Part shown: positions 1 to 64,000 of the stretch, in pieces | How positions within the stretch are numbered: position 1 is the first letter of the stretch | Layout of the letters: each line of letters opens with the position of its first letter | NCBI GenBank assembly: GCA_963662625.1 | Contig: OY759726.1 | Location: forward strand, 1,728,001 to 1,792,000 | Length of the DNA: 64,000 bases | Reading direction: 5' to 3' | Source of the DNA: Nitrosopumilus sp. | GTDB lineage: Archaea > Thermoproteota > Nitrososphaeria > Nitrososphaerales > Nitrosopumilaceae | Made by a program: the position numbers and the translations under genes | The notes under the pieces: model-generated | The model's input: only the letters and a program-made list of their open reading frames with translations | Database searches by the model: none | Told to the model about the DNA's origin: nothing

Positions 1-507
1 GCCCTCTGGCTTTCCGCCTTCCGGCCCCTCTGCGGCCTCCGGCCCCTCTGCGGCCTCCGGCCCCTCTGCGGCCTCCGGCCCCTCTGCGGCCTCCGGCCCC
101 TTCTCTTCTTTTTCTGATCCTGCGCGCCCTCCGGGCGCCTGCTTGGCCTTTGCCGGCTTGTCTTTGCCGCCTTCAAGCTTGGACGCCCTCCACTTGTCGT
201 CTTGCAGGCTGGTAATCATGATGTTTGACGCGTGGATGAGCACGTCAAACTTCTCGCCCTTGCTCTTTTCCTTTTTTATGCCCTCTATCGCGACCATGCC
301 CACCGATGTCATGATTTTGCTTATCTTGCCGTCGAGCCCCTTGTACTCCCCCCTGATAATCACTATCGAGTCCCCCTCGATCACCCTCGCGCTTCTCTTG
401 CCGTACTTGCCGCGCAGGTCCTTTGAGAGCAGGCCCCTGAGCTGCTTGCTCTTGGTCTTCTGCGTGGCGCGGTAGATCATCTTGTTGCGCATCTTTGTCG
501 GCTTCAT
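1..507 (-). CDS. rpl24: 50S ribosomal protein L24 (uL24), runs off the window edge, with C-terminal (GPEAAE)n tail
   Basis: Own translation from ATG 507: MKPTKMRNKMIYRAT...LRGKYGKRSARVIEGDSIVIIRGEYKG...IHASNIMITSL; follows L14 in the operon. Confidence 0.93.
   Translation of the reverse strand, partial: MKPTKMRNKMIYRATQKTKSKQLRGLLSKDLRGKYGKRSARVIEGDSIVIIRGEYKGLDGKISKIMTSVGMVAIEGIKKEKSKGEKFDVLIHASNIMITSLQDDKWRASKLEGGKDKPAKAKQAPGGRAGSEKEEKGPEAAEGPEAAEGPEAAEGPEAAEGPEGGKPEG
21..100. repeat. 18-bp tandem repeat CCGGCCCCTCTGCGGCCT x4 plus partial copy, in frame in the L24 tail
   Basis: Units at 21, 39, 57, 75; encodes GPEAAE on the minus strand. Confidence 0.95.
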
Positions 508-508
508 C

Positions 509-931
509 TCATACCACCATCGATGCCAGGTTGGCCACCCTTGGCCATTTCTCCGAGGCCTCCGCGGCTACCGGCCCCTTGATGTCGGTCCCCTTGACCT
601 CGCCTTCGGGGGTGATCAGGACTGCCGCGTTGTCTTCAAAGCACACCCGGACGCCGTTCAGCCTGCGCACTGCGTATTTCTGCCTGATTATCACGGCGCC
701 GTATACCTGCTTTCTCAGCTCTGCGGGGCCCTTTTTTACGACCACGTTGCAAAAATCCCCCACGGCGGCGGCCGGGAGCCTGGAGACCCTCGTCTTGTGC
801 TTTTGCACGTTTATCACCTCCAGGATCTTCGCGCCGGTGTTGTCGGCGCAGGTGATCTCGGCCCCCACGGGGATCGATCTGGTCACGTACGGGCGGAACT
901 CGGCCACTCCCTTCCCTGCCTGCTTTGCCAT
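509..931 (-). CDS. rpl14: 50S ribosomal protein L14 (uL14)
   Basis: MAKQAGKG...CADNTGAK...FEDNAAV...GTDIKGPVAAEA; start trimmed to ATG 931. Confidence 0.97.
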   Translation of the reverse strand: MAKQAGKGVAEFRPYVTRSIPVGAEITCADNTGAKILEVINVQKHKTRVSRLPAAAVGDFCNVVVKKGPAELRKQVYGAVIIRQKYAVRRLNGVRVCFEDNAAVLITPEGEVKGTDIKGPVAAEASEKWPRVANLASMVV

Positions 932-1254
932 TACTTTCTTACCTCCACCACCACGTATGACACCGCCTTTGAGATGGGCCGGCACTCTGCCGTGCGGACG
1001 CGGTCGTCCACCTCGACGTTCATGCATTCGGGAACGTGCGCGTGTATGGTGTTCTTGCTCCTTGCGTACCTCTTGAACTTGTTAAAGTACACCGGCGCCT
1101 CCTTCTGCAGTGTTATCGTCTGCTTTGCCTTGTTGCTGGTCACCTTGCCGTCGAACAGCTTGCCCCGTATCGGCATCCTGCCGTGGAACGGGCAGTGGAC
1201 GTCACCGCACTCGCGCTCCGGCGCCTTTACGTTCAAACCGATGTTCACGGTCAT
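931..1254 (-). CDS. rps17: 30S ribosomal protein S17 (uS17)
   Basis: CGDVHCPFHG...KFKRYARSKNTIHAHVP...AECRPISK. Confidence 0.97.
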   Translation of the reverse strand: MTVNIGLNVKAPERECGDVHCPFHGRMPIRGKLFDGKVTSNKAKQTITLQKEAPVYFNKFKRYARSKNTIHAHVPECMNVEVDDRVRTAECRPISKAVSYVVVEVRK

Positions 1255-1517
1255 GCCTTGCCCCTGAGCCTGTCAAACGGCCTCTTTGCTATCTTGGCGC
1301 CGGGAACCGTGACGCGCTCCGATCCGGTGAAAAACTCCCACGTGCTGGTGTCCTTTGGCACCGATTTTGTCCCTTTGGCGGTATCTATCCTCAGCATTGA
1401 TTTTGTTTCGTCTATCACAGTCCCATTTAATCCTATGACATGCTGGTTGGTCGAGTCAACCACCCTGGCATGCAACCCGATCAGCTCGTGTAGTGCGATG
1501 TTTCCTGCCGTGATCAT
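1251..1517 (-). CDS. rnp1: Ribonuclease P protein component 1 (Rpp29/POP4)
   Basis: HELIGLHARVVDSTN...GLNGTVIDETKSML; canonical position between L29 and S17. Confidence 0.93.
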   Translation of the reverse strand: MITAGNIALHELIGLHARVVDSTNQHVIGLNGTVIDETKSMLRIDTAKGTKSVPKDTSTWEFFTGSERVTVPGAKIAKRPFDRLRGKA

Positions 1518-1717
1518 TCCTTCTTCATCTCGTTGAGCCTGGTCATCATCCTTGCGATGTCGCGCCTTATCGCCTTTATCTTCCCGCTCTCCTTCTTCAG
1601 CGTTCCCTGGGAGCCGTCCACCCTGAGCTTTGCGAGTTCAGTCCTGGTTTCCTGGATCCTTTCCCTGAGGTCCTTCTCGTTGAATGCCCTGATCGTCTTC
1701 ATGCTGATCCGGGTCAT
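1514..1717 (-). CDS. rpl29: 50S ribosomal protein L29 (uL29)
   Basis: ELAKLR...[19 protein letters not shown]. Confidence 0.95.
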
Positions 1718-2753
1718 TGCTTTGACTCCTCCGCGCCTTCATGCGTCTCGTTTTTCTTCATCTTTTCCGCTTCCAGTGCGTTCTGCTCGGATTCCACCCC
1801 GGCAACGCGCTCGGCGTCTTCTTCATTACCTGAACCGCCATCGGACTTGGGCGCCTCCCCGCCATCGGACTTGGGCGCCTCCCCGCCATCGGACTTGGGC
1901 GCCTCCCCGCCATCGGACTTGGGCGCCTCCCCGCCATCGGACTTGGGCGCCTCCCCGCCATCGGACTTGGGCGCCTCCCCGCCATCGGACTTGGGCGCCT
2001 CCCCGCCATCGGACTTGGGCGCCTCCCCGCCATCGGACTTGGGCGCCTCCCCGCCATCGGACTTGGGCGCCTCCCCGCCATCGGACTTGGGCGCCTCCCC
2101 GCCATCGGACTTGGGCGCCTCCCCGCCCTCCTGTCCCTCCTTGGCGCCGGCCTTTTGCTTCTCCACCGCCTTTAGCTCGAATTCGGGCACGAACTTTTCC
2201 TTCTTGGCAATCCTTATCCTTATCCCGATCAGTCCCATCGGCGTCTGCACGTGCGCTATGTCCTCGTCGACGTCGTCTCGGCGTGGTGCCCCGCCCTCGG
2301 CAGGATCCCCGCGGTGTGCTTTTCAAACGCCGAGCGGTCGCCCCTGAGCTTCCCCGATATGGTGATCTGGACGCCCATCGCCCCGCTGTCCATGACCTGC
2401 TTCAGCGTCCACATGGTGGCCCTCCTGAACGCGGTCCCGCGCTCGATGTGGGACGCCATCCTGTTGCACATGACGCTCGGCGACAGCTCCGGCTTGCCGA
2501 CCTCGTTTACCATCACCTGGGGGTTCTTCAGCCCAAAGTCAGACGCGAGCTTGTCAGTCAGATCCCTTATGCCTGCCCCCTTCCTCCCGATCACTATCCC
2601 GGGCCTCGTGACGTACAGCGCCACCTTCGTCCCCATCGGGGTCTTTGATATCTCGGCGTGCGAGAACCCCGCGTCCTTGATGGCCTGCCCCAGGTAGTCC
2701 TTGAGCAGCATCATGTTGTAGTTGTCCCTGATGACGTTCTTGACCGACGACAT
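1714..2753 (-). CDS. rps3: 30S ribosomal protein S3 (uS3); apparent 1-nt frameshift near 2272; long repeat tail
   Basis: ORF 2256-2753 has the KH domain ([22 protein letters not shown]); the conserved continuation [21 protein letters not shown] is in the frame of ORF 1714-2250. Confidence 0.92.
1835..2122. repeat. Perfect 24-bp tandem repeat x12 encoding (GGEAPKSD)12 in the S3 tail
   Basis: Unit CCGCCATCGGACTTGGGCGCCTCC from 1835, no spacers. Confidence 0.97.
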
Positions 2754-2754
2754 G

Positions 2755-3222
2755 CTATACCTCCCGGGCCACCAGTTCCAGGTGCGTCCGCACGTTGTTC
2801 TTGGGCGACGACCTTCCCATCGCCCTCGGGATGAACCTCTTCACCAGGACTCCCTTGTGCACCGTCGCGTTCACTATCCTCAGCCTGTCGAGGTCCATGC
2901 CCTTGTACTCCGCGTTCGATTCCAGGTTGTCCAGGGCCTTGATGAACTCGGCCGCGGTCTTCTGCGGGTACCTCCCGGCCATCATGCCGGGATCCGACTT
3001 GTGGCCCACCTGCTTCTTGTACCTGCCAAACGCGATGGCCCTCTCCCCGTTGATCACGGCCTGGAGGTAGTCCCTGGCCTTCTCTATCGAGAGCCCCTTT
3101 ATCGCGACCGCCACCTCCCGCGCGTGCTTGTGCGACATGTCGATCTCCCTTATCGAGGCGCGGGCGTGCCTCGTCGGGTCGTAGTCCTGATAAGCGTAGC
3201 CGAACCTCCCCATATCGATCAC
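2755..3222 (-). CDS. rpl22: 50S ribosomal protein L22 (uL22)
   Basis: SHKHAREVA...GRYPQK...PRAMGRSSP. Confidence 0.97.
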
Positions 3223-3614
3223 TTTAGCGGCACGTAGAGGCTGGATCTTGATGCTCCCACGCCGGGCGCGCCGTGCGAAACCCTCTTGTTTGTTATGACG
3301 TATTCCCCCAGGTAGTGCCCGATCATCTCGGCCCTGATCTCGACTGGGACGAACTCCTTGCCGGAGAAGACGTTTACGGTAACCCCCACCATGTACGGCA
3401 GGACGATGAGATCCCTGAGGTGGGTCTTGATCGGGTTCTTCAGCTTGCCAGCCTTGGCCGCCTTTATCTCCTCGATGAGCTTCCTCTTGCCGTCGGTGAT
3501 CCCGCGGGTCAGGGACCTCCGCTGCCTCGCGTTGAACAGCTCAAAGAGCCTTTCCAGCGAGATCTTCTCCAGATCCTCCATAGGGATCCCTCTGTACACG
3601 AATTCCCTAACCAA
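3219..3614 (-). CDS. rps19: 30S ribosomal protein S19 (uS19)
   Basis: IKTHLRDLIVLP...EMIGHYLGEY...HGAPGVGASRSS. Confidence 0.97.
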   Translation of the reverse strand: MVREFVYRGIPMEDLEKISLERLFELFNARQRRSLTRGITDGKRKLIEEIKAAKAGKLKNPIKTHLRDLIVLPYMVGVTVNVFSGKEFVPVEIRAEMIGHYLGEYVITNKRVSHGAPGVGASRSSLYVPLK

Positions 3615-3655
3615 TCCTGACCACCATTGCCTGTATTGGGGTTTTGCGGTCCATA

Positions 3656-3922
3656 TTATAGCATTCCTATCTTGGTCGCCAGGTCCCGCGCCTTTTCGTC
3701 CGTCTCAAACCGCACGAACGCCTTCTTGCCGTAGATCGTCCTCGCGGTGTTGACGCTGACCGCCTTCTGGTGGTAGAGCGTGTGTATCGCCTCGGCGATC
3801 TCCGGCTTGCTTGCGGACGTGTGCACGATGAAGCAGATCTTGTTCTCGTCCTCCACCATCGCGAACGTCTTCTCGGTGATGTGCGGTTTCAGGATTATCC
3901 TGTTTGCCTGGCCCACGTTCAC
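3656..3922 (-). CDS. rpl23: 50S ribosomal protein L23 (uL23)
   Basis: GTG 3922 overlaps the L4 stop; PHITEKTFAMVEDENK...KKAFVRF. Confidence 0.95.
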   Translation of the reverse strand: MNVGQANRIILKPHITEKTFAMVEDENKICFIVHTSASKPEIAEAIHTLYHQKAVSVNTARTIYGKKAFVRFETDEKARDLATKIGML

Positions 3923-4734
3923 TTTGTCTTCACCATTACCTCCAGGTGCGTGGACCTGATCTTGGCAATCTCGCCGATCGCCCCCCTCGAATACACCGTC
4001 AGCCGTATCGGATCGGATCCCGGCGCCAGGTCCAGCACGCTGAGGCTCCTTGCAGACGTGGCCTCGACCCCGGGGAACGACCCGCATGCCTTCCTCAGCT
4101 CCGCCGGGTCCCTAGCGACGAACAGGACGCTCTTTCCCACCTTCTTGCTCCTGCCCCTCAGGGACGACTTGCCCGTCCTGGGCTTCCGGGACTCCAGCCT
4201 CCTGACGTCGCCCGCCAGGCTGAGCGACTCCAGGATCCTTTCCATGTCGGAGGCCCTGGACACGGCCTCGATGTCGTCGGAGACCACCAGCGGGAACTCC
4301 GCTATCCCGCCGGTCCTGTGCCCCCTGGCCTCGACCAGGTCCCTCGACGCGGTGGCGGCTATGGCAGAGCACAGCGCCAGCTTGTTCTCCTTCTTGTTTA
4401 GCCTCTTGCGGATCACCTTGCCCACTATCGGCGGGTGGGCCTGCCTGCCGCCCCTCACGGATGCGACGCCGCCTGCCTGGCCCTGCCTTCCGCCCCCGCC
4501 GCCGCGCATCTTGGCGATGCGTGACCGGTGCTGGCCGGTGGGCGGGTCGTTTGACCTCGCCACCACGTCCATGCCGGCGGTCGGGTGCCTGCCCTGGGGC
4601 TGGAACCTGTGCGAGTTCAGGTTGGTGAACGCCTTGTGTATCAGGTCCCTCCTGAACGGCGTCGAGAACACGGGCGGCAGCTCGATCTCCCCATCCCGCT
4701 CCCCCGCGGTGGTGAGCGTCTGGACCTTCGTCAT
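3919..4734 (-). CDS. rpl4: 50S ribosomal protein L4 (uL4)
   Basis: LPPVFSTPFRRDLIHKA...RGGRQAHPP...LDLAPG; start at ATG 4734. Confidence 0.96.
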   Translation of the reverse strand: MTKVQTLTTAGERDGEIELPPVFSTPFRRDLIHKAFTNLNSHRFQPQGRHPTAGMDVVARSNDPPTGQHRSRIAKMRGGGGGRQGQAGGVASVRGGRQAHPPIVGKVIRKRLNKKENKLALCSAIAATASRDLVEARGHRTGGIAEFPLVVSDDIEAVSRASDMERILESLSLAGDVRRLESRKPRTGKSSLRGRSKKVGKSVLFVARDPAELRKACGSFPGVEATSARSLSVLDLAPGSDPIRLTVYSRGAIGEIAKIRSTHLEVMVKTK

Positions 4735-5723
4735 ACGACCACCTCCAGGATGTTGGGCTTCGATACCCTTGCCGGGACGTTCCTGACCTGGCTCCGCAGC
4801 TTGATGAGCCTCCTGTACGTGCCGGGCACCGAGCCCTTGAGGACCACAAAGTCTCCCTTGACCAGCCCGAAGTGCTTGTACCCGCCGTCGGGGTTTATCT
4901 TGATCTTGCCGTCCTCGGTGTTTCCGATTATCATGATCCGCTTGTCGTACTCTGTCCTCTGGTGGAACCCCATCTGCCCCGCCCTGGGGACCGTGTACAT
5001 GACGTACTGCGGGGATATCGGGCCCAGCGAGCCGAGCTCCCTCACCGTCTTTCTCGACTTGTGCTGCTTCTTCTTCGCGCCGTACCTCTTGATGACGCCC
5101 TGCCACCCCTTGCCCTTGGTGATGGCCGCGACGTCCACGCTAGCGCCGGTCTCGAATATCTGGTCGACCCTTATCTCCTTGCCGAGCAGGTCCCTGACGT
5201 GAGCGAACTGCTTCCGCACGTCCCCGCCGCTGACCATCGCCTCGAAGACGTACGGCTTCTTCTGCTCCAGCCCGGCCGCCCGCGGCGACACCGCTATGAT
5301 GGCGTAGACCTCCACGATCCTGGACAGCGAGGCCTCCGCTGCCTCCAGGGCGCCGTCCCTGTTCTTCAGCGTGATCTCCTTCGAGATGCTCTTCGGCACG
5401 TCGTCGGCATAGACGTCAAACTCCGCGTGCCTGCCGCCCTGGTTCTTGGAGTACCCCCTGACTCCCAGCACCAGCACCGGCGGGGTCGCGAGCACCGTTC
5501 CCAGGCTCACCAGCTGCTTTCCGGCGTTCGGGGTCTTGTCCCGGTCGTCTATGCTGACCACCTGGACGCACCCGGCCTTGAACCCGCAGTGCGCCAGTAT
5601 CCTAGGCTCGTCGCCGCCGGCTTCGGGCCATGCCCGGATCCTCGCCTCCATGCTCTTGGCGCGCCCCCTCGGCAGGTATGCCAGGCTCCCCCTCCGCGGC
5701 TGGCCGTGCTTTCTGTGTCCCAT
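4731..5723 (-). CDS. rpl3: 50S ribosomal protein L3 (uL3)
   Basis: PRRGSLAYLPRGRA...TKGKGWQGVIKR...RAGQMGFHQRTEY. Confidence 0.98.
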   Translation of the reverse strand: MGHRKHGQPRRGSLAYLPRGRAKSMEARIRAWPEAGGDEPRILAHCGFKAGCVQVVSIDDRDKTPNAGKQLVSLGTVLATPPVLVLGVRGYSKNQGGRHAEFDVYADDVPKSISKEITLKNRDGALEAAEASLSRIVEVYAIIAVSPRAAGLEQKKPYVFEAMVSGGDVRKQFAHVRDLLGKEIRVDQIFETGASVDVAAITKGKGWQGVIKRYGAKKKQHKSRKTVRELGSLGPISPQYVMYTVPRAGQMGFHQRTEYDKRIMIIGNTEDGKIKINPDGGYKHFGLVKGDFVVLKGSVPGTYRRLIKLRSQVRNVPARVSKPNILEVVV

Positions 5724-5817
5724 CGGTAGTTCGGAATCCCTGCACTCCGCCTAATAAACCATGTGAGATGTCGTTAACCGCCGTTTTTTTACAGGTTAAC
5801 CGATGCTTTCTCCTGGG

Positions 5818-5934
5818 TCACGGCGCCAGCGCCCTGGACGCGGCGTCCCAGATCGTGATGGCCCCGATCACCGCGCACGCGCCGCCCACCCCCATCGCCA
5901 GCAGCAGGAAGTTCCTCCTTTCGGGCATGCTCAT
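5818..5934 (-). CDS. Putative 38-aa single-helix membrane peptide (not in ORF track)
   Basis: MSMPERRNFLLLAMGVGGACAVIGAITIWDAASRALAP*; ATGA overlap with the upstream stop. Confidence 0.55.
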   Translation of the reverse strand: MSMPERRNFLLLAMGVGGACAVIGAITIWDAASRALAP

Positions 5935-6752
5935 GGTGTGCGGCGGCCCGTGCTATATGCATTGATGACCGACAGCGTTCCCAGCAGCGCCTCCTCCAGC
6001 CTGACGGTCTCCGTGGCCTGCCCCGGGAAGAAGTTCAGCGTCCTCGCGTTCTGGAGCTTCCTCATCCCGCTGCCGAGGATCTCGTGCACGCCCTTGTCGG
6101 GCGACCCGAACGCCGCCAGGACCGGCCCCCCCTGGGCGCACCTCTCGACGTCATCCCCGGTCACGTTCCTGCCCTTCCTTGACGTGAGGATCGCGCTCCC
6201 CTCCCACTCTGCCAGCAGCGAGTGCAGGCTTGCCCTCTCCCTGACGGAGTAGCCCCAGTACCTCCCCGCCTCGGACTTTGGGATCTCCTTGATCGAGAGC
6301 CCCGGGTAGCCCTCCCTGAACCTTACCGTGACGCGCCTTCCGACCTGCTCCCTGCCAAAGTACGGCATGAGCCGGTTGACGCCGACGTCGACGAAGCGCC
6401 TGCCCTTGACGCTGACCACTATCCCGTCCCTGGCGTCGCCCGCGGAGATCCTCTTCGGGTTGGCCGGGGTGACGTGGCTCGGGATCTTCAGCGGGTGTAG
6501 CACCCCGGCAAACTTCAGGTCGTTCATCCTCGGGAACAGCCTCTTCCGGAGGAACTGGGGCGTCTCCAGGTACCTCAGGACGGTGGCGAGGAGGCTCCCG
6601 TCCTCCCGGCTGCCGCCCTCCCTGTAAACGTAGATCGTCTCGACCATGAATATGGCGCAGGCCCTCGCCAGCACGGAGACCTTCCGGGTCTTGTCCATCT
6701 TCGTCGCCTCGTCGGAAAGCGACGAGTCCGGTATGGCCACCGACAGCCTCAA
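5931..6752 (-). CDS. SPOUT-family RNA methyltransferase (DUF171/C9orf114-like)
   Basis: LSVAIPDS...LARACAIF...YLETPQFLRK...NFFPGQATETVRLEEA; usual position upstream of rpl3. Confidence 0.9.
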   Translation of the reverse strand: MRLSVAIPDSSLSDEATKMDKTRKVSVLARACAIFMVETIYVYREGGSREDGSLLATVLRYLETPQFLRKRLFPRMNDLKFAGVLHPLKIPSHVTPANPKRISAGDARDGIVVSVKGRRFVDVGVNRLMPYFGREQVGRRVTVRFREGYPGLSIKEIPKSEAGRYWGYSVRERASLHSLLAEWEGSAILTSRKGRNVTGDDVERCAQGGPVLAAFGSPDKGVHEILGSGMRKLQNARTLNFFPGQATETVRLEEALLGTLSVINAYSTGRRTP

Positions 6753-6783
6753 CGCTCACGCGACCCGCCGGAACCGGAAGCGG

Positions 6784-7521
6784 TCATTTGCCGTCCTGGG
6801 GATACTTTTCCTTGGCGCTTCCCGCGTAGCCTGCGACCTGCCCAGTCGAGGCCGTCTCGTAGGAGCCCGTCTCCGTCCTGATCTGCGCCATCCTTATGTG
6901 GTCAGTGCCTTCCTTGTCCTCGCTGGCTATGTAGATCCCCGCCACCGCCATCGCGGCGGCGTCGTCAAGCGACATGTCGTCCCTGTAGTTCTTTTCCAGG
7001 AATTCCGTCACGCGGTCGGAGCCGGAGCCTATGGCGATCGCGTCGTAGGCGATGTACGTGCCGCTGGGATCGGTCAGGTACAGCTCCGGGGCGCCGTTCG
7101 TGACGCCGCCCAGGATCAGCGCGACCCCGAACGGCCTCACCCCGGCGTACTGCGTGTACTGCTGGCACTGGTCGGCCAGGTGCTTGGCGATGGTCTCCAC
7201 GTCGACTGGCTCGTCGTAGATCATCCTGTTGCTCTGCGAGAAGAACCTCGCGTTGTCCACCTGGCTTCTCGCGTCCGGGATGTACCCGGCAGCCGCCACG
7301 CCCACGTGGTCGTCCACCTGGAATATCTTCTGGACGTTGTCCGATATCTGCAGCTTCTTGAGCTTCTCCTCCACCGCGATTATCACGCCTTCCTTGCACT
7401 TCAGGCCTATGGTTATGGTGCCCCTCCTCACGGTCTCTATGGCGTACTCCACCTGGTACAGCCTGCCGTCAGGCGAGAATACGGTGATGGCCCTGTCGTA
7501 GCCCTGTTGTGCCGGAAGCAT
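6784..7521 (-). CDS. psmA: Proteasome subunit alpha
   Basis: GYDRAITVFSPDGRLYQVEYA signature. Confidence 0.98.
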   Translation of the reverse strand: MLPAQQGYDRAITVFSPDGRLYQVEYAIETVRRGTITIGLKCKEGVIIAVEEKLKKLQISDNVQKIFQVDDHVGVAAAGYIPDARSQVDNARFFSQSNRMIYDEPVDVETIAKHLADQCQQYTQYAGVRPFGVALILGGVTNGAPELYLTDPSGTYIAYDAIAIGSGSDRVTEFLEKNYRDDMSLDDAAAMAVAGIYIASEDKEGTDHIRMAQIRTETGSYETASTGQVAGYAGSAKEKYPQDGK

Positions 7522-7785
7522 ATGGGTCAGGTGCCTTAAAAGTTTAATATAAGCCTAAGGAACCGGGGCGCGGCGCGCCCCCCGGTGGCGCGGGTTGCCG
7601 GACGCATGCGTGGCTGGTACGGCCCGAACCCTGGCCGTTTCGGGACGCGCGCGGTTGCCGGGCGTGGCCCGCCATGACCGCAATGCCACGGAACGCCGGC
7701 CTGCCAGCGCTGCGCCCGCTTCCCGGCCGGCAGGGCGCGCCGCGGCCCCACGCCTTCCACATTACGCGTCCAAGCCGGCGCCGCC

Positions 7786-8886
7786 TTAAGGCGAGCTTGT
7801 GGACGCATAGATCAAAGAGTACCCACCGGGCCCTACGGAGTTTACCGCTATCACTCCGAACAGGTATTCCGAGCTTGAGTCCAGCCCCGGAACAGTCGCG
7901 TTTATGGCGCCGGCCGTAGCCACGCCGTCGTCGGCGATCGGGAACTCTATGATGGCGGGTCCGTGGTGGCGCTGGGTTATGCTGGCGGTCTTTGCGTATA
8001 GGATGGCGTAGCTGGTAACGGGGGAGCCGCCGTCGCTGGCGGGCGCGAACCACGCGAGCGTGACAGACGACGGCGTTGTGGCATAGTCGTACACCGCCAG
8101 CCCTTGCGGGGCCGTCGGGACGCCGACAGTCACGGAGGCGGTGTCCGAGTACGGGCCGGTCCCCGCGGAGTTTGCCGCCGCCACGCGGAAAACATACCCG
8201 GTGCCCGCGGACAGCCCCGTGACCGTCGCCGAGGTGTCCGGCGACTCCCCGTCGCCAAAGGCGGCCCACTGGCCGCCCGGCACCTCCCTGTACTGGACGG
8301 CGTAGTCGGTGATCGGAAGGCCGCCGTCGCTGGCGGGCGCACGCCACGCGAGCGTGGCAGACGACTGCGTCGTCGTATTGGAACGCACCTCCCACGGGAC
8401 TGATGGGACGGCGGGCAGAGTGGTCGCAGAAACGATGTTGGAATACGTGCCCGTCCCAAAAGGGTTTGCCGAGGCCACCCTGAACTGGTATTCGGTGGAA
8501 GCGTGCAGGCCGAGGGCAATTCCTGCGGGATGCCCAGGCGAGCTGGGAAACGCGCGCCACGCGCCATCCGGCATTTCCCTGTACTGGACTACGTAGCCGG
8601 TGATCGGCGAGCCGCCGTGGTCTGCGGGCACAACCCACCTAAGCGTGGCATAGGACGACGCGTTTGCGTTGACAGACACGAGTGTCGGGGCGGGCTGGAC
8701 GCCGGAAGAACTCTGCGGGGCGGCCGCGCCCGTCTCAGCGCTTGCCGGGCCACCCGCGCCACCGGCCGTTCCCTCCGGAGCCGGCGGGTTTTCTGCCAAC
8801 GCTGGAATCGCCGCCACGCTTGCAGACAGCGCGATCAGTAGCCCGAGGACCGGTTTTGCAACCACGGGGCATGTAGGGCACGTCAT
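7786..8886 (-). CDS. Secreted protein with three fibronectin type III domains
   Basis: Signal-like LGLLIALSASVAAIPALA, Pro/Ala/Gly linker, three repeats of W.aP.sdGG.PIT.Y.....Y...GL....Y.F.V.A.N..G.G.YS. Confidence 0.85.
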   Translation of the reverse strand: MTCPTCPVVAKPVLGLLIALSASVAAIPALAENPPAPEGTAGGAGGPASAETGAAAPQSSSGVQPAPTLVSVNANASSYATLRWVVPADHGGSPITGYVVQYREMPDGAWRAFPSSPGHPAGIALGLHASTEYQFRVASANPFGTGTYSNIVSATTLPAVPSVPWEVRSNTTTQSSATLAWRAPASDGGLPITDYAVQYREVPGGQWAAFGDGESPDTSATVTGLSAGTGYVFRVAAANSAGTGPYSDTASVTVGVPTAPQGLAVYDYATTPSSVTLAWFAPASDGGSPVTSYAILYAKTASITQRHHGPAIIEFPIADDGVATAGAINATVPGLDSSSEYLFGVIAVNSVGPGGYSLIYASTSSP

Positions 8887-9064
8887 GCTATTAAGCCTCG
8901 TTTTGCGGCCGCCGCCACGCGGGGAAGGGGCCCGCCCCGGCCCGAATGGGCCGACCCCCGGCGCGGTTACTTCCGGAGGCGGGCCCGCCGCGGCCGTCCC
9001 CGGCAGGACTGGAACCGGGGCACGGCAGGCAAGGTTAATTTGGGCCAGGCATTCCAGTCCCGGA

Positions 9065-9496
9065 ATGATGTTTGAGATCGAGTTTTCCGGCCACGAGAAC
9101 GTCCGGTCGAACCACCAGAGGACGATCGAGATCACGAAGGACCCGGACCTGACCCCGAGCGGGGACTGCATCGTGGGAGTCAACGCATCATCCGCATGCT
9201 CCGACCTGCCGGACCGGCTAAAGGAGATGCTGAGGAGCCCCGACTCGGCGGTATCGCTCACGTTCAGGGTGGGGCGGCACGAGTTTGTCGTGAACGGGAG
9301 GGGGCACGCGGACCTGCCCCTGTCCCACGAGGACGACATCGTGATCCGCAAGAGCGGCTTTGTCTGCCCCCGCACGCTCGCGGTACGGTGCGACAAGGCA
9401 TCGGACGTCCTTCCGCGGGAGATGGTCCGCCTGCTGCAGGATCCCGGCACGAGGGGGACCTTGGTAATCCGGGCCGGCTGCCAGCCTGCCGCGTGA
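9065..9496 (+). CDS. DUF371-family protein
   Basis: GHENVRSNHQRTIEITKDPDLTPSGDCIVGV...IVIRKS...RTLAVRCDKAS. Confidence 0.88.
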   Translation: MMFEIEFSGHENVRSNHQRTIEITKDPDLTPSGDCIVGVNASSACSDLPDRLKEMLRSPDSAVSLTFRVGRHEFVVNGRGHADLPLSHEDDIVIRKSGFVCPRTLAVRCDKASDVLPREMVRLLQDPGTRGTLVIRAGCQPAA

Positions 9497-9604
9497 CCCC
9501 GCCCGAATCCGCCTTCGCGGGGTCGCTTCTCGTGCCTGAAAACCGAGCCATGCGGCAGGCTGCCGACTGTGACAATTTTATATGCAAAAGCGGCCAGCAG
9601 ACCC

Positions 9605-9724
9605 GTGGGCCTCAAGACCAAGATCTTCGTCGTGATTCCGCTGGCGGTGTTCGCGGCGGTGATCTTCGGGTTCGGCCTGTACAACACGCTGTGCAAGAAC
9701 TCCAACGTCCAGCTCGGGTGCTGA
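9605..9724 (+). CDS. Putative 39-aa membrane peptide with two C-terminal Cys (not in ORF track)
   Basis: MGLKTKIFVVIPLAVFAAVIFGFGLYNTLCKNSNVQLGC* (GTG start); TTTTATAT box about 25 bp upstream. Confidence 0.6.
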   Translation: MGLKTKIFVVIPLAVFAAVIFGFGLYNTLCKNSNVQLGC

Positions 9725-9803
9725 GCCGGCCCCTGGCGCCCCCGTGCCCCGGATCGCGGCCCCGCGCACAAGGTCTATTAGTTCAGGCGGGATGCCGGGT
9801 TAC

Positions 9804-12800
9804 ATGGAACCGGATCCTGCCCAAAGGCGGGCGATCGACCACGAGGGCTCGCCGCTCCTGGTGGTGGCGGGCCCCGGAAGCGGCAAGACCAGGGTGATCG
9901 TCGAGAGGGCGGCATCCATGATAGGCGGCGGGGCAAAGCCGTCCGAGATCCTGTGCCTGACGTTCTCCGACAGGGCCGCAAGGGAGATGGCCGAACGCCT
10001 GAGGGACAAGGGGATCGAGGCATCCGAGATGGACATATGCACCTTCCACGCATTCTGCAGGCAGGTGCTGGAGGACAACGTGCTGGAATCCGGGATCGAC
10101 GCGTCGTCGGGGATCGTGGGCAGGGCCGAGCAGGTCGTCTGGGGGATCAACAACATCGACGGCTGCGGGCTGGAGCACGTGAAGATCGGCCAAGACCCGG
10201 CCCGCGCGGTCGAGTCGATAATGGAGGGCATCGGCGGGTTCAAAAAGGAGCTGATCGGCCCGGACAGGCTTGAAGCGTACCTGGGGGAGGACGAGTGCAG
10301 GGACGCGCCCGGGGACGAAAGGGACGGCCTGGACGCCCTGGCGGACCTCTGCAGGGTTTACCGCAGGTACCAGCAGTACCAGCGGAAGCACTCCCTGATT
10401 GACTTTGACGACATGGTGGCAGAGTCGATCCGCCTGCTGGCATCAAACGGCGCGCTGCGGAAGCGGTACCAGGGCAGGTACAGGCACGTCTTCGTCGACG
10501 AGTTCCAGGACAACAACTACTCCCAGATAATGCTGGTCAAGGCGATAGCCAGGGACGGGAACGTCACGGCCGTGGGGGACGACGACCAGGGCATCTACCA
10601 TTTCCAGGGGGCGCGCCACACCAACTTCCGGGACTTTGAGGATCATTTCAAAGGCACCACCACGGTAAAACTCGAGCGGAACTACAGGAGCACCAAAAAC
10701 ATCGTAAGGCTCGCAAACTCGTGCATCGGGAAGCAGGAGGGCAGGCCGGAGAAGAGACTCTACTCGGAGAACGAGGACGGCGAGAAGGCCATGGTGGCAA
10801 AGTGCGCCGACGAGCATGCCGAGGCGGAGTTCGTCGCTGGCACGATCAGGGAGATGGCGGGGGAGCCGGCAGGCGGGAAGGGCGGCGGCAGGCCGCTTGC
10901 CTGGGGCGACTTTGCCGTGCTGACGCGGCGCAGGGAAGACGGGAAAAAGTTCGCCGACGCCCTCGCCGGCGCCGGGATCCCGGCGGAGTTCACCGGCGAG
11001 CCGGGCGCCCCCCAGTCCCCGATCATGCGAGACCTGCTGGCCAACCTGAGGATAGCGCAGTCCCCGTCCACCGCGGGGGCGGAGATCGTCAGGCTGCTCA
11101 AAAACCAGGGGGTGCCGGACGCCGACATCGCCAGGATATGCCACGCCGCCAGGGGAAGGGCCCGCCGCGAGCAGTCCGGCGTCGACTTTGTGCTCGAAAC
11201 GCTGCGGGGGGCGCCGGGGCTGGGAGTCGCCCACGGGGAGGACGTGGCGGAGGTAGCGCGCCACGTCGGGAGGCTCGAGGGCGCCGCAAACGCGCACGGC
11301 CTGGGCGAGTTCGTCCACGAGGTGGTCATGTCGATCTCCGGGCTGGCCCGGAGGGCGGCCGCCGACGATTCCAGAAGTGGCAGGCGGCAACTGGGCACCC
11401 TCAGGGCCGCATGCGACGCGGCGATGGAGTACGAGAGGGTAAGCCCAGGCGCGACGCCCGGGGACTTTGCCAGGTACCTGGAGGCGCGGCGGTTTGAGGC
11501 GGACGCCGCGCCGGAGGGGGGCGCGGCGGGGGCCGTGCTGGTGACGACCATCCACCAGAGCAAGGGAAAGGAGTTCCCGGTAGTGTTCGTGGCCGACGTC
11601 GCCGCGAACAGGCTCCCGCTGAGGCACAGGGAGAAGAAATTCCGCGTCCCGGACGGCCTGTCCCGTCTCGCGCGGGAAGACGCGGACCCGAGGGAGATCC
11701 ACGTACGTGAGGAGCGGAGGCTGCTGTACGTCGCCATGACCAGGGCGCGGGACCGGCTGTTCATCACGTACTGCGCGAGGTACGGGCAGGGCGCCAGGGA
11801 GGCGGCGCCGTCGAGGTTCCTGCAGGAGCTTGGGTTCGAGGACAACCCGCTGATCAGCTGCACGTCCTTTGGCGGGACCGGCCCGGCGGCCGTGCCGAGG
11901 AAGCCGGGCGCCGTCGAGGCGGTCAAGCTGGAAAGGCAGGAGCAGGCCAGGCAGGCGGTGGACAGGATGCAGCTGCGGTCGGCCGTGAGGAAGATACGGG
12001 ATCTGGCGGAGATCCTCCACTACGAGGAGCGCGGGAGCCTCGACGGCTTTGACCCGCGGGAGATCCTCGCGGCCGGGGCCGGCGAGCCCGGCATCGGGCA
12101 CCTCCTGAGGGGTGAGAGGGAGCCCCTGATCGACCGGGAGTCGCTCACGCTCAGCAAGTCCAGCCTCGAGTCGTACGAGAGGTGCCCGCTGCAGTTCAAG
12201 TTCAGGTACGCCCTGCGGGTCCCCGTGCTCCCGGGCCCCGCCGCGGCCGCCGGCACGGCGGTGCACAGGGTGATCGAGGCCGTGACGAGGTACCGGATGG
12301 CCGGGAGGGACGTGACGGATGACGAGGCGCTGGCCATGCTGGAGAAGAAGTGGGGCGGCCTGGCGTCCGGCACCCGGGCCGTGCCAAGGCAGAAGAGGAA
12401 GGATGCTGGATCGTGGCTGCGGACGTTCCTTGCCTGGGACGGGGCCAACCGGAACGTCCCCGTAGCCGCAGAGAAGGAGTTCAGGCTGGAGATTGCCGGC
12501 GTGGCGGTAAAGGGGTACATAGACAGGGTGGAGCGGACGCCCGACGGCGGGTACGTCGTGATCGACTACAAGACGGGCCACGACGGGGTCACCGGCAGGA
12601 CCATCAAGGACGACATCCAGATGAACGTCTACGCGATGGCCGCCGAGAGGCTGTACGGGAGGCTGCCGGAGAAGGCCGTCCTGTTCTACCTGGCAAAGGA
12701 CAAGCGCGTCGAGTACGAGGTTTCTCCCGCCGGCGTGAGGGAGGCCAGGGAATCGATCGAGGCCATGGTGGGATCCATCCTGGGCGAGAGGTTCCCCGCC

Positions 12801-12869
12801 GAGCCCTCGTACAAAAACTGCAAGTATTGCGACTTTACGGGCATCTGCGACGCGAGCAAGGCGGCCTGA
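9804..12869 (+). CDS. UvrD/PcrA-type SF1A helicase fused to a C-terminal RecB/AddB-type PD-(D/E)XK nuclease with four Cys
   Basis: AGPGSGKT, VDEFQD, VGDDDQGIY, NYRS, TIHQSKGKEF, EERRLLYVAMTRA; then ERCPLQF, IDRVE, IDYKTG, QMNVY, CKYCDFTGIC. Confidence 0.93.
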   Translation: MEPDPAQRRAIDHEGSPLLVVAGPGSGKTRVIVERAASMIGGGAKPSEILCLTFSDRAAREMAERLRDKGIEASEMDICTFHAFCRQVLEDNVLESGIDASSGIVGRAEQVVWGINNIDGCGLEHVKIGQDPARAVESIMEGIGGFKKELIGPDRLEAYLGEDECRDAPGDERDGLDALADLCRVYRRYQQYQRKHSLIDFDDMVAESIRLLASNGALRKRYQGRYRHVFVDEFQDNNYSQIMLVKAIARDGNVTAVGDDDQGIYHFQGARHTNFRDFEDHFKGTTTVKLERNYRSTKNIVRLANSCIGKQEGRPEKRLYSENEDGEKAMVAKCADEHAEAEFVAGTIREMAGEPAGGKGGGRPLAWGDFAVLTRRREDGKKFADALAGAGIPAEFTGEPGAPQSPIMRDLLANLRIAQSPSTAGAEIVRLLKNQGVPDADIARICHAARGRARREQSGVDFVLETLRGAPGLGVAHGEDVAEVARHVGRLEGAANAHGLGEFVHEVVMSISGLARRAAADDSRSGRRQLGTLRAACDAAMEYERVSPGATPGDFARYLEARRFEADAAPEGGAAGAVLVTTIHQSKGKEFPVVFVADVAANRLPLRHREKKFRVPDGLSRLAREDADPREIHVREERRLLYVAMTRARDRLFITYCARYGQGAREAAPSRFLQELGFEDNPLISCTSFGGTGPAAVPRKPGAVEAVKLERQEQARQAVDRMQLRSAVRKIRDLAEILHYEERGSLDGFDPREILAAGAGEPGIGHLLRGEREPLIDRESLTLSKSSLESYERCPLQFKFRYALRVPVLPGPAAAAGTAVHRVIEAVTRYRMAGRDVTDDEALAMLEKKWGGLASGTRAVPRQKRKDAGSWLRTFLAWDGANRNVPVAAEKEFRLEIAGVAVKGYIDRVERTPDGGYVVIDYKTGHDGVTGRTIKDDIQMNVYAMAAERLYGRLPEKAVLFYLAKDKRVEYEVSPAGVREARESIEAMVGSILGERFPAEPSYKNCKYCDFTGICDASKAA

Positions 12870-12914
12870 CTGCGGCCGCCATGTGGGGCCGTGGCGCGCC
12901 CGCCGGGCCCGCAG

Positions 12915-13832
12915 TCAGGAACCGCCGCCCGGCGCGGCCGCGGCCTGGAAATGCCCCAGGGCGTCCCCGACGTCGGCCACCTCCAGCACCTCCATTCCGT
13001 ACGCCTCCTCGGTCATGGGGGATAGGGGCTTCTGCTCCAGGGCGCACGACCTGTAGACGAAGTTCCCCGCCCTGCTCTCCTCGCACGACTCCACCTGGGC
13101 CACGTTCTGGCCCGAGGGCACGAGGAACACGCTGGCGCCGTGCGCCCCCGCGGCCCTCGCCTTGTCGGATATCCCGCCGACCGCCCCTATCCTCGCGTCG
13201 GGCAGGATCGAGCCGGTGATCACCATGTCGCCGCTGATCCCCCTGCCCTGGAGCTCCGATATCAGCAGCACCGCCATCGCGGCGCCCGCGCTGCGCCCGT
13301 CGACGGTCTGCAGCCGCGTCTTGTCGGCGTCGACGGTGATCGAGAACACGACGTCCCGGCCCGACAGGTCCTCGCCGAGGTAGTCCTGGGCCACCTTGGC
13401 TGCCACCCTCGCGGACTCCTGAAAGTCGATGCCCGTGGGGACCTCGGTGTTGACCAGGACGAGGCCCTCGCCGGGATCCCTGACGGATACCAGGATCTTC
13501 ATGACCGTGCCCTCGTACTGCGTCCTCTCGAAAAACCCGTCACGCACGACCAGCGGCCTTACCCCCACCGAGTTTATCGACTGGCCCCCGTCGGGCGGCC
13601 CCCCGTACCCGGCGCCGGGCCCCGCCCCGGGTTCCCCGCCACCCGGGCCGCCGGCCTGCCCCCGCGGCCCGTCCGCGGCGCCGGCGAGCTCGCCGGCAAG
13701 CCTCTCGTTGTCCCTCGCGGCCCGGTCAAGCGCCGCGACCAGGTACCCGTTCTGCTGGTACAGCAGGAAGTTCACGATCAGAGACGCGCCCAGAACCGCC
13801 ACGAGGGCCAGGGCCAACAGTGCCGCCTTCAT
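12915..13832 (-). CDS. Membrane-anchored Lon-like (S16) serine protease domain protein
   Basis: N-terminal TM helix and coiled coil; DGRSAG...ITGSI..D..IGAVGGISDKA Ser-Lys dyad; no AAA+ domain. Confidence 0.85.
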   Translation of the reverse strand: MKAALLALALVAVLGASLIVNFLLYQQNGYLVAALDRAARDNERLAGELAGAADGPRGQAGGPGGGEPGAGPGAGYGGPPDGGQSINSVGVRPLVVRDGFFERTQYEGTVMKILVSVRDPGEGLVLVNTEVPTGIDFQESARVAAKVAQDYLGEDLSGRDVVFSITVDADKTRLQTVDGRSAGAAMAVLLISELQGRGISGDMVITGSILPDARIGAVGGISDKARAAGAHGASVFLVPSGQNVAQVESCEESRAGNFVYRSCALEQKPLSPMTEEAYGMEVLEVADVGDALGHFQAAAAPGGGS

Positions 13833-13989
13833 CTTTGCCTAGACCCCACGCGCCCGCTTTTTAATATAACCGTTAAACGCCAGTTAAGCGAATAGGCCAG
13901 ATGGCCAACCCCCGCGATTCCAAACGGATCGGCGGGGGACGGGCCACGACAAGATTTGAATTGCCCAGAAACAAAACCCGCCGGGGCCG

Positions 13990-14736
13990 TCACTTGCGGA
14001 GGGCGCGGACGTAGTAGACGGAGTGGCCGGACTCCGTTTTCTCCTCCCGCACCTCGAAATAGTCCTCTGCCGTCATCAGCAGCTGGACGAGGTTCTTGCT
14101 GCGGTACATGCGCACGTCAAACGACGGGCTTATCTTCCTTATGTTGTGGCCCACCACCCCGAGGTGCACCCACCTGTCCGTCCCCGACTCCGTCGCGTCC
14201 ACCGCGTCGATCGCCTTTAGCACGACCTTCCTCCACTTTGGAAGCTTGGCCTTGGGGCCGGGGGTTTTTTTCGGGGGGCCGGACAGTATGTCCACGAACG
14301 TGAACACCTCGCACGCGTGCTGCAGCGTCTGGGGCGTGCTGGTCCTGCCGATCCCCATCACGAACAGCCCGGCCTCCCTGACGCGCTTGGCCAGGCCGGT
14401 AAAGTCGCTGTCCGACGACACTATGCAGAACCCGTCCACCGTGCCGGAGTGCAGGATGTCCATCGCCTCTATGATCAGGAATATGTCGATCGAGTTCTTG
14501 CGGGTGGCGTGCTTCAGCTGGTGGCGCGTGTCAAAGGCGTACTTGTTTGCCCTGTCGCGCCACCCGGCCATGCCGGGGCTCGCCCAGTCGCCGTAGATGC
14601 GCCGTATGGTCACCACCCCGTACTTGGACGCCTCCCGCAGCATGCTCCCAAGCAGCTTGGGCTGGGCGTTCTCGCCGTCTATCAGCATGGCCAGCCTGCG
14701 GTCGTGTTCCATCTCTGCAGCCATCTGGTATGGCAT
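13990..14736 (-). CDS. NYN (LabA/DUF88, PIN-fold) protein with C-terminal OST-HTH/LOTUS domain
   Basis: LIDGEN...RRIYGDW...KNSIDI...VSSDSDFT...V.GIG; WVHLGVVG...PSFDVRMY. Confidence 0.9.
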   Translation of the reverse strand: MPYQMAAEMEHDRRLAMLIDGENAQPKLLGSMLREASKYGVVTIRRIYGDWASPGMAGWRDRANKYAFDTRHQLKHATRKNSIDIFLIIEAMDILHSGTVDGFCIVSSDSDFTGLAKRVREAGLFVMGIGRTSTPQTLQHACEVFTFVDILSGPPKKTPGPKAKLPKWRKVVLKAIDAVDATESGTDRWVHLGVVGHNIRKISPSFDVRMYRSKNLVQLLMTAEDYFEVREEKTESGHSVYYVRALRK

Positions 14737-15105
14737 GGCCCCGTAATCCTATTATTAGTTGTGGCGGGCCGTCCCCCTCGCCACGGCCGGGGCCCGAAAG
14801 GCTGGACGCCCCCGCGGGCACGGTCGCGGGACGATCCGGGCCCGAGATCCCAGCGGCGAGGGCGATGGTGAGAACGGCTTCTGATCATCATTGTGGTGAC
14901 GGTTGTCAGATCTGACCCCCCGGGCGCCCCCGGAACCATTGCAGTGTCCAAGTCGGGGCGGCCGTCCCTTGGGACGGGTTTGGGTGGCGGGGGCCATGGC
15001 GGGAGCGAGGGCGGGTTGGGGGGCCGGACGGGGCGCAGAAAAGCAGGCAGCGGGTAAAAACCCGTCCAGCGAGATCCTATTAAGCAACCGGGCCGCACCT
15101 GCCTC

Positions 15106-15444
15106 GTGGAAAGGCCAGTGGTGGAGCTGCCGGTGTCGAGGGAGCCCAGCCCGGGGGAGCTCGCGGCCCTCAGGGGGTACTTTGGGGAGATGCCCGTCGA
15201 GGAGATCCTGGCGGGCCTCAAGTTTGCCAGGAACCGCTGGTCCGCAAAGGACGCCGGCGTCCTGAAGGTCGGGAGGAAGAGCATAATCCAGAAGGAGATC
15301 CACGCGGTCACCGCGGAGCAGGCCAGGTGGCGCATCAAGAACTGGAAGGTGATGATCGCGAACTACCGGCGCAGGGGGTACAGCTACCCCACAATATCGC
15401 GGATCAAGAAGATCCTGGTAAAAAAGAGCAGGGGCGCCGGGTAG
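15106..15444 (+). CDS. Basic hypothetical protein
   Basis: Clean ORF with genome-typical codon use; C-terminal YRRRGYSYPTISRIKK. Confidence 0.7.
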   Translation: MERPVVELPVSREPSPGELAALRGYFGEMPVEEILAGLKFARNRWSAKDAGVLKVGRKSIIQKEIHAVTAEQARWRIKNWKVMIANYRRRGYSYPTISRIKKILVKKSRGAG

Positions 15445-16119
15445 CTACCCGGCGATCCCAGATTGCCGCCCCACGATCGTCTGCCGCTTGAGGTTGTCAG
15501 GGATGTCCGGTATAGACTCCTGCGCCTGCCCCGCGATTATGGAGTGGGCCTCCTCCAGGATCGCAAGCGTGTCCGCACTAGCCTCGGAATCCACGTTCAT
15601 CATGTCGTTGCTCCCGAGGGCCGAGCCCTCCATGAGGTCCCCCATTACGTGCGAGAGGTCCTGCATGGACGCGTTTGCCTCAGGCATTATCCCGCTGAGG
15701 GTCGGTCCCAGCCCCCTGATTATCGACATGCACGGGCTGAGCGTGACGACGACGTCTCCAAGCTCCGACACCGTGTTGAGCCGGAGCTGGATCTGCTCCA
15801 TGGAAAGCCTTGCGCCGTTCACCATGTTCTTCATCTTCCGTACCTGTGTCAGTTCGTTGGCGTACGCCTTGGCGTACGCGTTGTTGTGTGCCCTCTGGGC
15901 GCTCACTATCTTGTCGAAAAGGACATCGTGTTTTTTCTGCAGCTTCTCAGTGATCGTCTCGAGTTTTGATATCTGGAAGCGCAGTTTTTTCTGCGCAAAC
16001 TCGATCTTCGTCCGCAACGGAACGTCGGGCTTTATCTTCCCCATCACTTTCTGAGAGATGGTTTCCCCTTCTGCCTTGTTCCACGAATTTCCGATCAAGC
16101 GCTTCCCGGTTAGCCTCAT
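15445..16119 (-). CDS. ESCRT-III/Snf7-family protein (CdvB paralogue)
   Basis: AKAYANEL..VRKM...LSMEQIQLRLNTVSELGDVVVTLSP...IMPEA...ILEEA; start may be a few codons downstream. Confidence 0.9.
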   Translation of the reverse strand: MRLTGKRLIGNSWNKAEGETISQKVMGKIKPDVPLRTKIEFAQKKLRFQISKLETITEKLQKKHDVLFDKIVSAQRAHNNAYAKAYANELTQVRKMKNMVNGARLSMEQIQLRLNTVSELGDVVVTLSPCMSIIRGLGPTLSGIMPEANASMQDLSHVMGDLMEGSALGSNDMMNVDSEASADTLAILEEAHSIIAGQAQESIPDIPDNLKRQTIVGRQSGIAG

Positions 16120-16189
16120 CTACTTTGCTTTAAAGCGGGGTGTGACCCCCGCGGCGGTAACCCCGGTGACAGGGGGCCGCGGTTACACC

Positions 16190-17281
16190 CTACCCGAACG
16201 TGAACGTGAAGACCTGGAACCCCCTGCCCTCTATCCTCAGCTCCAGCGTGTGCTCCGACGGGGCCTGGCCGCTGACGACGTTGTACAGCCCGGGCCCCGC
16301 GGCCGACAGCCTGTTCCCGCCCGCGATGTCCGTCCCGGCGTACTCGGCGGGGAGCGGCGCGCCGTCCAGGAACACCTCCGCCTGGCCGCTGCCGGCCGTC
16401 ACCACGTTCACCTGCCTCGCGTGGTACCGCAGCTCCACGGAGCCGGCCCCGGACTCCAGCCGCATGCTGTCCGGGGTGTTGGCCCACTCCCCCACCATGT
16501 AGAACCTGTGCAGCTCCAGCGGGCCCGGCCTGCCGTACTCCACCGTCTCCCCAGGGGAGAAGCCCTCGCTGCTCCCCAGGTGGTTCCTCCCGGCGGCGAA
16601 CTTGTACCCCAGGTAGAGCTCCGGAGTCCGGGGGCCGGAGTGCTCGAACCCCTCGATGTCCACCGGCGGCCGCGCCGGCGCCGCCTGCACCCCCAGCGAC
16701 GCCGCCCTCTCCTCCAGCAGGCCCTGTATCACGGCCTCCGTCTCCCGGTACGCCCCCTCTCCTATGTGGTCGTACCTGATGTACCCCTCGTGGTCGGCGA
16801 CGTACTTCCTGGGCCAGTACCTGTTCTCGAAGGCGTTCCACGTCTCCCAGTCGTTGTCCATCACCACCGGGTAGGTGATCCCGTGCCTGTCTACCGCGGC
16901 CCGCACGTTCGCGGGATCCTTCTCGAACCCGAACTCCGGCGAGTGTATCCCGACTATGAGGAGGCCCTCGCCCGCGTACCTGTCGTTCCACGCGGTGATG
17001 AACGGGAGCGTCCTGACGCAGTTGACGCAGCTGTACGTCCAGATGTCGTAAAGCACCACGCTGCCCTCGATGGACTCGGCCAGCTCCCCCGGGGTGGCGT
17101 TGATGTAGTGCGCGATGCCCGTGATTTCGGGGGCCGTCCTGAGCCCCGACTTGTCGGAGGCGGTGCCAACGAGCCCCGTTCCCGGGCCGCCGCCCACTGA
17201 CGCCAGCACCACGGTGGCTATCCCCACCACGGCGAGGACCACCGCCCCCATGGCCAGCGCGGTCTTGAACTCGGACCTCAC
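16190..17281 (-). CDS. Membrane-anchored redoxin (DipZ-like thioredoxin fold)
   Basis: DIWTYSCVNCVRT, GIHSPEF, NRYWP, HIGEGAY, TPELYLG, FTFTFG. Confidence 0.9.
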   Translation of the reverse strand: MRSEFKTALAMGAVVLAVVGIATVVLASVGGGPGTGLVGTASDKSGLRTAPEITGIAHYINATPGELAESIEGSVVLYDIWTYSCVNCVRTLPFITAWNDRYAGEGLLIVGIHSPEFGFEKDPANVRAAVDRHGITYPVVMDNDWETWNAFENRYWPRKYVADHEGYIRYDHIGEGAYRETEAVIQGLLEERAASLGVQAAPARPPVDIEGFEHSGPRTPELYLGYKFAAGRNHLGSSEGFSPGETVEYGRPGPLELHRFYMVGEWANTPDSMRLESGAGSVELRYHARQVNVVTAGSGQAEVFLDGAPLPAEYAGTDIAGGNRLSAAGPGLYNVVSGQAPSEHTLELRIEGRGFQVFTFTFG

Positions 17282-17285
17282 ACGA

Positions 17286-18020
17286 TCACCCCAGGGGCAG
17301 CAGCCCCCCCAGCAGCGGGAAGTTCGCCACGTATGCCAGCTGGTTGGTGTACACCAGGGCCCCCAGGGCGATTATGAAGGCGCCGAGCGCCGCGTTGTAG
17401 TATTTCAGGTGCCTGCTCATGGCCCTTATCACCCCGGCCGCCCGGGAGTAGAACGCGCCGATGAGTATGAAGGGGACGCCCAGCCCCAGGGAGTACACCA
17501 GGAGGAGGTTGAACGCGATCGACGGGGTGGTGGCGGCAAGCGTCAGTATGGTCCCCAGGACTGGCCCGACGCACGGGGTCCACCCCGCCGCGAACGCCAG
17601 GCCGAAGACGAACGACGTGGGGTACCCCGCGGCGGCCCTGCCCGGGAAGATCCTCCGCTCCATGTTCAGCCGGCCGATCCTCGAGGACAGCAGCAGGTAC
17701 GCCCCGAACCCGATTATTATCACCCCGCCTGCCCGGTTCATCAGGCCGATCACCTCGGCGGTGGAGCCGGAGAGGACGCCGTTTATCAGCACCCCCAGGA
17801 GGGAGAACACCACCGAGAAGCCCAGGACGAAGAACGCAGAGTTCAGTATTATGCGGGCCCTGTTTATGGCGACCGTCCCCGAGGCCCCACCTGCCCCAAG
17901 CTCGCTCAGCGTGGTGCCCGAGATGTACGCGAGGAACGCTGGGACCATCGGCAGTATGCACGGGGCCAGGAAGGATCCCAGCCCCGCGGCGGCCGCGACC
18001 GCAAACGTGATCTCCGCCAT
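17286..18020 (-). CDS. ccdA: CcdA/DsbD-family transmembrane electron transporter
   Basis: SFLAPCILPMVP and GWTPCVGPVL. Confidence 0.92.
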   Translation of the reverse strand: MAEITFAVAAAAGLGSFLAPCILPMVPAFLAYISGTTLSELGAGGASGTVAINRARIILNSAFFVLGFSVVFSLLGVLINGVLSGSTAEVIGLMNRAGGVIIIGFGAYLLLSSRIGRLNMERRIFPGRAAAGYPTSFVFGLAFAAGWTPCVGPVLGTILTLAATTPSIAFNLLLVYSLGLGVPFILIGAFYSRAAGVIRAMSRHLKYYNAALGAFIIALGALVYTNQLAYVANFPLLGGLLPLG

Positions 18021-18104
18021 GCGCTGGGTTGGCGGTTTTTGGCATTAAAGCGTTGCCGGAACGGGGGCCATTTCATTTTTATCCGGGCGGGCCAAACGCC
18101 CCCC

Positions 18105-18209
18105 ATGAACGTGCGCTTCGTCATAGTGGGCGTGATCCTCGGCGGGGCCGTGGCGCTGGCCTTCTTCATAGGCTCGCCCATGTTCGGCGGCTTTGACGCC
18201 CTGAGGTGA
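18105..18209 (+). CDS. Putative 34-aa membrane peptide (tail of a longer track ORF)
   Basis: MNVRFVIVGVILGGAVALAFFIGSPMFGGFDALR*; TTTTTAT box about 25 bp upstream, divergent from ccdA. Confidence 0.55.
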   Translation: MNVRFVIVGVILGGAVALAFFIGSPMFGGFDALR

Positions 18210-18228
18210 CTCGCGGGCCCCCCGGGAG

Positions 18229-19362
18229 TCACCTGCCGATCCCGAACCTCCTTGCCGCCCTCTCAAAGGCGCCCGTGGCGAACTCGACGTCCTTTCCCGA
18301 CAGGCGCGCCGTCACGGATATCCTGAGCCTGGCCGACCCGCGGGGGACAGTGGGGTGCCTTATCGGCTGGACGAAGACGCCGTTGCGGTAGAGGAAGCCG
18401 GCCACCTCGACGGCCCTCCTCTCGTCCCCCACGACCAGCGGGATGATGTGCGTCTCCGACCCCACGTCGTAGCCGGCGTCCCTCAGCCCCCCGGCAAGCG
18501 CCCTGGTGTTCCGGAGCAGCCTCCCCCTGTAGGCCTCCCTGTCCGCGGCGAGCCTCCCCAGCGAGTGCTCCACCAGGAACGACGGCAGCGCGGACGTGTA
18601 GATGAACGGCCTCGACCTGTTCACGCACAGGTCTATGACGTCGGCGCGGGACGCGACGTACCCCCCGAAGGACCCCAGCGCCTTGCTCAGGCTGCTGACG
18701 TACACGTCGATCCTGCCGGCCACGCGCAGCTGGTCCGGGGTCCCCCTGCCGTCCCGCCCGACGGCAAAGTCGCCGTGCGCGTCGTCCAGCACGGTGATGG
18801 CGCCGGCCCCCCGCGCGAGCTCCGTTATCCTCCCCAGCTCCGCATAGTCGCCGTCCATGCTGAACACCCCCTCGGTGACGACGAACTTGTTGCCGGAACC
18901 GCGCCCCAGCTTCCGCTCCAGGTCGCCCATGTCGTTGTGCCCGTACACCTCGATCCTCGCGCCCGAGAGCCTGCACGCGTCCACGATGCTCGCGTGGTTG
19001 AGCTCGTCGCTGAGGATCAGGTCGCCCTTCCCGGCCAGGGCGGGGATGACCCCCGTGTTTGCCATGTACCCGGTCGGGTAGACCAGGCTGCCCCGGAACG
19101 ACTTGTGCCTCGCGAGGCGCCCCTCGAGCTCCCTGTACGACTCGTCGTTCCCGGACACCAGCCTCGAGCTCGACTGCATCTGGCGCGCGCGGCCGGACCC
19201 GGCCGGCATCCCCAGGTAGTCGTTGGAGCACAGGTTCAGCAGCGTCCTCGAGCCGATGGTGATGCGCGCGCCGCGGACGCGGCCGTACCGCATCCTCCTG
19301 TACAGGCCGTCCCGCTTCGCGTCGCGCAGCTGCCCGGCCACGAAGCCGAAGCTAGGCCTCAA
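18229..19362 (-). CDS. bioF: 8-amino-7-oxononanoate synthase
   Basis: NLCSNDYLG, TGYMAN, DELNHASIVD, EGVFSMDGD, DDAH, SLSKALG; adjacent to bioB. Confidence 0.92.
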   Translation of the reverse strand: MRPSFGFVAGQLRDAKRDGLYRRMRYGRVRGARITIGSRTLLNLCSNDYLGMPAGSGRARQMQSSSRLVSGNDESYRELEGRLARHKSFRGSLVYPTGYMANTGVIPALAGKGDLILSDELNHASIVDACRLSGARIEVYGHNDMGDLERKLGRGSGNKFVVTEGVFSMDGDYAELGRITELARGAGAITVLDDAHGDFAVGRDGRGTPDQLRVAGRIDVYVSSLSKALGSFGGYVASRADVIDLCVNRSRPFIYTSALPSFLVEHSLGRLAADREAYRGRLLRNTRALAGGLRDAGYDVGSETHIIPLVVGDERRAVEVAGFLYRNGVFVQPIRHPTVPRGSARLRISVTARLSGKDVEFATGAFERAARRFGIGR

Positions 19363-20332
19363 GCCCCACCTTTCTTATCATCCGCATGTCCCTTTCGGGC
19401 TCGTTGCCGCCCATGGTGAGGTAGCCCGACGTGATGATCCCGTTCGCTCCGCTGCGGAGGAGTTCCTCGCCGGAGTCGTCCAGGGCGGCCTCCCTGCCGC
19501 CGGAGATCTTTATCACGGACCCCGGCAGCAGGAACCTCATCGTCGAGAACATCCTCGTGATCTCCTGCTTCGGGAGCGGCGCCTGCAGCTCGAGCGGGGT
19601 CCCCGGCACGGGCACCAGTATGTTTATCGTGACCTCCTCGGGGCGCAGCGCGGCGATCTCCATGCACAGTTCCAGCCGCTGCCGCCTGGTCTCGCCCAGC
19701 CCTATTATCCCCCCGGTGCAGAGCTCCAGCCCGGCCTCCCTCGCCGTCTTCAGGGTGTCCACCCTGTCCTGGTACGCGTGGGTCGTGCAGATCTCGGCGA
19801 ACTTTGACCGCGCCGTCTCCAGGTTGTGGTTGTAGCGCCTGACGCCCAGCCCCTTGAGCCTCGCGGCCTGCCCGCGCGTCAGGAACCCCAGGCTGCACTC
19901 TATGCCGATGCCCACCCTGCGGTTGACCTCCTCGATGATGCCGCACACCTTCTCAAAGTCCCCCGCGGACGGCTCCCTCCACGCGGCCACCAGGCAGTAC
20001 GACCCGGCGCCCTCGTCCCTTGCCTTCTCGGCCCTCCGCACCACCTCCTCGGGCGGCGGCAGCTGCCACGAGCCGACGCCGGTGTCGAAGAACGCCGACT
20101 GGCCGCAGAACGAGCAGTCCTCGCTGCACCCGTTCTTCTTGATGTTGTTCAGCTGCTCGACGTCGACCCTGTCCCCGTTGACCCTGCGGGTGATCTCGTC
20201 GGCGGCCCCGGCCAGCAGGCCCAGGTCCCCCTCGGGCAGGCAGAACAGCTCCTCGGCCTCCCCGGCGGATATCCCCTCCCCCGAGAGCGCCTTTGCCTGG
20301 CAATGCATGACTAGTCCCAGCACGCTGCCCAT
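19352..20332 (-). CDS. bioB: Biotin synthase (radical SAM)
   Basis: CSEDCSFCGQS, YNHNLET, LCTGGIIGLGE, ISGGRE. Confidence 0.96.
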   Translation of the reverse strand: MGSVLGLVMHCQAKALSGEGISAGEAEELFCLPEGDLGLLAGAADEITRRVNGDRVDVEQLNNIKKNGCSEDCSFCGQSAFFDTGVGSWQLPPPEEVVRRAEKARDEGAGSYCLVAAWREPSAGDFEKVCGIIEEVNRRVGIGIECSLGFLTRGQAARLKGLGVRRYNHNLETARSKFAEICTTHAYQDRVDTLKTAREAGLELCTGGIIGLGETRRQRLELCMEIAALRPEEVTINILVPVPGTPLELQAPLPKQEITRMFSTMRFLLPGSVIKISGGREAALDDSGEELLRSGANGIITSGYLTMGGNEPERDMRMIRKVGLEA

Positions 20333-20397
20333 GACCCCAGTCGGCCGCGCCCGCTAATTAAGACTATTGGAAAGGTTAACCCGCGCGAGCCGGCCGG

Positions 20398-21693
20398 TTA
20401 ACGGCGCTCGCGCGCCGCGGCCCTGACCGTCCGGACCGCCCTGTCCACCAGCATGCCGAGCTCGCCCTCGGAGATGGCAAGCGGCGGAACCAGCATGACG
20501 ATGTTGCCCAGCGTGCGGAGGTATATGCCGTTCTTGCGCCCCAGCTCGTAGATCACCCTGTTGGGCGACCGCCTCGAGCGCGCCGCGGCCGCCCCGCCGG
20601 CCAGCTCTATCCCCATGAGCATCCCCGCGTGCCTCACGTCTGCCACCCCGTCCAGGGACTCGATCTCGGCGCGGCGCTCCCCGAGGACCCTGGACGTCCT
20701 CCGGACCCGCCTGATGAGGCCGTGCCTCTCGTACATCCCCAGGTTCTCGTTTGCCACCGCCGCCGCCAGCGGGTTGCCGGTATACGTGTGCCCGTGGAAC
20801 AGGTGCCTCCGGTCGCCAAAGTCCCCCAGGAACGAGTCGTACACCCTCTTCGTGGCAAGCGTCGCGGCCATGCCGACGTATCCCCCGGTCAGCATCTTCC
20901 CGAACGACACGACGTCCGGCCTGGACCCCTGGGCCGCGTACTCTGCCATGGAGCCCAGCCGCCCCAGCCCCGTGGCCACCTCGTCGAGGACCAGCAGCAC
21001 CCCGTGCCTCCTGCAGATCCTGGAGACCTCCCGCTGGAACCCCTTCGGGTATATGGCGACCCCGCCGGCCACCTGCGCGCCGCTCTCCATCACCAGCGCC
21101 GCGACGGCGTCGTTCCTGCCGAGCTCCGCCTCGATCATGCCCAGGCACTGCTGGGACGAGAGCTCCCTGGGCGCGCCGTACCTGCCGGGAACCGGGAACC
21201 GGATCGTCCCGAACAGGTGGTCCCTGAACCCGCCGAAGAACTCTGGCACGTACCCCACCGACATGGCCCCGAAAGTGTCCCCGTGGTAGCCGTTCTCCAG
21301 CGCCGCGATCGCGGTCCTGCCCCTGCGGCCCTCGTTCCTCCAGTACTGCAGCGCGATCTTGAACGCGACCTCCATCGCCGTCGAGCCGTTGTCAGAAAAG
21401 AACACCCTGTGCATGCCGGGGCTCATCGCGGCAAGCGACGAGGCCAGCCGCTCTGCCGGCTCGTTTGTCAGGTTGAACATCGGGGAGTGCTGCAGCCTCT
21501 CCGCCTGGGCGCGCAGCGCCCGCACGAGCTCGGGCCTGGAGTGGCCCCACACGTTGCACCACATGGACGCCACGGCGTCGATCATCCGGTGCCCGGACGA
21601 GTCCGTCAGCCACATCCCCTTGGCGCTGACTATCCTGTCAAAGGAGCCCCACTCCCCCATCTGGGTGTTTGGGTGCCAGACCGAACTCTCCAA
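20398..21693 (-). CDS. bioA: Adenosylmethionine-8-amino-7-oxononanoate aminotransferase
   Basis: VWHPNTQM, DNGSTAMEVAFK, YHGDTFGAMS, DEVATGLGR, GKMLTGG, HGHTYTGNP; TTG start 21693 assumed. Confidence 0.95.
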   Translation of the reverse strand: MESSVWHPNTQMGEWGSFDRIVSAKGMWLTDSSGHRMIDAVASMWCNVWGHSRPELVRALRAQAERLQHSPMFNLTNEPAERLASSLAAMSPGMHRVFFSDNGSTAMEVAFKIALQYWRNEGRRGRTAIAALENGYHGDTFGAMSVGYVPEFFGGFRDHLFGTIRFPVPGRYGAPRELSSQQCLGMIEAELGRNDAVAALVMESGAQVAGGVAIYPKGFQREVSRICRRHGVLLVLDEVATGLGRLGSMAEYAAQGSRPDVVSFGKMLTGGYVGMAATLATKRVYDSFLGDFGDRRHLFHGHTYTGNPLAAAVANENLGMYERHGLIRRVRRTSRVLGERRAEIESLDGVADVRHAGMLMGIELAGGAAAARSRRSPNRVIYELGRKNGIYLRTLGNIVMLVPPLAISEGELGMLVDRAVRTVRAAARERR

Positions 21694-21828
21694 CTGGTTC
21701 CGTACGCCGGCTGATCTTAATAACCAACCGGTGGCCCGGGCGGCGCCCGGGGGCCGCCCGGCGGGCCGGGGGCGCGGGCGGGACACGCGGTTCCGGACTT
21801 ATATAACATGGGGCCGGAGTCATGCCTG

Positions 21829-22134
21829 ATGGGCAAGTCCGGAAAGGCTGCAGAGTCCGACGACCTGGAATGGGCGTCATACATGCCGGTCAAGTACAGG
21901 ATCCTCATACGCTTCAAGTACCGGGACATCCTGCTGACCGCCGAGCGCGTCGAAAGGGAGATGCCCCCGGAATTCGGGATCCCTATAGCGGAGCTGCTGC
22001 GGAAGAAGGCCGAGACGATAAAGGCGCTGGCCACCAACGGCTTTACCGACTGGAGCGACTGGGATCGCCTCGCCCTGGACATAAAGCCCCCGGGAAGGTG
22101 GCGCAGCCTGCGGCAGAGGCTGCTGGGGTACTAG
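21829..22134 (+). CDS. Hypothetical protein
   Basis: TTATATAA at 21799-21806 precedes MGKSGK...; normal codon usage. Confidence 0.6.
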   Translation: MGKSGKAAESDDLEWASYMPVKYRILIRFKYRDILLTAERVEREMPPEFGIPIAELLRKKAETIKALATNGFTDWSDWDRLALDIKPPGRWRSLRQRLLGY

Positions 22135-22170
22135 CCCGGCGTGGTTCTGCCACGCGGGTGCGTGGTACTA

Positions 22171-22445
22171 GAGTGGCGCTCACAGATAATTTCCCCCTGA
22201 GAGGGGGCACTGCAGAAAAGCCTGCTGATCGCCGGATCGCCTAACCGCCCACGGGCGAGACCGGCAGGAAACTGCGGTACCTGACGTGGGCCATGCGCGC
22301 AGGGAGGGACACCAGGATCCGCAACAGGATGATGGCAGTGCGCGGGGTGCTAGGCGGATACCCCGCGGGGGACGCCGCGTGCCTTACAGACGTGGAACGG
22401 CGCACCGTCCGCCCGTGGGCTGGACGGAGCCGGGCGCGGCGCCCT
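22171..22445 (+). pseudogene. 5' fragment of an IS630-like transposase (HTH region)
   Basis: RDTRIRNRMMAVRGVLGG....AACLTDVERRTVRPW resembles an IS630 OrfA N-terminus; possible end TA|GAGTGGCGCTCACAGATAATT at 22169. Confidence 0.55.
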
Positions 22446-22931
22446 CCGACCCCCCCCCCCGGCAGCGCGGCCCATGGCCCGGCCGAGGAAGAAGGCCGGC
22501 AGGGCGGGCGTGACAATACCGGCGGACCTGCCCCGGGGCGGGTACGCCGCGGCGTGCCACGTCCCGGACGGGGGGACCGCGCAGGAGGGGACGCGCTTCA
22601 GGGACCCGGCGCGCGTGATACTCACGCAAGGGCGGGCCAGGATCCCCGGGGCGCCGTTCTCGCGGGCGTACGTGCGGGAGCTGCGTGGGTTGGGGGACCG
22701 GGTGCCCGGCAGGCACGCGGGCGGGTACAGTGGGGCCGTCACGTCCTACAGGCCCTCCGCGTACGGGAGATCCGGCCCCGGGGGCGCCACCGGCCGTGCC
22801 GGGCCCGCGGGCCGCGGGAGCTACGGCGCGCAGTGGAGAGGAAGGGGCTGCGGCGCGCGCCGTGGAGCCGGTAGCAGTCCCGGGCAGGCACTCGGCGCAT
22901 GTGCGCCGCGCTTCCTGGCCGTGGATGCGTA

Positions 22932-24054
22932 GTGATCACATTAGATAATCGCTCATCTTGGCGGCCTTGATCTCCCCCGTGCATGGCATCGTCCCTACTG
23001 GTTCCTTCATCTCGTCGGCCGACCCGCACGGCCCGTTGGCGGCGTGCAGCCCCGTGTTGCGCCACTGTCCCCCTGCCGGGCTGGGGTCTGGCGCGTGGGC
23101 GGGAAAGTGCCCGGGCACGACGTCCCCGCCGTGGCCCCTGACGGCTCCCGTCACCTTGCGCGACTTGTGGCAGCCCGCGTTGTCCGCAAGGACGGGCACC
23201 TTCCCGAACTTCCTGCGGAGCCTGCCGGGAAAGTCCGAGAAGATGTCCCCGTTTGCCCTGTAGCAGGACGAGAGGCGGAACCCGTCCCGGCGCGGCGCGC
23301 CAAGCGGGCAGGACCCCTGCCCCGGCAGCGCGGGCGGGGCCGTGGCCCCGGCGCCCCGGGGCGCCCGCGCCCTCTTCTGCACCAGCCCGGTCACGTGGGA
23401 CGCCCCGTCCTGGGCGACGACGGCGTACCCCCCGGGGAGCAGTGCGAGACGACGCGCCTTGCTTTTTTTCAAGCTCCCTCCGCCCTGGTCCCGGGGCCGG
23501 CTTGGGGTGCCTGGGCCGGGGGGCCTGCCCCGGGGAGCCGATCCTGCGCGGCGCCTCGCGTGTCCACGGCGTCCCGTGCCGCGCCCCGAACCTCCTCTCC
23601 ATGCGGGCCGCCAGGAGGCGGGCGGCCCGCGGGCCAGACCCGAACCCGAACCCCTGCGGGCCCGCGAGGAGGTCTTTCCCGGGCTGCCCCGGCTGCGGCC
23701 CGCCCGGCTTCGGTGGGGCGCCGGGCCTCCTCTCGCCGTGCCTGCCGCGGGTCCCCGTCTGCATGGCGCGCACGGGCCACCCGCGCACCGTGTAGGGCCG
23801 GTCCGGCGCCCCGCCTGCCGGGCGCATGGGCGCGCCCCCCTTGCGCATGACGTGCGCGGGCAGCCGCGCGCGTGCCTTTGGATCCTTTTCCGTCCTGTGG
23901 ATCTTCCCGGGGTACCCAGCCCCGGTCTTGGGAAGGAACACCCTACCTGTTGGCATGATGATGTCTTTCATGTGTAGCGTCAGGCTTGCCGCGATCCGGG
24001 CCTTTCGGCCTGGTATCGTTGGCTGTTTTGTGGGCGATTATTAGTTGGGATTAC
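22932..24054 (-). mobile_element. Degenerate IS630-family element (about 1.12 kb) with imperfect TIRs and duplicated TA
   Basis: Ends TAGTGATCACATTAGATAATCGCTC and reverse complement TAGTAATCCCAACTAATAATCGCCC (18/25); OrfA to ...PRPRHPK...ELEKK, A7G frameshift site, OrfB with QDGAS, ADNAGCHKS, HAPDPSPAGGQW. Confidence 0.88.
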
Positions 24055-24232
24055 TACGCAACCTGCCGTTCGGGCACGGGGACACCGGGGGCACCGCGCC
24101 TGCCCCAGTGGCGGGCAGGCTGCAGGCTCTGCTGCCCCACCCGTCCACGTTCCCGGGGCACGGGGGGCTGGGCCCACGAACAGCACTCCCTGACAAAATA
24201 ATTATTTATAAGGCACCTGTAGAATTGATCAC

Positions 24233-24514
24233 ATGATGTCGGCCATGCCACAAGGACAGCTGACTAGCTTGTCTAACGTCTCTGAACATGGCTCAAGTAC
24301 ATCCCAGACCGATACACCTGAAGCTGAAATCTATCACGTAAAGTTAGCGCAAGACGAAGACGGACGCTTTGTGGCCACGGTTCCTGAATTACAGGGGGCG
24401 GTTTCTGACGGTGCGACGAAGGATGAGGCAATAACCAATGTTCACGAAGCGGTTGAAGCCATGTTGGAGTCGCGGGGGCAGCAAAAAGTGTTTATGTTGA
24501 TTGCTGCCGGATAA
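24233..24514 (+). CDS. hicB: HicB-family antitoxin (short form, no obvious DNA-binding domain)
   Basis: DEDGRFVATVPELQGAVSDGATKDEAITNVHEAVE; low-GC segment. Confidence 0.88.
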   Translation: MMSAMPQGQLTSLSNVSEHGSSTSQTDTPEAEIYHVKLAQDEDGRFVATVPELQGAVSDGATKDEAITNVHEAVEAMLESRGQQKVFMLIAAG

Positions 24515-24519
24515 CTCAT

Positions 24520-24746
24520 GTGACAAAATTCCCAGCAATTTCTTCGAATGATTTAATCAAGTTTTTAGCCACATTAGGTTATCAACACGATCACCAAAAG
24601 GGCGATCATGTTATTTTAAAAAAGACGGTTTCAGGAGACTTTCGGTTCCTCGACGCAAAGAGGTAGGCAAAGGACTACTCTCAACAATTCTAGCAGAGGT
24701 ACAAAGTAGCAAAGATGATCTCCTTTCTTGGCGGAATGGTGAATAA
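24520..24746 (+). pseudogene. hicA: HicA-family mRNA interferase, frameshifted at TTTTAAAAAAG
   Basis: MTKFPAISSNDLIKFLATLGYQHDHQKGDHVILKK then, in the -1 frame, DGFRRLSVPRRKEVGKGLLSTILAEVQSSKDDLLSW. Confidence 0.8.
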
Positions 24747-24783
24747 GCATAGCACATATAGGCAACATTCTGGCGATACAGTC

Positions 24784-25238
24784 ATGATCCCAGAAGAAGA
24801 AATTAAAAAAAATTAGTTGACATGGGATATATTCTAGCAAAGCCAAGAGTGTTGTATCCCAGTTATTACAAACTAACTGACGGAACCATAGTTAGAGCAC
24901 TAATTAATGTCCATCATTTGGTTTTGGACCCTCAAACACCTCAAGGATTTACCGTGAATTCTACAAACTTAATAAGTGCGTTCGTACCAAAAGAAAAAAG
25001 ACGCCCGGAGTTGTTCCAGCACTTCGATCCGGCAGAATTGATGAAAGATCCTGTAGATGAGGACGTTGAGTTTGAAGTACTGCGTGAAAACTTTAGCGTG
25101 TACGATCTCAGCAACGGCATGCTGTTAAGCGTAAAAACTGTTGCAGGCCAAATAGTCAAATCCAGATATCATACGCGAGAGGGAGAACCAATATACAATA
25201 TCGGCACCAGCCCAATCCTCAAAACTAAAAAGCCCTAG
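24784..25238 (+). CDS. Hypothetical protein with internally duplicated Y.L.(D/N)G motif; N-terminus possibly split at an A8 run
   Basis: Track ORF 24822-25238 (YYKLTDGTIV / VYDLSNGMLLSVK...EGEPIYNI); upstream MIPEEEIKK joins LVDMGY with one extra A. Confidence 0.7.
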
Positions 25239-25485
25239 TCATCGGCGAAAAAACCACCCCTGCGTCCTTGGATGCAAGTTGCCCACGGGGGCAAAAACCC
25301 GCATTTTTTGGCCTTCGCATAATGAAAGAAAAGGATACCGGTACGCCTGCCGGCCGCCTCGCCGCGGACCGGCTTTCTGGCCCAGCATCCCCGTGCGGGC
25401 CCGGGCCCGCGGTGGCGCGCCGTCCGCGCGCGGCGCCCCGGCCCCCCACCGACGGGTTAATCAACCAAGCGGCCCACACCACCGT

Positions 25486-26193
25486 ATGGACTCGCTGTTT
25501 GTCACCGGGACGGACACCGACGTGGGCAAGACGTACGTGGCGGCGGGGCTGGCCGCTGCGGCACGCATGATGGGCGCCGACGTGGGCGTCATGAAGCCGT
25601 TTGCCGCCGGCTCCGCCGGGCGGGGCAGGTACGCGTCGGACGACGCGGGGATCCTGTCGGAGGCCGCCGGGTCGGACGATCCCGAGTCCCTGGTGAACCC
25701 CCAGTTCTTCCCGATCCCCGCGTCGCCGTACACCGCGTGGAAGCGCCTGAAGACGAGGCCGAGGGTCAGGACCGTCCTGTCCCGCTTCAGGAGGCTGCAG
25801 AAGATGCACCAGGTGGTGGTCGTGGAGGGGATGGGCGGGGTCATGACTCCCATCCTGGGGGACTATTACGTCGCGGACCTGATCAGGGACATGGGCATCC
25901 CTGCGGTGGTCGTGGCGGGCAGCAGGATAGGCACCGTCAACCACACCGTCATGACCTGCCACGCGTGCAGGGAGCGCGGGATCCCGCTGAGGGGGATAGT
26001 AATCAACGCGTTCGGCGGGGGCTACCGGGCCGCGGATCTCGCCCGGGACCTGGAGGGCCTAACCGGGGAGAGGGTCGTGGGGACGATCCCCGCCATCAGG
26101 GACCTGGGGGGCCCGTCCCTCTACCGGGCGTTCAGGAGGAACGTGGACCTGGAGGCGCTGCTAGGGGCGCGGATCAGATCCCCAGGATCCTGA
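25486..26193 (+). CDS. bioD: Dethiobiotin synthase
   Basis: LFVTGTDTDVGKT, GVMKP, VEGMGG, RIGTVNHT. Confidence 0.95.
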   Translation: MDSLFVTGTDTDVGKTYVAAGLAAAARMMGADVGVMKPFAAGSAGRGRYASDDAGILSEAAGSDDPESLVNPQFFPIPASPYTAWKRLKTRPRVRTVLSRFRRLQKMHQVVVVEGMGGVMTPILGDYYVADLIRDMGIPAVVVAGSRIGTVNHTVMTCHACRERGIPLRGIVINAFGGGYRAADLARDLEGLTGERVVGTIPAIRDLGGPSLYRAFRRNVDLEALLGARIRSPGS

Positions 26194-26719
26194 ACCCCCC
26201 GTGGCCGTGCTCGGCCGCGAACCGCGCGATGTCGTCGGCGATGCCGCGGAAGGAGCCGCCGTCGGCAGAGACGACGTACGTCCTGCACCCCAGCCCCATG
26301 TCCCCGGGCAGCACCGCCCAGATGTTCCTCGCCTCCGGCTGCGCCCGCCGCAGCAGCTCCATCCTTCCGGCCGCGGCGCCCCTGTCGCGGTCGGCTGGGA
26401 TGAACAGCACTAGCGCCCTGCCGGGATCGGCCCCCAGCGTCTTCAGGTCGGGCACGACGACGTCTATCTCCGCCCCGCGGAACTCCACCTTCCTCTGGCT
26501 CGGGATCATCGCGCGGGTGAGGACGTAGTGCAGTATGCCAGTGGCCAGGATCCCGGCGGCCCACCCACCTCCGAGGCGCTCCACGGCGCCGTGGCACCCC
26601 GACACCATGTCGCCGATGGCGTCCCCGAGCCTCCCCCGCGACATCATCCGCGACAGCCTCTCCTCGTTCTCCCCTATGTAGCCAAACAGGAGCTCCTTGG
26701 CCCGGTCCTGGCCCGCCAT
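26174..26719 (-). CDS. Hypothetical protein coupled to HMG-CoA synthase
   Basis: ATG overlaps the upstream stop; GILHYVLT..MIPSQRKV....EIDVVVPD. Confidence 0.7.
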   Translation of the reverse strand: MAGQDRAKELLFGYIGENEERLSRMMSRGRLGDAIGDMVSGCHGAVERLGGGWAAGILATGILHYVLTRAMIPSQRKVEFRGAEIDVVVPDLKTLGADPGRALVLFIPADRDRGAAAGRMELLRRAQPEARNIWAVLPGDMGLGCRTYVVSADGGSFRGIADDIARFAAEHGHGGFRILGI

Positions 26720-28110
26720 CACCCGTTGAAGGCGTACTTCCTCTCGCCCCTCGACTCGTCGTCCGTCTTCACGCCCACCAGGATGAACTCCTTCCTCGGG
26801 TGGAGCAGGGACTGCTCCGGCGTCAGCATGTTCTCGTGGATCCTCTCGTACTCGTCCAGCGTGAGCCGCCTCCGGGGGCCCAGCTCCGCCTCCAGGTTCA
26901 TGTTCTTCACGATGTCCTCGTACTCGGGCCGCACCACGCCGCTGAACACCATGGCGCTGCTGCCGCTGCCGTACGAGCCGAACCCCACGCGCTTCCCGCC
27001 CAGGTCGATCCCCTTCTGGTACTCGAACTCGAGGCTGCTCCGGAACCCCAGGTACAGCGACGCGGTGTAGAGGTTCCCGATCATCTTTGACGCGACGAGC
27101 GAGCTCGCGAGCTTCGCCTCGTAGAACTCCCGGAACTCGGGCGTCTGCGTGAACAGCTTCGTGAACTCGTGGTCCCTGGCCTGGAACTCGTCGTCCCCCA
27201 GCACCGACTCGATCGTGCCGCGCTGGTCCTTCGGGGCCGGCTCCGCTCCGATGTCCGCGGTTATCCCCTCCCACCTCGGGAGCTGCCTCCACTCGTGCCT
27301 CAGCAGGTATGCCAGCGCCTTCCGCCCCATGTTGCTGTACGGCAGGTGCATGTTCAGGTAGTCGATGTGGTCCAGGATGGTCTCGCCGGGGGCCAGCCCG
27401 ATCAGCCCCGAGGCGAGCGCCTTCTTCTTGTACGCCTCGAACGCCTTCCTCACCTGGATCATGTAGAGCAGGTTGGAGTACTGCCCGTGGACTATCGGGG
27501 TCTCCTTCCCGAACGGCCTGTAAAAGTCGTACTCGTCCTTGATCGACGTCGCCGTCGCGCGCGGGTCGAACGCCAGCAGCCTCGGGTCGTCGTTGAGCAG
27601 CATCACCACGGCGCCGGCGCCCTGGGTCATCTCCCCGCTGGATCCGAGGTCGTACTTTGCGATGTCGGAGACCACCACCAGCGCGTGCTGCCCCTCCGAC
27701 TCCCCGGCCCTGATCCAGTTTGCGTTGTCGTAGAGCGCGTATGAGCCGCTGACGCAGGCGAACTTCGTCTCCACCCCCCCGCAGTGCTCGAACGTGCCGT
27801 GGCCGTAGACCTGCTCGAGCATCCCAACCACGTAGGAGTTCATCGCCTTCGACTCGTCAAACGAGGACTCCGTCGAGACGTACAGCCTGCCGATGTCCTC
27901 CGGGGACAGCCCGTTTTTCTGCATTATCTGCAGGCACGCGTTGGCCGCAAGGCACGCGGGATCCTGGTTCGTGTCCACGATTGCCATCTGCGACACCCCC
28001 AGGCCCTTCTGCAGCTTCGCCGGGTCGAGCCCCCGGGCGTCCGCAAAGTCTGCCGCGTCCACGTACAGGCGGGGGATGTATATCGCCATGTCGTCGATTC
28101 CTGCTGCCAT
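26719..28110 (-). CDS. hmgS: Hydroxymethylglutaryl-CoA synthase
   Basis: GIDDMAIYIP, TESSFDESK, KFACVSG, SDIAKY, TQGAGA, HLPY, GNLYTASL, SYGSG. Confidence 0.94.
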   Translation of the reverse strand: MAAGIDDMAIYIPRLYVDAADFADARGLDPAKLQKGLGVSQMAIVDTNQDPACLAANACLQIMQKNGLSPEDIGRLYVSTESSFDESKAMNSYVVGMLEQVYGHGTFEHCGGVETKFACVSGSYALYDNANWIRAGESEGQHALVVVSDIAKYDLGSSGEMTQGAGAVVMLLNDDPRLLAFDPRATATSIKDEYDFYRPFGKETPIVHGQYSNLLYMIQVRKAFEAYKKKALASGLIGLAPGETILDHIDYLNMHLPYSNMGRKALAYLLRHEWRQLPRWEGITADIGAEPAPKDQRGTIESVLGDDEFQARDHEFTKLFTQTPEFREFYEAKLASSLVASKMIGNLYTASLYLGFRSSLEFEYQKGIDLGGKRVGFGSYGSGSSAMVFSGVVRPEYEDIVKNMNLEAELGPRRRLTLDEYERIHENMLTPEQSLLHPRKEFILVGVKTDDESRGERKYAFNG

Positions 28111-28272
28111 CTAGCTTGCCTCTGTCTATTGTCATATAAGGATAATGGGGCGGGCACTATCTCACAATCTGTTGGAATTTTGTCAATCTCCGCCAGGCAC
28201 CCCCTCCTGCGCGCGGATCCGGCCGCCGGGGGCCAGACCAATCTAAATAAGCGGGCCCATCCTACAAGACCC

Positions 28273-29334
28273 ATGAAGAAGGTCTTCGTGAACGGGTACG
28301 GCTCCATAGGGCGCAGGATCGCGGCGTTCCTGGGGGACGATCCCGAGGTCACCGTGACCGGCGTCGGGAAATACTCCCCCGACGGCGGCGTGCGCGAGGC
28401 GGCGTCGAGGGGCCTTGACGTGTTCGTCCCCGAGCGCAGGCTCGCCGAGTTCGGCGGCCTGGGCGTCTCGGGCACCGTCGAGTCGGCCCTGGACGACTGC
28501 GACCTGGTGATAGACGCCTCGCCCGGGGGCCGCGGCTTCAGGAACAAGCTGGACCTCTACGCCCCCCGGGGCATCAAGGCCATCTACCAGGGGGGCGAGA
28601 CCACCGAGGGCGAGGCCGCGGTGTCTGACCTGCTCTTCAACTCGCGCTCGAACTACGGCATGGCGGCAGGCAGGAGCCACGTCATGCAGGGGAGCTGCAA
28701 CGTGACCGGGATGGGCAGGGTGCTGGAGCCCCTCCGGGACAGGTATGGCGGCAGGCTGGTCAGGTTCGACGTCACCCTCATCAGGCGCTGGGCCGACATC
28801 GAGCAGACGGACAAGCAGCTGGCAGACACGGTGGAGATCACCGAAAGCCCGCACCACGGCGACGACGTGAAGGCGTACCTCGGGAAGGACGCGCCGCTCT
28901 TCGTGCGGGCAGTCAAGGTCCCCTCGAGGCAGATGCACCTGCACGTGATGGACGTCAGGTTCGCCGGCGACGCCCCGGAGCCGTCCGAGATCCACGGGGT
29001 GTTTGCAGACGAGTTCGGCGTGGCGACGCTGTGGACCGCGGGGGGGACCAAGGAGGTGAGGGACTGCGCGGCGTCCATGGGGTTCAGCTTCACGGACACC
29101 AACATGATCCACATCCACGCCAACATGACCGCATCCGCGGGGGACACCGTCCAGATCATGTACTCCGACGACCAGACGGGGATCGTGATACCCGAGAACC
29201 ACATGCTGATGCAGGCCATGCTGTTCGGGAGGCCCTACGAGGAGGCGTTCGCCCACACGGAATCCGTGTTCCACATGAAGGAGAAGAAGGAGAGGCTGGA
29301 ATCGCACTTTGCCAGGAGGGGCGGCCCGCCGTGA
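28273..29334 (+). CDS. gap: Archaeal type II glyceraldehyde-3-phosphate dehydrogenase
   Basis: VFVNGYGSIGRR, IYQGGE, GSCNVTG, SPHHGDDV, IVIPEN. Confidence 0.92.
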   Translation: MKKVFVNGYGSIGRRIAAFLGDDPEVTVTGVGKYSPDGGVREAASRGLDVFVPERRLAEFGGLGVSGTVESALDDCDLVIDASPGGRGFRNKLDLYAPRGIKAIYQGGETTEGEAAVSDLLFNSRSNYGMAAGRSHVMQGSCNVTGMGRVLEPLRDRYGGRLVRFDVTLIRRWADIEQTDKQLADTVEITESPHHGDDVKAYLGKDAPLFVRAVKVPSRQMHLHVMDVRFAGDAPEPSEIHGVFADEFGVATLWTAGGTKEVRDCAASMGFSFTDTNMIHIHANMTASAGDTVQIMYSDDQTGIVIPENHMLMQAMLFGRPYEEAFAHTESVFHMKEKKERLESHFARRGGPP

Positions 29335-29355
29335 TCCCCGCGGCCCGCGCCGGGG

Positions 29356-30621
29356 TCACTCGCCGTCGCCGGCCTTCTTCTCGATCCTGATCTTCACGGC
29401 CCTGTGCTTCAGGACCTTCTCGATGGTTATCTTCAGGTTCCGCACCTCCAGCCTGTCGCCCTCCTGCGGGATGTCCTGCAGCCTCTCGTGGAGCAGCCCG
29501 TTGAGCGCCGCGTAGTCGTCCCCCTCGGGGACGTCCGTCTTGAAGATCTCGTTTATCCTGGTGATCTTGATCTCGCCGTTCGTCACGATGGTGTTCTGGT
29601 CCATCCTCTCGTATTCCACCGGCCTCGAGACGTCCGTCTCGTCCTCGATCTCCCCCACTATCTCCTCCAGGAGGTCCTCCAGCGTGACGAGCCCCTCGAC
29701 CCCCCCGTGCTCGTCTATGACTATCGCTATGTGCGTCTTCCTGCCCTGCATCTCCTTGAGCATGGAGCTGACCATCTTCTCCTGCGACACGAAGACGGGC
29801 TTCCTCGCGATCTGCTCGAGGCTCGCCATCTTGTTGTCCCTCTCGAGCTCCTTGAGGACGTCCCTCACGTGGATGAACCCCACTATGTCGTCCCTGTTGG
29901 CGCCGTAGATCGGGATCCTGGAATGCCCGCTCTGGTTTATCTGGGGAAGCGCCTCGAAGAGCAGGAGCTTCGAGTGCAGCGAGAACATCCTGGTCCTGGC
30001 CGTCATCACCGAGCGGATTACCGTGTCGTCGAACTTCAGGGCGCCGTGGACCATCTCCATCTCCTCCTTCTCCAGCGCCTTCTCCTCCAGCCCCTGCGCG
30101 ATCACGCCCTTGATGTCCTCCTCGGTGATCGGCGGCGGGAGGTAGCTGCTCCCGGTCACCTTCACCACCCCCTTCGTGACCATCTCGAAGAACTTGACCA
30201 CCGGGTAAAACACGTAGCTGAACCCCAGCAGGACCGGCGCGTAGCGCAGGGCGATCTTCGTGGAGTTGGCGTTGCAGTACGTCTTCGGCGTTATCTCGCC
30301 GAAGATCAGGATCAGGAAGGTCATTATCCCCACCGCGATCCCCAGCCCCTCGTCGCCGAAGAGCCGGAGCGCCACGCTGGTCGCGAGTGCCGACGCCCCC
30401 ACGTTTACGAGGTTGTTCCCGAGGTTCACGCTCGACATCATCCACCCGGGGTTGGTCTTCAGCTTGTGCAGGGCCTTGGATCCCTTCTTGCCCTCCTTCA
30501 GCAGCTGCACTACCTTGGCCTTGTGCACCCCGACCAGCGCGACCTCCAGCCCGCTGAAGAAGCCGGACGTCCCGAGGAGCAGGGCAAGCGCGGTCATCTC
30601 GACCCACAGTTCTGCCATCAT
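29356..30621 (-). CDS. CNNM/HlyC-CorC family transporter (TM + CBS pair + CorC)
   Basis: SGFFSGLEVAL, LGNNLVN, FGEITPK, HSRIPIY, DEHGGVEGLVTLEDLLEEIVGEI. Confidence 0.93.
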   Translation of the reverse strand: MMAELWVEMTALALLLGTSGFFSGLEVALVGVHKAKVVQLLKEGKKGSKALHKLKTNPGWMMSSVNLGNNLVNVGASALATSVALRLFGDEGLGIAVGIMTFLILIFGEITPKTYCNANSTKIALRYAPVLLGFSYVFYPVVKFFEMVTKGVVKVTGSSYLPPPITEEDIKGVIAQGLEEKALEKEEMEMVHGALKFDDTVIRSVMTARTRMFSLHSKLLLFEALPQINQSGHSRIPIYGANRDDIVGFIHVRDVLKELERDNKMASLEQIARKPVFVSQEKMVSSMLKEMQGRKTHIAIVIDEHGGVEGLVTLEDLLEEIVGEIEDETDVSRPVEYERMDQNTIVTNGEIKITRINEIFKTDVPEGDDYAALNGLLHERLQDIPQEGDRLEVRNLKITIEKVLKHRAVKIRIEKKAGDGE

Positions 30622-30784
30622 GCCCCCCCGAAAACTTCATGGGGGCGTTTGCTGCCGTCCATTTTACTTTTTAGACACCATCTCAGGTGATTAATGTCAG
30701 CGGAGCTTGTTTTTAAGGATTAAGCGCGGCGGGCGGGGGCCCCGGCCGCACAATCCTTGTATGTCGGCCGCCACAACGGGTGGC

Positions 30785-31603
30785 ATGGGCCTGTCAGACA
30801 CGTCGGCGCTGGTCCTGCTGTGGGCAGACGGCGCCGTGCACACCAGCCGGGACGCCAGGGCGTACCTGGGGTCGCTGGACCTGGAGGCGGGCATGGGGAT
30901 CCTCGGGAGGTGCAACAGGGTGTGGGCCCACTACGGCGAGGTTATAAAGAACAGGAAGCACTGCGTGCTGGAGGCTTCCAGGAGGATGCTGCGGGACCGC
31001 GGGATCGGCCAGATGGTCATACTCGGCGCCGGCTTTGACGCGCTGTCCGTCGAGATGCTCCACGGGGAGGGGGGCCTCGAGGTCTACGAGGCAGACTCCG
31101 CGAACATGCCCCTCAAGGAGCGGCTCGTCAGGGACGCCTGCCCGGGGCCGGCCCGCCACATCCACTGCGTGGACGCGGACCTGGGGGATCCGGCCGGCCT
31201 CGCGGGCGCGCTGGAGGGCAGGGGGTGGGACGCCCGGAGCCCGTCGCTCGTCGTGATGGAGGGCGTGTCGTACTACCTCGGCGCCGGCGAGATGTCCGGC
31301 CTGCTCCGCGCGTTCGGGCGTGGCGGCCGGAACCGCGCCGTGCTGGAGTACCTGCTGCCCGGCAGGTGCGTGTCGGGGGACAGGGCCCGCATACCCGACG
31401 GGGTGTTCGGGGCGATAGGCGACGCGTACGGCGTGCCGCCTGCCAGGTACGACAGGGGCGGGATTGCCCGCCTGCTGGGCCCCGGCGGCGCCGTCGACGC
31501 CGTGTACGGCATGGGGGAGATGGAGCTTGCGAGGACCGGCGGCAACGCGCACTTTGGGGGCGCCGGGTCCTGGTGGATCGAGGTCTGCGTCGCCAGGATA
31601 TAG
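30785..31603 (+). CDS. Class I SAM-dependent methyltransferase (LCM/TcmP-like)
   Basis: QMVILGAGFD, VYEAD, VDADL, VVMEGVSYYL. Confidence 0.85.
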   Translation: MGLSDTSALVLLWADGAVHTSRDARAYLGSLDLEAGMGILGRCNRVWAHYGEVIKNRKHCVLEASRRMLRDRGIGQMVILGAGFDALSVEMLHGEGGLEVYEADSANMPLKERLVRDACPGPARHIHCVDADLGDPAGLAGALEGRGWDARSPSLVVMEGVSYYLGAGEMSGLLRAFGRGGRNRAVLEYLLPGRCVSGDRARIPDGVFGAIGDAYGVPPARYDRGGIARLLGPGGAVDAVYGMGEMELARTGGNAHFGGAGSWWIEVCVARI

Positions 31604-31624
31604 CGCCTTCCCCCGCGGCCGATC

Positions 31625-32968
31625 CTACCGCTTCGGGGGCCTCGCGAACCGGTTCGCCGGGCTGTTGTGGTACTCCACCGGCAGCATCGGGTCCTTCTGC
31701 CTGCCAGTCAGGATGCCGACCACCGTGTCGTCCCTTCCTATCGTCCCCTCCTCCAGCAGCTTCCTGATCCCGGCCACCGACGCCGCCGACGCCATCTCGC
31801 AGTCAAAGCCGTTCAGCCCCACCACCGACATGGCGTCGAGCATCTCGGCGTCGGAGACGGTGGTGACCACCCCGTCGGTGAACTCGAGCGCCCGCAGCCC
31901 CTTCAGGATGTTGGCCGGCCGGCCTATCTGGATCGCGGTGGCCTTGGTCTTGGGCCCGGGGCCCCCCGCGCCCAGGCCCTCGTAGTACGCGTCGATCAGC
32001 CCCGTGTCGGGCCGTCCCCCGTTCCACCGCAGCTCCGCGCCCCGGAACCTGCCGTTGTACAGGTCCGACAGCGTGCACGCGCTCTCGGAGTTCACCACCG
32101 CGATCCTCGGCACCTTCTTGATCCACCCCCACTCGTGCAGCTCCATCAGGGCCTTGCCGCAGCTCGACGTGTTGCCCAGCGCCCCGCCGGGGTACACTAT
32201 CCAGTCGGGCGGCTCCCACCTCAGGTGCTCGAGGGCCCTGTACGGGATCGCCTTCTGCCCCTCGATCCTGAACGGGTTCACGGAGTTCACGGTGTAGCCG
32301 CCGCCTTCCCCCGCGTCGCCCAGCGACTGCTTCAGCGCGTCGTCGAAGTTGCCGTCCACCTCCACGATCTGCGTGCCGAACTGGTACGCCTGGCTGAGCT
32401 TCCCCGGCGCGATCTGCCCGGACGGTATGTAGACGTCGCACTCCATCCCCTCGTTTGCCGCGAACATGCCGGCAGACGCGGACGTGTTCCCGGTCGAGGC
32501 GCAGATTATCTTTTTCGCGCCTACCATCTTGGCGTGCGTCACGGCCGTCGCCATCCCGTTGTCCTTGAAGGAGCCGCTCGGGTTGTAGCCCTCGGGCTGC
32601 AGCCACAGGTTCGCGTTGGGCATCCCAGCGAACTCGGACACCCGGGTCATGTGGTACGGCTTCGACAGCCGCCCCTCTGCCCCGTCAAGCGACACGAGGA
32701 ACCTCGAGCACTGGTCCGCGTCCCCGGTGTCGATCTGGCAGAAGTTCAGGAGCTCCCTGAACCTCCACACCCCGCTCTCGTTGAAGATGCTGCCCTGCGG
32801 GTTCCTCCTCCTGTAGAACAGCTCCTTCAGCGACGCGGGGGGCGAGTCCCGGTACCTCACGTCGAGCAGGTGGCCGCGCTCGCAGGCCAGGCGGGTGCTG
32901 GCGATCGGGTATTCCATGCCGCACCGCGCGCCGATGCACTTCAGATATGCCCCGTCTTGCAATGGCAT
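31625..32968 (-). CDS. thrC: Threonine synthase
   Basis: EGYNPSGSFKD, CASTGNTSAS, NSVNPFRIEGQK, ATAIQIGRP. Confidence 0.93.
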   Translation of the reverse strand: MPLQDGAYLKCIGARCGMEYPIASTRLACERGHLLDVRYRDSPPASLKELFYRRRNPQGSIFNESGVWRFRELLNFCQIDTGDADQCSRFLVSLDGAEGRLSKPYHMTRVSEFAGMPNANLWLQPEGYNPSGSFKDNGMATAVTHAKMVGAKKIICASTGNTSASAGMFAANEGMECDVYIPSGQIAPGKLSQAYQFGTQIVEVDGNFDDALKQSLGDAGEGGGYTVNSVNPFRIEGQKAIPYRALEHLRWEPPDWIVYPGGALGNTSSCGKALMELHEWGWIKKVPRIAVVNSESACTLSDLYNGRFRGAELRWNGGRPDTGLIDAYYEGLGAGGPGPKTKATAIQIGRPANILKGLRALEFTDGVVTTVSDAEMLDAMSVVGLNGFDCEMASAASVAGIRKLLEEGTIGRDDTVVGILTGRQKDPMLPVEYHNSPANRFARPPKR

Positions 32969-33043
32969 CTGGGGGGGCCCGCGATATTTTAAGCTAAGAG
33001 TCTCCCCCCAAACTTTTAGATTGGCAGCCGCGGCACTGGGATC

Positions 33044-33418
33044 ATGGTGACCTACGACGAGTACCTCAGGGGGATCCTGGAGAGGGTCATGGAGTCCCAC
33101 GGGGCGCTGTCAGGCATGGGCGACAGGCCGGGCGACCTGGAGGCCATGAGGGTGGAGCTGCTGAAGATCAGGGGGTTCTTCCACGTCCTGGCTCACAAGA
33201 TCGACGCCGGGAAGTACCCCTCGATCGACGTGGCGGGGCTCCAGTCGCGGGCAGCGTCGTACCTGGAGTCGTACGACTTTGAGAAGGAGATGGACAGGCT
33301 GTCCCCGCTGTACGCAGACGACCCGAGCAGGCTCAGGAACCTCCGGCTTACGATACTGGACTCCCTCGACGACAGGAGGCTCATGGAATATATCTCCGAG
33401 GTGGCGGAGGGCCTGTAG
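33044..33418 (+). CDS. Hypothetical helical protein
   Basis: Clean ORF divergent from thrC, genome-typical codons. Confidence 0.7.
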   Translation: MVTYDEYLRGILERVMESHGALSGMGDRPGDLEAMRVELLKIRGFFHVLAHKIDAGKYPSIDVAGLQSRAASYLESYDFEKEMDRLSPLYADDPSRLRNLRLTILDSLDDRRLMEYISEVAEGL

Positions 33419-33535
33419 ATGGGACGGCGCGGGGGATGCGTGCTGTGCGGCTGCCGGGATCACCGCCTGCTGGGCTGCGCAAGGCACGCGGCAAAGAGGT
33501 GCAGCTGCTTTAGGGAGTGAGGCCGGACCGGGCGG

Positions 33536-33652
33536 TCACCTTGACTTTGGGCCCGACCTCACGTGGAAGTTCAGGCAGCACCGGCACTCGTTGGAGATGC
33601 ACTCGGATTCCCGGTGGTGACCGCATATGCCGCACTCGCAACTCCTGGCCAT
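33536..33652 (-). CDS. 38-aa Cys/His-rich miniprotein (not in ORF track)
   Basis: MARSCECGICGHHRESECISNECRCCLNFHVRSGPKSR*; TTATAT box about 25 bp upstream. Confidence 0.7.
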   Translation of the reverse strand: MARSCECGICGHHRESECISNECRCCLNFHVRSGPKSR

Positions 33653-33721
33653 GTGGATGGTTGCAGCCATTACCATATAACTAGTAGCGAAAATTTATCT
33701 GATCTGCATGTCAAATGGGGG

Positions 33722-34039
33722 TTATTTGCCTGACCTGGCCTTCCTTGAGGGCTTTTCGGCCCGCCCGACGAGCTCCCTTTCCACCGCGGCCTTGTCCTCC
33801 ACCACCTTGATTATCTCCTGTATCAGGCCGTCGAGGTCGCCGTCCGACGCCGCCGGCTCCACGGCCGTGGCGATGTCGTTTATGGTGCCGGATATCTCCG
33901 AGCTCACCTCCTCGAAGCTCTCCGGGTCCTCGTACGCTGCGTTGTAGAGCGCCTTGAGGTGGTTCACCTGGATTACCACCTGGTCGGTCAGCGTCAGCCG
34001 GAACTCCGTCCCGTTGACCTCTATGAGTTTCGAGATCAT
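33722..34039 (-). CDS. Hypothetical protein
   Basis: Clean acidic ORF with an AT-rich promoter-like upstream region. Confidence 0.75.
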   Translation of the reverse strand: MISKLIEVNGTEFRLTLTDQVVIQVNHLKALYNAAYEDPESFEEVSSEISGTINDIATAVEPAASDGDLDGLIQEIIKVVEDKAAVERELVGRAEKPSRKARSGK

Positions 34040-34146
34040 GTTTGAGATTTCAGGCTATAGCCCTTAAAAGGTTTCTAGCAAACCGGCGCGGCGCCGCCGC
34101 GCGGCGGCCGGTCCCGGCCGGGCGATCCCCCGGCGCTCCGGCCCCG

Positions 34147-34620
34147 CTAGAACACGATGTAGTCCAGCGCGGACGCGTCGCTGATCAGCGACGTGTGCCT
34201 CGAGCCCACGACGTAGCCGTTTTTGATGTCGGTTGCGGGCACCCACCTGTTGGTAGACGTGTAGTGCCTCTTCTCCGCAAGCTCCCGCTCTATGGCCTCT
34301 ATGTCGAACTCGCCCTCCTCCACCTCCTGCGTGGCGAGGTGCTTTATGGTCACCAGTATCTTCGTGACCTTTACGCGGTCGCCGAACTTCCACTTTATGG
34401 GGGGCACCTCGTCGGAGACCTCCAGCACCTTGATCTTCATCTGCTTGTTGCCAAACGCGTCGTGGCTCACCAGCGTGCGCTCGTCCGTGAACTCCTCGAA
34501 GCTTATCCGGGAGCCGGAGCGCGGCTCGGATTCCGAGACGGCCTCCAGGAGGGACTCGCTGCTCGGCTCGTCCTGCGGCAGCTCGGACTCGGCTTGCTCG
34601 GGCGACTTTTCGCTGTCCAC
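34147..34620 (-). CDS. Hypothetical protein
   Basis: Clean ORF, genome-typical codon usage. Confidence 0.75.
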   Translation of the reverse strand: MDSEKSPEQAESELPQDEPSSESLLEAVSESEPRSGSRISFEEFTDERTLVSHDAFGNKQMKIKVLEVSDEVPPIKWKFGDRVKVTKILVTIKHLATQEVEEGEFDIEAIERELAEKRHYTSTNRWVPATDIKNGYVVGSRHTSLISDASALDYIVF

Positions 34621-34649
34621 GGGTACCGTGCGTCGCCATCACTAAAAAA

Positions 34650-35207
34650 TCATTTGCTGCGCCTTGCCGCGGGCCGCCTCGTCTCGAACGGCATCTCCTG
34701 ATCCTCGAGGTCCAGCTCGGTCTTCTCGCCGTCGACCCTCGTGAACACCCTCCCCTCGTACGTGCAGTAACAGTCCGCCGGGGGCCGCCCCCCGTCCCAC
34801 GCCTTGAAGAACTCCCTCAGCTCCCTGCTCTCGTACACGCCGATCCCCAGCCGCTTCTTCGAGAGGAACTTGAACGCGAGGACGACGCGGCGCCTCCTGT
34901 AGAGGCCGAACGTGTCGATCCAGTCCTGGCACCTCCTGATCTGGTCTGCCGGCACCGGGAGGGACGTCGCCGTGCCGGACTTTGCCTCTATGGCGAACAT
35001 GGCCTTCCGGGCCGTGCTCACGGCAAGCACGTCGGGCAGCCCCGTGGTCGGGGATCCCAGCCTGAACGCCCTCCAGTTCCCCGCGGAGTTGAACCGCTTG
35101 ACGATTGCGTCCTCCCACTGGTACCCCCTCTGCCTCCTGGTCCTGGAGGCCTTCCTGTTGTCCTTCTCCGCCATGGCCACCCCGGCCACCGCGATCGCGT
35201 TCCCCAT
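34650..35207 (-). CDS. Hjc-like PD-(D/E)XK resolvase/endonuclease
   Basis: RGYQWE...AFRLGS....LPDVLAV......FAIEAKS. Confidence 0.82.
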   Translation of the reverse strand: MGNAIAVAGVAMAEKDNRKASRTRRQRGYQWEDAIVKRFNSAGNWRAFRLGSPTTGLPDVLAVSTARKAMFAIEAKSGTATSLPVPADQIRRCQDWIDTFGLYRRRRVVLAFKFLSKKRLGIGVYESRELREFFKAWDGGRPPADCYCTYEGRVFTRVDGEKTELDLEDQEMPFETRRPAARRSK

Positions 35208-35321
35208 GGTCTGGTGCGCATCCCGCCCGTTTAGTAGGGTTGGTAATTACACTATGACCGGGGCGCCTGCCACCCCGCGGCGCCGCGCCCGCCAGCTAGG
35301 GTTTTATGCGCGCTGCCCGGC

Positions 35322-36185
35322 GTGTTATGCATGGCCCTGGGAGGTGGCGTCGGCGTCCGCGGGATGGCCGAGAGGCTCGTCTCGCTGAAGCGGGAGTTTG
35401 CCGGCTCCTACTCGGGGGGCAGCCACATACAGGAGATCCTCCCGAAGACCCGGGGCGACTTTCCGATCGACGGCGGGCACCTGGCGTCCCTGCACCGCTT
35501 CGCCGAACGCAACCCCATATACCACGGCTCCTACGAGCAGGAGGTGTCGGGATCCGCGTGCGTCGTGTACGAGGGGGACATCAGCGGGTACTGGCTGGGC
35601 AGCATCAAGCACGGCTCCAGCTGCCAGCCGTTCTACCCGACGTGGATCCTCTCGGCGTACGTCGTGGCGGCGCGCGCGAGCTCCCTCGGCTGCCGCCGGC
35701 TGGTGGACATCGGCTCGGGCGACGGCAGGATCGCGTACTGCGGGGCGCTGCTCGGGCTCGACTCGCACAGCATAGAGATCGACGGCGACCTGGTCGGGCT
35801 GCAGTCGTCCATGGCGGATCCGTCCGGCCCGGCATTCAGGCCCGTCTGCGCCGACGCGACGGCCTTCGACTATTCGGCCATCGGCCCGGGCCCCTCGGCG
35901 TTCGTCATCGGGGGCCTGCCGCAGATGGGCGGGGACATCCTCGCGGACTCCGTCGTGGGAAGCGTCCTCCGGGGGGGCCCGCGCGGGAGGGACGCCACCT
36001 TCGTCCTCGCTGGGTCCCACGCCAGGAGGCCGCTTGCGGGGGGAGGCTGGGACGGCGGGGACGGCGGGTGGGGGCCGCTGATCAGGAAGCGCGGCCTGAG
36101 GGTGTCAGACACCGTCGTCCTCCCCACCGTCTGGACCTTCGACCAGGACTCCGACACCCCGTACATCTTCGCCAGGCCCGCCTAG
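35322..36185 (+). CDS. Putative class I SAM-dependent methyltransferase
   Basis: PFYPT...LVDIGSGDGRI...SIEID...CADAT; start uncertain. Confidence 0.75.
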   Translation: MLCMALGGGVGVRGMAERLVSLKREFAGSYSGGSHIQEILPKTRGDFPIDGGHLASLHRFAERNPIYHGSYEQEVSGSACVVYEGDISGYWLGSIKHGSSCQPFYPTWILSAYVVAARASSLGCRRLVDIGSGDGRIAYCGALLGLDSHSIEIDGDLVGLQSSMADPSGPAFRPVCADATAFDYSAIGPGPSAFVIGGLPQMGGDILADSVVGSVLRGGPRGRDATFVLAGSHARRPLAGGGWDGGDGGWGPLIRKRGLRVSDTVVLPTVWTFDQDSDTPYIFARPA

Positions 36186-36497
36186 CACGCGCACCTCGAA
36201 GAAGCACTTCCCGTCCCTGATCCCGCACCTCTCAAGCTCCACCCTGCTGCCCCTGGCGGGGGTGCCCGACGCCACGCCGCAGAGGATCCGGAACGAGCCG
36301 CCCATGTCGGCGACGCAGAAGTACCGCCCGTCCTGCCTCGAGAACTCCAGGACGGTCCCCTCGCGGGGCGCGTCCTCCCACGCCGCCGGCCGCAGGCACC
36401 TGCCGCAAAAGTCCGACGGCGGCCACGCCACGGCGCCGCACTCGGGGCACCTGGGCACGACGAGCCTCCCCCTCTCCAGCTCGGACTCGAAGGTCAT
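36105..36497 (-). CDS. DUF35 Zn-ribbon/OB-fold protein
   Basis: RCPECGAVAWPPSDFCGRC...GTVLEFS; overlaps the thiolase stop. Confidence 0.85.
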   Translation of the reverse strand: MTFESELERGRLVVPRCPECGAVAWPPSDFCGRCLRPAAWEDAPREGTVLEFSRQDGRYFCVADMGGSFRILCGVASGTPARGSRVELERCGIRDGKCFFEVRVLGGPGEDVRGVGVLVEGPDGGEDDGV

Positions 36498-37603
36498 CGC
36501 TCCAGCACCAGCACCGTCGACGACGTCGCGGCGGCCGCCATGTTGTGCACCAGGCCCACCCGCGGGCCGTCCACCTGGCGCCGTCCGGCCTCCCCCCGCA
36601 GCTGCCGCGCCACCTCCACGGCCTGGGCGATCCCCGTCGCCCCCAGCGGGTGGCCCGAGCCTATCAGCCCGCCCCTCGGGTTGATCCTGCGGTCCCCGGT
36701 CTCGTACAGCTCCCTGGCAAGCGCCGCGCCTCGCCCCTCCCCGGCAAGGCCCATGGACTCCAGCGCCATGGGCTCGCACACGGAGAACGCGTCGTGCACC
36801 TCGGCCACGCCGACGTCCCCCGGGGCGCGGCCCGACATGCGCAGCGCGTCACGCGCCGCGATCCCGGCTGACTCTATCGAGTCGAACGCCGCGCTGCCCG
36901 CGAAGGCGGCGGAGGTAGTCTTCTGCCCGATCCCGGTCACCCACACCGGGACGTCGGTTATCTCCCCAGCCCTCTCCTCTGACGCGAGCAGCACCGACGC
37001 GCCGCCGGTGCACGGCCTGGAGCAGTCGAGCAGCCTGACGTCGTCGGTGAGCCTCCTGGAGCCGAGCACGTCGCCCGCGGTGCACGGCCTCCCCGGCAGC
37101 GCGTGCGGGTTGTCGGCCGCCTGCCGGCGGTTCTTCACCGGCACCATGGCCAGGTCCTCGTCGGTGACCGAGTGCCTCCTCTTGTACGCGCTGGTGAATA
37201 TGGATGCCCAGTACACCGGGTGCCGGAACTCGCCCCGGGAGTCGTCCCAGTCCAGCACCCGGCCCGGGCAGTCGTGCCTGTCGGCGCCCGAGACCAGGGC
37301 CACGTCGGCTAGCCCGGAGGCGACGTGCGAGTACGCCGAGACCAGCGCGCTCGTCCCCGAGCTGCACATGCTCTCCACGGAGTGCGCCATGCGCGGCCGA
37401 ATCCCGAGCTTCTCCGAGAGTATCTGGGAGAGGTACTTTGAGTCGCTGTTGGTCGACACCACCACGGAGTCCACGGCGTCCCTGCCGGCGCCGCCGCACG
37501 ATCCGAGGAGGTCCCTGGCCGACTCTGCCAGGACGGACTCCACCGGCGCGTCGTCCATCGAGAACCCCGCCATGCCGCAGGCGGCGACGGCTACCCTCCT
37601 CAT
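36494..37603 (-). CDS. Thiolase-family (acetyl-CoA acetyltransferase) protein
   Basis: VESMCSSG, DCSRPCTGGA, AEVHDAF, INPRGGL..GHPLGATG. Confidence 0.92.
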   Translation of the reverse strand: MRRVAVAACGMAGFSMDDAPVESVLAESARDLLGSCGGAGRDAVDSVVVSTNSDSKYLSQILSEKLGIRPRMAHSVESMCSSGTSALVSAYSHVASGLADVALVSGADRHDCPGRVLDWDDSRGEFRHPVYWASIFTSAYKRRHSVTDEDLAMVPVKNRRQAADNPHALPGRPCTAGDVLGSRRLTDDVRLLDCSRPCTGGASVLLASEERAGEITDVPVWVTGIGQKTTSAAFAGSAAFDSIESAGIAARDALRMSGRAPGDVGVAEVHDAFSVCEPMALESMGLAGEGRGAALARELYETGDRRINPRGGLIGSGHPLGATGIAQAVEVARQLRGEAGRRQVDGPRVGLVHNMAAAATSSTVLVLER

Positions 37604-38577
37604 CCCCCCTCCGCAAACGTCCGCACTAGCAGCCCGAACGACTCCCCCACGTCCCCCACAGGGTTGAACTGGATTATCGGCATGTCGACGCCTGCCTCGC
37701 GGAACGCGCCGAGCCTCTCCCTGCACTCGCGCGGGGTGCCGGCTATGGCAAGCGCGTCCACCATCTCGTCGGTGACCATCTCGTGGTTGGAGGCCAGCCC
37801 GGACTCCCTGAACCCCCCGTAGATGGCCCCCGTCTCGGCCGCAAAGCCGTTCCTGGAGAGGAACTCCCTGTAGACCTTCCCCACGGACACGTAGAACGCC
37901 AGCGTCTTCTTCGCCCTGAGCACGGCCGCGTCCCTGTCGCGCGAGACGCACGTGATCAGCTGGCACGCCACGTCGATCCTCCGGCCCCGCTGCATGCGCG
38001 CGACGGTCCTCCTGATCTCGCCTACCGGCCGCAGGTAGAAGATCACGCCGTCCGCGACGTCCCATGCCAGGTCCACCATCCTCCTGTTCACGGCCGCCAG
38101 GTACACCGGGATCTCGCGCCTGTACGGCCTTATCAGCAGCGAGAAGCCCTTCAGCCTGAAGATGTCCCCCGAGTAGTTCGCCTTCCCCGTCGAGAGCACC
38201 GTCCTGACTATCTCGACGTACTCCCTCACCCGCCGCACGGGATCCTCGAACCGGTACCCGTGAAAGTCCTCCACTATGGGCACGCTGCTGGACCCCAGCC
38301 CCAGCACGAGCCGCCCGCGCGACAGCGTGTCCAGCGTGGCGGCCCCCATGGCCACGGCCGCCGGGCTGCGCGAGTACACGTTTACTATGGACGAGCCGAT
38401 CCTGCTGGTCCGGTTGGCCTGCGATATGGCGCCGAGCATGGAGAAGTTCTCCATCCCCCACGTCTCCGGGACCCACACCGTGTCGGCGCCAGCCCCCGAG
38501 AGCGCCCCGGCGCACTCGAGCACCTCGTCCACCGAGAGGAGCGAGCCCAGGCTGTATCCTAGCCGCATGCGTTCCAT
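37600..38577 (-). CDS. LLM-class (luciferase-like, probably F420-dependent) oxidoreductase
   Basis: VWVPETWG, IGSSIVNVYSRSP, TLDTLSRGRLVLGLG, IPVYLAA. Confidence 0.9.
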   Translation of the reverse strand: MERMRLGYSLGSLLSVDEVLECAGALSGAGADTVWVPETWGMENFSMLGAISQANRTSRIGSSIVNVYSRSPAAVAMGAATLDTLSRGRLVLGLGSSSVPIVEDFHGYRFEDPVRRVREYVEIVRTVLSTGKANYSGDIFRLKGFSLLIRPYRREIPVYLAAVNRRMVDLAWDVADGVIFYLRPVGEIRRTVARMQRGRRIDVACQLITCVSRDRDAAVLRAKKTLAFYVSVGKVYREFLSRNGFAAETGAIYGGFRESGLASNHEMVTDEMVDALAIAGTPRECRERLGAFREAGVDMPIIQFNPVGDVGESFGLLVRTFAEGG

Positions 38578-38645
38578 GCCACCGCCGCATATTCTAGTGT
38601 ATCTCTTATTAGCTCCGTGTGAATTATGGTTGAGGCCGGGTGTTA

Positions 38646-38818
38646 TGAGACCCGCCGGCGAGGGAAGGCCGTTGAGCAACCAAGTTTGCGCGGGGACCGC
38701 CGCGGGGAACTGCGAGTTCTGGGGCCGCGCCGCGGCGTACGCGAGGGCGGGCCGGGACGAGCCGTTCGTGAGCGAGCTGGCGTACGTGATGGTCACCCTG
38801 TACAGGTCCAGCGCGTAG
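38646..38818 (+). CDS. Possible small hypothetical protein
   Basis: About 56 aa ending ELAYVMVTLYRSSA*, fills a divergent gap; start uncertain. Confidence 0.35.
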
Positions 38819-38829
38819 CCTGCGCGGCG

Positions 38830-39495
38830 CTACGGCTCCCGGCCGGCGAGATCCGCCGAGCACTCCTCGACGTCCTTGAACGAGTCTATAGAGTGCCACA
38901 TGGCGTCGGGGAACTCCACGGCGTTCAGCATCCCGCGCGAGGCATAGTCCGGGAACAGCGTCTTCTCCAGGTCTCCCTTCCTAGGCATGTCGGCCAGCGA
39001 CCCCCTCTCCAGGCAGTACACCCCCGCGTTCATCCACGTGCCGGGGACGCTCCCCTTCTCCCTGAACCCCGCGACCCTGCCGCCGCTCACGTCCATGATC
39101 CCGAACTTCGTGCGGAGCGGTATCGTGGCGACGGAGTTGGGCGCGCGCGCCAGCCGTCCCAGGTCCATGTCGGTCACGACGTCCCCGTTCATCACCAGGA
39201 ACGCCTTCCCCGTGATCATCGGGGCCACCTTCCTGACTGCCCCCCCGGTCCCCAGCGGGGTCCCCTCGCGGGACACCACGACCCCGCGGATCCCCCTCCT
39301 GTCCAGAAAGTCCGATATCATCTCGGACTTGTACCCGGTGCACACTATGATGTCCCGGATGCCGCTGCCGCGCAGGTAGCCTATCTGCCACTCTATGATC
39401 GGCGCGTTGTTTATGGGGACCAGGGGCTTTGGGACGTAGTCGGTGACCGGGCGCAGGCGCTTGCCCCTGCCGCCGGCCAGGATCACTGCCTTCAC
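38830..39495 (-). CDS. Sugar-phosphate nucleotidyltransferase family protein
   Basis: KAVILAGGRGKRLRPVT..VPKPL, PLGTGGA, VMNGD, MNAGVY. Confidence 0.92.
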   Translation of the reverse strand: MKAVILAGGRGKRLRPVTDYVPKPLVPINNAPIIEWQIGYLRGSGIRDIIVCTGYKSEMISDFLDRRGIRGVVVSREGTPLGTGGAVRKVAPMITGKAFLVMNGDVVTDMDLGRLARAPNSVATIPLRTKFGIMDVSGGRVAGFREKGSVPGTWMNAGVYCLERGSLADMPRKGDLEKTLFPDYASRGMLNAVEFPDAMWHSIDSFKDVEECSADLAGREP

Positions 39496-39628
39496 GGGTT
39501 CTCCTCGCACCCGTCACAATAAAAATAAACCTACGGGCCCGCGCCACGCCGGCGGGGAGGGGGGACTCCAACCAGCCGTGGCGCGTCGTCCCGCGGAGCG
39601 CCGCGCGCGGCGTCCCGCGGGAGGCCCC

Positions 39629-39763
39629 TCACCGGTCCCCGTCCCCCTCGGTCAGGTAGTAGTGCAGCTCGGTGTAGCATTCCTTGCAGTACCCCTCGTA
39701 GCCGGTGTGGTCGCAGTCGTAGACCCTCTTGGATTCAGAGCCGCACTTGGCGCAGTCGGGCAT
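39629..39763 (-). CDS. 44-aa zinc-finger-like miniprotein (not in ORF track)
   Basis: MPDCAKCGSESKRVYDCDHTGYEGYCKECYTELHYYLTEGDGDR*. Confidence 0.7.
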   Translation of the reverse strand: MPDCAKCGSESKRVYDCDHTGYEGYCKECYTELHYYLTEGDGDR

Positions 39764-39775
39764 GCACTGGCTGGG

Positions 39776-40171
39776 TCACGCCGATTTTTTTAGTTTTATG
39801 GCCCCCAGTCCGACCTGGACCGCCCCGGCTGCCAGCAGCGGGATCGCCTCGGCCACCGCGTCGCGGCCGGACTCGGCGGCCTCGGCCGGGGCGGCGGTGC
39901 CCACCACCGCCGCGCCGCCCGCCATTATCAGTATCCCGGAGGCGACGATCAGCGCCCCGAGCCCCAGCGACGGCTCTTTCCTCGCGATCGCGAACGCTAT
40001 GAACGGCAGCACCAGCGCCGGCATGCCCAGCCCCAGCCCGCGCGCCATGTGGTCGAACGGCAGGAACCCCTGGCCGTCCTCGTTGCCGTACCCGGCGGCC
40101 ACGTCGGCGCCGTAGACGAGCAGCAAGCCCACTGCGATCCCCGCGAGCACCAGGGCCACTGCCAAAGCCAT
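39776..40171 (-). CDS. Hypothetical membrane protein (about 4 TM helices)
   Basis: Hydrophobic segments; YGADVA...GFLPFDH..RG.GLG. Confidence 0.75.
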   Translation of the reverse strand: MALAVALVLAGIAVGLLLVYGADVAAGYGNEDGQGFLPFDHMARGLGLGMPALVLPFIAFAIARKEPSLGLGALIVASGILIMAGGAAVVGTAAPAEAAESGRDAVAEAIPLLAAGAVQVGLGAIKLKKSA

Positions 40172-40354
40172 GGGTTGGGTTTTTCCAAGACAACTAATAA
40201 ACCATTGTGGATCCCTGCGGCACGCCGCCGGATCGGGTCCAGGCAGGCTTGCGCAGGCAGCCCACGGGCCCCGATCGCCGCGCCTTGATCCGGCTGAGGC
40301 CGCGGCCCTGCGCGGGGATCCCCGGCAGGGCGCCCTGGGGGCGGCGCGGCCATG

Positions 40355-41500
40355 CTAGGTCCCGGGCCGCGGCACGGATCTGCCACTGAGCGCGGACGCC
40401 CTCTCAAGCAGTTGGCCGACGGTCTGGCCGTCCCTTCCCACGATGTTGTAGTGGCCGAGCTTCCTAAGGGGCTTTGAGACCCGCTTGCCGTACATCTTCA
40501 GGAACACGCCCGGCTCGTCGAGCACGGGCCCCTCGTACTCCCCCTCGAACCCCTCCGGGCCCAGTATGTTGCACATGACCGTGGGGCGGTTCAGCCGCGT
40601 GCTTCCAAGTTCCATCCCAAGTATCGCCCGGAGGTGCTGCTCGAACTGCGACGTCTCGCTTGACTGCAGCGTGTGGTGCCCGGAGTTGTGGACCCTGGGG
40701 GCGATCTCGTTGATCAGGATCTCGTCGCCGCCCGTCACGAACATCTCTATGCCGAAGACGCCGGCCCCCTTCAGCAGCCCCATGGTGTCCTCAGCTATCC
40801 TCTCCGCCTTTGCCGCGACGGCGCCCGTGACCCTGGCGGGGGCTATCGTCTGGCGGAGTATGTTCTCCTCGTGGACGTTTTCCACCAGCGGGAACGTCCT
40901 GATCTCGCCCCCGGTCCCGCGCGCCGCGATGACGGACACCTCCATCTTGAATGGGACGAGGCGCTCCAGCATGAGGCCCCTTCCCCCGAGCCGGTCGTAC
41001 GCCTCGCCGGCGCCGCCGGGCGAGAGGATCTTGAAGTTCCCCCTCCCGTCATACGCGTCCCGCCTCGCCTTCAGCAGCGACGGGGTGCCGAACCTCCCAA
41101 GGCCGGCCTTCAGTCCGTCCAGGGACTCGATCCTGGCAAACTCCGGCACCGGCAGGCCGTTCTCCGCCAGGAACGACTTTTGCAGGAACTTGTCCTGGAT
41201 TATCCTGAGGGTCCCGGGCGACGGGCTGACCCGGGCCCTGTCCTGGACGGACTCGAGTATCCCGCTGTCTCCGGACTCGATCTCGTACGTGATGATGTCC
41301 GACCTCTCGGCCAGTTCCACGATCGCGTCCTCCTGCCTGAAGCCCGCGACGATCTGCTCCGCGCCCTTCTGGGCGGCGGGGCACCCCTCGGTCGGATCCA
41401 GCACGATGACCTTGGACACCTCCCCCGGCATCCGCATGGCGGCCTCGGTCAGCATCATGCCCAGCTGGCCCCCGCCAATTATGCCCAGCGCCCTTCCCAT
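40355..41500 (-). CDS. purK: N5-CAIR synthetase
   Basis: GIIGGGQLGMM, AYDGRGN, NEIAPRVHNSGH, SQFEQHLRA, RKLGH. Confidence 0.96.
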   Translation of the reverse strand: MGRALGIIGGGQLGMMLTEAAMRMPGEVSKVIVLDPTEGCPAAQKGAEQIVAGFRQEDAIVELAERSDIITYEIESGDSGILESVQDRARVSPSPGTLRIIQDKFLQKSFLAENGLPVPEFARIESLDGLKAGLGRFGTPSLLKARRDAYDGRGNFKILSPGGAGEAYDRLGGRGLMLERLVPFKMEVSVIAARGTGGEIRTFPLVENVHEENILRQTIAPARVTGAVAAKAERIAEDTMGLLKGAGVFGIEMFVTGGDEILINEIAPRVHNSGHHTLQSSETSQFEQHLRAILGMELGSTRLNRPTVMCNILGPEGFEGEYEGPVLDEPGVFLKMYGKRVSKPLRKLGHYNIVGRDGQTVGQLLERASALSGRSVPRPGT

Positions 41501-41602
41501 CGGATACTAGGCGCGGCGTGGATAAAAATACCTACTGCCGCGCGGGGGCGCCAGCGGGGCGGCCCCGGTATAGATAATAACGTGCTGCGTTTTTTCAGTG
41601 TG

Positions 41603-42169
41603 ATGGCCGCGCCGCGAAAGCCCGTGATCGGCATAATCATGGGATCAAGCTCTGACAGCAGGGTGATGAGGGGGGCGGCGGAGGCGCTCGACGGGTTAGG
41701 CATAGCGCACGAGGACAGGATCGTCTCGGCGCACAGGACCCCGTCCATGCTGGCAGAGTACGCCGAGCACGCCGAGAGGTCCGGCTTCAAGGCCATAATA
41801 GCCGGCGCCGGCGGCGCGGCGCACCTGCCCGGGATGATCGCGTCGTTTACCGTGATACCGGTGGTAGGGGTGCCCATCATGGTCTACAACGACAGGCGGC
41901 CGGACGGGACGGGCTTTTCGGCATTCGGGGGCCTCGACTCGCTGCTGTCGATCTCCGAGATGCCGTCAGGATCCCCGGTGGCCACGGTGGGGGTCAACAA
42001 GGCGGCAAACGCCGGGATCTACGCTGCCAGGATCCTCGCCAACGGGTCGGCTCGCCTGAGGGGGCGCCTGAAGCGCATCAAGTCGGACAGGCGCGAGTCG
42101 GTGCTCGCCGAGTCCGCCGAGATGGAGTCGCAGGGGCTGGGCAAGTTCGCCCCCGCGGGTCCGGGCTGA
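41603..42169 (+). CDS. purE: N5-CAIR mutase
   Basis: IIMGSSSD, VSAHRTP, AGAGGAAHLPGM, GGLDSLLS..EMPSGSPVATV. Confidence 0.96.
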   Translation: MAAPRKPVIGIIMGSSSDSRVMRGAAEALDGLGIAHEDRIVSAHRTPSMLAEYAEHAERSGFKAIIAGAGGAAHLPGMIASFTVIPVVGVPIMVYNDRRPDGTGFSAFGGLDSLLSISEMPSGSPVATVGVNKAANAGIYAARILANGSARLRGRLKRIKSDRRESVLAESAEMESQGLGKFAPAGPG

Positions 42170-42222
42170 TCACGGGCCGGGCGGGAGGCGGCACGGGCCG
42201 CGGGCGCGCCCCGCCACGCGGG

Positions 42223-43431
42223 TCACGTGAGGAGCTTGAACCGGGTGTCCCTCTTCCGCAGCGCCTCGAGCAGCGCGTCTGCCTGCTCCTTTCCGTGGGT
42301 CTCCAGGCTCAGCGTGACCGACGCCGAGCCCGCCTTTATGTCGGAGCTCAGCCTGTCGTGGATCACCTCCACGATGTTGGCGTTGGCGGCGCTGATCACG
42401 TCCACTATCTCCTTGAATGCCCCCGGCATGTCAGGCAGCAGGATCGAGATCTTGAGCAGCCTGCCCATGGCCGCCAGCCCCTTGTCGACGATCTGCCCCA
42501 GCAGGTACATGTCGATGTTTCCGCCGGCGAGTACCGCCACCACCTTCCTGCCCGGCGAGGGCTTCCGCGAGATCAGGTAGGCCAGCCCCGCCGCGCCGGC
42601 GGGCTCCACCACCACCTTCATCCTCTCCATCAGCAGGAACATCGCCTTTATGATCTCGGAGTCGTCCACCAGCACTATGTCGTCTATCAGGTCCCTGATT
42701 ATGGGAAACGTCACCTTCCCCGGCACCCGGACGGATATGCCGTCGGCGATGGTCCTGTCCCCGCCGGCGCCCCCCGGGGAGCCTGACCGCCACGACTCGT
42801 ACATCGACGGGTGCGACGCCGACTGGACGCCGACGACCCTGACGCCGGGGTGGTTCTCCTTAACTGCCAGCAGCACGCCTGCCGCCAGGCCGCCGCCGCC
42901 TATGGGCAGGTAAATCTCCTCGACGTCGGGGATCTGCTCGAGCACCTCCAGCCCTATGACGCCCTGCCCCGCGATGATCGCCGGGTCGTCAAACGCATGG
43001 ATGAGCGTGGCCCCTGTCTCCCCAGAGATCTCCCGGGCCTTGGCCGCCGCCTCCTCGTAGTTGATCCCCTCCAGGATGACGTTCGCGCCGTACCCCCTCG
43101 TCGCGGCGACCTTGGTCGGGGAGGCGTTCTTCGGCATGACTATGGTGCACGGGATGCCCTCGCGGTCTGCGGCATACGCCACCCCCTGCGCGTGGTTTCC
43201 CGCGGAGGCCGCGATGACGCCCCTGTCCCTCTCCTGCGGGCCCAGCGACACGATCTTGTTGTACGCCCCGCGGATCTTAAACGCGCCTGTCTTCTGCTGG
43301 AACTCGGCCTTCAGGTAGACGTCGGACCCGCTCAGCTCGCTGAACGCGGCGGAGTGCAACAGCGGCGTCTTCCTTACGGCGTCGGTGCGCAGCAGGCTTG
43401 CCTTCACAACGTCGTCGTACGTGGCGGCCAT
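42223..43431 (-). CDS. ilvA: Threonine ammonia-lyase with C-terminal ACT domain
   Basis: KAEFQQKTGAFKIRGA, ASAGNHAQGVA, PIGGGGL, VEPAGA, GGNID. Confidence 0.93.
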   Translation of the reverse strand: MAATYDDVVKASLLRTDAVRKTPLLHSAAFSELSGSDVYLKAEFQQKTGAFKIRGAYNKIVSLGPQERDRGVIAASAGNHAQGVAYAADREGIPCTIVMPKNASPTKVAATRGYGANVILEGINYEEAAAKAREISGETGATLIHAFDDPAIIAGQGVIGLEVLEQIPDVEEIYLPIGGGGLAAGVLLAVKENHPGVRVVGVQSASHPSMYESWRSGSPGGAGGDRTIADGISVRVPGKVTFPIIRDLIDDIVLVDDSEIIKAMFLLMERMKVVVEPAGAAGLAYLISRKPSPGRKVVAVLAGGNIDMYLLGQIVDKGLAAMGRLLKISILLPDMPGAFKEIVDVISAANANIVEVIHDRLSSDIKAGSASVTLSLETHGKEQADALLEALRKRDTRFKLLT

Positions 43432-43501
43432 GGGAACCTTGCTATCCGCGCGGCATATTTGATTCATTCCATTGCGGCAGGCCCGCCCGCCTCCGGCGCC
43501 C

Positions 43502-44344
43502 TCAGCCCGCGTCGAGGGCAGAGAGGATCAGGTCCAGGTCTTCCGCGATTTTCCGCCTTACCCTGTCGGGGATCTTCCGGGAGTCGAATGCGCCCTCCCT
43601 CGACCCGTCCCTTACGAACTCCAGGTCTAGGGCCACCAGGCACCCCTCCTCGCCGGTGACCAGCCTCGCGTCGTCGATGAGCACGGGTTCCATCCGGTAT
43701 GTCTCCAGCAGCAGGGAGTCGAGCTCGTCGAACAGCGCGGCCTTCTTCACGGAGAGCCCCTCTAGGTCCGCGTCTGCGCCCCCCTCGATCTCGCCGTAGA
43801 CCCTTTCCCTCAGCTCGTCGTCCTCGTACAGTATCTCGAACAGCTTCTGGTGGTCAAAGTCCCGGTAGCCCATCTCCCTCAGCTTGGCCAGCACGAACCG
43901 GTCTCCGGCGTCGGCCATCTGCCGCTCCTTGTCCTTCGTCAGGTCTACCAGATCCGACAGCTCCTTCTGGCAGTCGACGACCCTCTGGTCGGGCCGGTAG
44001 TACAGCAGGACGTGGAACTGCACCGACATGTGCCCCGAGAGCAGGTAGTTCCCCTCCATCCTCTCGAACTTGATGAAGATCCTCCTGACGTCCTCGTTGT
44101 TGGAGGTCGACACGTCCTGGACCGCCCAGCCGTCCAGCCTCCCAGCCACCCTCCGGTAAAAGTCGCCTACGCGCGCCGGATCGAACGTCTCCTGCCCGGT
44201 GACCGTAGAGTCCCCCAGCATGACCCTGACGCCGGCGGTGCGGACGAGATCCGCGATCCGCCGGAGGTATGAGCCCTGTATCTCGTCAACCTTCCCGCCA
44301 AGATCCCGCAGGAACCCGTCGGTCGAGCCTGGAACCAGCCGCAC
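43502..44344 (-). CDS. Hypothetical protein
   Basis: 280-aa ORF with genome-typical codon usage. Confidence 0.75.
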   Translation of the reverse strand: MRLVPGSTDGFLRDLGGKVDEIQGSYLRRIADLVRTAGVRVMLGDSTVTGQETFDPARVGDFYRRVAGRLDGWAVQDVSTSNNEDVRRIFIKFERMEGNYLLSGHMSVQFHVLLYYRPDQRVVDCQKELSDLVDLTKDKERQMADAGDRFVLAKLREMGYRDFDHQKLFEILYEDDELRERVYGEIEGGADADLEGLSVKKAALFDELDSLLLETYRMEPVLIDDARLVTGEEGCLVALDLEFVRDGSREGAFDSRKIPDRVRRKIAEDLDLILSALDAG

Positions 44345-44631
44345 GGCCTTGGTGCGCCGCCGCGGGCATTAAACCTTACAGGTGCCGTCCCGCACTGGTC
44401 CGGGCCCGCGGGCCTGGCGGCGTGCGCGGCCCCGTCCGCCCCGGGGCGGCCGCCCAGTCCGCCGCGGGATCCGGCGGTATAGCCCTTAAATATGCAGATC
44501 CCCCAGAACGTGTATGCGCATGGTTGCGGCTGGACGTGGCGGCCGCGAACTGCGCCGAAACGTATAAGGGAAGCGCGAACGGATGTTCCGGCTGATGGAC
44601 AGAACTTCCACGCGGATCGGCGGTGCCGCGA

Positions 44632-45444
44632 ATGCCTGAGGGATCCGACGACCCCGGCGGCGCCAACCAGGAAGCCCCGGCGCCGTCCTCCAACGTGATA
44701 GACGCCATGTTCGCCAAGAGGGGGACAGAGATCCTCGACTCCGATACCATGATACTGGAGACGCAGAAGAGGGTGTGGGCGGCGCTGAAGAAGGGGTACA
44801 CGTACGCCGGGATCACCGACGACTCGGAGAAGTTCCTCCGGAAGAACGTCTTTGCAAAGCTGGACATGGTGGTCCTGTACGTCGACCTGGTCGGCTCCAC
44901 CACGATGACGCTCGAGCTGCCGGTGGAGAAGCTGGCGAAGATCATCAACTCGTTCTCCCAGGAGATGGCGTCGATGATCCACCAGCACAACGGGTTCGTG
45001 CTCAAGTTCGTCGGCGACGCCGTGATAGGGTACTTTGTGGCAGGCGGGGACAAGCTGCGCGCGGCGCGCGACGGGGTCAGTTGCGCGCGGTCCATGAACA
45101 AGATCATCCAGGAGGCCATAAACCCGGTCCTTAACCAGTACGACTACCCGGACCTGATGGTAAAGATCGGGATGGACTTTGGGCAGAGCATCGTGATCCG
45201 CTACGGGTCAAACCCCTCCGCGTCCCACATAGACCTGATAGGGTCCGTCATGAACATGGCCGCGAAGATCCAGTCCATGGCAAAGCCCAACGAGATACTC
45301 ATCGGCAACGACGTCTACCGGATGCTGCACCCGGAGTACCAGGAGTCGTTCAGGGAGGTCATCATGGACGCGGAAAGGTGGAAGTACCGTTCCAGGAGGA
45401 CGGGCGAGATATACAAAGTCTACGAGCTGGTGCCTAAACGGTGA
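44632..45444 (+). CDS. Class III adenylate/guanylate cyclase catalytic-domain protein
   Basis: LYVDLVGST, LKFVGDAVI, KIGMDFG, DLIGSVMNMAAKIQ. Confidence 0.9.
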   Translation: MPEGSDDPGGANQEAPAPSSNVIDAMFAKRGTEILDSDTMILETQKRVWAALKKGYTYAGITDDSEKFLRKNVFAKLDMVVLYVDLVGSTTMTLELPVEKLAKIINSFSQEMASMIHQHNGFVLKFVGDAVIGYFVAGGDKLRAARDGVSCARSMNKIIQEAINPVLNQYDYPDLMVKIGMDFGQSIVIRYGSNPSASHIDLIGSVMNMAAKIQSMAKPNEILIGNDVYRMLHPEYQESFREVIMDAERWKYRSRRTGEIYKVYELVPKR

Positions 45445-45580
45445 ACCTTCCGGGGCACTCTACGTGCTCGTAGTGGTGCTCGGTGAATTTTTCCTGCACG
45501 ACGTAGATCACTATCTTGTGCAGGTCCTCGTAGCTGATGGGCTTTTTGCACTTTGCGCACGTCCTCTTGGTCTGTGGCAT
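45434..45580 (-). CDS. 48-aa CxxC...HxxC zinc-finger miniprotein (not in ORF track)
   Basis: MPQTKRTCAKCKKPISYEDLHKIVIYVVQEKFTEHHYEHVECPGRFTV*; TTATAA box about 25-30 bp upstream. Confidence 0.75.
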   Translation of the reverse strand: MPQTKRTCAKCKKPISYEDLHKIVIYVVQEKFTEHHYEHVECPGRFTV

Positions 45581-45756
45581 TGGAATAGTTGATCCAGCAA
45601 GGAATTATAAGGATCGGCGATCAGCTCAAGTTGAGTAAAAACAACTCCGATTTTACATCCTGATTTATCAAACGCCTGAGCGCCCACGCGTGGCAGGCAC
45701 GCGGCCGCGCGCCGGCGGCCCCCTCCCGGCCCCATGGCAAGGCAAAAATAAGCCCA

Positions 45757-46158
45757 ATGCCAGGCATCAGCATGGACGACCACGTTCTGAACCACCTGAG
45801 GGGCCTCTACGGCGCGGATCCGGACGTGCCGCACGTGGCATTCCAGTTTCCAAGGCTCCCCCCCGGCCCGAGGCGGGAGTTCGACCCGGGAGCGGGCCCC
45901 GCGCTGGAGGGCATGCTGAAGGACGCCGGGGGCATCGGCGGCGGGCTCCAGGGCTTCCAGCACGCGTACCAGATGCGCGCCGCCGGACTCCTCACCGCGG
46001 GCCCCATGGTCGTACCCCCGGGACACCCGCTGTACACCCTGCGGGACTCGGTCTCCTCGCTGAGGGCCGAGAACGACAAACTGCTGAAGGAGAATGCCGA
46101 GCTGCGCAAGAGGCTCGAGGATTCCAGATCCCATTCCACGTCGGCACGCGCGCCATAA
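45757..46158 (+). CDS. Hypothetical protein with C-terminal coiled coil
   Basis: LRDSVSSLRAENDKLLKENAELRKRLE heptads. Confidence 0.6.
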   Translation: MPGISMDDHVLNHLRGLYGADPDVPHVAFQFPRLPPGPRREFDPGAGPALEGMLKDAGGIGGGLQGFQHAYQMRAAGLLTAGPMVVPPGHPLYTLRDSVSSLRAENDKLLKENAELRKRLEDSRSHSTSARAP

Positions 46159-46209
46159 GGCGGGGCAGCCCGCCCGCCCGGGGCATCCCACGCAATAGTC
46201 TGTTGAACA

Positions 46210-46530
46210 CATGATAACCACCCAGGCGTAGTTGCCCCGATGGACCGGCCCCTGGTAGCGCGTGGGCCTGGCGCCCTTTCTGTTGAATGGGGCAATCCGA
46301 GCTGCCGTGTCACTGGGCTTCGCGCCCTGATAGGTGTGTGCAGCTTCCGATCCGTCAGGCATCCGAAAGGAGGTGATAGGAAAGGATGAGAAAGACAAGC
46401 ATGGGGACAGGCATGGGGAAGAGAAAGCGCGGCGCGTGCGTGGTGGACGGGAACGGGAAGGTTCTCGAGAGGGGGCAGTACCCCAACACCCGGGACGGCG
46501 CGGCGAAGTTCGCAGGGGTGATGGCGCGCA
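46210..46530 (+). mobile_element. Truncated IS110-family element (non-coding left end plus first ~48 codons of DEDD recombinase) nested in the IS5 left TIR
   Basis: GGAGGTGA SD at 46369, ATG 46386: MRKTSMGTGMGKRKRGACVVDGNGKVLERGQYPNTRDG, matching the IS110 N-terminus GID..K.....CV.D..G......(F/Y).N...G. Confidence 0.78.
46225..46350 (+). ncRNA. Candidate IS110 bridge/seek RNA (two stem-loops with internal loops)
   Basis: Stems TTGCCCC/GGGGCAA with inner GGCCC/GGGCC, and AGCTGC/GCAGCT with inner GGGC/GCCC; loop has TCTGTTGAA identical to the left flank. Confidence 0.5.
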
Positions 46531-47821
46531 ACTGCCAGAAATTGCCGGGCCTAAACAGTTGAGCCCCCAGCCCAACCACGCCAAACCGAAAAGGCCTTGG
46601 ATCACGGCCGCGCACCGTCCCCGTTGGCTGCGACCGACAACGAGAAATGCGCCAGGTGCGGGAGGGGCCTGGCGGTGTCGCATGGCCCCGGCTGGGGGGC
46701 GGCCTGGGGGAGGCCAACGCCGGCAAGGAGGGCGCCCCGTTCAGGTACGCCTGGGCGCTGGTCATGGCCGCCGCCGCGGTGAGGACATCGCCCGGGGCCC
46801 GGTACAGGCAGCTGTCCGGGCTCCTCGCTGGGATGCTGGGGGGCATGGCGCGCCGCACAGCCCGGTGCTGGCCAGGAGGATGGCGCGCCCCGGCGGGGGA
46901 GTCGTCCGCGTCTCCGGCGGCGGCCAGCCCATGACCCTGCTGGCCGACGCCACGGGCCTGAAGCAGTGCAACCGGGGCGAGTGGATACGGAAGAAGTGGA
47001 AGGTGAAGCGCGGGTTCGCCAGGCTGCACCTGCTGGCCGACGCCGACACGAAGAAGATGCCCGCGGCGGTGGTGACCGACGACAGGACGGGCGACTCCCC
47101 CATGCTGAAGGAGCTCCTGGGAACCGTGGTGGAGCCGCGTGGCGGGAAGCGGCAAGAGGGGAAGCCGGCGGGGAAGCAGGACAGGCGCATGGCGCTGATC
47201 CGCGGGAAGGCAGCCGCGGCGGGGGATCCCCTGCCGCGCGCGGGCTCGCCCCCGCCCAACCTCCTCGCGAGCGGCGTGGCGCCGCTCGCGCTGCAGTGCG
47301 GCCAGCCGCCCGGCTCCCGCGGGGCGCGCCTGATCGCGGACGGGGCGTGCGCGTCGCGGGACAACATGCGGAGGTGCCGCGACATGGGCGTGGGGCCTAT
47401 CATCCTGGCCAGGGTAGCGCCCGCCGCCGGGGGCAAGGGCGCCGGCGGCGCGTGGGGCGAGGCGGCTCGGGACCGGCCGGGGGGCGGCCCGGAGGCGCGC
47501 GCCGGCAGGATGGGCACGAGGGAGAGGGAGGAGAACGCCCGGTACCGGGAGGCCAGGAAGGGGTACGGCAGGAGGTGGCTGACCGGGATAACCATGTCGG
47601 CGTTCAAGGGGACGTCCGGGGACCACGCGCGCTCGCGCAGGTGGGAGAACATCGTGCAGGAGGCAAGGCCCATGGCGGCCCAGCACGACCGGTGGGCGGG
47701 GGAGGCGGGGGCGTAGGGACTCCAAGCGGCACGGCCTGGCCACGGCCCGGGGATCGTGCCGAGTTGTGCAACAGACTACCACGCAAGAATCCTTTATATC
47801 ACGCCGGCATGAATTCGCGGC

Positions 47822-48208
47822 ATGGGGAAGACCCCGTCGGAGAAGTGGAGCCAGATGGTCGTAAAGTACAGGAAGCAGTGCCAGTCGATACTGGCCCTGT
47901 CGAAGAACGTGCGGTACGTGGGGGTGATCAACGCGTACGGGAGGACGCTGGCCGGGATCGTCAACCCTAAGGTAAAGCCGCTGCTGGGCCCGGAGCCCGT
48001 AAAGAACGAGTTCTTCGCGATCCACATGCTGATGAACATGAGGAAGGAGTCGTCCAAGACCCTTGGCAGCCTTGGCCACATGCTGCTGCAACACAGCAAG
48101 GTCTCGATAATCGCCCTGTACAAGGGCAACGTGGTGTACTACGTCTCGGTGGATAAAAAAGAAAAGGATCTGGACCAGATCATCTCAAGCGTCAAGAAGA
48201 CGATCTAG
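47822..48208 (+). CDS. DUF6659-like (profilin/roadblock-like) protein
   Basis: CQSIL...VRYVGVINAYGRTLAG....VKPLL...LGSL. Confidence 0.7.
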   Translation: MGKTPSEKWSQMVVKYRKQCQSILALSKNVRYVGVINAYGRTLAGIVNPKVKPLLGPEPVKNEFFAIHMLMNMRKESSKTLGSLGHMLLQHSKVSIIALYKGNVVYYVSVDKKEKDLDQIISSVKKTI

Positions 48209-48618
48209 GACGGGGTAAACCCGTGGTACCCGCCCGTCTGCTGGTCCTTGTCTTCGAAACTGGGCTCGAACAGCGAAACCAGATAGTCGTCCGGATCCAG
48301 CACTATGGCGTTCTTTCCGGCTTCCCTGTCCACTATGTCGCGGTAGACCTTGATGCCGTGCCCCTTCAGCTCCTCGACGGCCGACTTTACGTCACCCACC
48401 AGGAAGCCGATGGTGATCCCGTTGTCAATGGAACTGCCGATGTGTTCGGCAGTAAGCGACGCCGGATGCAGGCTCAGCAGGGCCCCCGAGGTCCCTAGGT
48501 CGATCCACGACCTGCGCTGGTTTTTTATGGGCAGGCCGATCAGCTCGTGGTAAAAGTGCATGGACCTGTCGAGGTCTTTTACGGCCAGGATCACGTTGCC
48601 GACTTTTTTGATGTTCAC
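48205..48618 (-). CDS. VOC/glyoxalase-family protein
   Basis: VILAVKDLDRSMHFYHELIGL...IGFLVGDV...LDPDDYLVSL. Confidence 0.9.
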   Translation of the reverse strand: MNIKKVGNVILAVKDLDRSMHFYHELIGLPIKNQRRSWIDLGTSGALLSLHPASLTAEHIGSSIDNGITIGFLVGDVKSAVEELKGHGIKVYRDIVDREAGKNAIVLDPDDYLVSLFEPSFEDKDQQTGGYHGFTPS

Positions 48619-48958
48619 GGTATTTACTCACCCCAAGTCCGTTAAATCCTTTTCTTCCCGGATCAAGTCCCGGAAAAGGCGCCTTCCTGAAACAGGAGCG
48701 CTGGGGCGTGCGGTTCCCTGCGCCCCGGACGCGGATCCGTCCCCGTCCCGGCGGGCAGCGACGCTGGGAGGGGGGCGCCCGGAAGGCCGCGCGCAAGGCG
48801 GCGCCGGATCCCGGGAAATGCTGCCCGACGGCTGCCAGATGGTGCCCAGCCCCCGGGGCACGGGCGCTGCGGGAACGCCGGGCCGCTGCTGAGGTGCTGC
48901 CCGACGTCGCTGCGCGGGTACGTGTCGTCGGCCATGCGCGGTGGGAATGTGAGCCGGC

Positions 48959-49549
48959 ATGGATAGGAAGGAACTCAGCTCCTTCCTTGCCGTGTTCAGG
49001 GACTCCAGGTTCCACACGCCCGTGATCGTGGCGGGGTGTGTCATCATGGGCCTCCACACGTTCCACCCGCCGCTGCTCGGTGTCTCGTCGAGTTTTATAT
49101 TGATGGGGGTGGTAGGTCTAGTGATGAAGTTCACCACGAAGCAGATCACCAAGGACATCAATGATAACTTCGGGAAGGTCATCAGGGGGAACGAGGAGTT
49201 GATGGCGGAAGCCGTGGCGAATACGCGGGCCATCAACGCGCTAGGGGCTTCAATTGAGGAGTCTAATGAGCGCATCGTCAACTCGCTCGAGGCTTCGAGG
49301 AAGGAGACTGCCAGTCTCCTCAACTCGCTCGAGGCTTCGAGGAAGGAGACTGCCAGTCTCCTCAACTCGCTCGAGGCTTCGAGGAAGGAGACTGCCAGTC
49401 TCCTCAACTCGCTCGAGTCCTCCATGCGAAAAAACCACCTGGAACTAATCGAGTTCCTCAGGTCTGGGGAAAGCCCCCCAGGCGTGGCTGCGGGCGGCCC
49501 GCCCACTGGCGGGCCCGCGGCCGGAAGGGGCCAAGGCCCCGAAACGTAG
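48959..49549 (+). CDS. Membrane-anchored coiled-coil protein with 14-aa repeats
   Basis: Two N-terminal hydrophobic segments then (NSLEASRKETASLL)3. Confidence 0.7.
   Translation: MDRKELSSFLAVFRDSRFHTPVIVAGCVIMGLHTFHPPLLGVSSSFILMGVVGLVMKFTTKQITKDINDNFGKVIRGNEELMAEAVANTRAINALGASIEESNERIVNSLEASRKETASLLNSLEASRKETASLLNSLEASRKETASLLNSLESSMRKNHLELIEFLRSGESPPGVAAGGPPTGGPAAGRGQGPET
49279..49417. repeat. Perfect 42-bp tandem repeat x3 plus partial copy
   Basis: CAACTCGCTCGAGGCTTCGAGGAAGGAGACTGCCAGTCTCCT at 49279, 49321, 49363. Confidence 0.95.
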
Positions 49550-50020
49550 ATGCGCCGGCCGGCACTTGCCGGGACTGGCCGCCAAGCGCGGCCGGAAGGG
49601 GACGAGACCGGGGGCCGCCCGGCCCCCGCCGCGGAACCGCGGCAGCCACTGCCGTCACGGCAGGACAACGGATCACCGGGGGCGGTTCCTTGGAACAGGT
49701 AGCAAAGCACGGTGGAAGGTTGGAATGTACGAGAGCCCCGTCGGGGGGAGGACGGCGGCGGAGGCATGGAACCTGCTTCCAGCAGGCGTCAATGGCGGCA
49801 GCGCCACCGCGGCGATGCGGGGCACGACGGCAAGCCGTAGCCGTCACGCCGGATGCTGGGGTTTCCGAGGGCGCTGAGATCGCGCGTGGCGGATCCTGCA
49901 ACATGTCGGATCCCTGCGGCGGCCCGGGACGCCCTAGACTGGCGGTTTTTGGCCCATCAGCAATCCCGCCCCTCGGGGTTTCTGCCAAAGCGAATGCGGG
50001 AAAAAGGCGCGGTGCCCTTG

Positions 50021-50239
50021 CTACTGCACTTCGACCATGGTCTCGGTCCGCTCCACGCCGTTGATCCTCTGTATCTGGTTGGTAATATCCTTGATTTTTG
50101 GCAGGTCGTCGACCTCTATGATGGCCACCGCGTCAAACTGGCCGCTTGTGGGAAACGAGTCGTATACCGAGTCGACCTTCCGAAGCCGCGCGGCAATGAG
50201 CTTCTTGGGTGATTTTACCAGGACTATAGCCCTTACCAA
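50021..50239 (-). CDS. Stand-alone Lrp/AsnC ligand-binding (RAM) domain protein
   Basis: RAIVLV...TSGQFDAVAIIE...IQRINGVERTET. Confidence 0.85.
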   Translation of the reverse strand: MVRAIVLVKSPKKLIAARLRKVDSVYDSFPTSGQFDAVAIIEVDDLPKIKDITNQIQRINGVERTETMVEVQ

Positions 50240-50472
50240 CCCATGTTCACCTCCACTTCCATCAGGGTCTCGGTGGTTACTATGTCCTTGATCCTCTTAA
50301 AGTCTATCACCATGCTGTTTATCTCGTCGATGTTGCCCTGCATTATGACGCTGATGTCGGCCCTCCCCGTGACTACCAGGATGTCCTTGACTACCTTGTG
50401 CTTCTTCCTCAATATGCGGACTACGTTGTCCACCTGGCCCGGCTTGACGCCAATCAGGCATAGCGCTCTCAT
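50233..50472 (-). CDS. Stand-alone Lrp/AsnC ligand-binding (RAM) domain protein
   Basis: RALCLIGVKPG...VTGRADI...IKDIVTTETL. Confidence 0.85.
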   Translation of the reverse strand: MRALCLIGVKPGQVDNVVRILRKKHKVVKDILVVTGRADISVIMQGNIDEINSMVIDFKRIKDIVTTETLMEVEVNMGW

Positions 50473-50508
50473 GATAACCATTCGCAGTTGGATCGGATAA
50501 GTATTGCC

Positions 50509-50937
50509 TTAGTCGAAGGCTTCCTGCGAGCGGGCCTCCTCAAGGTACGCCCGCCTTTCCTCGTTCACCTTTTCCATGTCAATCGTGATATCGTCGTCCA
50601 CGATTACGATCCCGACGTCGTCGATCGGCTCTTCTGCAACCTTCTTGGCCTTCGGCTTTGTTTTCGGCCTTGCGTTGGACTTCGGCCTTGCATTGGACTT
50701 CGGCCTTGCATTGGACTTCGGCCTTGCATTGGACTTCGGCCTTGCATTGGACTTCGGCCTTGCATTGGACTTCGGCCTTGCATTGGACTTCGGCCTTGCA
50801 TTGGACTTCGGCCTTGCATTGGACTTCGGCCTTGCATTGGACTTCGGCCTTGCATTGGACTTCGGCTTGGCTGTCTTTTTTGCTGTCTTTGACCCGCTTG
50901 CTTTGGGTTTGCCCGTCTTCTTGGTTGCGTCAACCAT
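50509..50937 (-). CDS. Hypothetical protein: basic Lys/Pro-rich repeat N-terminus, acidic C-terminus
   Basis: MVDATKK...(SNARPK)11...GIVIVDDDITID...ERRAYLEEARSQE. Confidence 0.75.
   Translation of the reverse strand: MVDATKKTGKPKASGSKTAKKTAKPKSNARPKSNARPKSNARPKSNARPKSNARPKSNARPKSNARPKSNARPKSNARPKSNARPKSNARPKTKPKAKKVAEEPIDDVGIVIVDDDITIDMEKVNEERRAYLEEARSQEAFD
50663..50860. repeat. 18-bp tandem repeat x11 (10 identical, 1 synonymous variant)
   Basis: TTCGGCCTTGCATTGGAC 50681-50860; variant TTCGGCCTTGCGTTGGAC 50663-50680. Confidence 0.96.
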
Positions 50938-51680
50938 GAGTGTCGAATGACAAGAGTTAGCCATATTATTAAATATTTTGCGAATTCTTAGATGCCGTAG
51001 CGTGCGAAAACCAGGCCGCGTTGGTTTAGGGATTCCTGCAAATGACCGCTTTGCAGATCAAGAAGGCGGGCGAAACCCGGGCCGGTGGAAAAGCAGATCA
51101 CGTGCGCCGCCTGCCGGCGGCATGGGGAACCGCCGGCTGCGGGTACTGCGGCGGGTACCGAGGCGGCCGGGGACGCGTCCGTGGATCGCGCTACGGCTTC
51201 GCCGTGGCTGGCGCGCCGGCGGGCGACGTGGAGGGCCGCTGGGATCCGCCGCGCTGGCCGCTGCCGGGGGTGCCCGGAACGCTGCGGCCCCCCGGCGCGG
51301 GAAGCACTTCCCGCACTCGAATTTCCCGCTGGCCGCCAGATGCCCGCGTCGGGTGGCGGTCCCGGCGCGGGAGAAGGCGGGTCCCCTGCCCACCACGCGG
51401 CCCCACGGAAGACGGCCCGGCATGCGCCGCGGAGCAGCAGGCCATGTCCAGGCGGGGTGACGCGGAGGCGGATACCGCGAAATGCGGCGGTTGGGAGACC
51501 CCGCTAGGATCCGGGACGGCCTCCAGATCAAATGCTTATATAGCCACGGGCTATATGATGGGCGACTCGACACAACATGTATGGATTCAAGAGACCCGAC
51601 CGCAAAGGCATGGAGGGTGACGCCATCCTGGCGTGTGCGGGTTTGGGAGGTTAGCTGTTTTGGCAGATGGTGCGCGCGGC

Positions 51681-52655
51681 ATGGTTTGCGGGGAAAAGGC
51701 ACGGCGCCCCGGTTCCCCGAGGTTTCTTGCGCTGTCGCTTGCCGTGGTCTTCCTTGCATCGTCGGCCCCGCTGGCACAGGCGCAGGAGATCTCGGCAGAA
51801 GACATCTACGAGCCCGGACTGGAGGCGCTGAAGGCCTTTGTAACCGAAATCGCCGAGGCCACCCCGAAGATAATGGCCGCGGTCATCCTGCTGATCATCG
51901 GGCTGATAGCAGGGAAGGTGATCGGGAAGGTGGTACAAAAGACCGCCGCCACCATACTGAAGAAGACCAGCCTCAAGTCTGCCGGTGAAGACGTCCTGTC
52001 CCAGGCCACGGATCAGAAGGACTCGTCGAATCTGATATCCGCCACGGTCAGGTGGTTCGTATACCTGTTCTTCATAATAGCCGCGATTAACGCGCTGGAG
52101 TTCGAGCAGCTGTCATCGGCGCTGACGGACCTGTGGCTCTGGGTTCCCAACCTCCTGGCATTCATCCTGATAGTCGTCGTGGGACTGATCGTCGCGAATT
52201 TTGTCGGGAAGTGGCTGGATCAGGAGCTAATCAAGAAGGATCTCGGGGGTTCCAAGTACGTCACGCTGGGCATCAAGGTGATCATCTACGCGATAATCTT
52301 CGCCATCGCCCTGACGCAGCTGGGGATCGGCCAGGAGATCATACCGATCCTGGTTTCCGCGTTTTCGTGGAGCCTCGCCATCGGCGTCGGCGCCGCCGTT
52401 GCCATAGGGCTCGGGTTTGCGCTAAAGGACATATTTCCGGCGGTGATCAGCTCGGCGTCAAAGCAGAGCTCCGTGTTAAAGGTGGGCCAGAGGGTGAGGA
52501 TAGGGGAACGTACCGGGACGATAACTTCCGTGGAGTTGCTGCACGTAGTGCTGGCCAACGAGCAGAACGAGAGCGTGGTCATCCCGACGAAGGTCCTGGC
52601 AAACGACACGATAACCATACTCGGGTCAGAGAGCGGCGAAACTGCCAAGGACTGA
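51681..52655 (+). CDS. MscS-family / TM-helix-repeat mechanosensitive channel protein
   Basis: PKIMAAVILLIIG and PNLLAFILIVVVG repeats; AIGLGFALKD, LKVGQRVRIG..TGTI, VVIPT. Confidence 0.85.
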   Translation: MVCGEKARRPGSPRFLALSLAVVFLASSAPLAQAQEISAEDIYEPGLEALKAFVTEIAEATPKIMAAVILLIIGLIAGKVIGKVVQKTAATILKKTSLKSAGEDVLSQATDQKDSSNLISATVRWFVYLFFIIAAINALEFEQLSSALTDLWLWVPNLLAFILIVVVGLIVANFVGKWLDQELIKKDLGGSKYVTLGIKVIIYAIIFAIALTQLGIGQEIIPILVSAFSWSLAIGVGAAVAIGLGFALKDIFPAVISSASKQSSVLKVGQRVRIGERTGTITSVELLHVVLANEQNESVVIPTKVLANDTITILGSESGETAKD

Positions 52656-53003
52656 CCCGCGCGTTTTGCCTGGCCGTGCCGCCCCCGGCGGAGGCGGGCC
52701 GAAAGGCGGCGGCCACGTGGCAGCCGATCGCTCGATCATCGCTGATCGTGGCATCGCGCCTGTTGTACGCCGGCGTCGCCCCGGCCACCGCGTCGCCCCT
52801 TGCCCCGCCGCGGGGCACCGCAGACGAGGTGCGGGCGCCCCCGGCGGGTGATCCAGCCGCGGAAACGGCCTGCGCCTGCAACCACGACGGCGCGCCGGAC
52901 GCGGCTTGGACGCGCGTGCCCAAACCCCGCGGGCCGGTGTTGGCCGCGGCCGCCGGAAAACCCGTCCCGGGAGAGGCGGCGCGAGGATCCCCCGGCGCCC
53001 ACG

Positions 53004-53444
53004 CTACGCCGCGTCCCGTTCCCCCAGCATCCTGTCCTGGTTCTCGAGCATCCTGTCCTGGTTCTCGAGCATCCTGTCCTGGTTCTCGAGCATCCTGTCC
53101 TGGCTTTTCATTATGCCGTGAAGGTACATGGCACCCGTGGCGTGGCCCTCCACCATCTCCTCAAGAAAGTCCCCCAGGACGATCCTGAACGTCCGGTACT
53201 CGCCGGTGGGCTCGGAATAGTCGGCCCGTATGTCGTCGACCTCGACTGGCCTTTCCGCGTTTCGCACGGCCTCGATGAACATCTCGATGCTGCCATCCTC
53301 CCCCTCGCAGGCGATGCGGACGGACCCGTCCTCCATGTTCACGACCTCGCCATTCAGGCCGTGCTGCCTTGCCATGCTCCTCACGGCGTAGCGGAAGCCG
53401 ACCCCCTGAACCAGCCCGGAGACCGTTATGTTTGCGCGCTTCAT
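53004..53444 (-). CDS. Acylphosphatase-domain protein with C-terminal heptad-repeat extension
   Basis: VSGLVQGVGFR...LNGEVVNMEDGSVRIACEG, then (QDRMLEN)3 QDRML. Confidence 0.88.
   Translation of the reverse strand: MKRANITVSGLVQGVGFRYAVRSMARQHGLNGEVVNMEDGSVRIACEGEDGSIEMFIEAVRNAERPVEVDDIRADYSEPTGEYRTFRIVLGDFLEEMVEGHATGAMYLHGIMKSQDRMLENQDRMLENQDRMLENQDRMLGERDAA
53026..53103. repeat. Perfect 21-bp tandem repeat x3 plus partial copy
   Basis: AGCATCCTGTCCTGGTTCTCG at 53026, 53047, 53068. Confidence 0.94.
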
Positions 53445-53533
53445 GCGGCAGTATCGGCGTGCGCGCTATTAGACTGTTGCCGTGGCGCGGGGGAACCCGG
53501 TTCCGGCGGCGCCCATGCGCGTTACTGGGAAGG

Positions 53534-53607
53534 TGCCAGGGGCGGGATTTGAACGCGCGACAGCTCGGTCTTCAGCCGAGTGCTCTCCCGGGCTGAGCTA
53601 CCCTGGC
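53534..53607 (-). tRNA. tRNA-Phe(GAA), intronless
   Basis: GCCAGGGTAGCTCAGCCCGGGAGAGCACTCGGCTGAAGACCGAGCTGTCGCGCGTTCAAATCCCGCCCCTGGCA; anticodon stem CTCGG/CCGAG. Confidence 0.95.
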
Positions 53608-53635
53608 ACACAGGGGTTTTCTTCCGCCTGAGGAA

Positions 53636-54184
53636 TTAAAGTGTGTCTTTTGCCTTCCAGGCGACGTCCCCGCGGCCCCCCCTCCTGTTGGCAATCCGGG
53701 CCAGCACGAAGAGCAGGTCCGACAGCCTGTTCAGGTAGACGGCGCAGAGGGGGTTTGCGTGCTCGCCCTCCCCTAGCAGCACGGCCCGGATCTCCGCCCT
53801 GCGGGCGACAGTCCTGGCGTGGTGGAGGTGGGCCGCCAGCGCGTTCCCCCCCGGCAGCACGAAGTTTTCCAGCCGGGGAAGCTCCCCCTCGAACCCGTCG
53901 ATGCTCGACTCCAGGCCGCGCACCATCTGCTCCGTCACCCGGTTCGAGTCGTCGTCCGGATCCGGGTTCGACATGTCAGCGCCTAGCACGAAGAGGTCGT
54001 TTTGGACGCGGGTCAGGACGTCGGAGACGTCCCCGTCGGGCCCGCACGCGAGGGACACCCCCAGGGCGGCGTTGACCTCGTCGACCGCGCCGTACGCTAC
54101 TATGCGCCGGCTGGTCTTGGGGACGCGCGTCCCGCCGAGCACCCCGGTCGTCCCGTCGTCGCCGGTCCTGGTGTATATCTTCAC
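53636..54184 (-). CDS. PduO-type cob(I)alamin adenosyltransferase
   Basis: MKIYTRTGDDGTT, YGAVDEVN, QNDLF, FVLPGG, RTVARRAE, YLNRLSDLLF. Confidence 0.95.
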   Translation of the reverse strand: MKIYTRTGDDGTTGVLGGTRVPKTSRRIVAYGAVDEVNAALGVSLACGPDGDVSDVLTRVQNDLFVLGADMSNPDPDDDSNRVTEQMVRGLESSIDGFEGELPRLENFVLPGGNALAAHLHHARTVARRAEIRAVLLGEGEHANPLCAVYLNRLSDLLFVLARIANRRGGRGDVAWKAKDTL

Positions 54185-54297
54185 AGCGTACCAGTCCGCG
54201 GGCTGATCTATTATGTCATTCGGATTGTTTAATTATCGATCCGTGGGATCTGACGCATGCCAAGACACGCGCGGCCGCGGCGGGCCGGCCCGGGGCC

Positions 54298-54921
54298 TTG
54301 ATCCTGGACTTCCTGAAGGCGGCAGCCGGCCTGAAGGGCGTCCGCCGGCAGGGGTGGATCGACAGGCTGGGCCACGGGGATCCGGAGACGGTCGCGGAGC
54401 ACTCCTACTCCATGGCGGTGATGGGGATGGTCTTTTCTGACCTGGAAGGCATGGACACCGGGAAGATCCTGAGGATGATCCTCCTGCACGATCTGGCCGA
54501 GTCCGAGGTGGGCGACATAACCCCCGGCGCGATGCCGGGCGGCGAGAAGGCCGGCCTCGAGGACGGCGCGATGGGGAGGATCCTCGCCAGCCTCCCGGGG
54601 AGCCTCTCCGGGCAGTACGCGCTCCTGTGGGACGAGTTCCGGCGCGACTCGTCGCCCGAGGCGAGGCTTGCCCACCAGCTTGACAGGCTGGAGATGGCCC
54701 TCCAGGCGAGCGCCTACCTCCGCGACGGCTTTGCGCCCGGGAAGATCGAGCCGTTCTTCGACTCCGCGAGGGACGGGATATCCGACAAAAACATAAAAGA
54801 AATTTTCACGGAGATACTGGAGGATGGACGGGGACAAGGACGAGCTGATAAGGGCCCAGAACCAGGTCATAGGCATGCTCCTCGAGGCGGTCAAGAGGCT
54901 GATGGCCAACAACGACCTTGA
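54298..54921 (+). CDS. HD-domain hydrolase (YfbR/HDDC2-like)
   Basis: LKGVRRQGW, ETVAEHSY, LLHDLAESEVGDITP, LDRLEMALQA. Confidence 0.92.
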   Translation: MILDFLKAAAGLKGVRRQGWIDRLGHGDPETVAEHSYSMAVMGMVFSDLEGMDTGKILRMILLHDLAESEVGDITPGAMPGGEKAGLEDGAMGRILASLPGSLSGQYALLWDEFRRDSSPEARLAHQLDRLEMALQASAYLRDGFAPGKIEPFFDSARDGISDKNIKEIFTEILEDGRGQGRADKGPEPGHRHAPRGGQEADGQQRP

Positions 54922-55051
54922 CGAGGAGTACCTCCGGATAGTCGCGTCGGGCGGGGCGGGCGTGGACGCCGGGAGGCTAGACAGCATCATCATGGAGAGG
55001 AAGGAGAACGCGAGGGTGGTGGGCAGGCTGCTGGAGCAGCTCCGGGGATAG
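54824..55051 (+). CDS. Hypothetical protein
   Basis: Helical 75-aa ORF overlapping the HD gene tail, typical codons. Confidence 0.65.
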   Translation: MDGDKDELIRAQNQVIGMLLEAVKRLMANNDLDEEYLRIVASGGAGVDAGRLDSIIMERKENARVVGRLLEQLRG

Positions 55052-55101
55052 CGCCGGGCCAGGAGAGATTGTTTTTATAGCGACCCGCCGTTCTGGTATC
55101 C

Positions 55102-55449
55102 GTGCAGTACTTTAGGGCGCTGAAGCTCGGGCAGAAGAGGGTTGCGGAGGCGAGGGAGTACCTCAACGGGCTCACGGGGGGCAGGGCGATGCCCGCCCTG
55201 GCCCTGGCCGACGGCAGCTCCGGCGCCTGGGAGGCCGTGGGCGAGGAGAACATGTACGCATTCGTGGACGAGTCGTCCGGCTTCGTCCTGACCGACGACA
55301 GCGGGTACATACTGGCACTGGTGGACAAGAGCGGCGCGTCAAAGGCCATAGTCCAGGGGGTGACCGGGGAGCAGAGGGGCGACCTGGAGAAGAGGTTCGG
55401 CGAAGACGGCGTCCCGGAGTTCAAGGGCAAGGTCATACTCCCGGTGTAG
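55102..55449 (+). CDS. Hypothetical protein
   Basis: TTTTTATA about 25 bp upstream; clean ORF. Confidence 0.75.
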   Translation: MQYFRALKLGQKRVAEAREYLNGLTGGRAMPALALADGSSGAWEAVGEENMYAFVDESSGFVLTDDSGYILALVDKSGASKAIVQGVTGEQRGDLEKRFGEDGVPEFKGKVILPV

Positions 55450-55506
55450 TGCAGGCCCGCGGGGGCGTCCCAAACGTTTTTGAGGGAACGGCGTGGAAGG
55501 TACCCA

Positions 55507-56730
55507 ATGAAGAAAAACTCCCGGGAGGTGGAGGTCAGGGGGCACCTGATCGACTCGATGATCCTCGCCAAGATACTCGACAAGGCCATGAACAGAGGGG
55601 GGGAGTTCGAGATAATGGAGCTCCGGGTCGGGAAGAGGAAGACGGACCACAGCCGCGCGAGGCTGCGCATCTCCGGGAGGAGCCAGGGGCACCTCGAGGA
55701 GATCATAAACGACATACACCGGGACGGGGCCATCCCGGTCAACGAGACCCCGGTGAGGCTCAAGAGGGCGCCCAAGGACATGACGCTGCCGAGGGGGTTT
55801 TACAGCACCACCAACAACAGGACGGCGATATTCCACGGGGGGGAGTGGATCCGGGTGGGCGGCCAGATGATGGACAAGTGCATCGTGGTGGACGACGGCG
55901 GGGCGTCGTGCGTCCCCATACGCGACGTGAAAAGGGGCGACATGGTCGTGGTGGGGGACTCCGGGGTCAGGGTGGAGCCGCCGGAGAGGCCGCGCGACAA
56001 GGCAAACATCTTCGCGTTCATGGGAAGCAGCAGTTCCAGCGAGAGGCCGACGCAGCACATCGCCGGGAAGGTGGCGCAGGACATACTCCGGACCGCCGGG
56101 AACGGGGGCAAGGTAGTGCTGGTCGGGGGGCCCGCCATAGTGCATACCGGGGCCGCGGGCTCCGTGGCAGAGATGATCAGGATGGGCTGCATCCACGGCG
56201 TCCTGGCCGGAAACGCGCTGGCGGTCCACGACATCGAGAACGCCACGCTCGGGACGTCCCTGGGGATGCACGTCCGGGACGCGACGCTGGCAAAGCGCGG
56301 CTACAGGAACCACATGGACACGGTAAACGAGGTATTCAGGGCAGGATCCATCGCCGGCATGGTGGGGGAAGGCAGGCTGAAGAGCGGGATCTTCTACGAG
56401 TGCGTGAAGGGCGGCGTCCCGTTCGTGCTGGCGGGATCCATCCGGGACGACGGGCCGCTGCCCGACGTGGTCACCGACGTGGTGGAGGCGCAGAGGCAGT
56501 ACAAGAGGGTCCTCAGGGACGCCGACATGGTGATAATGATCTCTACCATGCTCCACTCCATCGCCACGGGCAACATGCTGCCGGCTGACGTCCAGGTGAT
56601 AGCTATAGACATCAACCAGCCAACCGTGACCAAGCTGGTGGACAGGGGGACCTGGCAGGCGCTGGGGATAGTCTCGGACGTGGGGGCATTCCTGCCGCTG
56701 GTGGTGCAGCAGATCAAGGAGCTCGGGTGA
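55507..56730 (+). CDS. TIGR00300-family protein (LOR/SDH-like; ornithine cyclodeaminase type)
   Basis: GHLIDS, FYSTTN, F.FMGSSSSSERP, GGPAIVHTG, GNALAVHDIE, LAGSIRDDGPLP, MLHSIATGN, TKLVDRG. Confidence 0.88.
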   Translation: MKKNSREVEVRGHLIDSMILAKILDKAMNRGGEFEIMELRVGKRKTDHSRARLRISGRSQGHLEEIINDIHRDGAIPVNETPVRLKRAPKDMTLPRGFYSTTNNRTAIFHGGEWIRVGGQMMDKCIVVDDGGASCVPIRDVKRGDMVVVGDSGVRVEPPERPRDKANIFAFMGSSSSSERPTQHIAGKVAQDILRTAGNGGKVVLVGGPAIVHTGAAGSVAEMIRMGCIHGVLAGNALAVHDIENATLGTSLGMHVRDATLAKRGYRNHMDTVNEVFRAGSIAGMVGEGRLKSGIFYECVKGGVPFVLAGSIRDDGPLPDVVTDVVEAQRQYKRVLRDADMVIMISTMLHSIATGNMLPADVQVIAIDINQPTVTKLVDRGTWQALGIVSDVGAFLPLVVQQIKELG

Positions 56731-56750
56731 CGGCGGCCCCCGGCGCAGTG

Positions 56751-58673
56751 TCACGCGGGCCCCGCGAACTCGCCCAGGACGCCGGGGTTCTCCAGCGAGG
56801 AGAGGTCGCCCGGGTCCGAGCCGAGCAGCCTGGACCTCAGCAGCCTCCGCATCACCTTGCCCGTCCGGGTCTTCGGCAGGTCGGACAGCCGGATCACGTG
56901 CCGGGGACGGGCGATCTTGCCGACCCTGGCAGAGACGAGGTCGGGTATCTCCGTTTCCAGCCCTGCCGCCGGCCCGTCCGCGACGAAGAACACCGCGATC
57001 GCCTCCCCCGTCAGCGCGTCGGGGACCGGGACGGCGGCGGCGTCGGACACCCTGCCGTGGGACATTACGGCGTGCTCGATCTCGGCCGTGCCGATCCTGT
57101 GGCCCGCGACGTTCATCACGTCGTCGACGCGGCCGCGCATGTACCACAGGCCGTCGTCGTCCACGCGCACGCGGTCGCCGTGGAACCACACCCCCTCAAA
57201 GCGCGACCAGTACGTCTCCACGAACAGCTCCTCGTTGTTCAGCAGCCCCCGGGTCATGGCGGGCCACGGCGACCTGACTACCAGGTAGCCGTCCCCGTTC
57301 CTTACTGGATTCCCGTCGTCGTCAAGGGCGTCAAGGTCCATCCCGGGCACGGGCATGCCCACGGTCGACGGCCTCAGGCTCATCCCGGGAAGGACGGACA
57401 GCATCGCGCCGCCGGCCTCGGTGCCGCCGGCCAGGTTCACCACTGGGATCCTCCGGGAGCCGACCTCCTCAAACAGCCAGCGCCACGAGTCCTCGTCTAG
57501 CGGCTCCCCCGTGCACGGGATGTTCTTCAGCCTCCCCAGGCCGAACGACTCCGCGGGCCTGGCGCCGGCCCTCCTGAACATCCGCACCGCCGTGGGGGAG
57601 GTCCCGAATATGGTCACGCCGTACCCCGAGAGTATCTTCCACGCGGCGTCCGGGTCCGGGGCGTCCAGCGCGCCGTCGTAGATCACCGCGGAGGATCCCG
57701 CAAGCAGCAGCCCGTAGACGTTCCACACGAGCCCGGTTATCCAGCCCGCGTCGGCCGGCCAGAAGACCACGTCGTCCTTGGTGGTGTCCACCAGGTACGC
57801 CGACTGGTGCCCGGCAAACACCGAGAACCCGCCGTGCACGTGGACGGCGCCCTTGGGCATGCCGGTGGTGCCCGACGTGTACAGCACGAACAGCGGGTCC
57901 TCGGAGTCCATGGCCTCGGTCCCGCACGAGGCGCCCTGGGACGCCGCCAGCTCGTCGTAGCGGACCGCGCGGCCGGACCGCGGGTACGAGTCCACGCCCC
58001 CGTACGGCACGACTATGATCCTCTCGACGCGCGTCCCCCGCACCGCGGACTCCACGGCGCCGCGCTGGGAGACTGGCCTCCCCTTGCGGTAGAACCCGTC
58101 GGAGACGAACAGCACCTTTGCCCCGCAGTCCCGCAGCCTGACGTGCAGCGACTCCGAGCCGTACCCCGAGAATATCACGGTCTGGACGGCCCCGATCTTC
58201 GCGGCCGCCAGCATCGCCAGGAACGCCTCCTCGATCATCGGCATGTAGATCGCGACGACGTCCCCCCTGCCGACCCCGAGGGAGAGCAGCGCGTTTGCGC
58301 ACCTGGACGCCCCGCGGTCCAGCCCGGAGTAGGTGACCCTCGAGCGGGCGCCCCCCTCGGAGGCGAAGTGGTACGCGGTCTTCCCGGGATCGCTGCGCGC
58401 GAACCTCTCCACTGACGAGCTGTAGACGTTGGTCTTGCCGCCAGGAAACCACGCGGCGTGCCGCGGGCCGCCGGAGGGGTCGATCACCTCCCGGTACGGG
58501 GCATGCCACACGATGCCGACGTCCCGCTCGACCGAGCCCCAGAACCACCCGGGGTCGGCCGACGCCCGGCTGCGGAGCTCGTCCAGCGAGCCGACGCCGT
58601 GCTTCCGCATGAACCTGTGGATGTTCGAGTCCCTGCGCTGCCGCGCGGTCGGGACGAACTCATAGCCGGCCAA
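56751..58673 (-). CDS. AMP-forming acyl-CoA synthetase (Acs-like)
   Basis: LYTSGTTGMPKG, TGEP, GGTE, WFHGD, GRVDDVMNVAGHRIG, LPKTRTGKVMRR. Confidence 0.92.
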   Translation of the reverse strand: MAGYEFVPTARQRRDSNIHRFMRKHGVGSLDELRSRASADPGWFWGSVERDVGIVWHAPYREVIDPSGGPRHAAWFPGGKTNVYSSSVERFARSDPGKTAYHFASEGGARSRVTYSGLDRGASRCANALLSLGVGRGDVVAIYMPMIEEAFLAMLAAAKIGAVQTVIFSGYGSESLHVRLRDCGAKVLFVSDGFYRKGRPVSQRGAVESAVRGTRVERIIVVPYGGVDSYPRSGRAVRYDELAASQGASCGTEAMDSEDPLFVLYTSGTTGMPKGAVHVHGGFSVFAGHQSAYLVDTTKDDVVFWPADAGWITGLVWNVYGLLLAGSSAVIYDGALDAPDPDAAWKILSGYGVTIFGTSPTAVRMFRRAGARPAESFGLGRLKNIPCTGEPLDEDSWRWLFEEVGSRRIPVVNLAGGTEAGGAMLSVLPGMSLRPSTVGMPVPGMDLDALDDDGNPVRNGDGYLVVRSPWPAMTRGLLNNEELFVETYWSRFEGVWFHGDRVRVDDDGLWYMRGRVDDVMNVAGHRIGTAEIEHAVMSHGRVSDAAAVPVPDALTGEAIAVFFVADGPAAGLETEIPDLVSARVGKIARPRHVIRLSDLPKTRTGKVMRRLLRSRLLGSDPGDLSSLENPGVLGEFAGPA

Positions 58674-58700
58674 GCCCCACCGCCCCGGGGCGTGCGCGCG

Positions 58701-60107
58701 TCACGTCCCGAGCTCCCTTTTGAGCAGCTCCAGCGTGAGCCCCGGGTCTGCCTTCCCGTTGGTCTTCTTCATCACCATCCCCACCAGGAAGTTGATGGCC
58801 TGCGGGTTCGACCTGGCCTGCTCGGCCGCCTGGGCCTCCTCGGCCACCACATGGACCACTATCGCGGAGAGCTCCGACTCGTCGGAGACGCTCCCGAGGT
58901 CCAGCTCGTCCACCACGTCCCGCACCGGCTTGCCCGTCCTGACGACCTCGTGCAGCGCCGCCTTGGCCGAGGCGCGGGACAGCCTCCCGGACAGGACGGC
59001 GCCGGCCAGGTCAGCGAGGTGGGCCGCGGTGATCCTGGCGGCCCCCCTCTTCTCGCGCGTGTCGGCCATCCCCATCAGGTCGGTGGTGATGATGTTCGCG
59101 ACCTCCCTCGCGTTTGATCCGTCGCGCGCCTCCTCGAACAGGTCGGAGTAGAACTTGTCTGACGACAGCACGTCCGCCACCTGGGGCGGGATGCCGTACC
59201 TCGAGGCGTACCTCTCCCTCTTGGATGCGACGCTCTCGGGGACCCTGGACCGCAGCCCGTCGCGCACCTCCTGGCCCATCACCACCCACGGGATGTCGGC
59301 CTCCAGGAAGTACCGGTAGTCCATCGCGTCCTCCTTGGAGCGGGACGGGGCGGTGATCCTCCTCCTGTCGTCCCAGTGCCGCGTCTCCTGCGCCACCGGT
59401 ATGCCGCGGGAGTGCAGGCTCTCCTGGCGGGTCGCCTCGAAGCGGACCGCCTTTTCCAGGTCGTGGAACGAGCCTATGTTCTTGACCTCCACCCTGTTCC
59501 CTCCCCGGACAGACACGTTGGCGTCGGCCCTCATGGCGCCCTCCAGGCCGGGATCTGACACCCCGGCGTTCTCGAGCAGGTCGGACAGCGCGTTGAGGAA
59601 CGCCCGCACCTGCCCCGGGCCCTCAAAGTCCGGCTCGGTGACTATCTCCACCAGCGGGGTGCCCGCGCGGTTGTAGTCCACCAGCGTCACCGTGCTCTGC
59701 GACGACGCCCCCTCGTAGCTCAGGCGCCCCGGATCCTCCTCCAGCTGGATCCTGGCGATGCGGATCCTCTTCCCGCCGGCGTCCACGTAGCCCCCGGTCC
59801 CGATGCTCGTGTCCCCGTAGATGTTCAGCTGCGTTATCTGGAAGTTCTTGGGAAGGTCCGGGTAAAAGTAGTTCTTCCTGAAGAACGCGATCCTGCCGGG
59901 GGTCTCGCAGTGAAGCGCCATCGCCAGCACGGTGGCCGCCTTCACCGCCTCCCGGTTCAGCACCGGCAGGCTCCCGGGGAGCCCCGCGCAGACGGGGCAT
60001 ATGTTCGTGTTGGGCGCGCACGAGCGGTACTCGGCCCTGCACGGGCAGAACAGCTTGCTGTTCAGGCTGGTGAGCTGGCAGTGGATCTCCAGGCCGATCC
60101 TTGTCAT
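58701..60107 (-). CDS. gatB: Asp/Glu-tRNA amidotransferase subunit B
   Basis: IGLEIHCQL, RKNYFYPDLPK, DYNRAGTPLVEIVTEP, VEVKN, DYRYF. Confidence 0.97.
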   Translation of the reverse strand: MTRIGLEIHCQLTSLNSKLFCPCRAEYRSCAPNTNICPVCAGLPGSLPVLNREAVKAATVLAMALHCETPGRIAFFRKNYFYPDLPKNFQITQLNIYGDTSIGTGGYVDAGGKRIRIARIQLEEDPGRLSYEGASSQSTVTLVDYNRAGTPLVEIVTEPDFEGPGQVRAFLNALSDLLENAGVSDPGLEGAMRADANVSVRGGNRVEVKNIGSFHDLEKAVRFEATRQESLHSRGIPVAQETRHWDDRRRITAPSRSKEDAMDYRYFLEADIPWVVMGQEVRDGLRSRVPESVASKRERYASRYGIPPQVADVLSSDKFYSDLFEEARDGSNAREVANIITTDLMGMADTREKRGAARITAAHLADLAGAVLSGRLSRASAKAALHEVVRTGKPVRDVVDELDLGSVSDESELSAIVVHVVAEEAQAAEQARSNPQAINFLVGMVMKKTNGKADPGLTLELLKRELGT

Positions 60108-61552
60108 GGCGGGACCCCCTTGAGGCCGGCCGCCTGCTCCAGCGCGCGGGCCGCCTGCAGCAGCTGCCTGTCGTGCATGGAATCGGCCAGGAGCTGGATC
60201 CCGACCGGCAGGCCGCCCGACATCGCGAACGGGACTGTCACGGCAGGGATGCCGGCGAGGTTCGCCGTGACGGTGTTGATGTCTATCTGGAACAGCGCGA
60301 CTGGATCGTCTATCTTCTCGCCCAGCTTGAAAGGCAGCACTGGGACCGTCGGGGACACCAGGAAGTCGTACTCCCTGAACGCCTCGGCGACCTGCCTGGA
60401 CAGCTTGCTCTTGACCTTCAGCGCCTTTAGGAAGTACCTGCCGGCGTGCCCCGCGGAGGGCACGAACCCGCCCAGTATGATCCTGCGCGTCACCTCGGGG
60501 CCGAACCTCCTCCTGGCCTTCCGTATGTACGAGTTGAACTCAAAGCCGTCCACCGGGAGGTCGTACCCGTACCTCAGGTTGTCGTACCTCGCCAGGTTGC
60601 TGCCGGCCTCGGTGGACGTGATGGTGTAGTAGGCTGCGACGGAGTACCCCACCATGTCAAGCGACACCTCCTCGCACCGGGCCCCCATGCCCTCGAGCTT
60701 GGATACCGCGTCCCTGGTGGCGGACAGCACGGCCGGGTCGGTTCCCTCGGCCAGCATCTCCTTGATCACCCCCACCCTCCTGCCCTCCACGCCGGAGTCG
60801 ATCCCCTCCAGGTAGTCCAGGCCGCCCCGGTCCACCGTGGTGCCGTCGTGCGGGTCCTTCCCGGAGATCACGTTGAGCATGAACGCGGCGTCCTTCACGG
60901 TCCTGGTCAGCGGGCCTATCTGCTCGATGCTGTTGGCGTAGGATATCAGCCCGTACCTGCTCACCAGGCCGTAGGTCGGCTTGAACCCCACGACGGAGCA
61001 GAAGCTCGCCGGGTTCCGCACGGAGCCGCCCGTGTCGGAGCCGAGCGACGCGGCGCACTCGAGCGCGCTGACCGACGCCGCGCTGCCGCCGGAGGACCCG
61101 CCCGGGACGTATTCCGTGTCCCACGGGTTCCTGCTGGGCCCGAACGCGCTGAACTCGGTGGTCAGCCCCATCGCGAACTCGTCCATGTTCGTGTTGCCCA
61201 CGAACACCGCGTCCTGTTCCCCGAGCCTCGAGATCACCGTCGCGTCGTACGGGGCCACAAAGCCCTCGAGCATCCTCGACGCGCAGGTGGTCCTGCGGCC
61301 GCGGACGCAGATGTTGTCCTTGACGGACACGGGCAGGCCGCAGCAGGCGCCGACCCTGCCGCCCGACCTCACCCTCCTGTCCACGTCCCGGGCCCGGTCC
61401 ACGGCCCCCCCGTCGACCGACAGGAACGCGTGCAGCCTCCCGTCCACGCGGGCGATCCGCTCCATGGTCGCGGCCACAAAGTCCTCCGCAGAGAGGTTCC
61501 CGTCGCGCACCTCCCGCGCGAACTCCAGCGCGGAGATGTTGAGGTCGGTCAT
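60104..61552 (-). CDS. gatA: Asp/Glu-tRNA amidotransferase subunit A
   Basis: KDNI, NMDEFAMG, PGGSSGGSAA, GSDTGGSVRNPA, SNLARYD, FGPEV.RRI. Confidence 0.97.
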   Translation of the reverse strand: MTDLNISALEFAREVRDGNLSAEDFVAATMERIARVDGRLHAFLSVDGGAVDRARDVDRRVRSGGRVGACCGLPVSVKDNICVRGRRTTCASRMLEGFVAPYDATVISRLGEQDAVFVGNTNMDEFAMGLTTEFSAFGPSRNPWDTEYVPGGSSGGSAASVSALECAASLGSDTGGSVRNPASFCSVVGFKPTYGLVSRYGLISYANSIEQIGPLTRTVKDAAFMLNVISGKDPHDGTTVDRGGLDYLEGIDSGVEGRRVGVIKEMLAEGTDPAVLSATRDAVSKLEGMGARCEEVSLDMVGYSVAAYYTITSTEAGSNLARYDNLRYGYDLPVDGFEFNSYIRKARRRFGPEVTRRIILGGFVPSAGHAGRYFLKALKVKSKLSRQVAEAFREYDFLVSPTVPVLPFKLGEKIDDPVALFQIDINTVTANLAGIPAVTVPFAMSGGLPVGIQLLADSMHDRQLLQAARALEQAAGLKGVPP

Positions 61553-61818
61553 GGCATCTTCGGGGCCCTGACGTAGCCGCCCCTGTACAGCTTGAGCGCG
61601 CCGGCCAGGTCGCCGTCGAACGGGACGTGCTCGTCGTCGCGAAGGCCGGCGACGTCGGTCTCGGGCATCGAGATCTCCTCGGACTCCACGCTGGCAGAGT
61701 CCAGGATCTCAAAGTACTCGATCATGGCGCGGACCTTGTCGGCGTACTCCGAAAAGTCCTCGATCTCGATCCTCATCAGCCCCGAGACGCGCCGGATTTC
61801 CTCCTCCGTGACCATCAT
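61549..61818 (-). CDS. gatC: Asp/Glu-tRNA amidotransferase subunit C
   Basis: EEIRRVSGLMRI...LRDD...YVRAPKM; between aspS and gatA. Confidence 0.85.
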   Translation of the reverse strand: MMVTEEEIRRVSGLMRIEIEDFSEYADKVRAMIEYFEILDSASVESEEISMPETDVAGLRDDEHVPFDGDLAGALKLYRGGYVRAPKMP

Positions 61819-61824
61819 CCACAC

Positions 61825-63147
61825 CTATGGCGTCAGCCTGTCCACGTCCCTCGGGTAGAACGTCACGTCCCGGATGTTCTCCGTGCCGGTGAGCGCCATC
61901 ATCAGGCGCTCGAGCCCTATCCCGCACCCGGCGTGCGGGTGCACCCCGTAGTCGAACGATCCCAGGTGGTGCCCAAAGGCGTCCGTGTTCATCCCCTTGG
62001 CGCCCATCCGCTCGGCCAGCTCGCCGCGCTTCTCGATCCTCGTGCTGCCCGAGGAGATCTCCAGGTCGCCGAACATCAGGTCGAACGACTCGGAGACGTC
62101 CGGGTTGCCGCGGCTCGCCTTGACGTAGAACGGCTTGGGGCCGAGCGGCCAGTCCTTGACGAAGTAGAACCCCTCGAGGCCGGCCTTCTTGAGGTCTGAC
62201 GGGTACAGGTCGTCGCCCCACTCCGTCTTTGCCCCCGCGTCCCGCATGACCCCCACCAGGTCGGAGTACGAGTGCCGCGGTATGTCCCCGGCGTCCGGGA
62301 CGGCAAACCCCGCGTCCGGGTTGGCCTCGGCGTAGCTGCCCACGGCGGAGGCCGCGGCGCCCACCAGCCGCCCCACCCTGTCCATGACGTCGTTGTAGTC
62401 CACGAAGGCCTCCTCAAAGTCCACGGATATCGCCTCGGCCAGGTGGCGGTTGGTCCTCGACGGCTCGGCGCGGAAGATCGGCGCGATCTCGTACACCTTC
62501 TCGAAGCTCATGGTCAGCTGCTCCTTGTACAGCTGAGGGCTCTGCGCCAGGAACGCCTCCTTGTTGTAGTAGAATATCGGGAACAGCGCGGCCCCGCCCT
62601 CCGTGGCCGTGGCGATCATCTTCGGCGTGCTGACCTCCGTGAAGCCCTCCCCGCCAAGGTAGCCCCGGACGGACTGCAGGACGGCGCTGCGCGCCCTGAA
62701 CACGTGCTGCAGCGCCGCGCGCCTCAGGTCGATCGGGCGGACCTCGAGCCGCGTGTCTATGTTCTTGACGGTCCTCGCGACGGGCTCGAATGGCGGTATC
62801 TTTTCCACCCGCGAGAAGACGCGCAGCTCGCCGGGGATCACCTCGAGGCCGGCCGGCGACTTTTCCGACGCCCTTACCGTGCCGCGTACCGCCACCGAGG
62901 AGTGCGGCTTCAGGGACGATATCCCCTCGCGGACCTCGTCTGGGCACCCGCCCTTCTTGGCCACCACGTGGACGTCACCGTCCCTGTCCCTGACGGTGGC
63001 GAAGGTTATGTTCCCGTGGCCCCGGACCGTCAGGATCCACCCCATGACTGTCACCTGCGCGCCGTCCATGGAGGGGGAGAGCCCGCTGGAGTAGTGGGAT
63101 CTGCGCATGTCGCCCAGTTCGGTCTCGATCATCGTATGCCTGATCAT
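61825..63147 (-). CDS. aspS: Aspartyl-tRNA synthetase (archaeal type, probably non-discriminating)
   Basis: TEGGAALF, LAQSPQLYKE, FRAEPS.T.RHL, EISSG, PHAGCGIGLER, YPRD; clustered with gatCAB. Confidence 0.96.
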   Translation of the reverse strand: MIRHTMIETELGDMRRSHYSSGLSPSMDGAQVTVMGWILTVRGHGNITFATVRDRDGDVHVVAKKGGCPDEVREGISSLKPHSSVAVRGTVRASEKSPAGLEVIPGELRVFSRVEKIPPFEPVARTVKNIDTRLEVRPIDLRRAALQHVFRARSAVLQSVRGYLGGEGFTEVSTPKMIATATEGGAALFPIFYYNKEAFLAQSPQLYKEQLTMSFEKVYEIAPIFRAEPSRTNRHLAEAISVDFEEAFVDYNDVMDRVGRLVGAAASAVGSYAEANPDAGFAVPDAGDIPRHSYSDLVGVMRDAGAKTEWGDDLYPSDLKKAGLEGFYFVKDWPLGPKPFYVKASRGNPDVSESFDLMFGDLEISSGSTRIEKRGELAERMGAKGMNTDAFGHHLGSFDYGVHPHAGCGIGLERLMMALTGTENIRDVTFYPRDVDRLTP

Positions 63148-63241
63148 GCCCCCACGGTGTAATTAATTCTTGCACGGGGGCCCGGGCCGCCCGGGCTGGC
63201 TCCCGTGTTACATTAATTTGCCTCCCCCGCGCAGGCATCCC

Positions 63242-63451
63242 ATGGCCCTGACGCCGAGGGAGAAGGCGGTGGCCGTGATCGCCAACGGCATCGCGGTCTA
63301 CTCGCTGCTGCAGGAGAGGGGCGCCCTCCCGGAGGGCGCGACGATGTACGACTTTATCACGAGGGCGGTCCCGGGGGACGCGAGGGGCGAGCTGACGGCC
63401 GCGCTGGTCGACGAGGTGTTCGAGTGCGTCTCGTCTGCACATAGTTCATAA
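63242..63451 (+). CDS. Small hypothetical protein
   Basis: MALTPREKAVAVIANG...; ATTAATTT upstream. Confidence 0.65.
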   Translation: MALTPREKAVAVIANGIAVYSLLQERGALPEGATMYDFITRAVPGDARGELTAALVDEVFECVSSAHSS

Positions 63452-63474
63452 GGTGCCGGGGCCCAGCCGTTGGC

Positions 63475-64000
63475 ATGGCGTCCGTCGCAACCCTCGGGTC
63501 CCACTGCGCGCTGCAGGTGCTAAAGGGGGCAAAGGACGAGGGGCTGGGGACGCTGCTGGTATGCGAGAGGAGGAGGGAGCGGCTCTACCGCAGGTTCCCG
63601 TTCATCGACGAGATGATCCTGGTGGACTCCTTCAAGGAGGTGCTGGATCGGAGGTGCCAGTCCGCCCTGGAGCGGAACGGCGCCGTCCTGGTGCCCCACG
63701 GGACGCTGATCGCCCAGATGTCGCCGGGGGAGATCGAGTCGCTGGGGACGCCGGTCTTCGGGAACAAGTGGATCCTTAGGTGGGAGTCCGACAGGGGGAT
63801 GAAGGAGAGGATGATGCGGGAGGCGGGCCTGCCCGTCCCGGCCCCGGTGCGGGACCCCGCCGAGATCGACGGGCTGGTGATCGTAAAGAGGCAGGGGGCG
63901 GCCGGCGGGAAGGGCTACTTTTTGGCGTCGTCCGAGGAGGAGTACCACGAGAAGAGGTCCCAGCTGGTCGGGGACGGGACCATATCCGAGGACGAGCCGC
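63475..64000 (+). CDS. purP: PurP-family FAICAR synthetase (ATP-grasp), runs off the window edge
   Basis: Own translation: MASVATLGSHCALQVLKGAKDEG...VPHGT...FGNKWILRWE...VIVK..GAAGGKGYF. Confidence 0.92.
   Translation, partial: MASVATLGSHCALQVLKGAKDEGLGTLLVCERRRERLYRRFPFIDEMILVDSFKEVLDRRCQSALERNGAVLVPHGTLIAQMSPGEIESLGTPVFGNKWILRWESDRGMKERMMREAGLPVPAPVRDPAEIDGLVIVKRQGAAGGKGYFLASSEEEYHEKRSQLVGDGTISEDEP

Follow-up and report, generated by a model that had tools for sequence, protein, structure and literature searches.

The window, a stretch of 64,000 nucleotides from Nitrosopumilus sp. (GCA_963662625.1, OY759726.1:1728001-1792000), comes from an ammonia-oxidising archaeon with a GC-rich genome (mean 63.4% GC) and contains relics of insertion sequences (IS) of the IS630, IS5 and IS110 types. 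An IS630-like relic, here called B, occupies 22928..24067 on the minus strand (72.1% GC), with its transposase spread across two frames and all six frames largely open; its inverted-repeat arms, 33 nt long and 76% complementary, lie at 22923..22955 and 24031-24063. In a genome scan relic B scored 16.8 bits against PF13358 (cut-off 28.6), compared with 54.6 bits for the genome's best copy and 18.8 and 23.7 bits for its sister copies, and the 343-aa frame had no match in Pfam at E <= 0.01. The second frame, on the minus strand, reads AQDGASH, LADNAGCH and FPAHAPDPSPAGGQW, where a less decayed IS630-like copy reads AQDEVSH and FPAYTPDPSPAGGQW; the residue changes proposed for this element in a preliminary description (DE>DG, DNAGCH, PDPSPAG) are still legible and were reproduced against that copy. 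Around relic B lie three pieces of a second, older IS630-like relic, D: a left piece at 22168..22448, 82.7-86.9% identical to five other genomic places that are upstream of PF13358 hits; a middle piece at 22692..22932, 79-88% identical to six other places, which is interrupted by relic B and abuts it at 22928; and a right piece at 24057..24190, 85-90% identical to six other places. Beyond these, on the plus strand, are a hicB-like antitoxin gene (24233..24514; PF15919, 28 bits), situated within an island of 47% GC, and a frameshifted hicA-like gene (24520..24746) whose PF07927 halves fall in two frames, at 24520-24663 and 24552-24743. The earlier view that this HicAB cassette is untouched holds for its composition (46.9% GC over 24001-25000) but not for hicA, which is split.

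The second group of relics lies on the plus strand at window positions 46196-47778. An IS5/IS4-like relic at 46526..47778 (74.1-74.2% GC) has lost the catalytic Y and E: the ADGAYAS and YGRRWLIEIIISAFKR of intact genomic copies have become ADGACAS and YGRRWLTGITMSAFKG, as had been described (DGAY>DGAC, catalytic E>G). Sister copies retain the complete Y-(2)-R-(3)-E-(6)-K motif of the DDE_Tnp_1 domain of the IS4/IS5 family, which an E>G change breaks in this one. The relic gave 22.4 bits against PF01609 (34.8 with neighbours), compared with about 46 and 32 in intact copies, and its 460-aa frame, at 32.3 bits, belongs to DDE_Tnp_1. Joined to it are the 5' 335 bases of an IS110 relic (46196..46530), which take the place of its left terminal inverted repeat; the claim that terminal repeats remain readable was borne out for the IS630-like element but not for this left repeat. 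The IS110 fragment by itself holds only residues 1-50; full copies of the element score 66-100 bits against PF01548 (DEDD_Tnp_IS110), placing it in that family. It is 97.0% identical to an intact copy at 1194284 and 98.8% identical to dead copies at 720839 and 728464, it reads GTGMGK for the GIDIGK of the intact copy, as previously noted, and at every one of the 10 positions where it departs from that intact, best-scoring copy the change is A>G or T>C.

Comparison of the other two relics with their references gave a similar picture. Relic B differs from the least decayed copy (at 15948) by 102 AT>GC transitions, 12 GC>AT transitions and 19 transversions (102/133), and its end deciles have 11 of 92 AT sites changed where the interior has 91 of 278, in agreement with the suggestion that the IS630 termini are less altered. 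The IS5-like relic, compared with a consensus of four near-identical copies, shows 51 AT>GC transitions, 7 GC>AT transitions and 10 transversions (51/68), and its indels are few, as was stated: two 1-base gaps, one 12-base deletion and changes in repeat number.

That the relics have decayed near-exclusively by AT>GC transitions was confirmed, and the pattern extends far past the window: these transitions make up 48-84% of changes in four IS families, where the ancestor was picked by burst membership or best Pfam score and GC was not used. With u as the rate of AT>GC per AT site and v as that of GC>AT per GC site, the IS110 family gave 242 AT>GC transitions among 358 events over 523 AT and 897 GC sites (u/v 5.7), divided between the strands as 134 A>G and 108 T>C; the IS5-like family gave 79/127 (u/v 6.5), another DDE_Tnp_1 family, 'fam22', 70/83 (u/v 13.9), and a 423-aa DDE family 125/263 (u/v 4.6). 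The direction and size of the bias were shown in at least five IS families. In the most extreme single relics, AT>GC transitions, GC>AT transitions and transversions number 44/0/0, 91/1/1 and 199/2/8, and the share of altered AT sites reaches 38%. As to polarity, GC content climbs from copy to copy while the Pfam score drops, catalytic residues are missing in the GC-richer copies, and the AT-richer states of the intact copy recur in L014, the sole outgroup with the correct orientation. The same method applied to low-GC relatives gave the opposite bias (u/v 0.39, 0.29 and 0.43, from 24, 18 and 25 events), and IS copies in further genomes gave 1.33 (G069; 23 events, three young copies), 0.56 and 1.52 (G072) and 1.41 (G008).

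A genome-wide AT>GC pressure in the host lineage, one of the two explanations offered at the outset, is supported by composition. In non-repeat genes, G or C occupies 88.5% of fourfold sites (GC4 0.885 over 306,835 codons, equivalent to a u/v of about 7.7), and GC1, GC2 and GC3 are 0.604, 0.471 and 0.856, the gene calls behind GC3 and GC4 being crude and picked by GC3 > GC2. The orthologous locus is 65.6% GC here and 38-40% in genomes of the same genus, the loci of relatives ranging over 35-56%. With fourfold sites at 88.5% and same-genus relatives near 39%, single-copy DNA has therefore been pushed in the same direction, and some GC-ward force has reached its silent sites too; the polarised spectra are those of IS copies, the single-copy side being known from silent-site composition. 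The intact IS110 gene already has a GC3 of 0.912, with GC1 at 0.565 and GC2 at 0.466, and the relics therefore repeat, at sites freed from constraint, the course that silent sites took earlier.

Certain features of the relics amount to more than plain neutral decay: sharing across copies, a hot sequence context and its restriction to the interior of the element. AT>GC transitions common to several lineages make up 150 of 242 (62%) in IS110 and 46 of 79 (58%) in the IS5-like family, whereas only 5 of 116 and 8 of 48 changes of other classes are so shared. As GC-biased gene conversion would have it, G/C states are shared between copies where other changes mostly are not (62% and 58% against 3-17%), and it was shown that relic states have passed tract-like between IS5-like copies, those at 1454609, 30495 and 731132 having an intact backbone with blocks of relic states, 10 consecutive ones lying inside otherwise intact copies. 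The shared sites of IS110 are scattered and not in tracts. Differences between copies are nested, with unequal totals; transversions are not nested. The hottest context for AT>GC change is 5'-TSSA-3' (TCGA 28/32, TCCA 26/35 and TGGA 26/35 changed, TGCA 6/30), which is changed at 78 of 90 sites in the interior and 2 of 12 in the terminal 8% of the element. Among opposite-strand pairs the heat is confined to a spacing of 3, where the marginals are 0.50/0.48; spacings 2 and 4 give <=0.30. Same-strand pairs 1-3 nt apart are anti-correlated, and T*NNG is cooler than T*SSA.

The reading tentatively preferred, to which we give a probability of roughly 0.45, is that a GC-biased correction of G·T mispairs has two substrates, replication errors and the heteroduplex formed by different copies. 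The relics themselves are ordinary dead insertion sequences and bear the record of a GC-ward drive found in this lineage alone, in which transitions go almost only to G:C and G:C>A:T transitions are suppressed. In an archaeon without mismatch repair of the MutS or NucS type, G·T mispairs would be resolved to G:C regardless of the original base. For replication errors such correction would fix T>C and A>G and cancel C>T and G>A. In heteroduplex, whether ectopic (between diverged IS copies) or allelic (between strains), it would amount to GC-biased short-patch gene conversion, by which younger copies take up the G/C states of old relics and new A/T states are wiped out. Selection alone would guard living copies, and after death codon positions 1 and 2 would follow position 3. 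GC-biased gene conversion has reportedly been described in bacteria by Lassalle et al. 2015 and in gene families by Galtier 2003; the relics resemble it in that A/T-to-G/C states spread and the reverse are lost, in that multicopy sequences are GC-richer than their source and in their tract-like mosaics, but differ in showing transitions only, a sharp four-base context and the 3-bp cross-strand spacing. No report of such conversion in archaeal IS relics was found in a literature search. Several observations weigh against parts of the proposal. A short patch 3' of T predicts a smooth fall-off with distance and same-strand neighbours, whereas only spacing 3 is hot; the relic rates fail to predict the pair biases of host third positions (T..A enriched 1.21, T..G and C..A depleted at 0.69 and 0.79); and a 'fam22' relic at 70:9 with almost no donors counts against conversion, because conversion cannot create G/C states.

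Candidate enzymes, judged by homology, may be found in two Vsr-family T:G mismatch endonucleases. Both Vsr homologs are intact (PF03852, 71.3 and 66.1 bits), and at L070 the gene order is PF00145 (C5 methylase), HNH nuclease, a gene of no assigned family and Vsr, one candidate lying in a cassette with the methylase and the nuclease. The oligonucleotide bias linked to very-short-patch repair is said to go back to Bhagwat and McClelland 1992, and the E. coli Vsr/methylase site is C-T-W-G-G. The likeness lies in context dependence and in a Vsr gene adjoining a C5 methylase; the differences are that in E. coli Vsr acts with MutS/MutL and shifts few oligonucleotides, whereas the effect here would be genome-scale, with no MutS or NucS found, that T*SSA is unlike C-T-W-G-G, that T*NNG, expected to be hot for a Dcm/Vsr-like site, is the cooler, and that hot context and spacing do not resemble a simple Vsr patch. 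Vsr is a T:G-specific endonuclease that brings the pair back to C:G no matter how the T arose (PMC2715241, PMC12907096), and for that reason it promotes T>C mutation and guards against C>T. Of the 12 family genomes with >=100 runs of 20 G/C bases, 10 have Vsr above the cut-off, as do 2 of the 69 others, counted without correction for kinship, an association that may only reflect restriction-modification cassettes of symbionts. G069 equals the host in its number of GC runs and also carries two Vsr homologs, yet its u/v is 1.33; neither high GC nor Vsr by itself predicts the AT>GC bias. Loss of EndoV or NucS, suggested earlier as a cause, does not account for the bias: among 80 relatives, 69 likewise lack EndoV and 70 lack NucS, regardless of their GC.

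A doubtful account is mutation bias pure and simple, in which relics decay independently under a genome-wide A:T>G:C spectrum with very uneven site rates and no conversion. When mismatch repair is missing, the mutation spectrum of a strain is rich in transitions and depends strongly on context, and neither MutS (MutS_V in none of five genomes tested) nor NucS was found in the host. GC4 agrees with the mean relic u/v, each lineage has its own transversions and GC>AT changes, as a star-like history predicts, and a gamma model of independent decay in IS110 (ages 0.12-2.8, alpha 0.17) recovers 9 of 10 pairwise overlaps, a fairly good fit that tells against conversion. Taken as a whole the model is rejected (G = 61, 25 df); it expects the two youngest relics to overlap at 31.5 sites where 43 were observed, and the fitted ages are out of step with other changes, of which the 'oldest' relic has 10 and a 'younger' one 60. 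Mutation should also ignore position in the element, contrary to the cold TSSA termini, and should not place blocks of relic states in otherwise intact IS5-like copies. Host fourfold sites lack a TNNA deficit as well, A/(A+G) being 0.183 when position -3 is T and 0.115 when it is A, and a TGCA-type control gave the same picture.

Less probable still is the other explanation first offered, an inverse RIP, in which a homology-dependent defence would deaminate adenines on both strands of repeats, in doses, and kill the IS; an archaeal version favouring adenines 3 bp apart (5'-TSSA-3') is marginally more improbable again. Fungal RIP produces one-way C:G>T:A transitions on both strands with a context preference and few indels, spares repeat edges, varies in load and strikes the same sites in different copies. 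The relics share all of this but direction: transitions run one way and about equally on both strands, context is strong with opposite-strand adenines exactly 3 bp apart, the motif is hot in the interior only, identical sites are struck in independent copies, and load is decoupled from other changes, as the extreme relics show. Host genes without a TNNA deficit, and IS copies of other GC-rich relatives without such a bias, also favour it. What the targeted version does not accommodate is that near-identical repeats are untouched: nine copies of one IS (99.4-99.9% nearest identity) and four identical copies of another carry no AT>GC excess, nor does a 6.9-kb duplicate with only 3 differing positions over its last 4.9 kb. 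The host is moreover an archaeon without a meiotic stage, and single-copy silent sites moved likewise. The proposed survey for adenine deaminases yielded a single deaminase-fold gene (PF00383 and PF14437), present in all five compared genomes, and none by PF00962; we know of no natural double-strand DNA adenine deaminase. If true, such a defence would mirror fungal RIP, disabling IS without stop codons or indels, and would mean that a natural activity edits adenines in double-strand DNA.

Reversed polarity, with GC-rich copies as old snapshots of a master element later drifting AT-ward, would suit nested differences with unequal totals, which are classic for successive master subfamilies, but it is contradicted by lost catalytic residues (GTGMGK, DGAC, E>G), lower Pfam scores, the L014 outgroup and un-nested transversions, and is highly improbable. 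An assembly or polishing artefact is just as improbable: cross-polishing of repeat copies could occur, and at five places in the IS region all aligned contigs of run X1 have A/T for the window's G/C, at paralog-like depth, but a 14,044-base X1 contig that reaches 28 bases into the IS110 fragment shows 0 differences, another of 110 bases matches relic-specific letters at 47409-47429, and so many changed AT sites at many loci, with lawful context and lost protein motifs, do not look like error.

In summary, the dead IS copies would offer, on the preferred reading of GC-biased G·T correction, a direct read-out of the force behind the GC richness of the genome. Amelioration of foreign DNA towards host composition, reportedly treated by Lawrence and Ochman 1997, is alike in that sequence released from selection drifts to the host's neutral composition, but the relics, at 72-81% GC, lie beyond the genome mean of 63.4%, and their spectrum is almost one change class. 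Sponge-associated Thaumarchaeota are transposase-rich and 47-67% GC, against 32-34% in free-living ones (PMC7848895, PMC6697440), a pattern that the host genome matches, and the cause of the elevated GC is said to "require further investigation" (PMC6697440). What is new relative to those papers is a substitution spectrum taken from IS relics.

The window spans bases 1,728,001-1,792,000 of a single contig of 1,858,698 bases with 63.4% GC, in a genome that encodes an archaeal AmoA (389.5 bits) and whose host is therefore an ammonia-oxidising archaeon; repeats (at least 200 bases long, at 75% identity or more) make up 252,724 bases, or 13.6% of the genome. The remains of four mobile elements lie within the studied interval. 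An IS630-like copy, B, occupies window positions 22928-24067 on the minus strand and sits within D, an older IS630-like relic with pieces at 22168-22448, 22692-22932 and 24057-24190. Within D, a run of ten C residues occurs at 22440-22470, and all frames there are open. D is followed by an island of 47% GC with hicB and a frameshifted hicA (24520-24746). The HicAB cassette had been described as untouched, which holds for its composition but not for its function: hicA is divided between two frames, each carrying one half of PF07927, and hicB looks whole. Further along, a 335-base 5' piece of IS110 (46196-46530) is joined to an IS5/IS4-like copy (46526-47778). At three loci (genome 1194284-1196973, 718141-720839 and 728464-731132) a full IS110 copy interrupts the left inverted repeat of the IS5-like element behind its tenth base, and the same junction recurs at window 46196-47778 with its IS110 reduced; the arrangement resembles a target-specific insertion by one IS into the terminus of another. 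Dead IS110 copies that were copied after their decay are also seen (genome 719419-720839, 728464-729884, 17304-18727 and 1507275-1508673), two being identical with the same 44 changes and two others having 169 changes in common; mobilisation in trans or segmental duplication is possible.

The preliminary description held, by comparison with family consensus, that relics of three IS families are degraded almost only by A:T to G:C transitions. Better-preserved genomic copies of each family allowed counting against actual copies, and ancestors were picked without regard to GC, either by building a consensus from near-identical "burst" copies or by taking whichever copy scored highest against Pfam. 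All of the residue changes listed earlier for the IS630, IS5 and IS110 relics were recovered, and the same decay was found in other IS families of the genome, with the AT>GC frequency per AT site 4.6 to 13.9 times the GC>AT frequency per GC site (the ratio u/v). Given as AT>GC transitions/GC>AT transitions/transversions, the counts are 51/7/10 for the IS5-like window copy, 63/7/21 for its sister relic, 44/0/0, 91/1/1, 97/9/20, 143/19/41, 184/10/15 and 199/2/8 for IS110 relics (523 AT and 897 GC sites), 70/9/4 for one relic from a further DDE family, and 102/12/19 for the IS630-like window copy relative to the least decayed copy. The IS110 window fragment differs from an intact copy at 10 positions, all 10 being A>G or T>C. 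Three-copy families were not used for rates; their singleton counts are symmetric because parallel changes in two copies mimic the reverse change in the third. Copy GC climbs with distance from the burst copies in every IS family, from 63% to 77% in full-length IS110 copies (81% in the 3' part alone) and from 69% to 78% in the 423-aa family. Since no stop codon can arise by an AT>GC change, relics are open in many frames, and where all six are open gene callers likely over-predict proteins. No description of A:T>G:C-only decay of prokaryotic IS copies was found in the limited literature searched. The reverse polarity, a master-gene reading, is rejected, since the GC-richer copies are without catalytic residues and score lower against Pfam, and the AT-richer states are carried by L014, an outgroup element of a different genus with 55% identity and the only one of six outgroup loci that counts, the other five being mis-oriented and the tallies of 18:2, 42:4 and 37:9 thus noisy.

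The changes depend on neighbouring bases. Adenines beside A or T are spared, and a T three bases 5' of an A raises the chance of change about two- to threefold in all three families, an effect present in two codon phases and restricted to spacing 3. TCGA was changed at 28 of 32 sites, TCCA and TGGA each at 26 of 35, and TAGA and TCTA each at 5 of 5; unlike these, TGCA was changed at only 6 of 30. A>G and T>C are equally numerous and interleaved; strand-coordinated clusters were looked for and none were found, the alternation of the two being above chance (z +1.3 to +5.8). Position within the element matters as well. Sites of the form 5'-TSSA-3' (S = C or G), TGCA left aside, were changed at 78 of 90 places in the interior versus 2 of 12 in the terminal 8%, and AT sites of the IS630-like copy were changed at 4 of 40 and 7 of 52 in the end deciles versus 91 of 278 in the interior, in agreement with the earlier remark that IS630 termini are less altered than the interior.

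A genome-wide AT>GC bias had been one of the readings offered, and it is supported as to direction but not as to the causes then named. In a crude set of gene calls, 1,189 frames chosen for GC3 > GC2 that take up 75% of the genome, GC1, GC2 and GC3 are 0.604, 0.471 and 0.856. Non-repeat genes have 88.5% GC at fourfold sites, and the intact IS110 gene has GC3 of 0.912 (GC1 0.565, GC2 0.466), so silent positions, in single-copy genes as in living IS copies, are already where the relics are heading; the fourfold value of 0.885 translates into a rate ratio of about 7.7, within the range measured in relics. The HMG-CoA-synthase region has 65.6% GC here, 38-40% in orthologues from two genomes of the same genus, 35% in one other genus and 55-56% in two others. 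Low-GC relatives, by the same singleton method, gave u/v of 0.39, 0.29 and 0.43, the usual opposite bias, and other GC-rich relatives, on young copies with 23-102 events, gave 1.41 (G008), 1.33 (G069) and 0.56 and 1.52 (G072); high GC alone therefore does not account for the relic bias. At host fourfold sites with T at -3 no deficit of A was seen, a TGCA-type control being alike, nor was TNNA depleted in unique DNA (observed/expected 0.86-1.41). Third-position pairs of adjacent codons, taken over non-repeat genes genome-wide and relative to each gene's own composition, show a shortage of T..G (0.69) and C..A (0.79) beside an excess of T..A (1.21) and T..T (1.40); this recurs with nearly every middle dinucleotide, a pattern that the relic rates do not predict.

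Gene identity to the closest genomes is just 63-77%, too low for silent sites to be polarised with them. In contigs of two sequencing runs that contain the stretch, the single-copy part of window 28000-47999 has 0 differences, those found being confined to the IS region and coming from paralog contigs; one run (X2) stems from this strain too, at low depth, and the comparison, being of contigs and not reads, gives no spectrum and says nothing on polymorphism. Non-repeat regions of at least 75% GC in 400-bp windows number 114. For 20 of these, lying wholly or largely outside the crude gene calls, 150 of 156 open frames of at least 90 aa were scanned against Pfam: 9 matched ordinary families (ROK, histidinol dehydrogenase, DHquinase and others) and are real genes missed by the caller, the other frames matched nothing, and no decayed host gene was identified among the 150. 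Single-copy stretches of 0.4-1 kb with 74-76% GC, in which several frames are open and no frame matches Pfam, are seen at genome 539900-541600, 1659000-1660600 and some ten further loci, and may be relics beyond recognition or unknown genes.

Among enzymatic causes, an adenine deaminase is not supported: the survey found one locus for PF00383 and PF14437 and none for PF00962, and this lone deaminase-fold gene is also present in relatives. EndoV, NucS and MutS_V were not found in this genome, and so no known strand-directed mismatch repair competes; EndoV is also missing in 69 and NucS in 70 of 80 relatives, and MutS_V in all four relatives tested, so their loss cannot explain the lineage (the EndoV tally, 11 of 81 genomes, takes in the unpublished genome G084). 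HhH-GPD glycosylases number one here versus two to four elsewhere, unrelated to GC. Two Vsr-family T:G endonucleases are encoded, one in a row with a C5 cytosine methylase and an HNH nuclease (genome 1508981-1511300) next to an IS110 relic, the other (1521112-1521321) 10 kb from this cassette. Vsr action is known from E. coli (PMC2715241 and PMC12907096), and Vsr could raise GC in an organism that is without mismatch repair, these two genes being candidates. With the number of 20-base G/C runs as a stand-in for GC (those of G030 lie on small contigs), Vsr, above cut-off in 12 of 81 family genomes, is present in 10 of the 12 with at least 100 runs versus 2 of the 69 others (Fisher p 2e-9; six genera, uncorrected for kinship), a link that may reflect restriction-modification cassettes simply travelling with the symbiotic way of life. 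The GC-rich relative G069 has two Vsr homologs yet a balanced spectrum, which together with the spacing-3 pattern argues against a simple Vsr-patch mechanism.

Relics that differ five-fold in change totals are nested: of the 44 changes in the IS110 relic with the least decay, 43 recur in the next and all 44 in the most decayed. Of the AT>GC transitions, 62% in IS110 and 58% in the IS5-like family are common to several lineages, against 3% and 17% of GC>AT transitions and 5% and 17% of transversions (AT>GC versus other classes, Fisher p 6e-29 and 3e-6). Descent is rejected as the source, other change classes being mostly private to lineages, and a four-class context model falls short of the nesting (43 observed versus 13.9 expected). 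Independent relics with gamma-distributed site rates could mimic sharing through extreme hot spots, and fit the IS110 patterns tolerably (alpha = 0.17), but leave unexplained both the terminal sparing of TSSA sites and the relic-state blocks of IS5-like copies 1454609, 30495 and 731132, which are intact except where as many as 10 variable sites in a row have older-relic states, blocks that look like conversion tracts. Relic decay likely has a homology-dependent component.

A true "inverse RIP", directed at repeats in the manner of the fungal C>T system of repeat-induced point mutation, is possible, if less economical, and would account for the sharing, the context, the interior position and the absence of an A deficit at T-at-minus-3 sites in host genes. 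It does not explain the composition of single-copy silent sites, nor the near-identical repeats left untouched: IS bursts carry no AT>GC decay, and a 6.9-kb duplicate (genome 652423-659348 and 681569-688494) has 3 differences outside one 1.2-kb stretch. That stretch (unit positions 794-1999), with 112 of the 115 differences, many of them transversions, is a hypervariable cassette. Conversion explains the sharing, terminal sparing, blocks and untouched near-identical repeats; it cannot create G/C states. One cause in two places is therefore favoured, at a probability of roughly 0.45: correction of G·T mispairs towards G:C, which would act on replication errors everywhere and also on heteroduplex between diverged copies.

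Prokaryotic mutation is reportedly AT-biased, and what makes some genomes GC-rich is an old question. According to PMC7848895 and PMC6697440, sponge-associated Thaumarchaeota have 47-67% GC, against 32-34% in free-living ones, and many transposases, and the latter states that the cause of high GC in sponge-associated ammonia-oxidising archaea is open. Here, many dead IS copies beside living sources provide hundreds of polarised, effectively neutral substitutions, and the relics show a GC-ward drive of one change class with a defined sequence context. The GC richness of the lineage thereby becomes a testable question of bias in G·T-mispair correction, with named candidate genes, or, less likely, of a new kind of repeat-directed adenine editing.

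Follow-up and report, generated by a model that had tools for sequence, protein, structure and literature searches.

Remnant of a probably RNA-guided IS110-family insertion sequence in the terminal repeat of an archaeal IS5-like element

The closest described relatives of the locus reported here are two groups of RNA-guided insertion sequences. For the IS621 bridge RNA system, the original papers (Durrant et al. 2024, PMC11208160; Hiraizumi et al. 2024, PMC11208158) describe an RNA that is encoded by the left end, 5' of the recombinase gene, and composed of two pseudo-symmetric modules serving the target and the donor, respectively. Donor and target have a 2-nt core in common (CT), which is included in the left guides and in the right-target guide, and the subterminal repeats of the IS110 group measure 2-3 bp. 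For the IS1111-group seekRNA elements (ISEc11, ISPa11, ISKpn4), the published account (Siddiquee et al. 2024, PMC11187229) places the guide RNA downstream of a DEDD recombinase of 330-350 aa carrying a GL-P----SG motif, with rare exceptions having an upstream region, such as ISMtsp17. In the same account, the repeat arms are 7-17 nt long, and within the guide RNA the sequence complementary to the top strand precedes the bottom-strand match. These elements insert in a single orientation and without duplicating the target, their sites lying in terminal repeats of other mobile elements. Among elements of similar habit, IS4321/IS5075 reportedly target the terminal repeats of the Tn21 family and IS1383 is said to target the repeats of IS1384.

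The present locus lies in a 64,000-nt stretch of DNA (hereafter the window), whose genome (G000) is estimated to be 99.5% complete. The archaeal host assumed in a preliminary description was borne out by the SSU rRNA, which scored 1456 bits on the archaeal model and 1085 bits on the bacterial one. Within the window, an IS5-like element is split by an insert that is very probably the dead 5' remnant of an RNA-guided IS110-family insertion sequence with features of the IS1111 group.

The truncated element and its full-length copies

The IS5-like element is bounded on both sides by the 8-bp duplication CCACGCAA (Table 1), and the other IS5 copies of the genome likewise have 8-bp duplications. It starts with TAGTCTGTTG, is interrupted, resumes with ..AACTGCCAGAAATTGCC at about 46530 and ends with ..AGTTGTGCAACAGACTA at 47777, exactly as first described for an IS110 fragment lodged in an IS5-like terminal repeat. 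Comparison with a full-length copy gives an insert of 325 nt, close to the 320 bp proposed earlier, which contains the entire non-coding left end and the first 48 recombinase codons. The earlier reconstruction of the repeat, matching at 16 of 17 positions, is arithmetically right, but four nucleotides had been mis-assigned, "AACA" being part of the insert and not of the IS5-like element. The 320-bp segment is absent from uninterrupted IS5 copies.

The IS110-family element is present in G000 as 8 full-length and about 19 partial copies. The window element (query 1-326) is 97-99% identical to the full-length copies at 476457, 720505, 728473 and 1194293, and 86-95% identical to the other four. 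The intact element is about 1405 bp long, with a leader (non-coding left end) of about 180 nt that includes the sequence of a predicted structured RNA (about 115 nt, element nt 36-149), followed by the gene of a 363-aa DEDD/Ser recombinase. Copy c1194294 (G000:C1:1194294-1195698) has a non-coding right end of about 120 nt. Subterminal inverted repeats are found in a full copy (L045; 43-nt arms, 81% complementary) and also in relatives, and query nt 7-38 match the opposite strand about 1.37 kb away.

The recombinase of a full-length copy scored 98 bits on PF01548 (cut-off 29), 78.2 bits on PF02371 (cut-off 21.3) and 242.9 bits on NF033542, "IS110 family RNA-guided transposase" (cut-off 140). 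Its best solved-structure relatives by sequence are the ISCro4 and IS621 transposases. Alignment of c1194294 to ISCro4 by sequence gave the motifs IGIDIGK, CETTG, KTDRIDA and YQSGN, and the GL-P----S(T)G motif of the C-terminal domain reads AGLCPVVYQSG. The start of an IS110 DEDD recombinase, as had been proposed for the window, is recognizable in the 58-aa frame, albeit weakly: it reaches 18.1 bits on PF01548, below the cut-off of 29, and is devoid of the C-terminal domain. The Shine-Dalgarno-like GGAGGTGA and the ATG were found where they had been placed.

In the window copy, the first catalytic Asp motif, GID, is changed to GMG. Damaged catalytic motifs or broken frames are also found in 6-7 of the 8 full-length copies. 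At the truncation point, the full copy reads ..ATGGCGCGCA|GGTACC.., and the deletion joins it to IS5 ..CACA|ACTGCC. The window copy has thereby lost about 1080 nt of the IS110-family element, with the right end and second core among them, together with 2 nt of the IS5 repeat. The deletion at a microhomology suspected earlier is thus found, with CA (2 nt) and not CAA as the shared letters. Being truncated and having its catalytic Asp replaced, the window copy is dead. Contigs from four DNA runs of one study, which break at repeats, showed no element joint and no listed piece spanning 46530 with 31 nt on either side.

Table 1. Features of the nested elements, in window coordinates.
Feature	Position	Strand	Basis or remark
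Left target-site duplication of IS5-like element, CCACGCAA	46188..46195	.	Right copy 47778-47785
IS5 left terminal repeat, outer 10 nt TAGTCTGTTG = left target + core TG (46204-46205)	46196..46205	+	Intact tips TAGTCTGTTG^CACAACT
Truncated IS110-family (IS1111-like) element, nt 1-325 of ~1405	46206..46530	+	Identity to full-length copies
Left arm of subterminal inverted repeat, ATGATAACCACCCAGGCGTAGTTGCC	46211..46236	+	Partner arm in right end deleted in window copy
Putative bridge/seek RNA core	46241..46354	+	RNAalifold consensus and covariation
Closing stem S0	46241-46247 with 46348-46354	+	RNAalifold consensus
Stem S1	46249-46252 with 46289-46292	+	RNAalifold consensus
Stem S2	46299-46305 with 46340-46346	+	RNAalifold consensus
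Right-target guide GUAGCGCG, loop 1, 5' side	46255..46262	+	Family-wide covariation
Inner hairpin A, target-binding module, GGGC CUGGC GCCC	46264..46276	+	Helix 3: compensatory changes in 2/4 pairs
Left-target guide TCTGTTG, then AA	46279..46287	+	Same letters as top strand of left target + core TG; AA = element nt 1-2
Right-donor guide CGUGUC, loop 2, 5' side	46306..46311	+	Complementary to element nt 1-6 (AACACA)
Inner hairpin C, donor-binding module	46315..46327	+	Covariation, helix 5
Left-donor guide AUAGGUG	46330..46336	+	Same sequence as last 5 nt of right end + core TG
Shine-Dalgarno-like GGAGGTGA, 10 nt 5' of ATG (46386)	46369..46376	+	Conserved in alignment of relatives
Remnant recombinase ORF, 58 aa	46386..46562	+	~48 codons from element, remainder reads into IS5
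Deletion junction, 2-nt CA microhomology	46529..46530	.	Comparison with full copy and intact IS5
Remainder of IS5-like element: decayed transposase frame and right terminal repeat to 47777	46531..47777	+	Comparison of IS5 copies

The junctions of the element copies read ..TAGTCTGTTG|AACACATG.. on the left and ..ACATAGGTG|CACAACT.. on the right. The uninterrupted tips of the five full-length insert-free IS5 copies all read TAGTCTGTTGCACAACT, with one exception, the left tip of copy 8472 (TAGCTTGTTGCACAACT). Because intact IS5 ends read TAGTCTGTTG^CACAACT, the shared core is TG. It is the sole overlap among left junction, right junction and intact target, and there is no target duplication. A core of AA or ACA was ruled out, the intact tips reading ..GTTGCACAACT. 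The insertion point hence lies between nt 10 and 11 of the repeat. Four of the nine full-length IS5 copies carry the element in a terminal repeat (three left, one right), and 8 of 26 TAGTYTGTTG sites in G000 are directly followed by it. The tips of MITEs are hit too, the related MITEs being 85 bp long with the same type of repeat as the IS5-like element, and insertion into IS5-type or MITE repeats always occurs in one orientation. As regards the G000 copies with the loop sequence TCTGTTG and a preserved left end, six of nine abut TCTGTTG, two TTTGTTG, and one has a poor match.

Predicted guide RNA structure and covariation with DNA partners

The alignment of relatives supports a predicted RNA fold of the leader, consisting of one closing stem and two modules, each module comprising, besides its stem and inner hairpin, an internal loop that holds two single-stranded guides. 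RNAalifold recovered five helices unaided (S0, S1, both hairpins and S2). In these helices 94.3% of cells were paired, compared with 26-55% for slid partners, double changes occurred at 12 pairs, compared with 2-7 for slid partners, and none of 500 shuffles reached the observed covariation value. The consensus fold was used since the single-sequence fold was no more stable than shuffles (z = -0.28). Rfam 15 gave no match over 45000-49000 at E up to 10, and within the archaeal family of the host the covariance model has matches in 29 of 151 genomes. The two consecutive hairpins of the preliminary description belong to this predicted fold, with limits corrected to 46249-46292 and 46299-46346 and with a common stem around them.

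The 9-mer TCTGTTGAA occurs twice, in the left flank (46199-46207) and in the loop (46279-46287), as had been noticed. Chance is excluded by the covariation between guides and DNA across relatives, not by this single 9-mer. For the left-target guide, at most one mismatch to the flank was found in 60 of 75 cases, compared with 5.2% of 4246 non-cognate pairings; the match was exact in 35 of 75 (0.5% for non-cognate pairings) and showed at least two mismatches in 15 of 75. The right-target guide formed on average 5.28 Watson-Crick pairs out of 8 with its cognate partner and 2.95 with non-cognate ones, with at least 7 of 8 pairs in 11 of 39 (0.07% of 1374 non-cognate pairings) and at most three in 9 of 39. 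On the donor side, the right guide matched in 57 of 63 (14.4% for non-cognate pairings) and the left guide was exact in 19 of 21 (0 of 108). Relatives are not independent and many insertions went into one repeated target, so these contrasts overstate the number of independent events; the distinct guide pairs counted exceed 20. Taken together, the alignments support that all four single-stranded segments track their DNA partners.

In the window copy, the right-target guide GUAGCGCG forms five Watson-Crick pairs and one wobble out of eight with the IS5 tip TGCACAAC, and six plus one with the MITE tips TGCGCGAC and TGCGCAAC. Its right-donor guide, UGUGUU in most relatives, is CGUGUC and retains four of six pairs. 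Another segment, TGTGCA (46337-46342), complementary to TGCACA, was ruled out as right-target guide, being conserved in G016 and G001 despite different right targets. Compared by eye, the three variable nucleotides after the left-donor guide gave no consistent "handshake" match with either the right target or the start of the element. The AA following the left-target guide is GA in L070, L114 and L116 (G158/G067 group), whose elements start with GA, and AA in the other members of this group, a variation too small to test.

All four guides lie upstream of the ATG, and their order in both modules is right guide, hairpin, left guide. This order is reversed relative to the IS621-like loop layout that the preliminary description implied, and is the one published for IS1111-type seekRNAs. 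An IS621-type (IS110-group) bridge RNA, in which loop 1 would read only the target, through TCTGTTGAA and the opposite strand, would fit the position of the RNA, which precedes the recombinase gene as it does in the IS110 group, and the succession of TCTGTTGAA, a stem-like GGGGCA..UGCC and a second single strand GUGUCACU. However, the single strand that follows this stem covaries with the start of the element itself (GUCU/AAGAC, UGUGUA/TACACA, AGCCUU/AAGGC) and not with the right target, which covaries instead with the segment 5' of hairpin A. Besides, the GGCA/UGCC hairpin is lost in G001, whereas CCCC:GGGG becomes UCCC:GGGA, and the inverted repeats measure 26-43 nt instead of 2-3 nt. Such a layout is already contradicted by the present data and is very unlikely.

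The internal 7- to 9-mers could also be by-products, e.g., of ends copied inward, with protein-DNA contacts alone recognizing the repeat tip and the left end acting as a translational leader that hides the Shine-Dalgarno sequence. Indeed, inspection shows that CUUCC (46345-46349) could pair with GGAGG of this sequence, and three G000 copies lie at sites that do not fit their own guides (c1699637, with guide CGCCATG at site TAGTCTGTTG, c1230215 and c1533450). Against this, the four segments follow four different DNA partners across dozens of distinct sequences, with the intervening stems conserved, and an RNA requirement has been experimentally demonstrated for relatives, as reported in PMC11208160 and PMC11187229. 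Recognition by protein alone is thus highly improbable. The preliminary description had named as possible refutations the presence of the segment in uninterrupted IS5 copies, unrelated sites of the other copies and a lack of covariation; each of these checks favors its core interpretation, namely a putative RNA-guided recombinase programmed against the ends of another insertion sequence.

Proposed mechanism and the host IS5-like element

By analogy with IS621 and ISEc11, the leader would be transcribed and form a ribonucleoprotein, and a circular intermediate and the same strand-exchange chemistry may be expected. The 3' guide of module 1, TCTGTTG, being identical to the top strand of the left target and core, would pair with the bottom strand. 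Module 2 would read the joined ends of the element itself, its 5' guide pairing with element nt 1-6 and its 3' guide corresponding to the tip of the right end plus core. Recombination at the common TG would then put the element between nt 10 and 11 of TAGTCTGTTG^CACAACT. Pairing of the right-donor guide ends before the core, unlike in IS621, and the details of the IS621 mechanism may therefore not apply. In the window copy, the catalytic Asp would have been lost first, followed by deletion of the 3' 1080 nt at the 2-nt microhomology.

The IS5-like element has 17-nt terminal repeats besides its 8-bp duplications. A less decayed copy scored 77.8 bits on PF01609 and 38.8 bits on PF13737, in agreement with a transposase of the DDE_Tnp_1 type, the label "IS5-like" standing for IS5/IS4-type at the level of the DDE_Tnp_1 clan. 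The transposase frame of the window copy itself had no Pfam or NCBIfam match. Repeat tips would provide the inserting element with a landing site that is multicopy and probably neutral. Probably as a side effect, and again by analogy, the split end would no longer serve IS5 transposition.

This effect raises the question of whether the host has co-opted the element, or remnants reduced to the RNA like the window copy, as a defense disabling IS5-type elements, instead of the element being a selfish user of safe sites. Four of the nine full-length IS5 copies are split in a repeat, among them the two most decayed (GC 0.74 and 0.75), the window remnant retains the entire RNA region without the enzyme, and related elements in other genera also target TAG(C/T)CTGTTG tips. 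However, the element is multicopy and decays like any insertion sequence, relatives with other guides target many unrelated sequences, and the bacterial cases have reportedly been interpreted as selfish targeting of transposon repeats. Co-option by the host is hence hardly probable, and selfish RNA-guided insertion into the repeat tips is retained.

As a separate observation, dead IS copies in G000 change almost only by clustered A:T>G:C transitions. This bias bears on how the genome reached 63% G+C and may be the more surprising item. Loss of endonuclease V was rejected as its cause: PF04493 was not found in G000, but this does not discriminate because it was not found in the low-GC congeners G001 and G002 either and was detected in only 4 of the 24 family genomes searched.

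Relation to IS621 and IS1111 elements

Membership of the IS110 family in the broad sense is indicated by the PF01548 and PF02371 domains, by loop segments matching both strands of the predicted target and joined ends, and by a shared core without duplication. With the IS1111 group, the archaeal element has in common the DEDD recombinase with its GL-P----S(T)G motif, the long subterminal inverted repeats, the strand order of the guides as given in PMC11187229, and one-orientation insertion, without target duplication, into a terminal repeat that belongs to a different mobile element. It differs from that group, as described there, by a guide RNA upstream instead of downstream of the recombinase gene, a longer recombinase (363 aa), longer repeat arms (26-43 nt) and an archaeal host.

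With IS621, the published descriptions indicate as common points the RNA in the left end, the two pseudo-symmetric modules, the 2-nt core of donor and target and its inclusion in the left guides and the right-target guide. In contrast to IS621, the right guide is 5' and the left guide 3' in both loops, a common stem closes around both modules, the core is TG, the right-donor guide stops short of the core, and long subterminal repeats (43-nt arms) replace those of 2-3 bp. Regarding the proteins, the sequence search aligns only the N-terminal domain with the IS621 transposase (residues 6-177). The ISCro4 transposase (PDB 9t56) is the best solved-structure match (E 4e-12, residues 6-344, IGID/KTDxxDA/SG motifs included), with a low similarity and by comparison of protein sequences alone.

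RNA-guided IS110/IS1111 elements have already been published, as have archaeal members and insertion aimed at the repeats of other elements, and the conceptual gain is small for this reason. The locus nevertheless provides a clean case of one mobile element inhabiting the ends of another. Sequence analysis by itself also yields the complete natural guide-target-donor code of an uncharacterized archaeal branch of bridge/seek-RNA recombinases, with dozens of natural reprogramming events as internal controls.

Tentatively, and with somewhat less than even confidence, the archaeal clade could represent a third bridge-recombination layout, in addition to those of IS621 and of classical IS1111 elements. 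This layout would be characterized by an upstream RNA, one stem closing both modules, the right guide first and a donor module that does not read the core on the top strand, with a lineage in G000, G103 and G120 long specialized on IS5-type repeat tips and MITEs. Archaeal or upstream-RNA IS1111-like bridge RNAs may already stand in the supplements of the cited papers, and the layout is not claimed as unpublished. If correct, it would represent a compact, naturally much-reprogrammed system working with archaeal transcription, in which RNA-only remnants such as the window copy might guide the enzyme of an intact copy in trans. The candidate enzyme-RNA pair of c1194294, with a guide order unlike that of IS621, may help comparative work on the mechanism.

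The window remnant and its full-length relatives

The window feature is real, and the preliminary description of its layout (duplication, split IS5 end, repeated 9-mer and ATG frame; see table) was accurate on re-inspection. The AACA that it gave to the IS5-like element is the start of the insert, as intact tips continue with CACAACT after TAGTCTGTTG. Once interrupted, the IS5-like element resumes at about 46530 with AACTGCCAGAAATTGCC. In one copy that is less decayed, this host element, a DDE_Tnp_1 transposon, reached 77.8 bits with PF01609 and 38.8 bits with PF13737; the own frame of the window copy gave no match in Pfam or NCBIfam profile searches. Besides, an ORF of 196 aa in the window (48959-49549, + strand) carries a 14-aa unit, LEASRKETASLLNS, in three tandem copies, and these repeats are visible in overlapping frames too.

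Features of the insert, its proposed RNA and related insertion sites (window positions unless a genome is named)
Feature	Position	Paired with or repeated at
Flanking duplication of the IS5-like element, CCACGCAA	46188-46195	47778-47785
Left end of the IS5-like element, starts TAGTCTGTTG	46196-46205	
9-mer TCTGTTGAA	46199-46207	46279-46287
Closing stem S0	46241-46247	46348-46354
Stem S1	46249-46252	46289-46292
Hairpin A	46264-46276	
Stem S2	~46299-46305	46340-46346
Hairpin C	46315-46327	
GGAGGTGA	46369-46376	
ATG opening the 58-aa frame	46386	
MITE sites with the element in repeat tips	G000:C1:1063441-1064940, 476448-477935, 700438-700520	

In the window's own genome (G000, a single contig of 1.86 Mb), eight copies of the IS110-family element are full-length, at 1393-1411 nt, and about 19 more are partial. 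The window copy agrees with the full copies to ..ATGGCGCGCA (46530), where these go on with GGTACC; it has lost about 1080 nt of element sequence, along with 2 nt of the IS5 repeat. The recombinase had been proposed to be truncated by deletion at a CAA microhomology; the deletion is borne out, and the join to IS5 (..CACA/ACTGCC) shows a microhomology of 2 nt, CA. Alone, the 58-aa frame reached 18.1 bits with PF01548, under the cut-off of 29, and its first catalytic motif reads GMG in place of GID. The window copy is a dead remnant; IGIDIGK, together with an open frame of 363 aa ending at a normal stop, is kept by the copy c1194294 only.

Other IS110 copies, scored relative to this intact copy, differ from it almost exclusively by A>G and T>C, such transitions making up 44/44 differences in c728474, 89/90 in c476458, 199/210 in c18717 and 186/212 in c1508668. 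The IS5 copies share this bias (52/69 for the window copy against the least-changed copy). After polarisation with an outgroup genome (G016), the derived state lay in the GC-richer copy. The changes are clustered, with 40 of the 44 in c728474 no more than 6 nt from another, affect the strands equally and are often of the form T(S)1-3A -> C(S)1-3G; nearly all sites changed in one copy are changed in another as well, and the G+C of decaying copies climbs from 0.63 to 0.78. G000 itself has 63% G+C versus 39-43% in loci of two congeners (L030 and L054 in G002, L032 and L038 in G001), a large gap for one genus, the congener values coming from 2-3-kb loci and thus from a few kilobases only. Endonuclease V was sought and not found in G000, and equally not in G001 and G002. 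This pattern would be compatible with a highly unusual mutational bias or with a process directed at repeats.

Insertion sites in repeat tips

Nine full-length IS5 copies were found in G000, four with an IS110 element and five without. The split copies carry it three times in the left repeat and once in the right, with a constant polarity relative to the repeat. In the five uninserted copies, the tips read TAGTCTGTTGCACAACT at both ends, with the sole exception of one left tip, TAGCTTGTTG. Left junctions of the IS110 copies read ..TAGTCTGTTG/AACACATGATAACC.. and right junctions ..GGTTAACATAGGTG/CACAACT.., TG being the sole sequence common to left junction, right junction and empty site. From the junctions and the intact IS5 tips, the target is therefore TAGTCTGTTG^CACAACT. 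Across the G000 genome, TAGTYTGTTG occurs 26 times: eight sites are followed by the element, 14 by CACAACT (intact IS5 tips) and one by AACAACT, two are tips of a second, shorter element, and one lies within a 15-nt tandem duplication. Two IS110 copies and one fragment were also found in the tips of MITEs, which measure about 85 bp and have terminal repeats similar to those of IS5 (TAGTTTGTTGCGCAAC...GTTGCGCAACAAGCTA). When G000 copies with the loop TCTGTTG and a preserved left end were considered (n=9), six abutted TCTGTTG, two TTTGTTG and one a poor match.

Two arrangements were observed besides. Directly left of the sole intact IS110 copy, a 15-nt sequence composed of IS5 flank and repeat tip is perfectly duplicated in tandem (CCTAATAGTCTGTTG; L045:1471-1500, i.e., G000:C1:1194264-1194293); this duplication may be the footprint of an earlier recombination at that site. 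At G000:C1:718141-731141, two inverted, 100% identical IS110 copies, each in an IS5 repeat, bracket about 7.6 kb, a layout reminiscent of a composite segment or of an invertible one.

The proposed left-end RNA and its guides

A single-sequence fold of the left end was unremarkable (z = -0.28), and an Rfam search gave no match for the RNA region. From an alignment of 21 left ends of five related genomes, RNAalifold recovered unaided the five helices listed in the table. On this structure, 94.3% of cells were paired versus 26-55% when the 3' partners were slid, and 12 pairs showed double changes versus 2-7; none of 500 shuffles attained the observed value. The covariance model built from this alignment found matches in 29 of 151 sampled genomes of the same archaeal family, many of them multicopy, a tally that takes in G000 and G100, the latter being left out of later analyses. 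By inspection, ATGATAAC (element nt 6-13, about 28 nt upstream of S0) could be a candidate archaeal TATA box.

Variability in the alignment is highest in the four single-stranded stretches that separate the helices. These proposed guides were compared with their own and with non-cognate DNA, using 67 loci of relatives plus 8 or 12 G000 copies for the target guides and the 67 loci only for the donor guides. The left-target guide, i.e., the 7 nt before the AA-U preceding the S1 3' strand (TCTGTTG in the window copy), was sought in 52 nt around the left junction in 79 cases, 75 without duplicates. At most one mismatch was found for 60/75 own flanks versus 5.2% of 4246 non-cognate ones, and exact matches for 35/75 versus 0.5%, with guides as diverse as GTCGTG, TATTTTG, CATGCTTG, GGTTGTTG, TTAGTTG and CTCCTTG. 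The right-target guide is formed by the 8 nt before hairpin A (GUAGCGCG in the window copy), its partner being the core plus 6 nt of right flank; right ends were located through the donor guide and repeat context in 50 of 75 elements (39 without duplicates). Watson-Crick pairs averaged 5.28 with own versus 2.95 with non-cognate partners, at least seven of eight pairs being formed in 11/39 versus 0.07% of 1374, and with wobble allowed in 24/39 versus 3.9%. In the window family, this guide pairs slightly better with MITE tips (6 + 1 wobble) than with the IS5 tip (5 + 1).

The right-donor guide, 6 nt after the S2 5' strand and complementary to element nt 1-6, had at most one mismatch in 57/63 own cases versus 14.4% of 2298 non-cognate ones. 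This is illustrated by matched changes (UGUGUU with AACACA, GUCU with AGAC, UGUGUA with TACACA, AGCCUU with AAGGC, GGCUUC with GAAGC). For the left-donor guide (AUAGGUG and variants), the partner was the right-end tip placed by the inverted repeat alone, and exact matches reached 19/21 versus 0/108. All these contrasts overstate the number of independent events because related elements are not independent and one repeated target received many of the insertions; despite this, more than 20 distinct guide pairs are represented. The initial reading of an RNA-guided recombinase aimed at the ends of another IS was right in its essentials.

Some cases do not fit. Two or more flank mismatches were seen for 15/75 left-target guides, and three or fewer Watson-Crick pairs for 9/39 right-target guides. 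The G000 copy c1699637 carries CGCCATG and GUAUGGUG, yet is located at TAGTCTGTTG/CGCCAC, and the guides of c1230215 and c1533450 likewise mismatch their own sites. The guides may have decayed, copies may have recombined with one another, or the RNA of a different copy may have acted in trans.

In genomes of two other genera, G103 (L059, L083-L093) and G120 (L100), related elements with the guides ACCTGTTG and GUUAUGCA lie in TAGCCTGTTG^CATAAC... These repeat-like tips resemble the IS5 tip, hence aiming at such repeats looks old in one lineage.

Recombinase family, proposed mechanism and known systems

The host organism belongs to the Archaea: its SSU rRNA scored 1456 bits with the archaeal model versus 1085 with the bacterial one. 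The recombinase of the intact copy reached 98 bits with PF01548, 78 bits with PF02371 and 242.9 bits (cut-off 140) with NCBIfam NF033542, 'IS110 family RNA-guided transposase'. Among solved structures, its residues 6-344 align to the ISCro4 transposase and only 6-177 to IS621. It contains AGLCPVVYQSG, matching the GL-P----SG form, that of IS1111-type enzymes according to section 6 of Siddiquee et al. (PMC11187229). The element ends in inverted repeats with 43-nt arms and 81% complementarity, such long repeats being another IS1111 trait.

By analogy, the element would be excised as a circle joining ..ACATAGG-TG-AACACATG.., and its left-end RNA would be bound by the recombinase. Module 1 (target guides) would read both strands of TAGTCTGTTG^CACAACT and module 2 (donor guides) the joined element ends; after exchange at TG, the inserted element would separate nt 10 of the repeat from nt 11. 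Repeat tips, multicopy and travelling with their host element, are probably a neutral landing site; a split repeat may plausibly disable that IS5 end.

Targeting of Tn21-family repeats by IS4321/IS5075, and of IS1384 repeats by IS1383, is reportedly already in print. Compared with IS621, the archaeal element has the right guide first in both modules, a right-donor guide that ends short of the core, and both modules enclosed by one stem. Its repeats, protein motif and guide order are those of IS1111. According to a passage of PMC11187229, the RNA of IS1111 types normally lies on the downstream side of the gene, ISMtsp17 being one of the rare exceptions; here it lies upstream of the recombinase gene, and the element therefore combines this position with IS1111 traits. 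Archaeal IS110 recombinases are already published, a part of 10.1101/2024.06.21.599552 giving 662 in 2835 archaeal genomes, and the element is a further archaeal member of an already known class.
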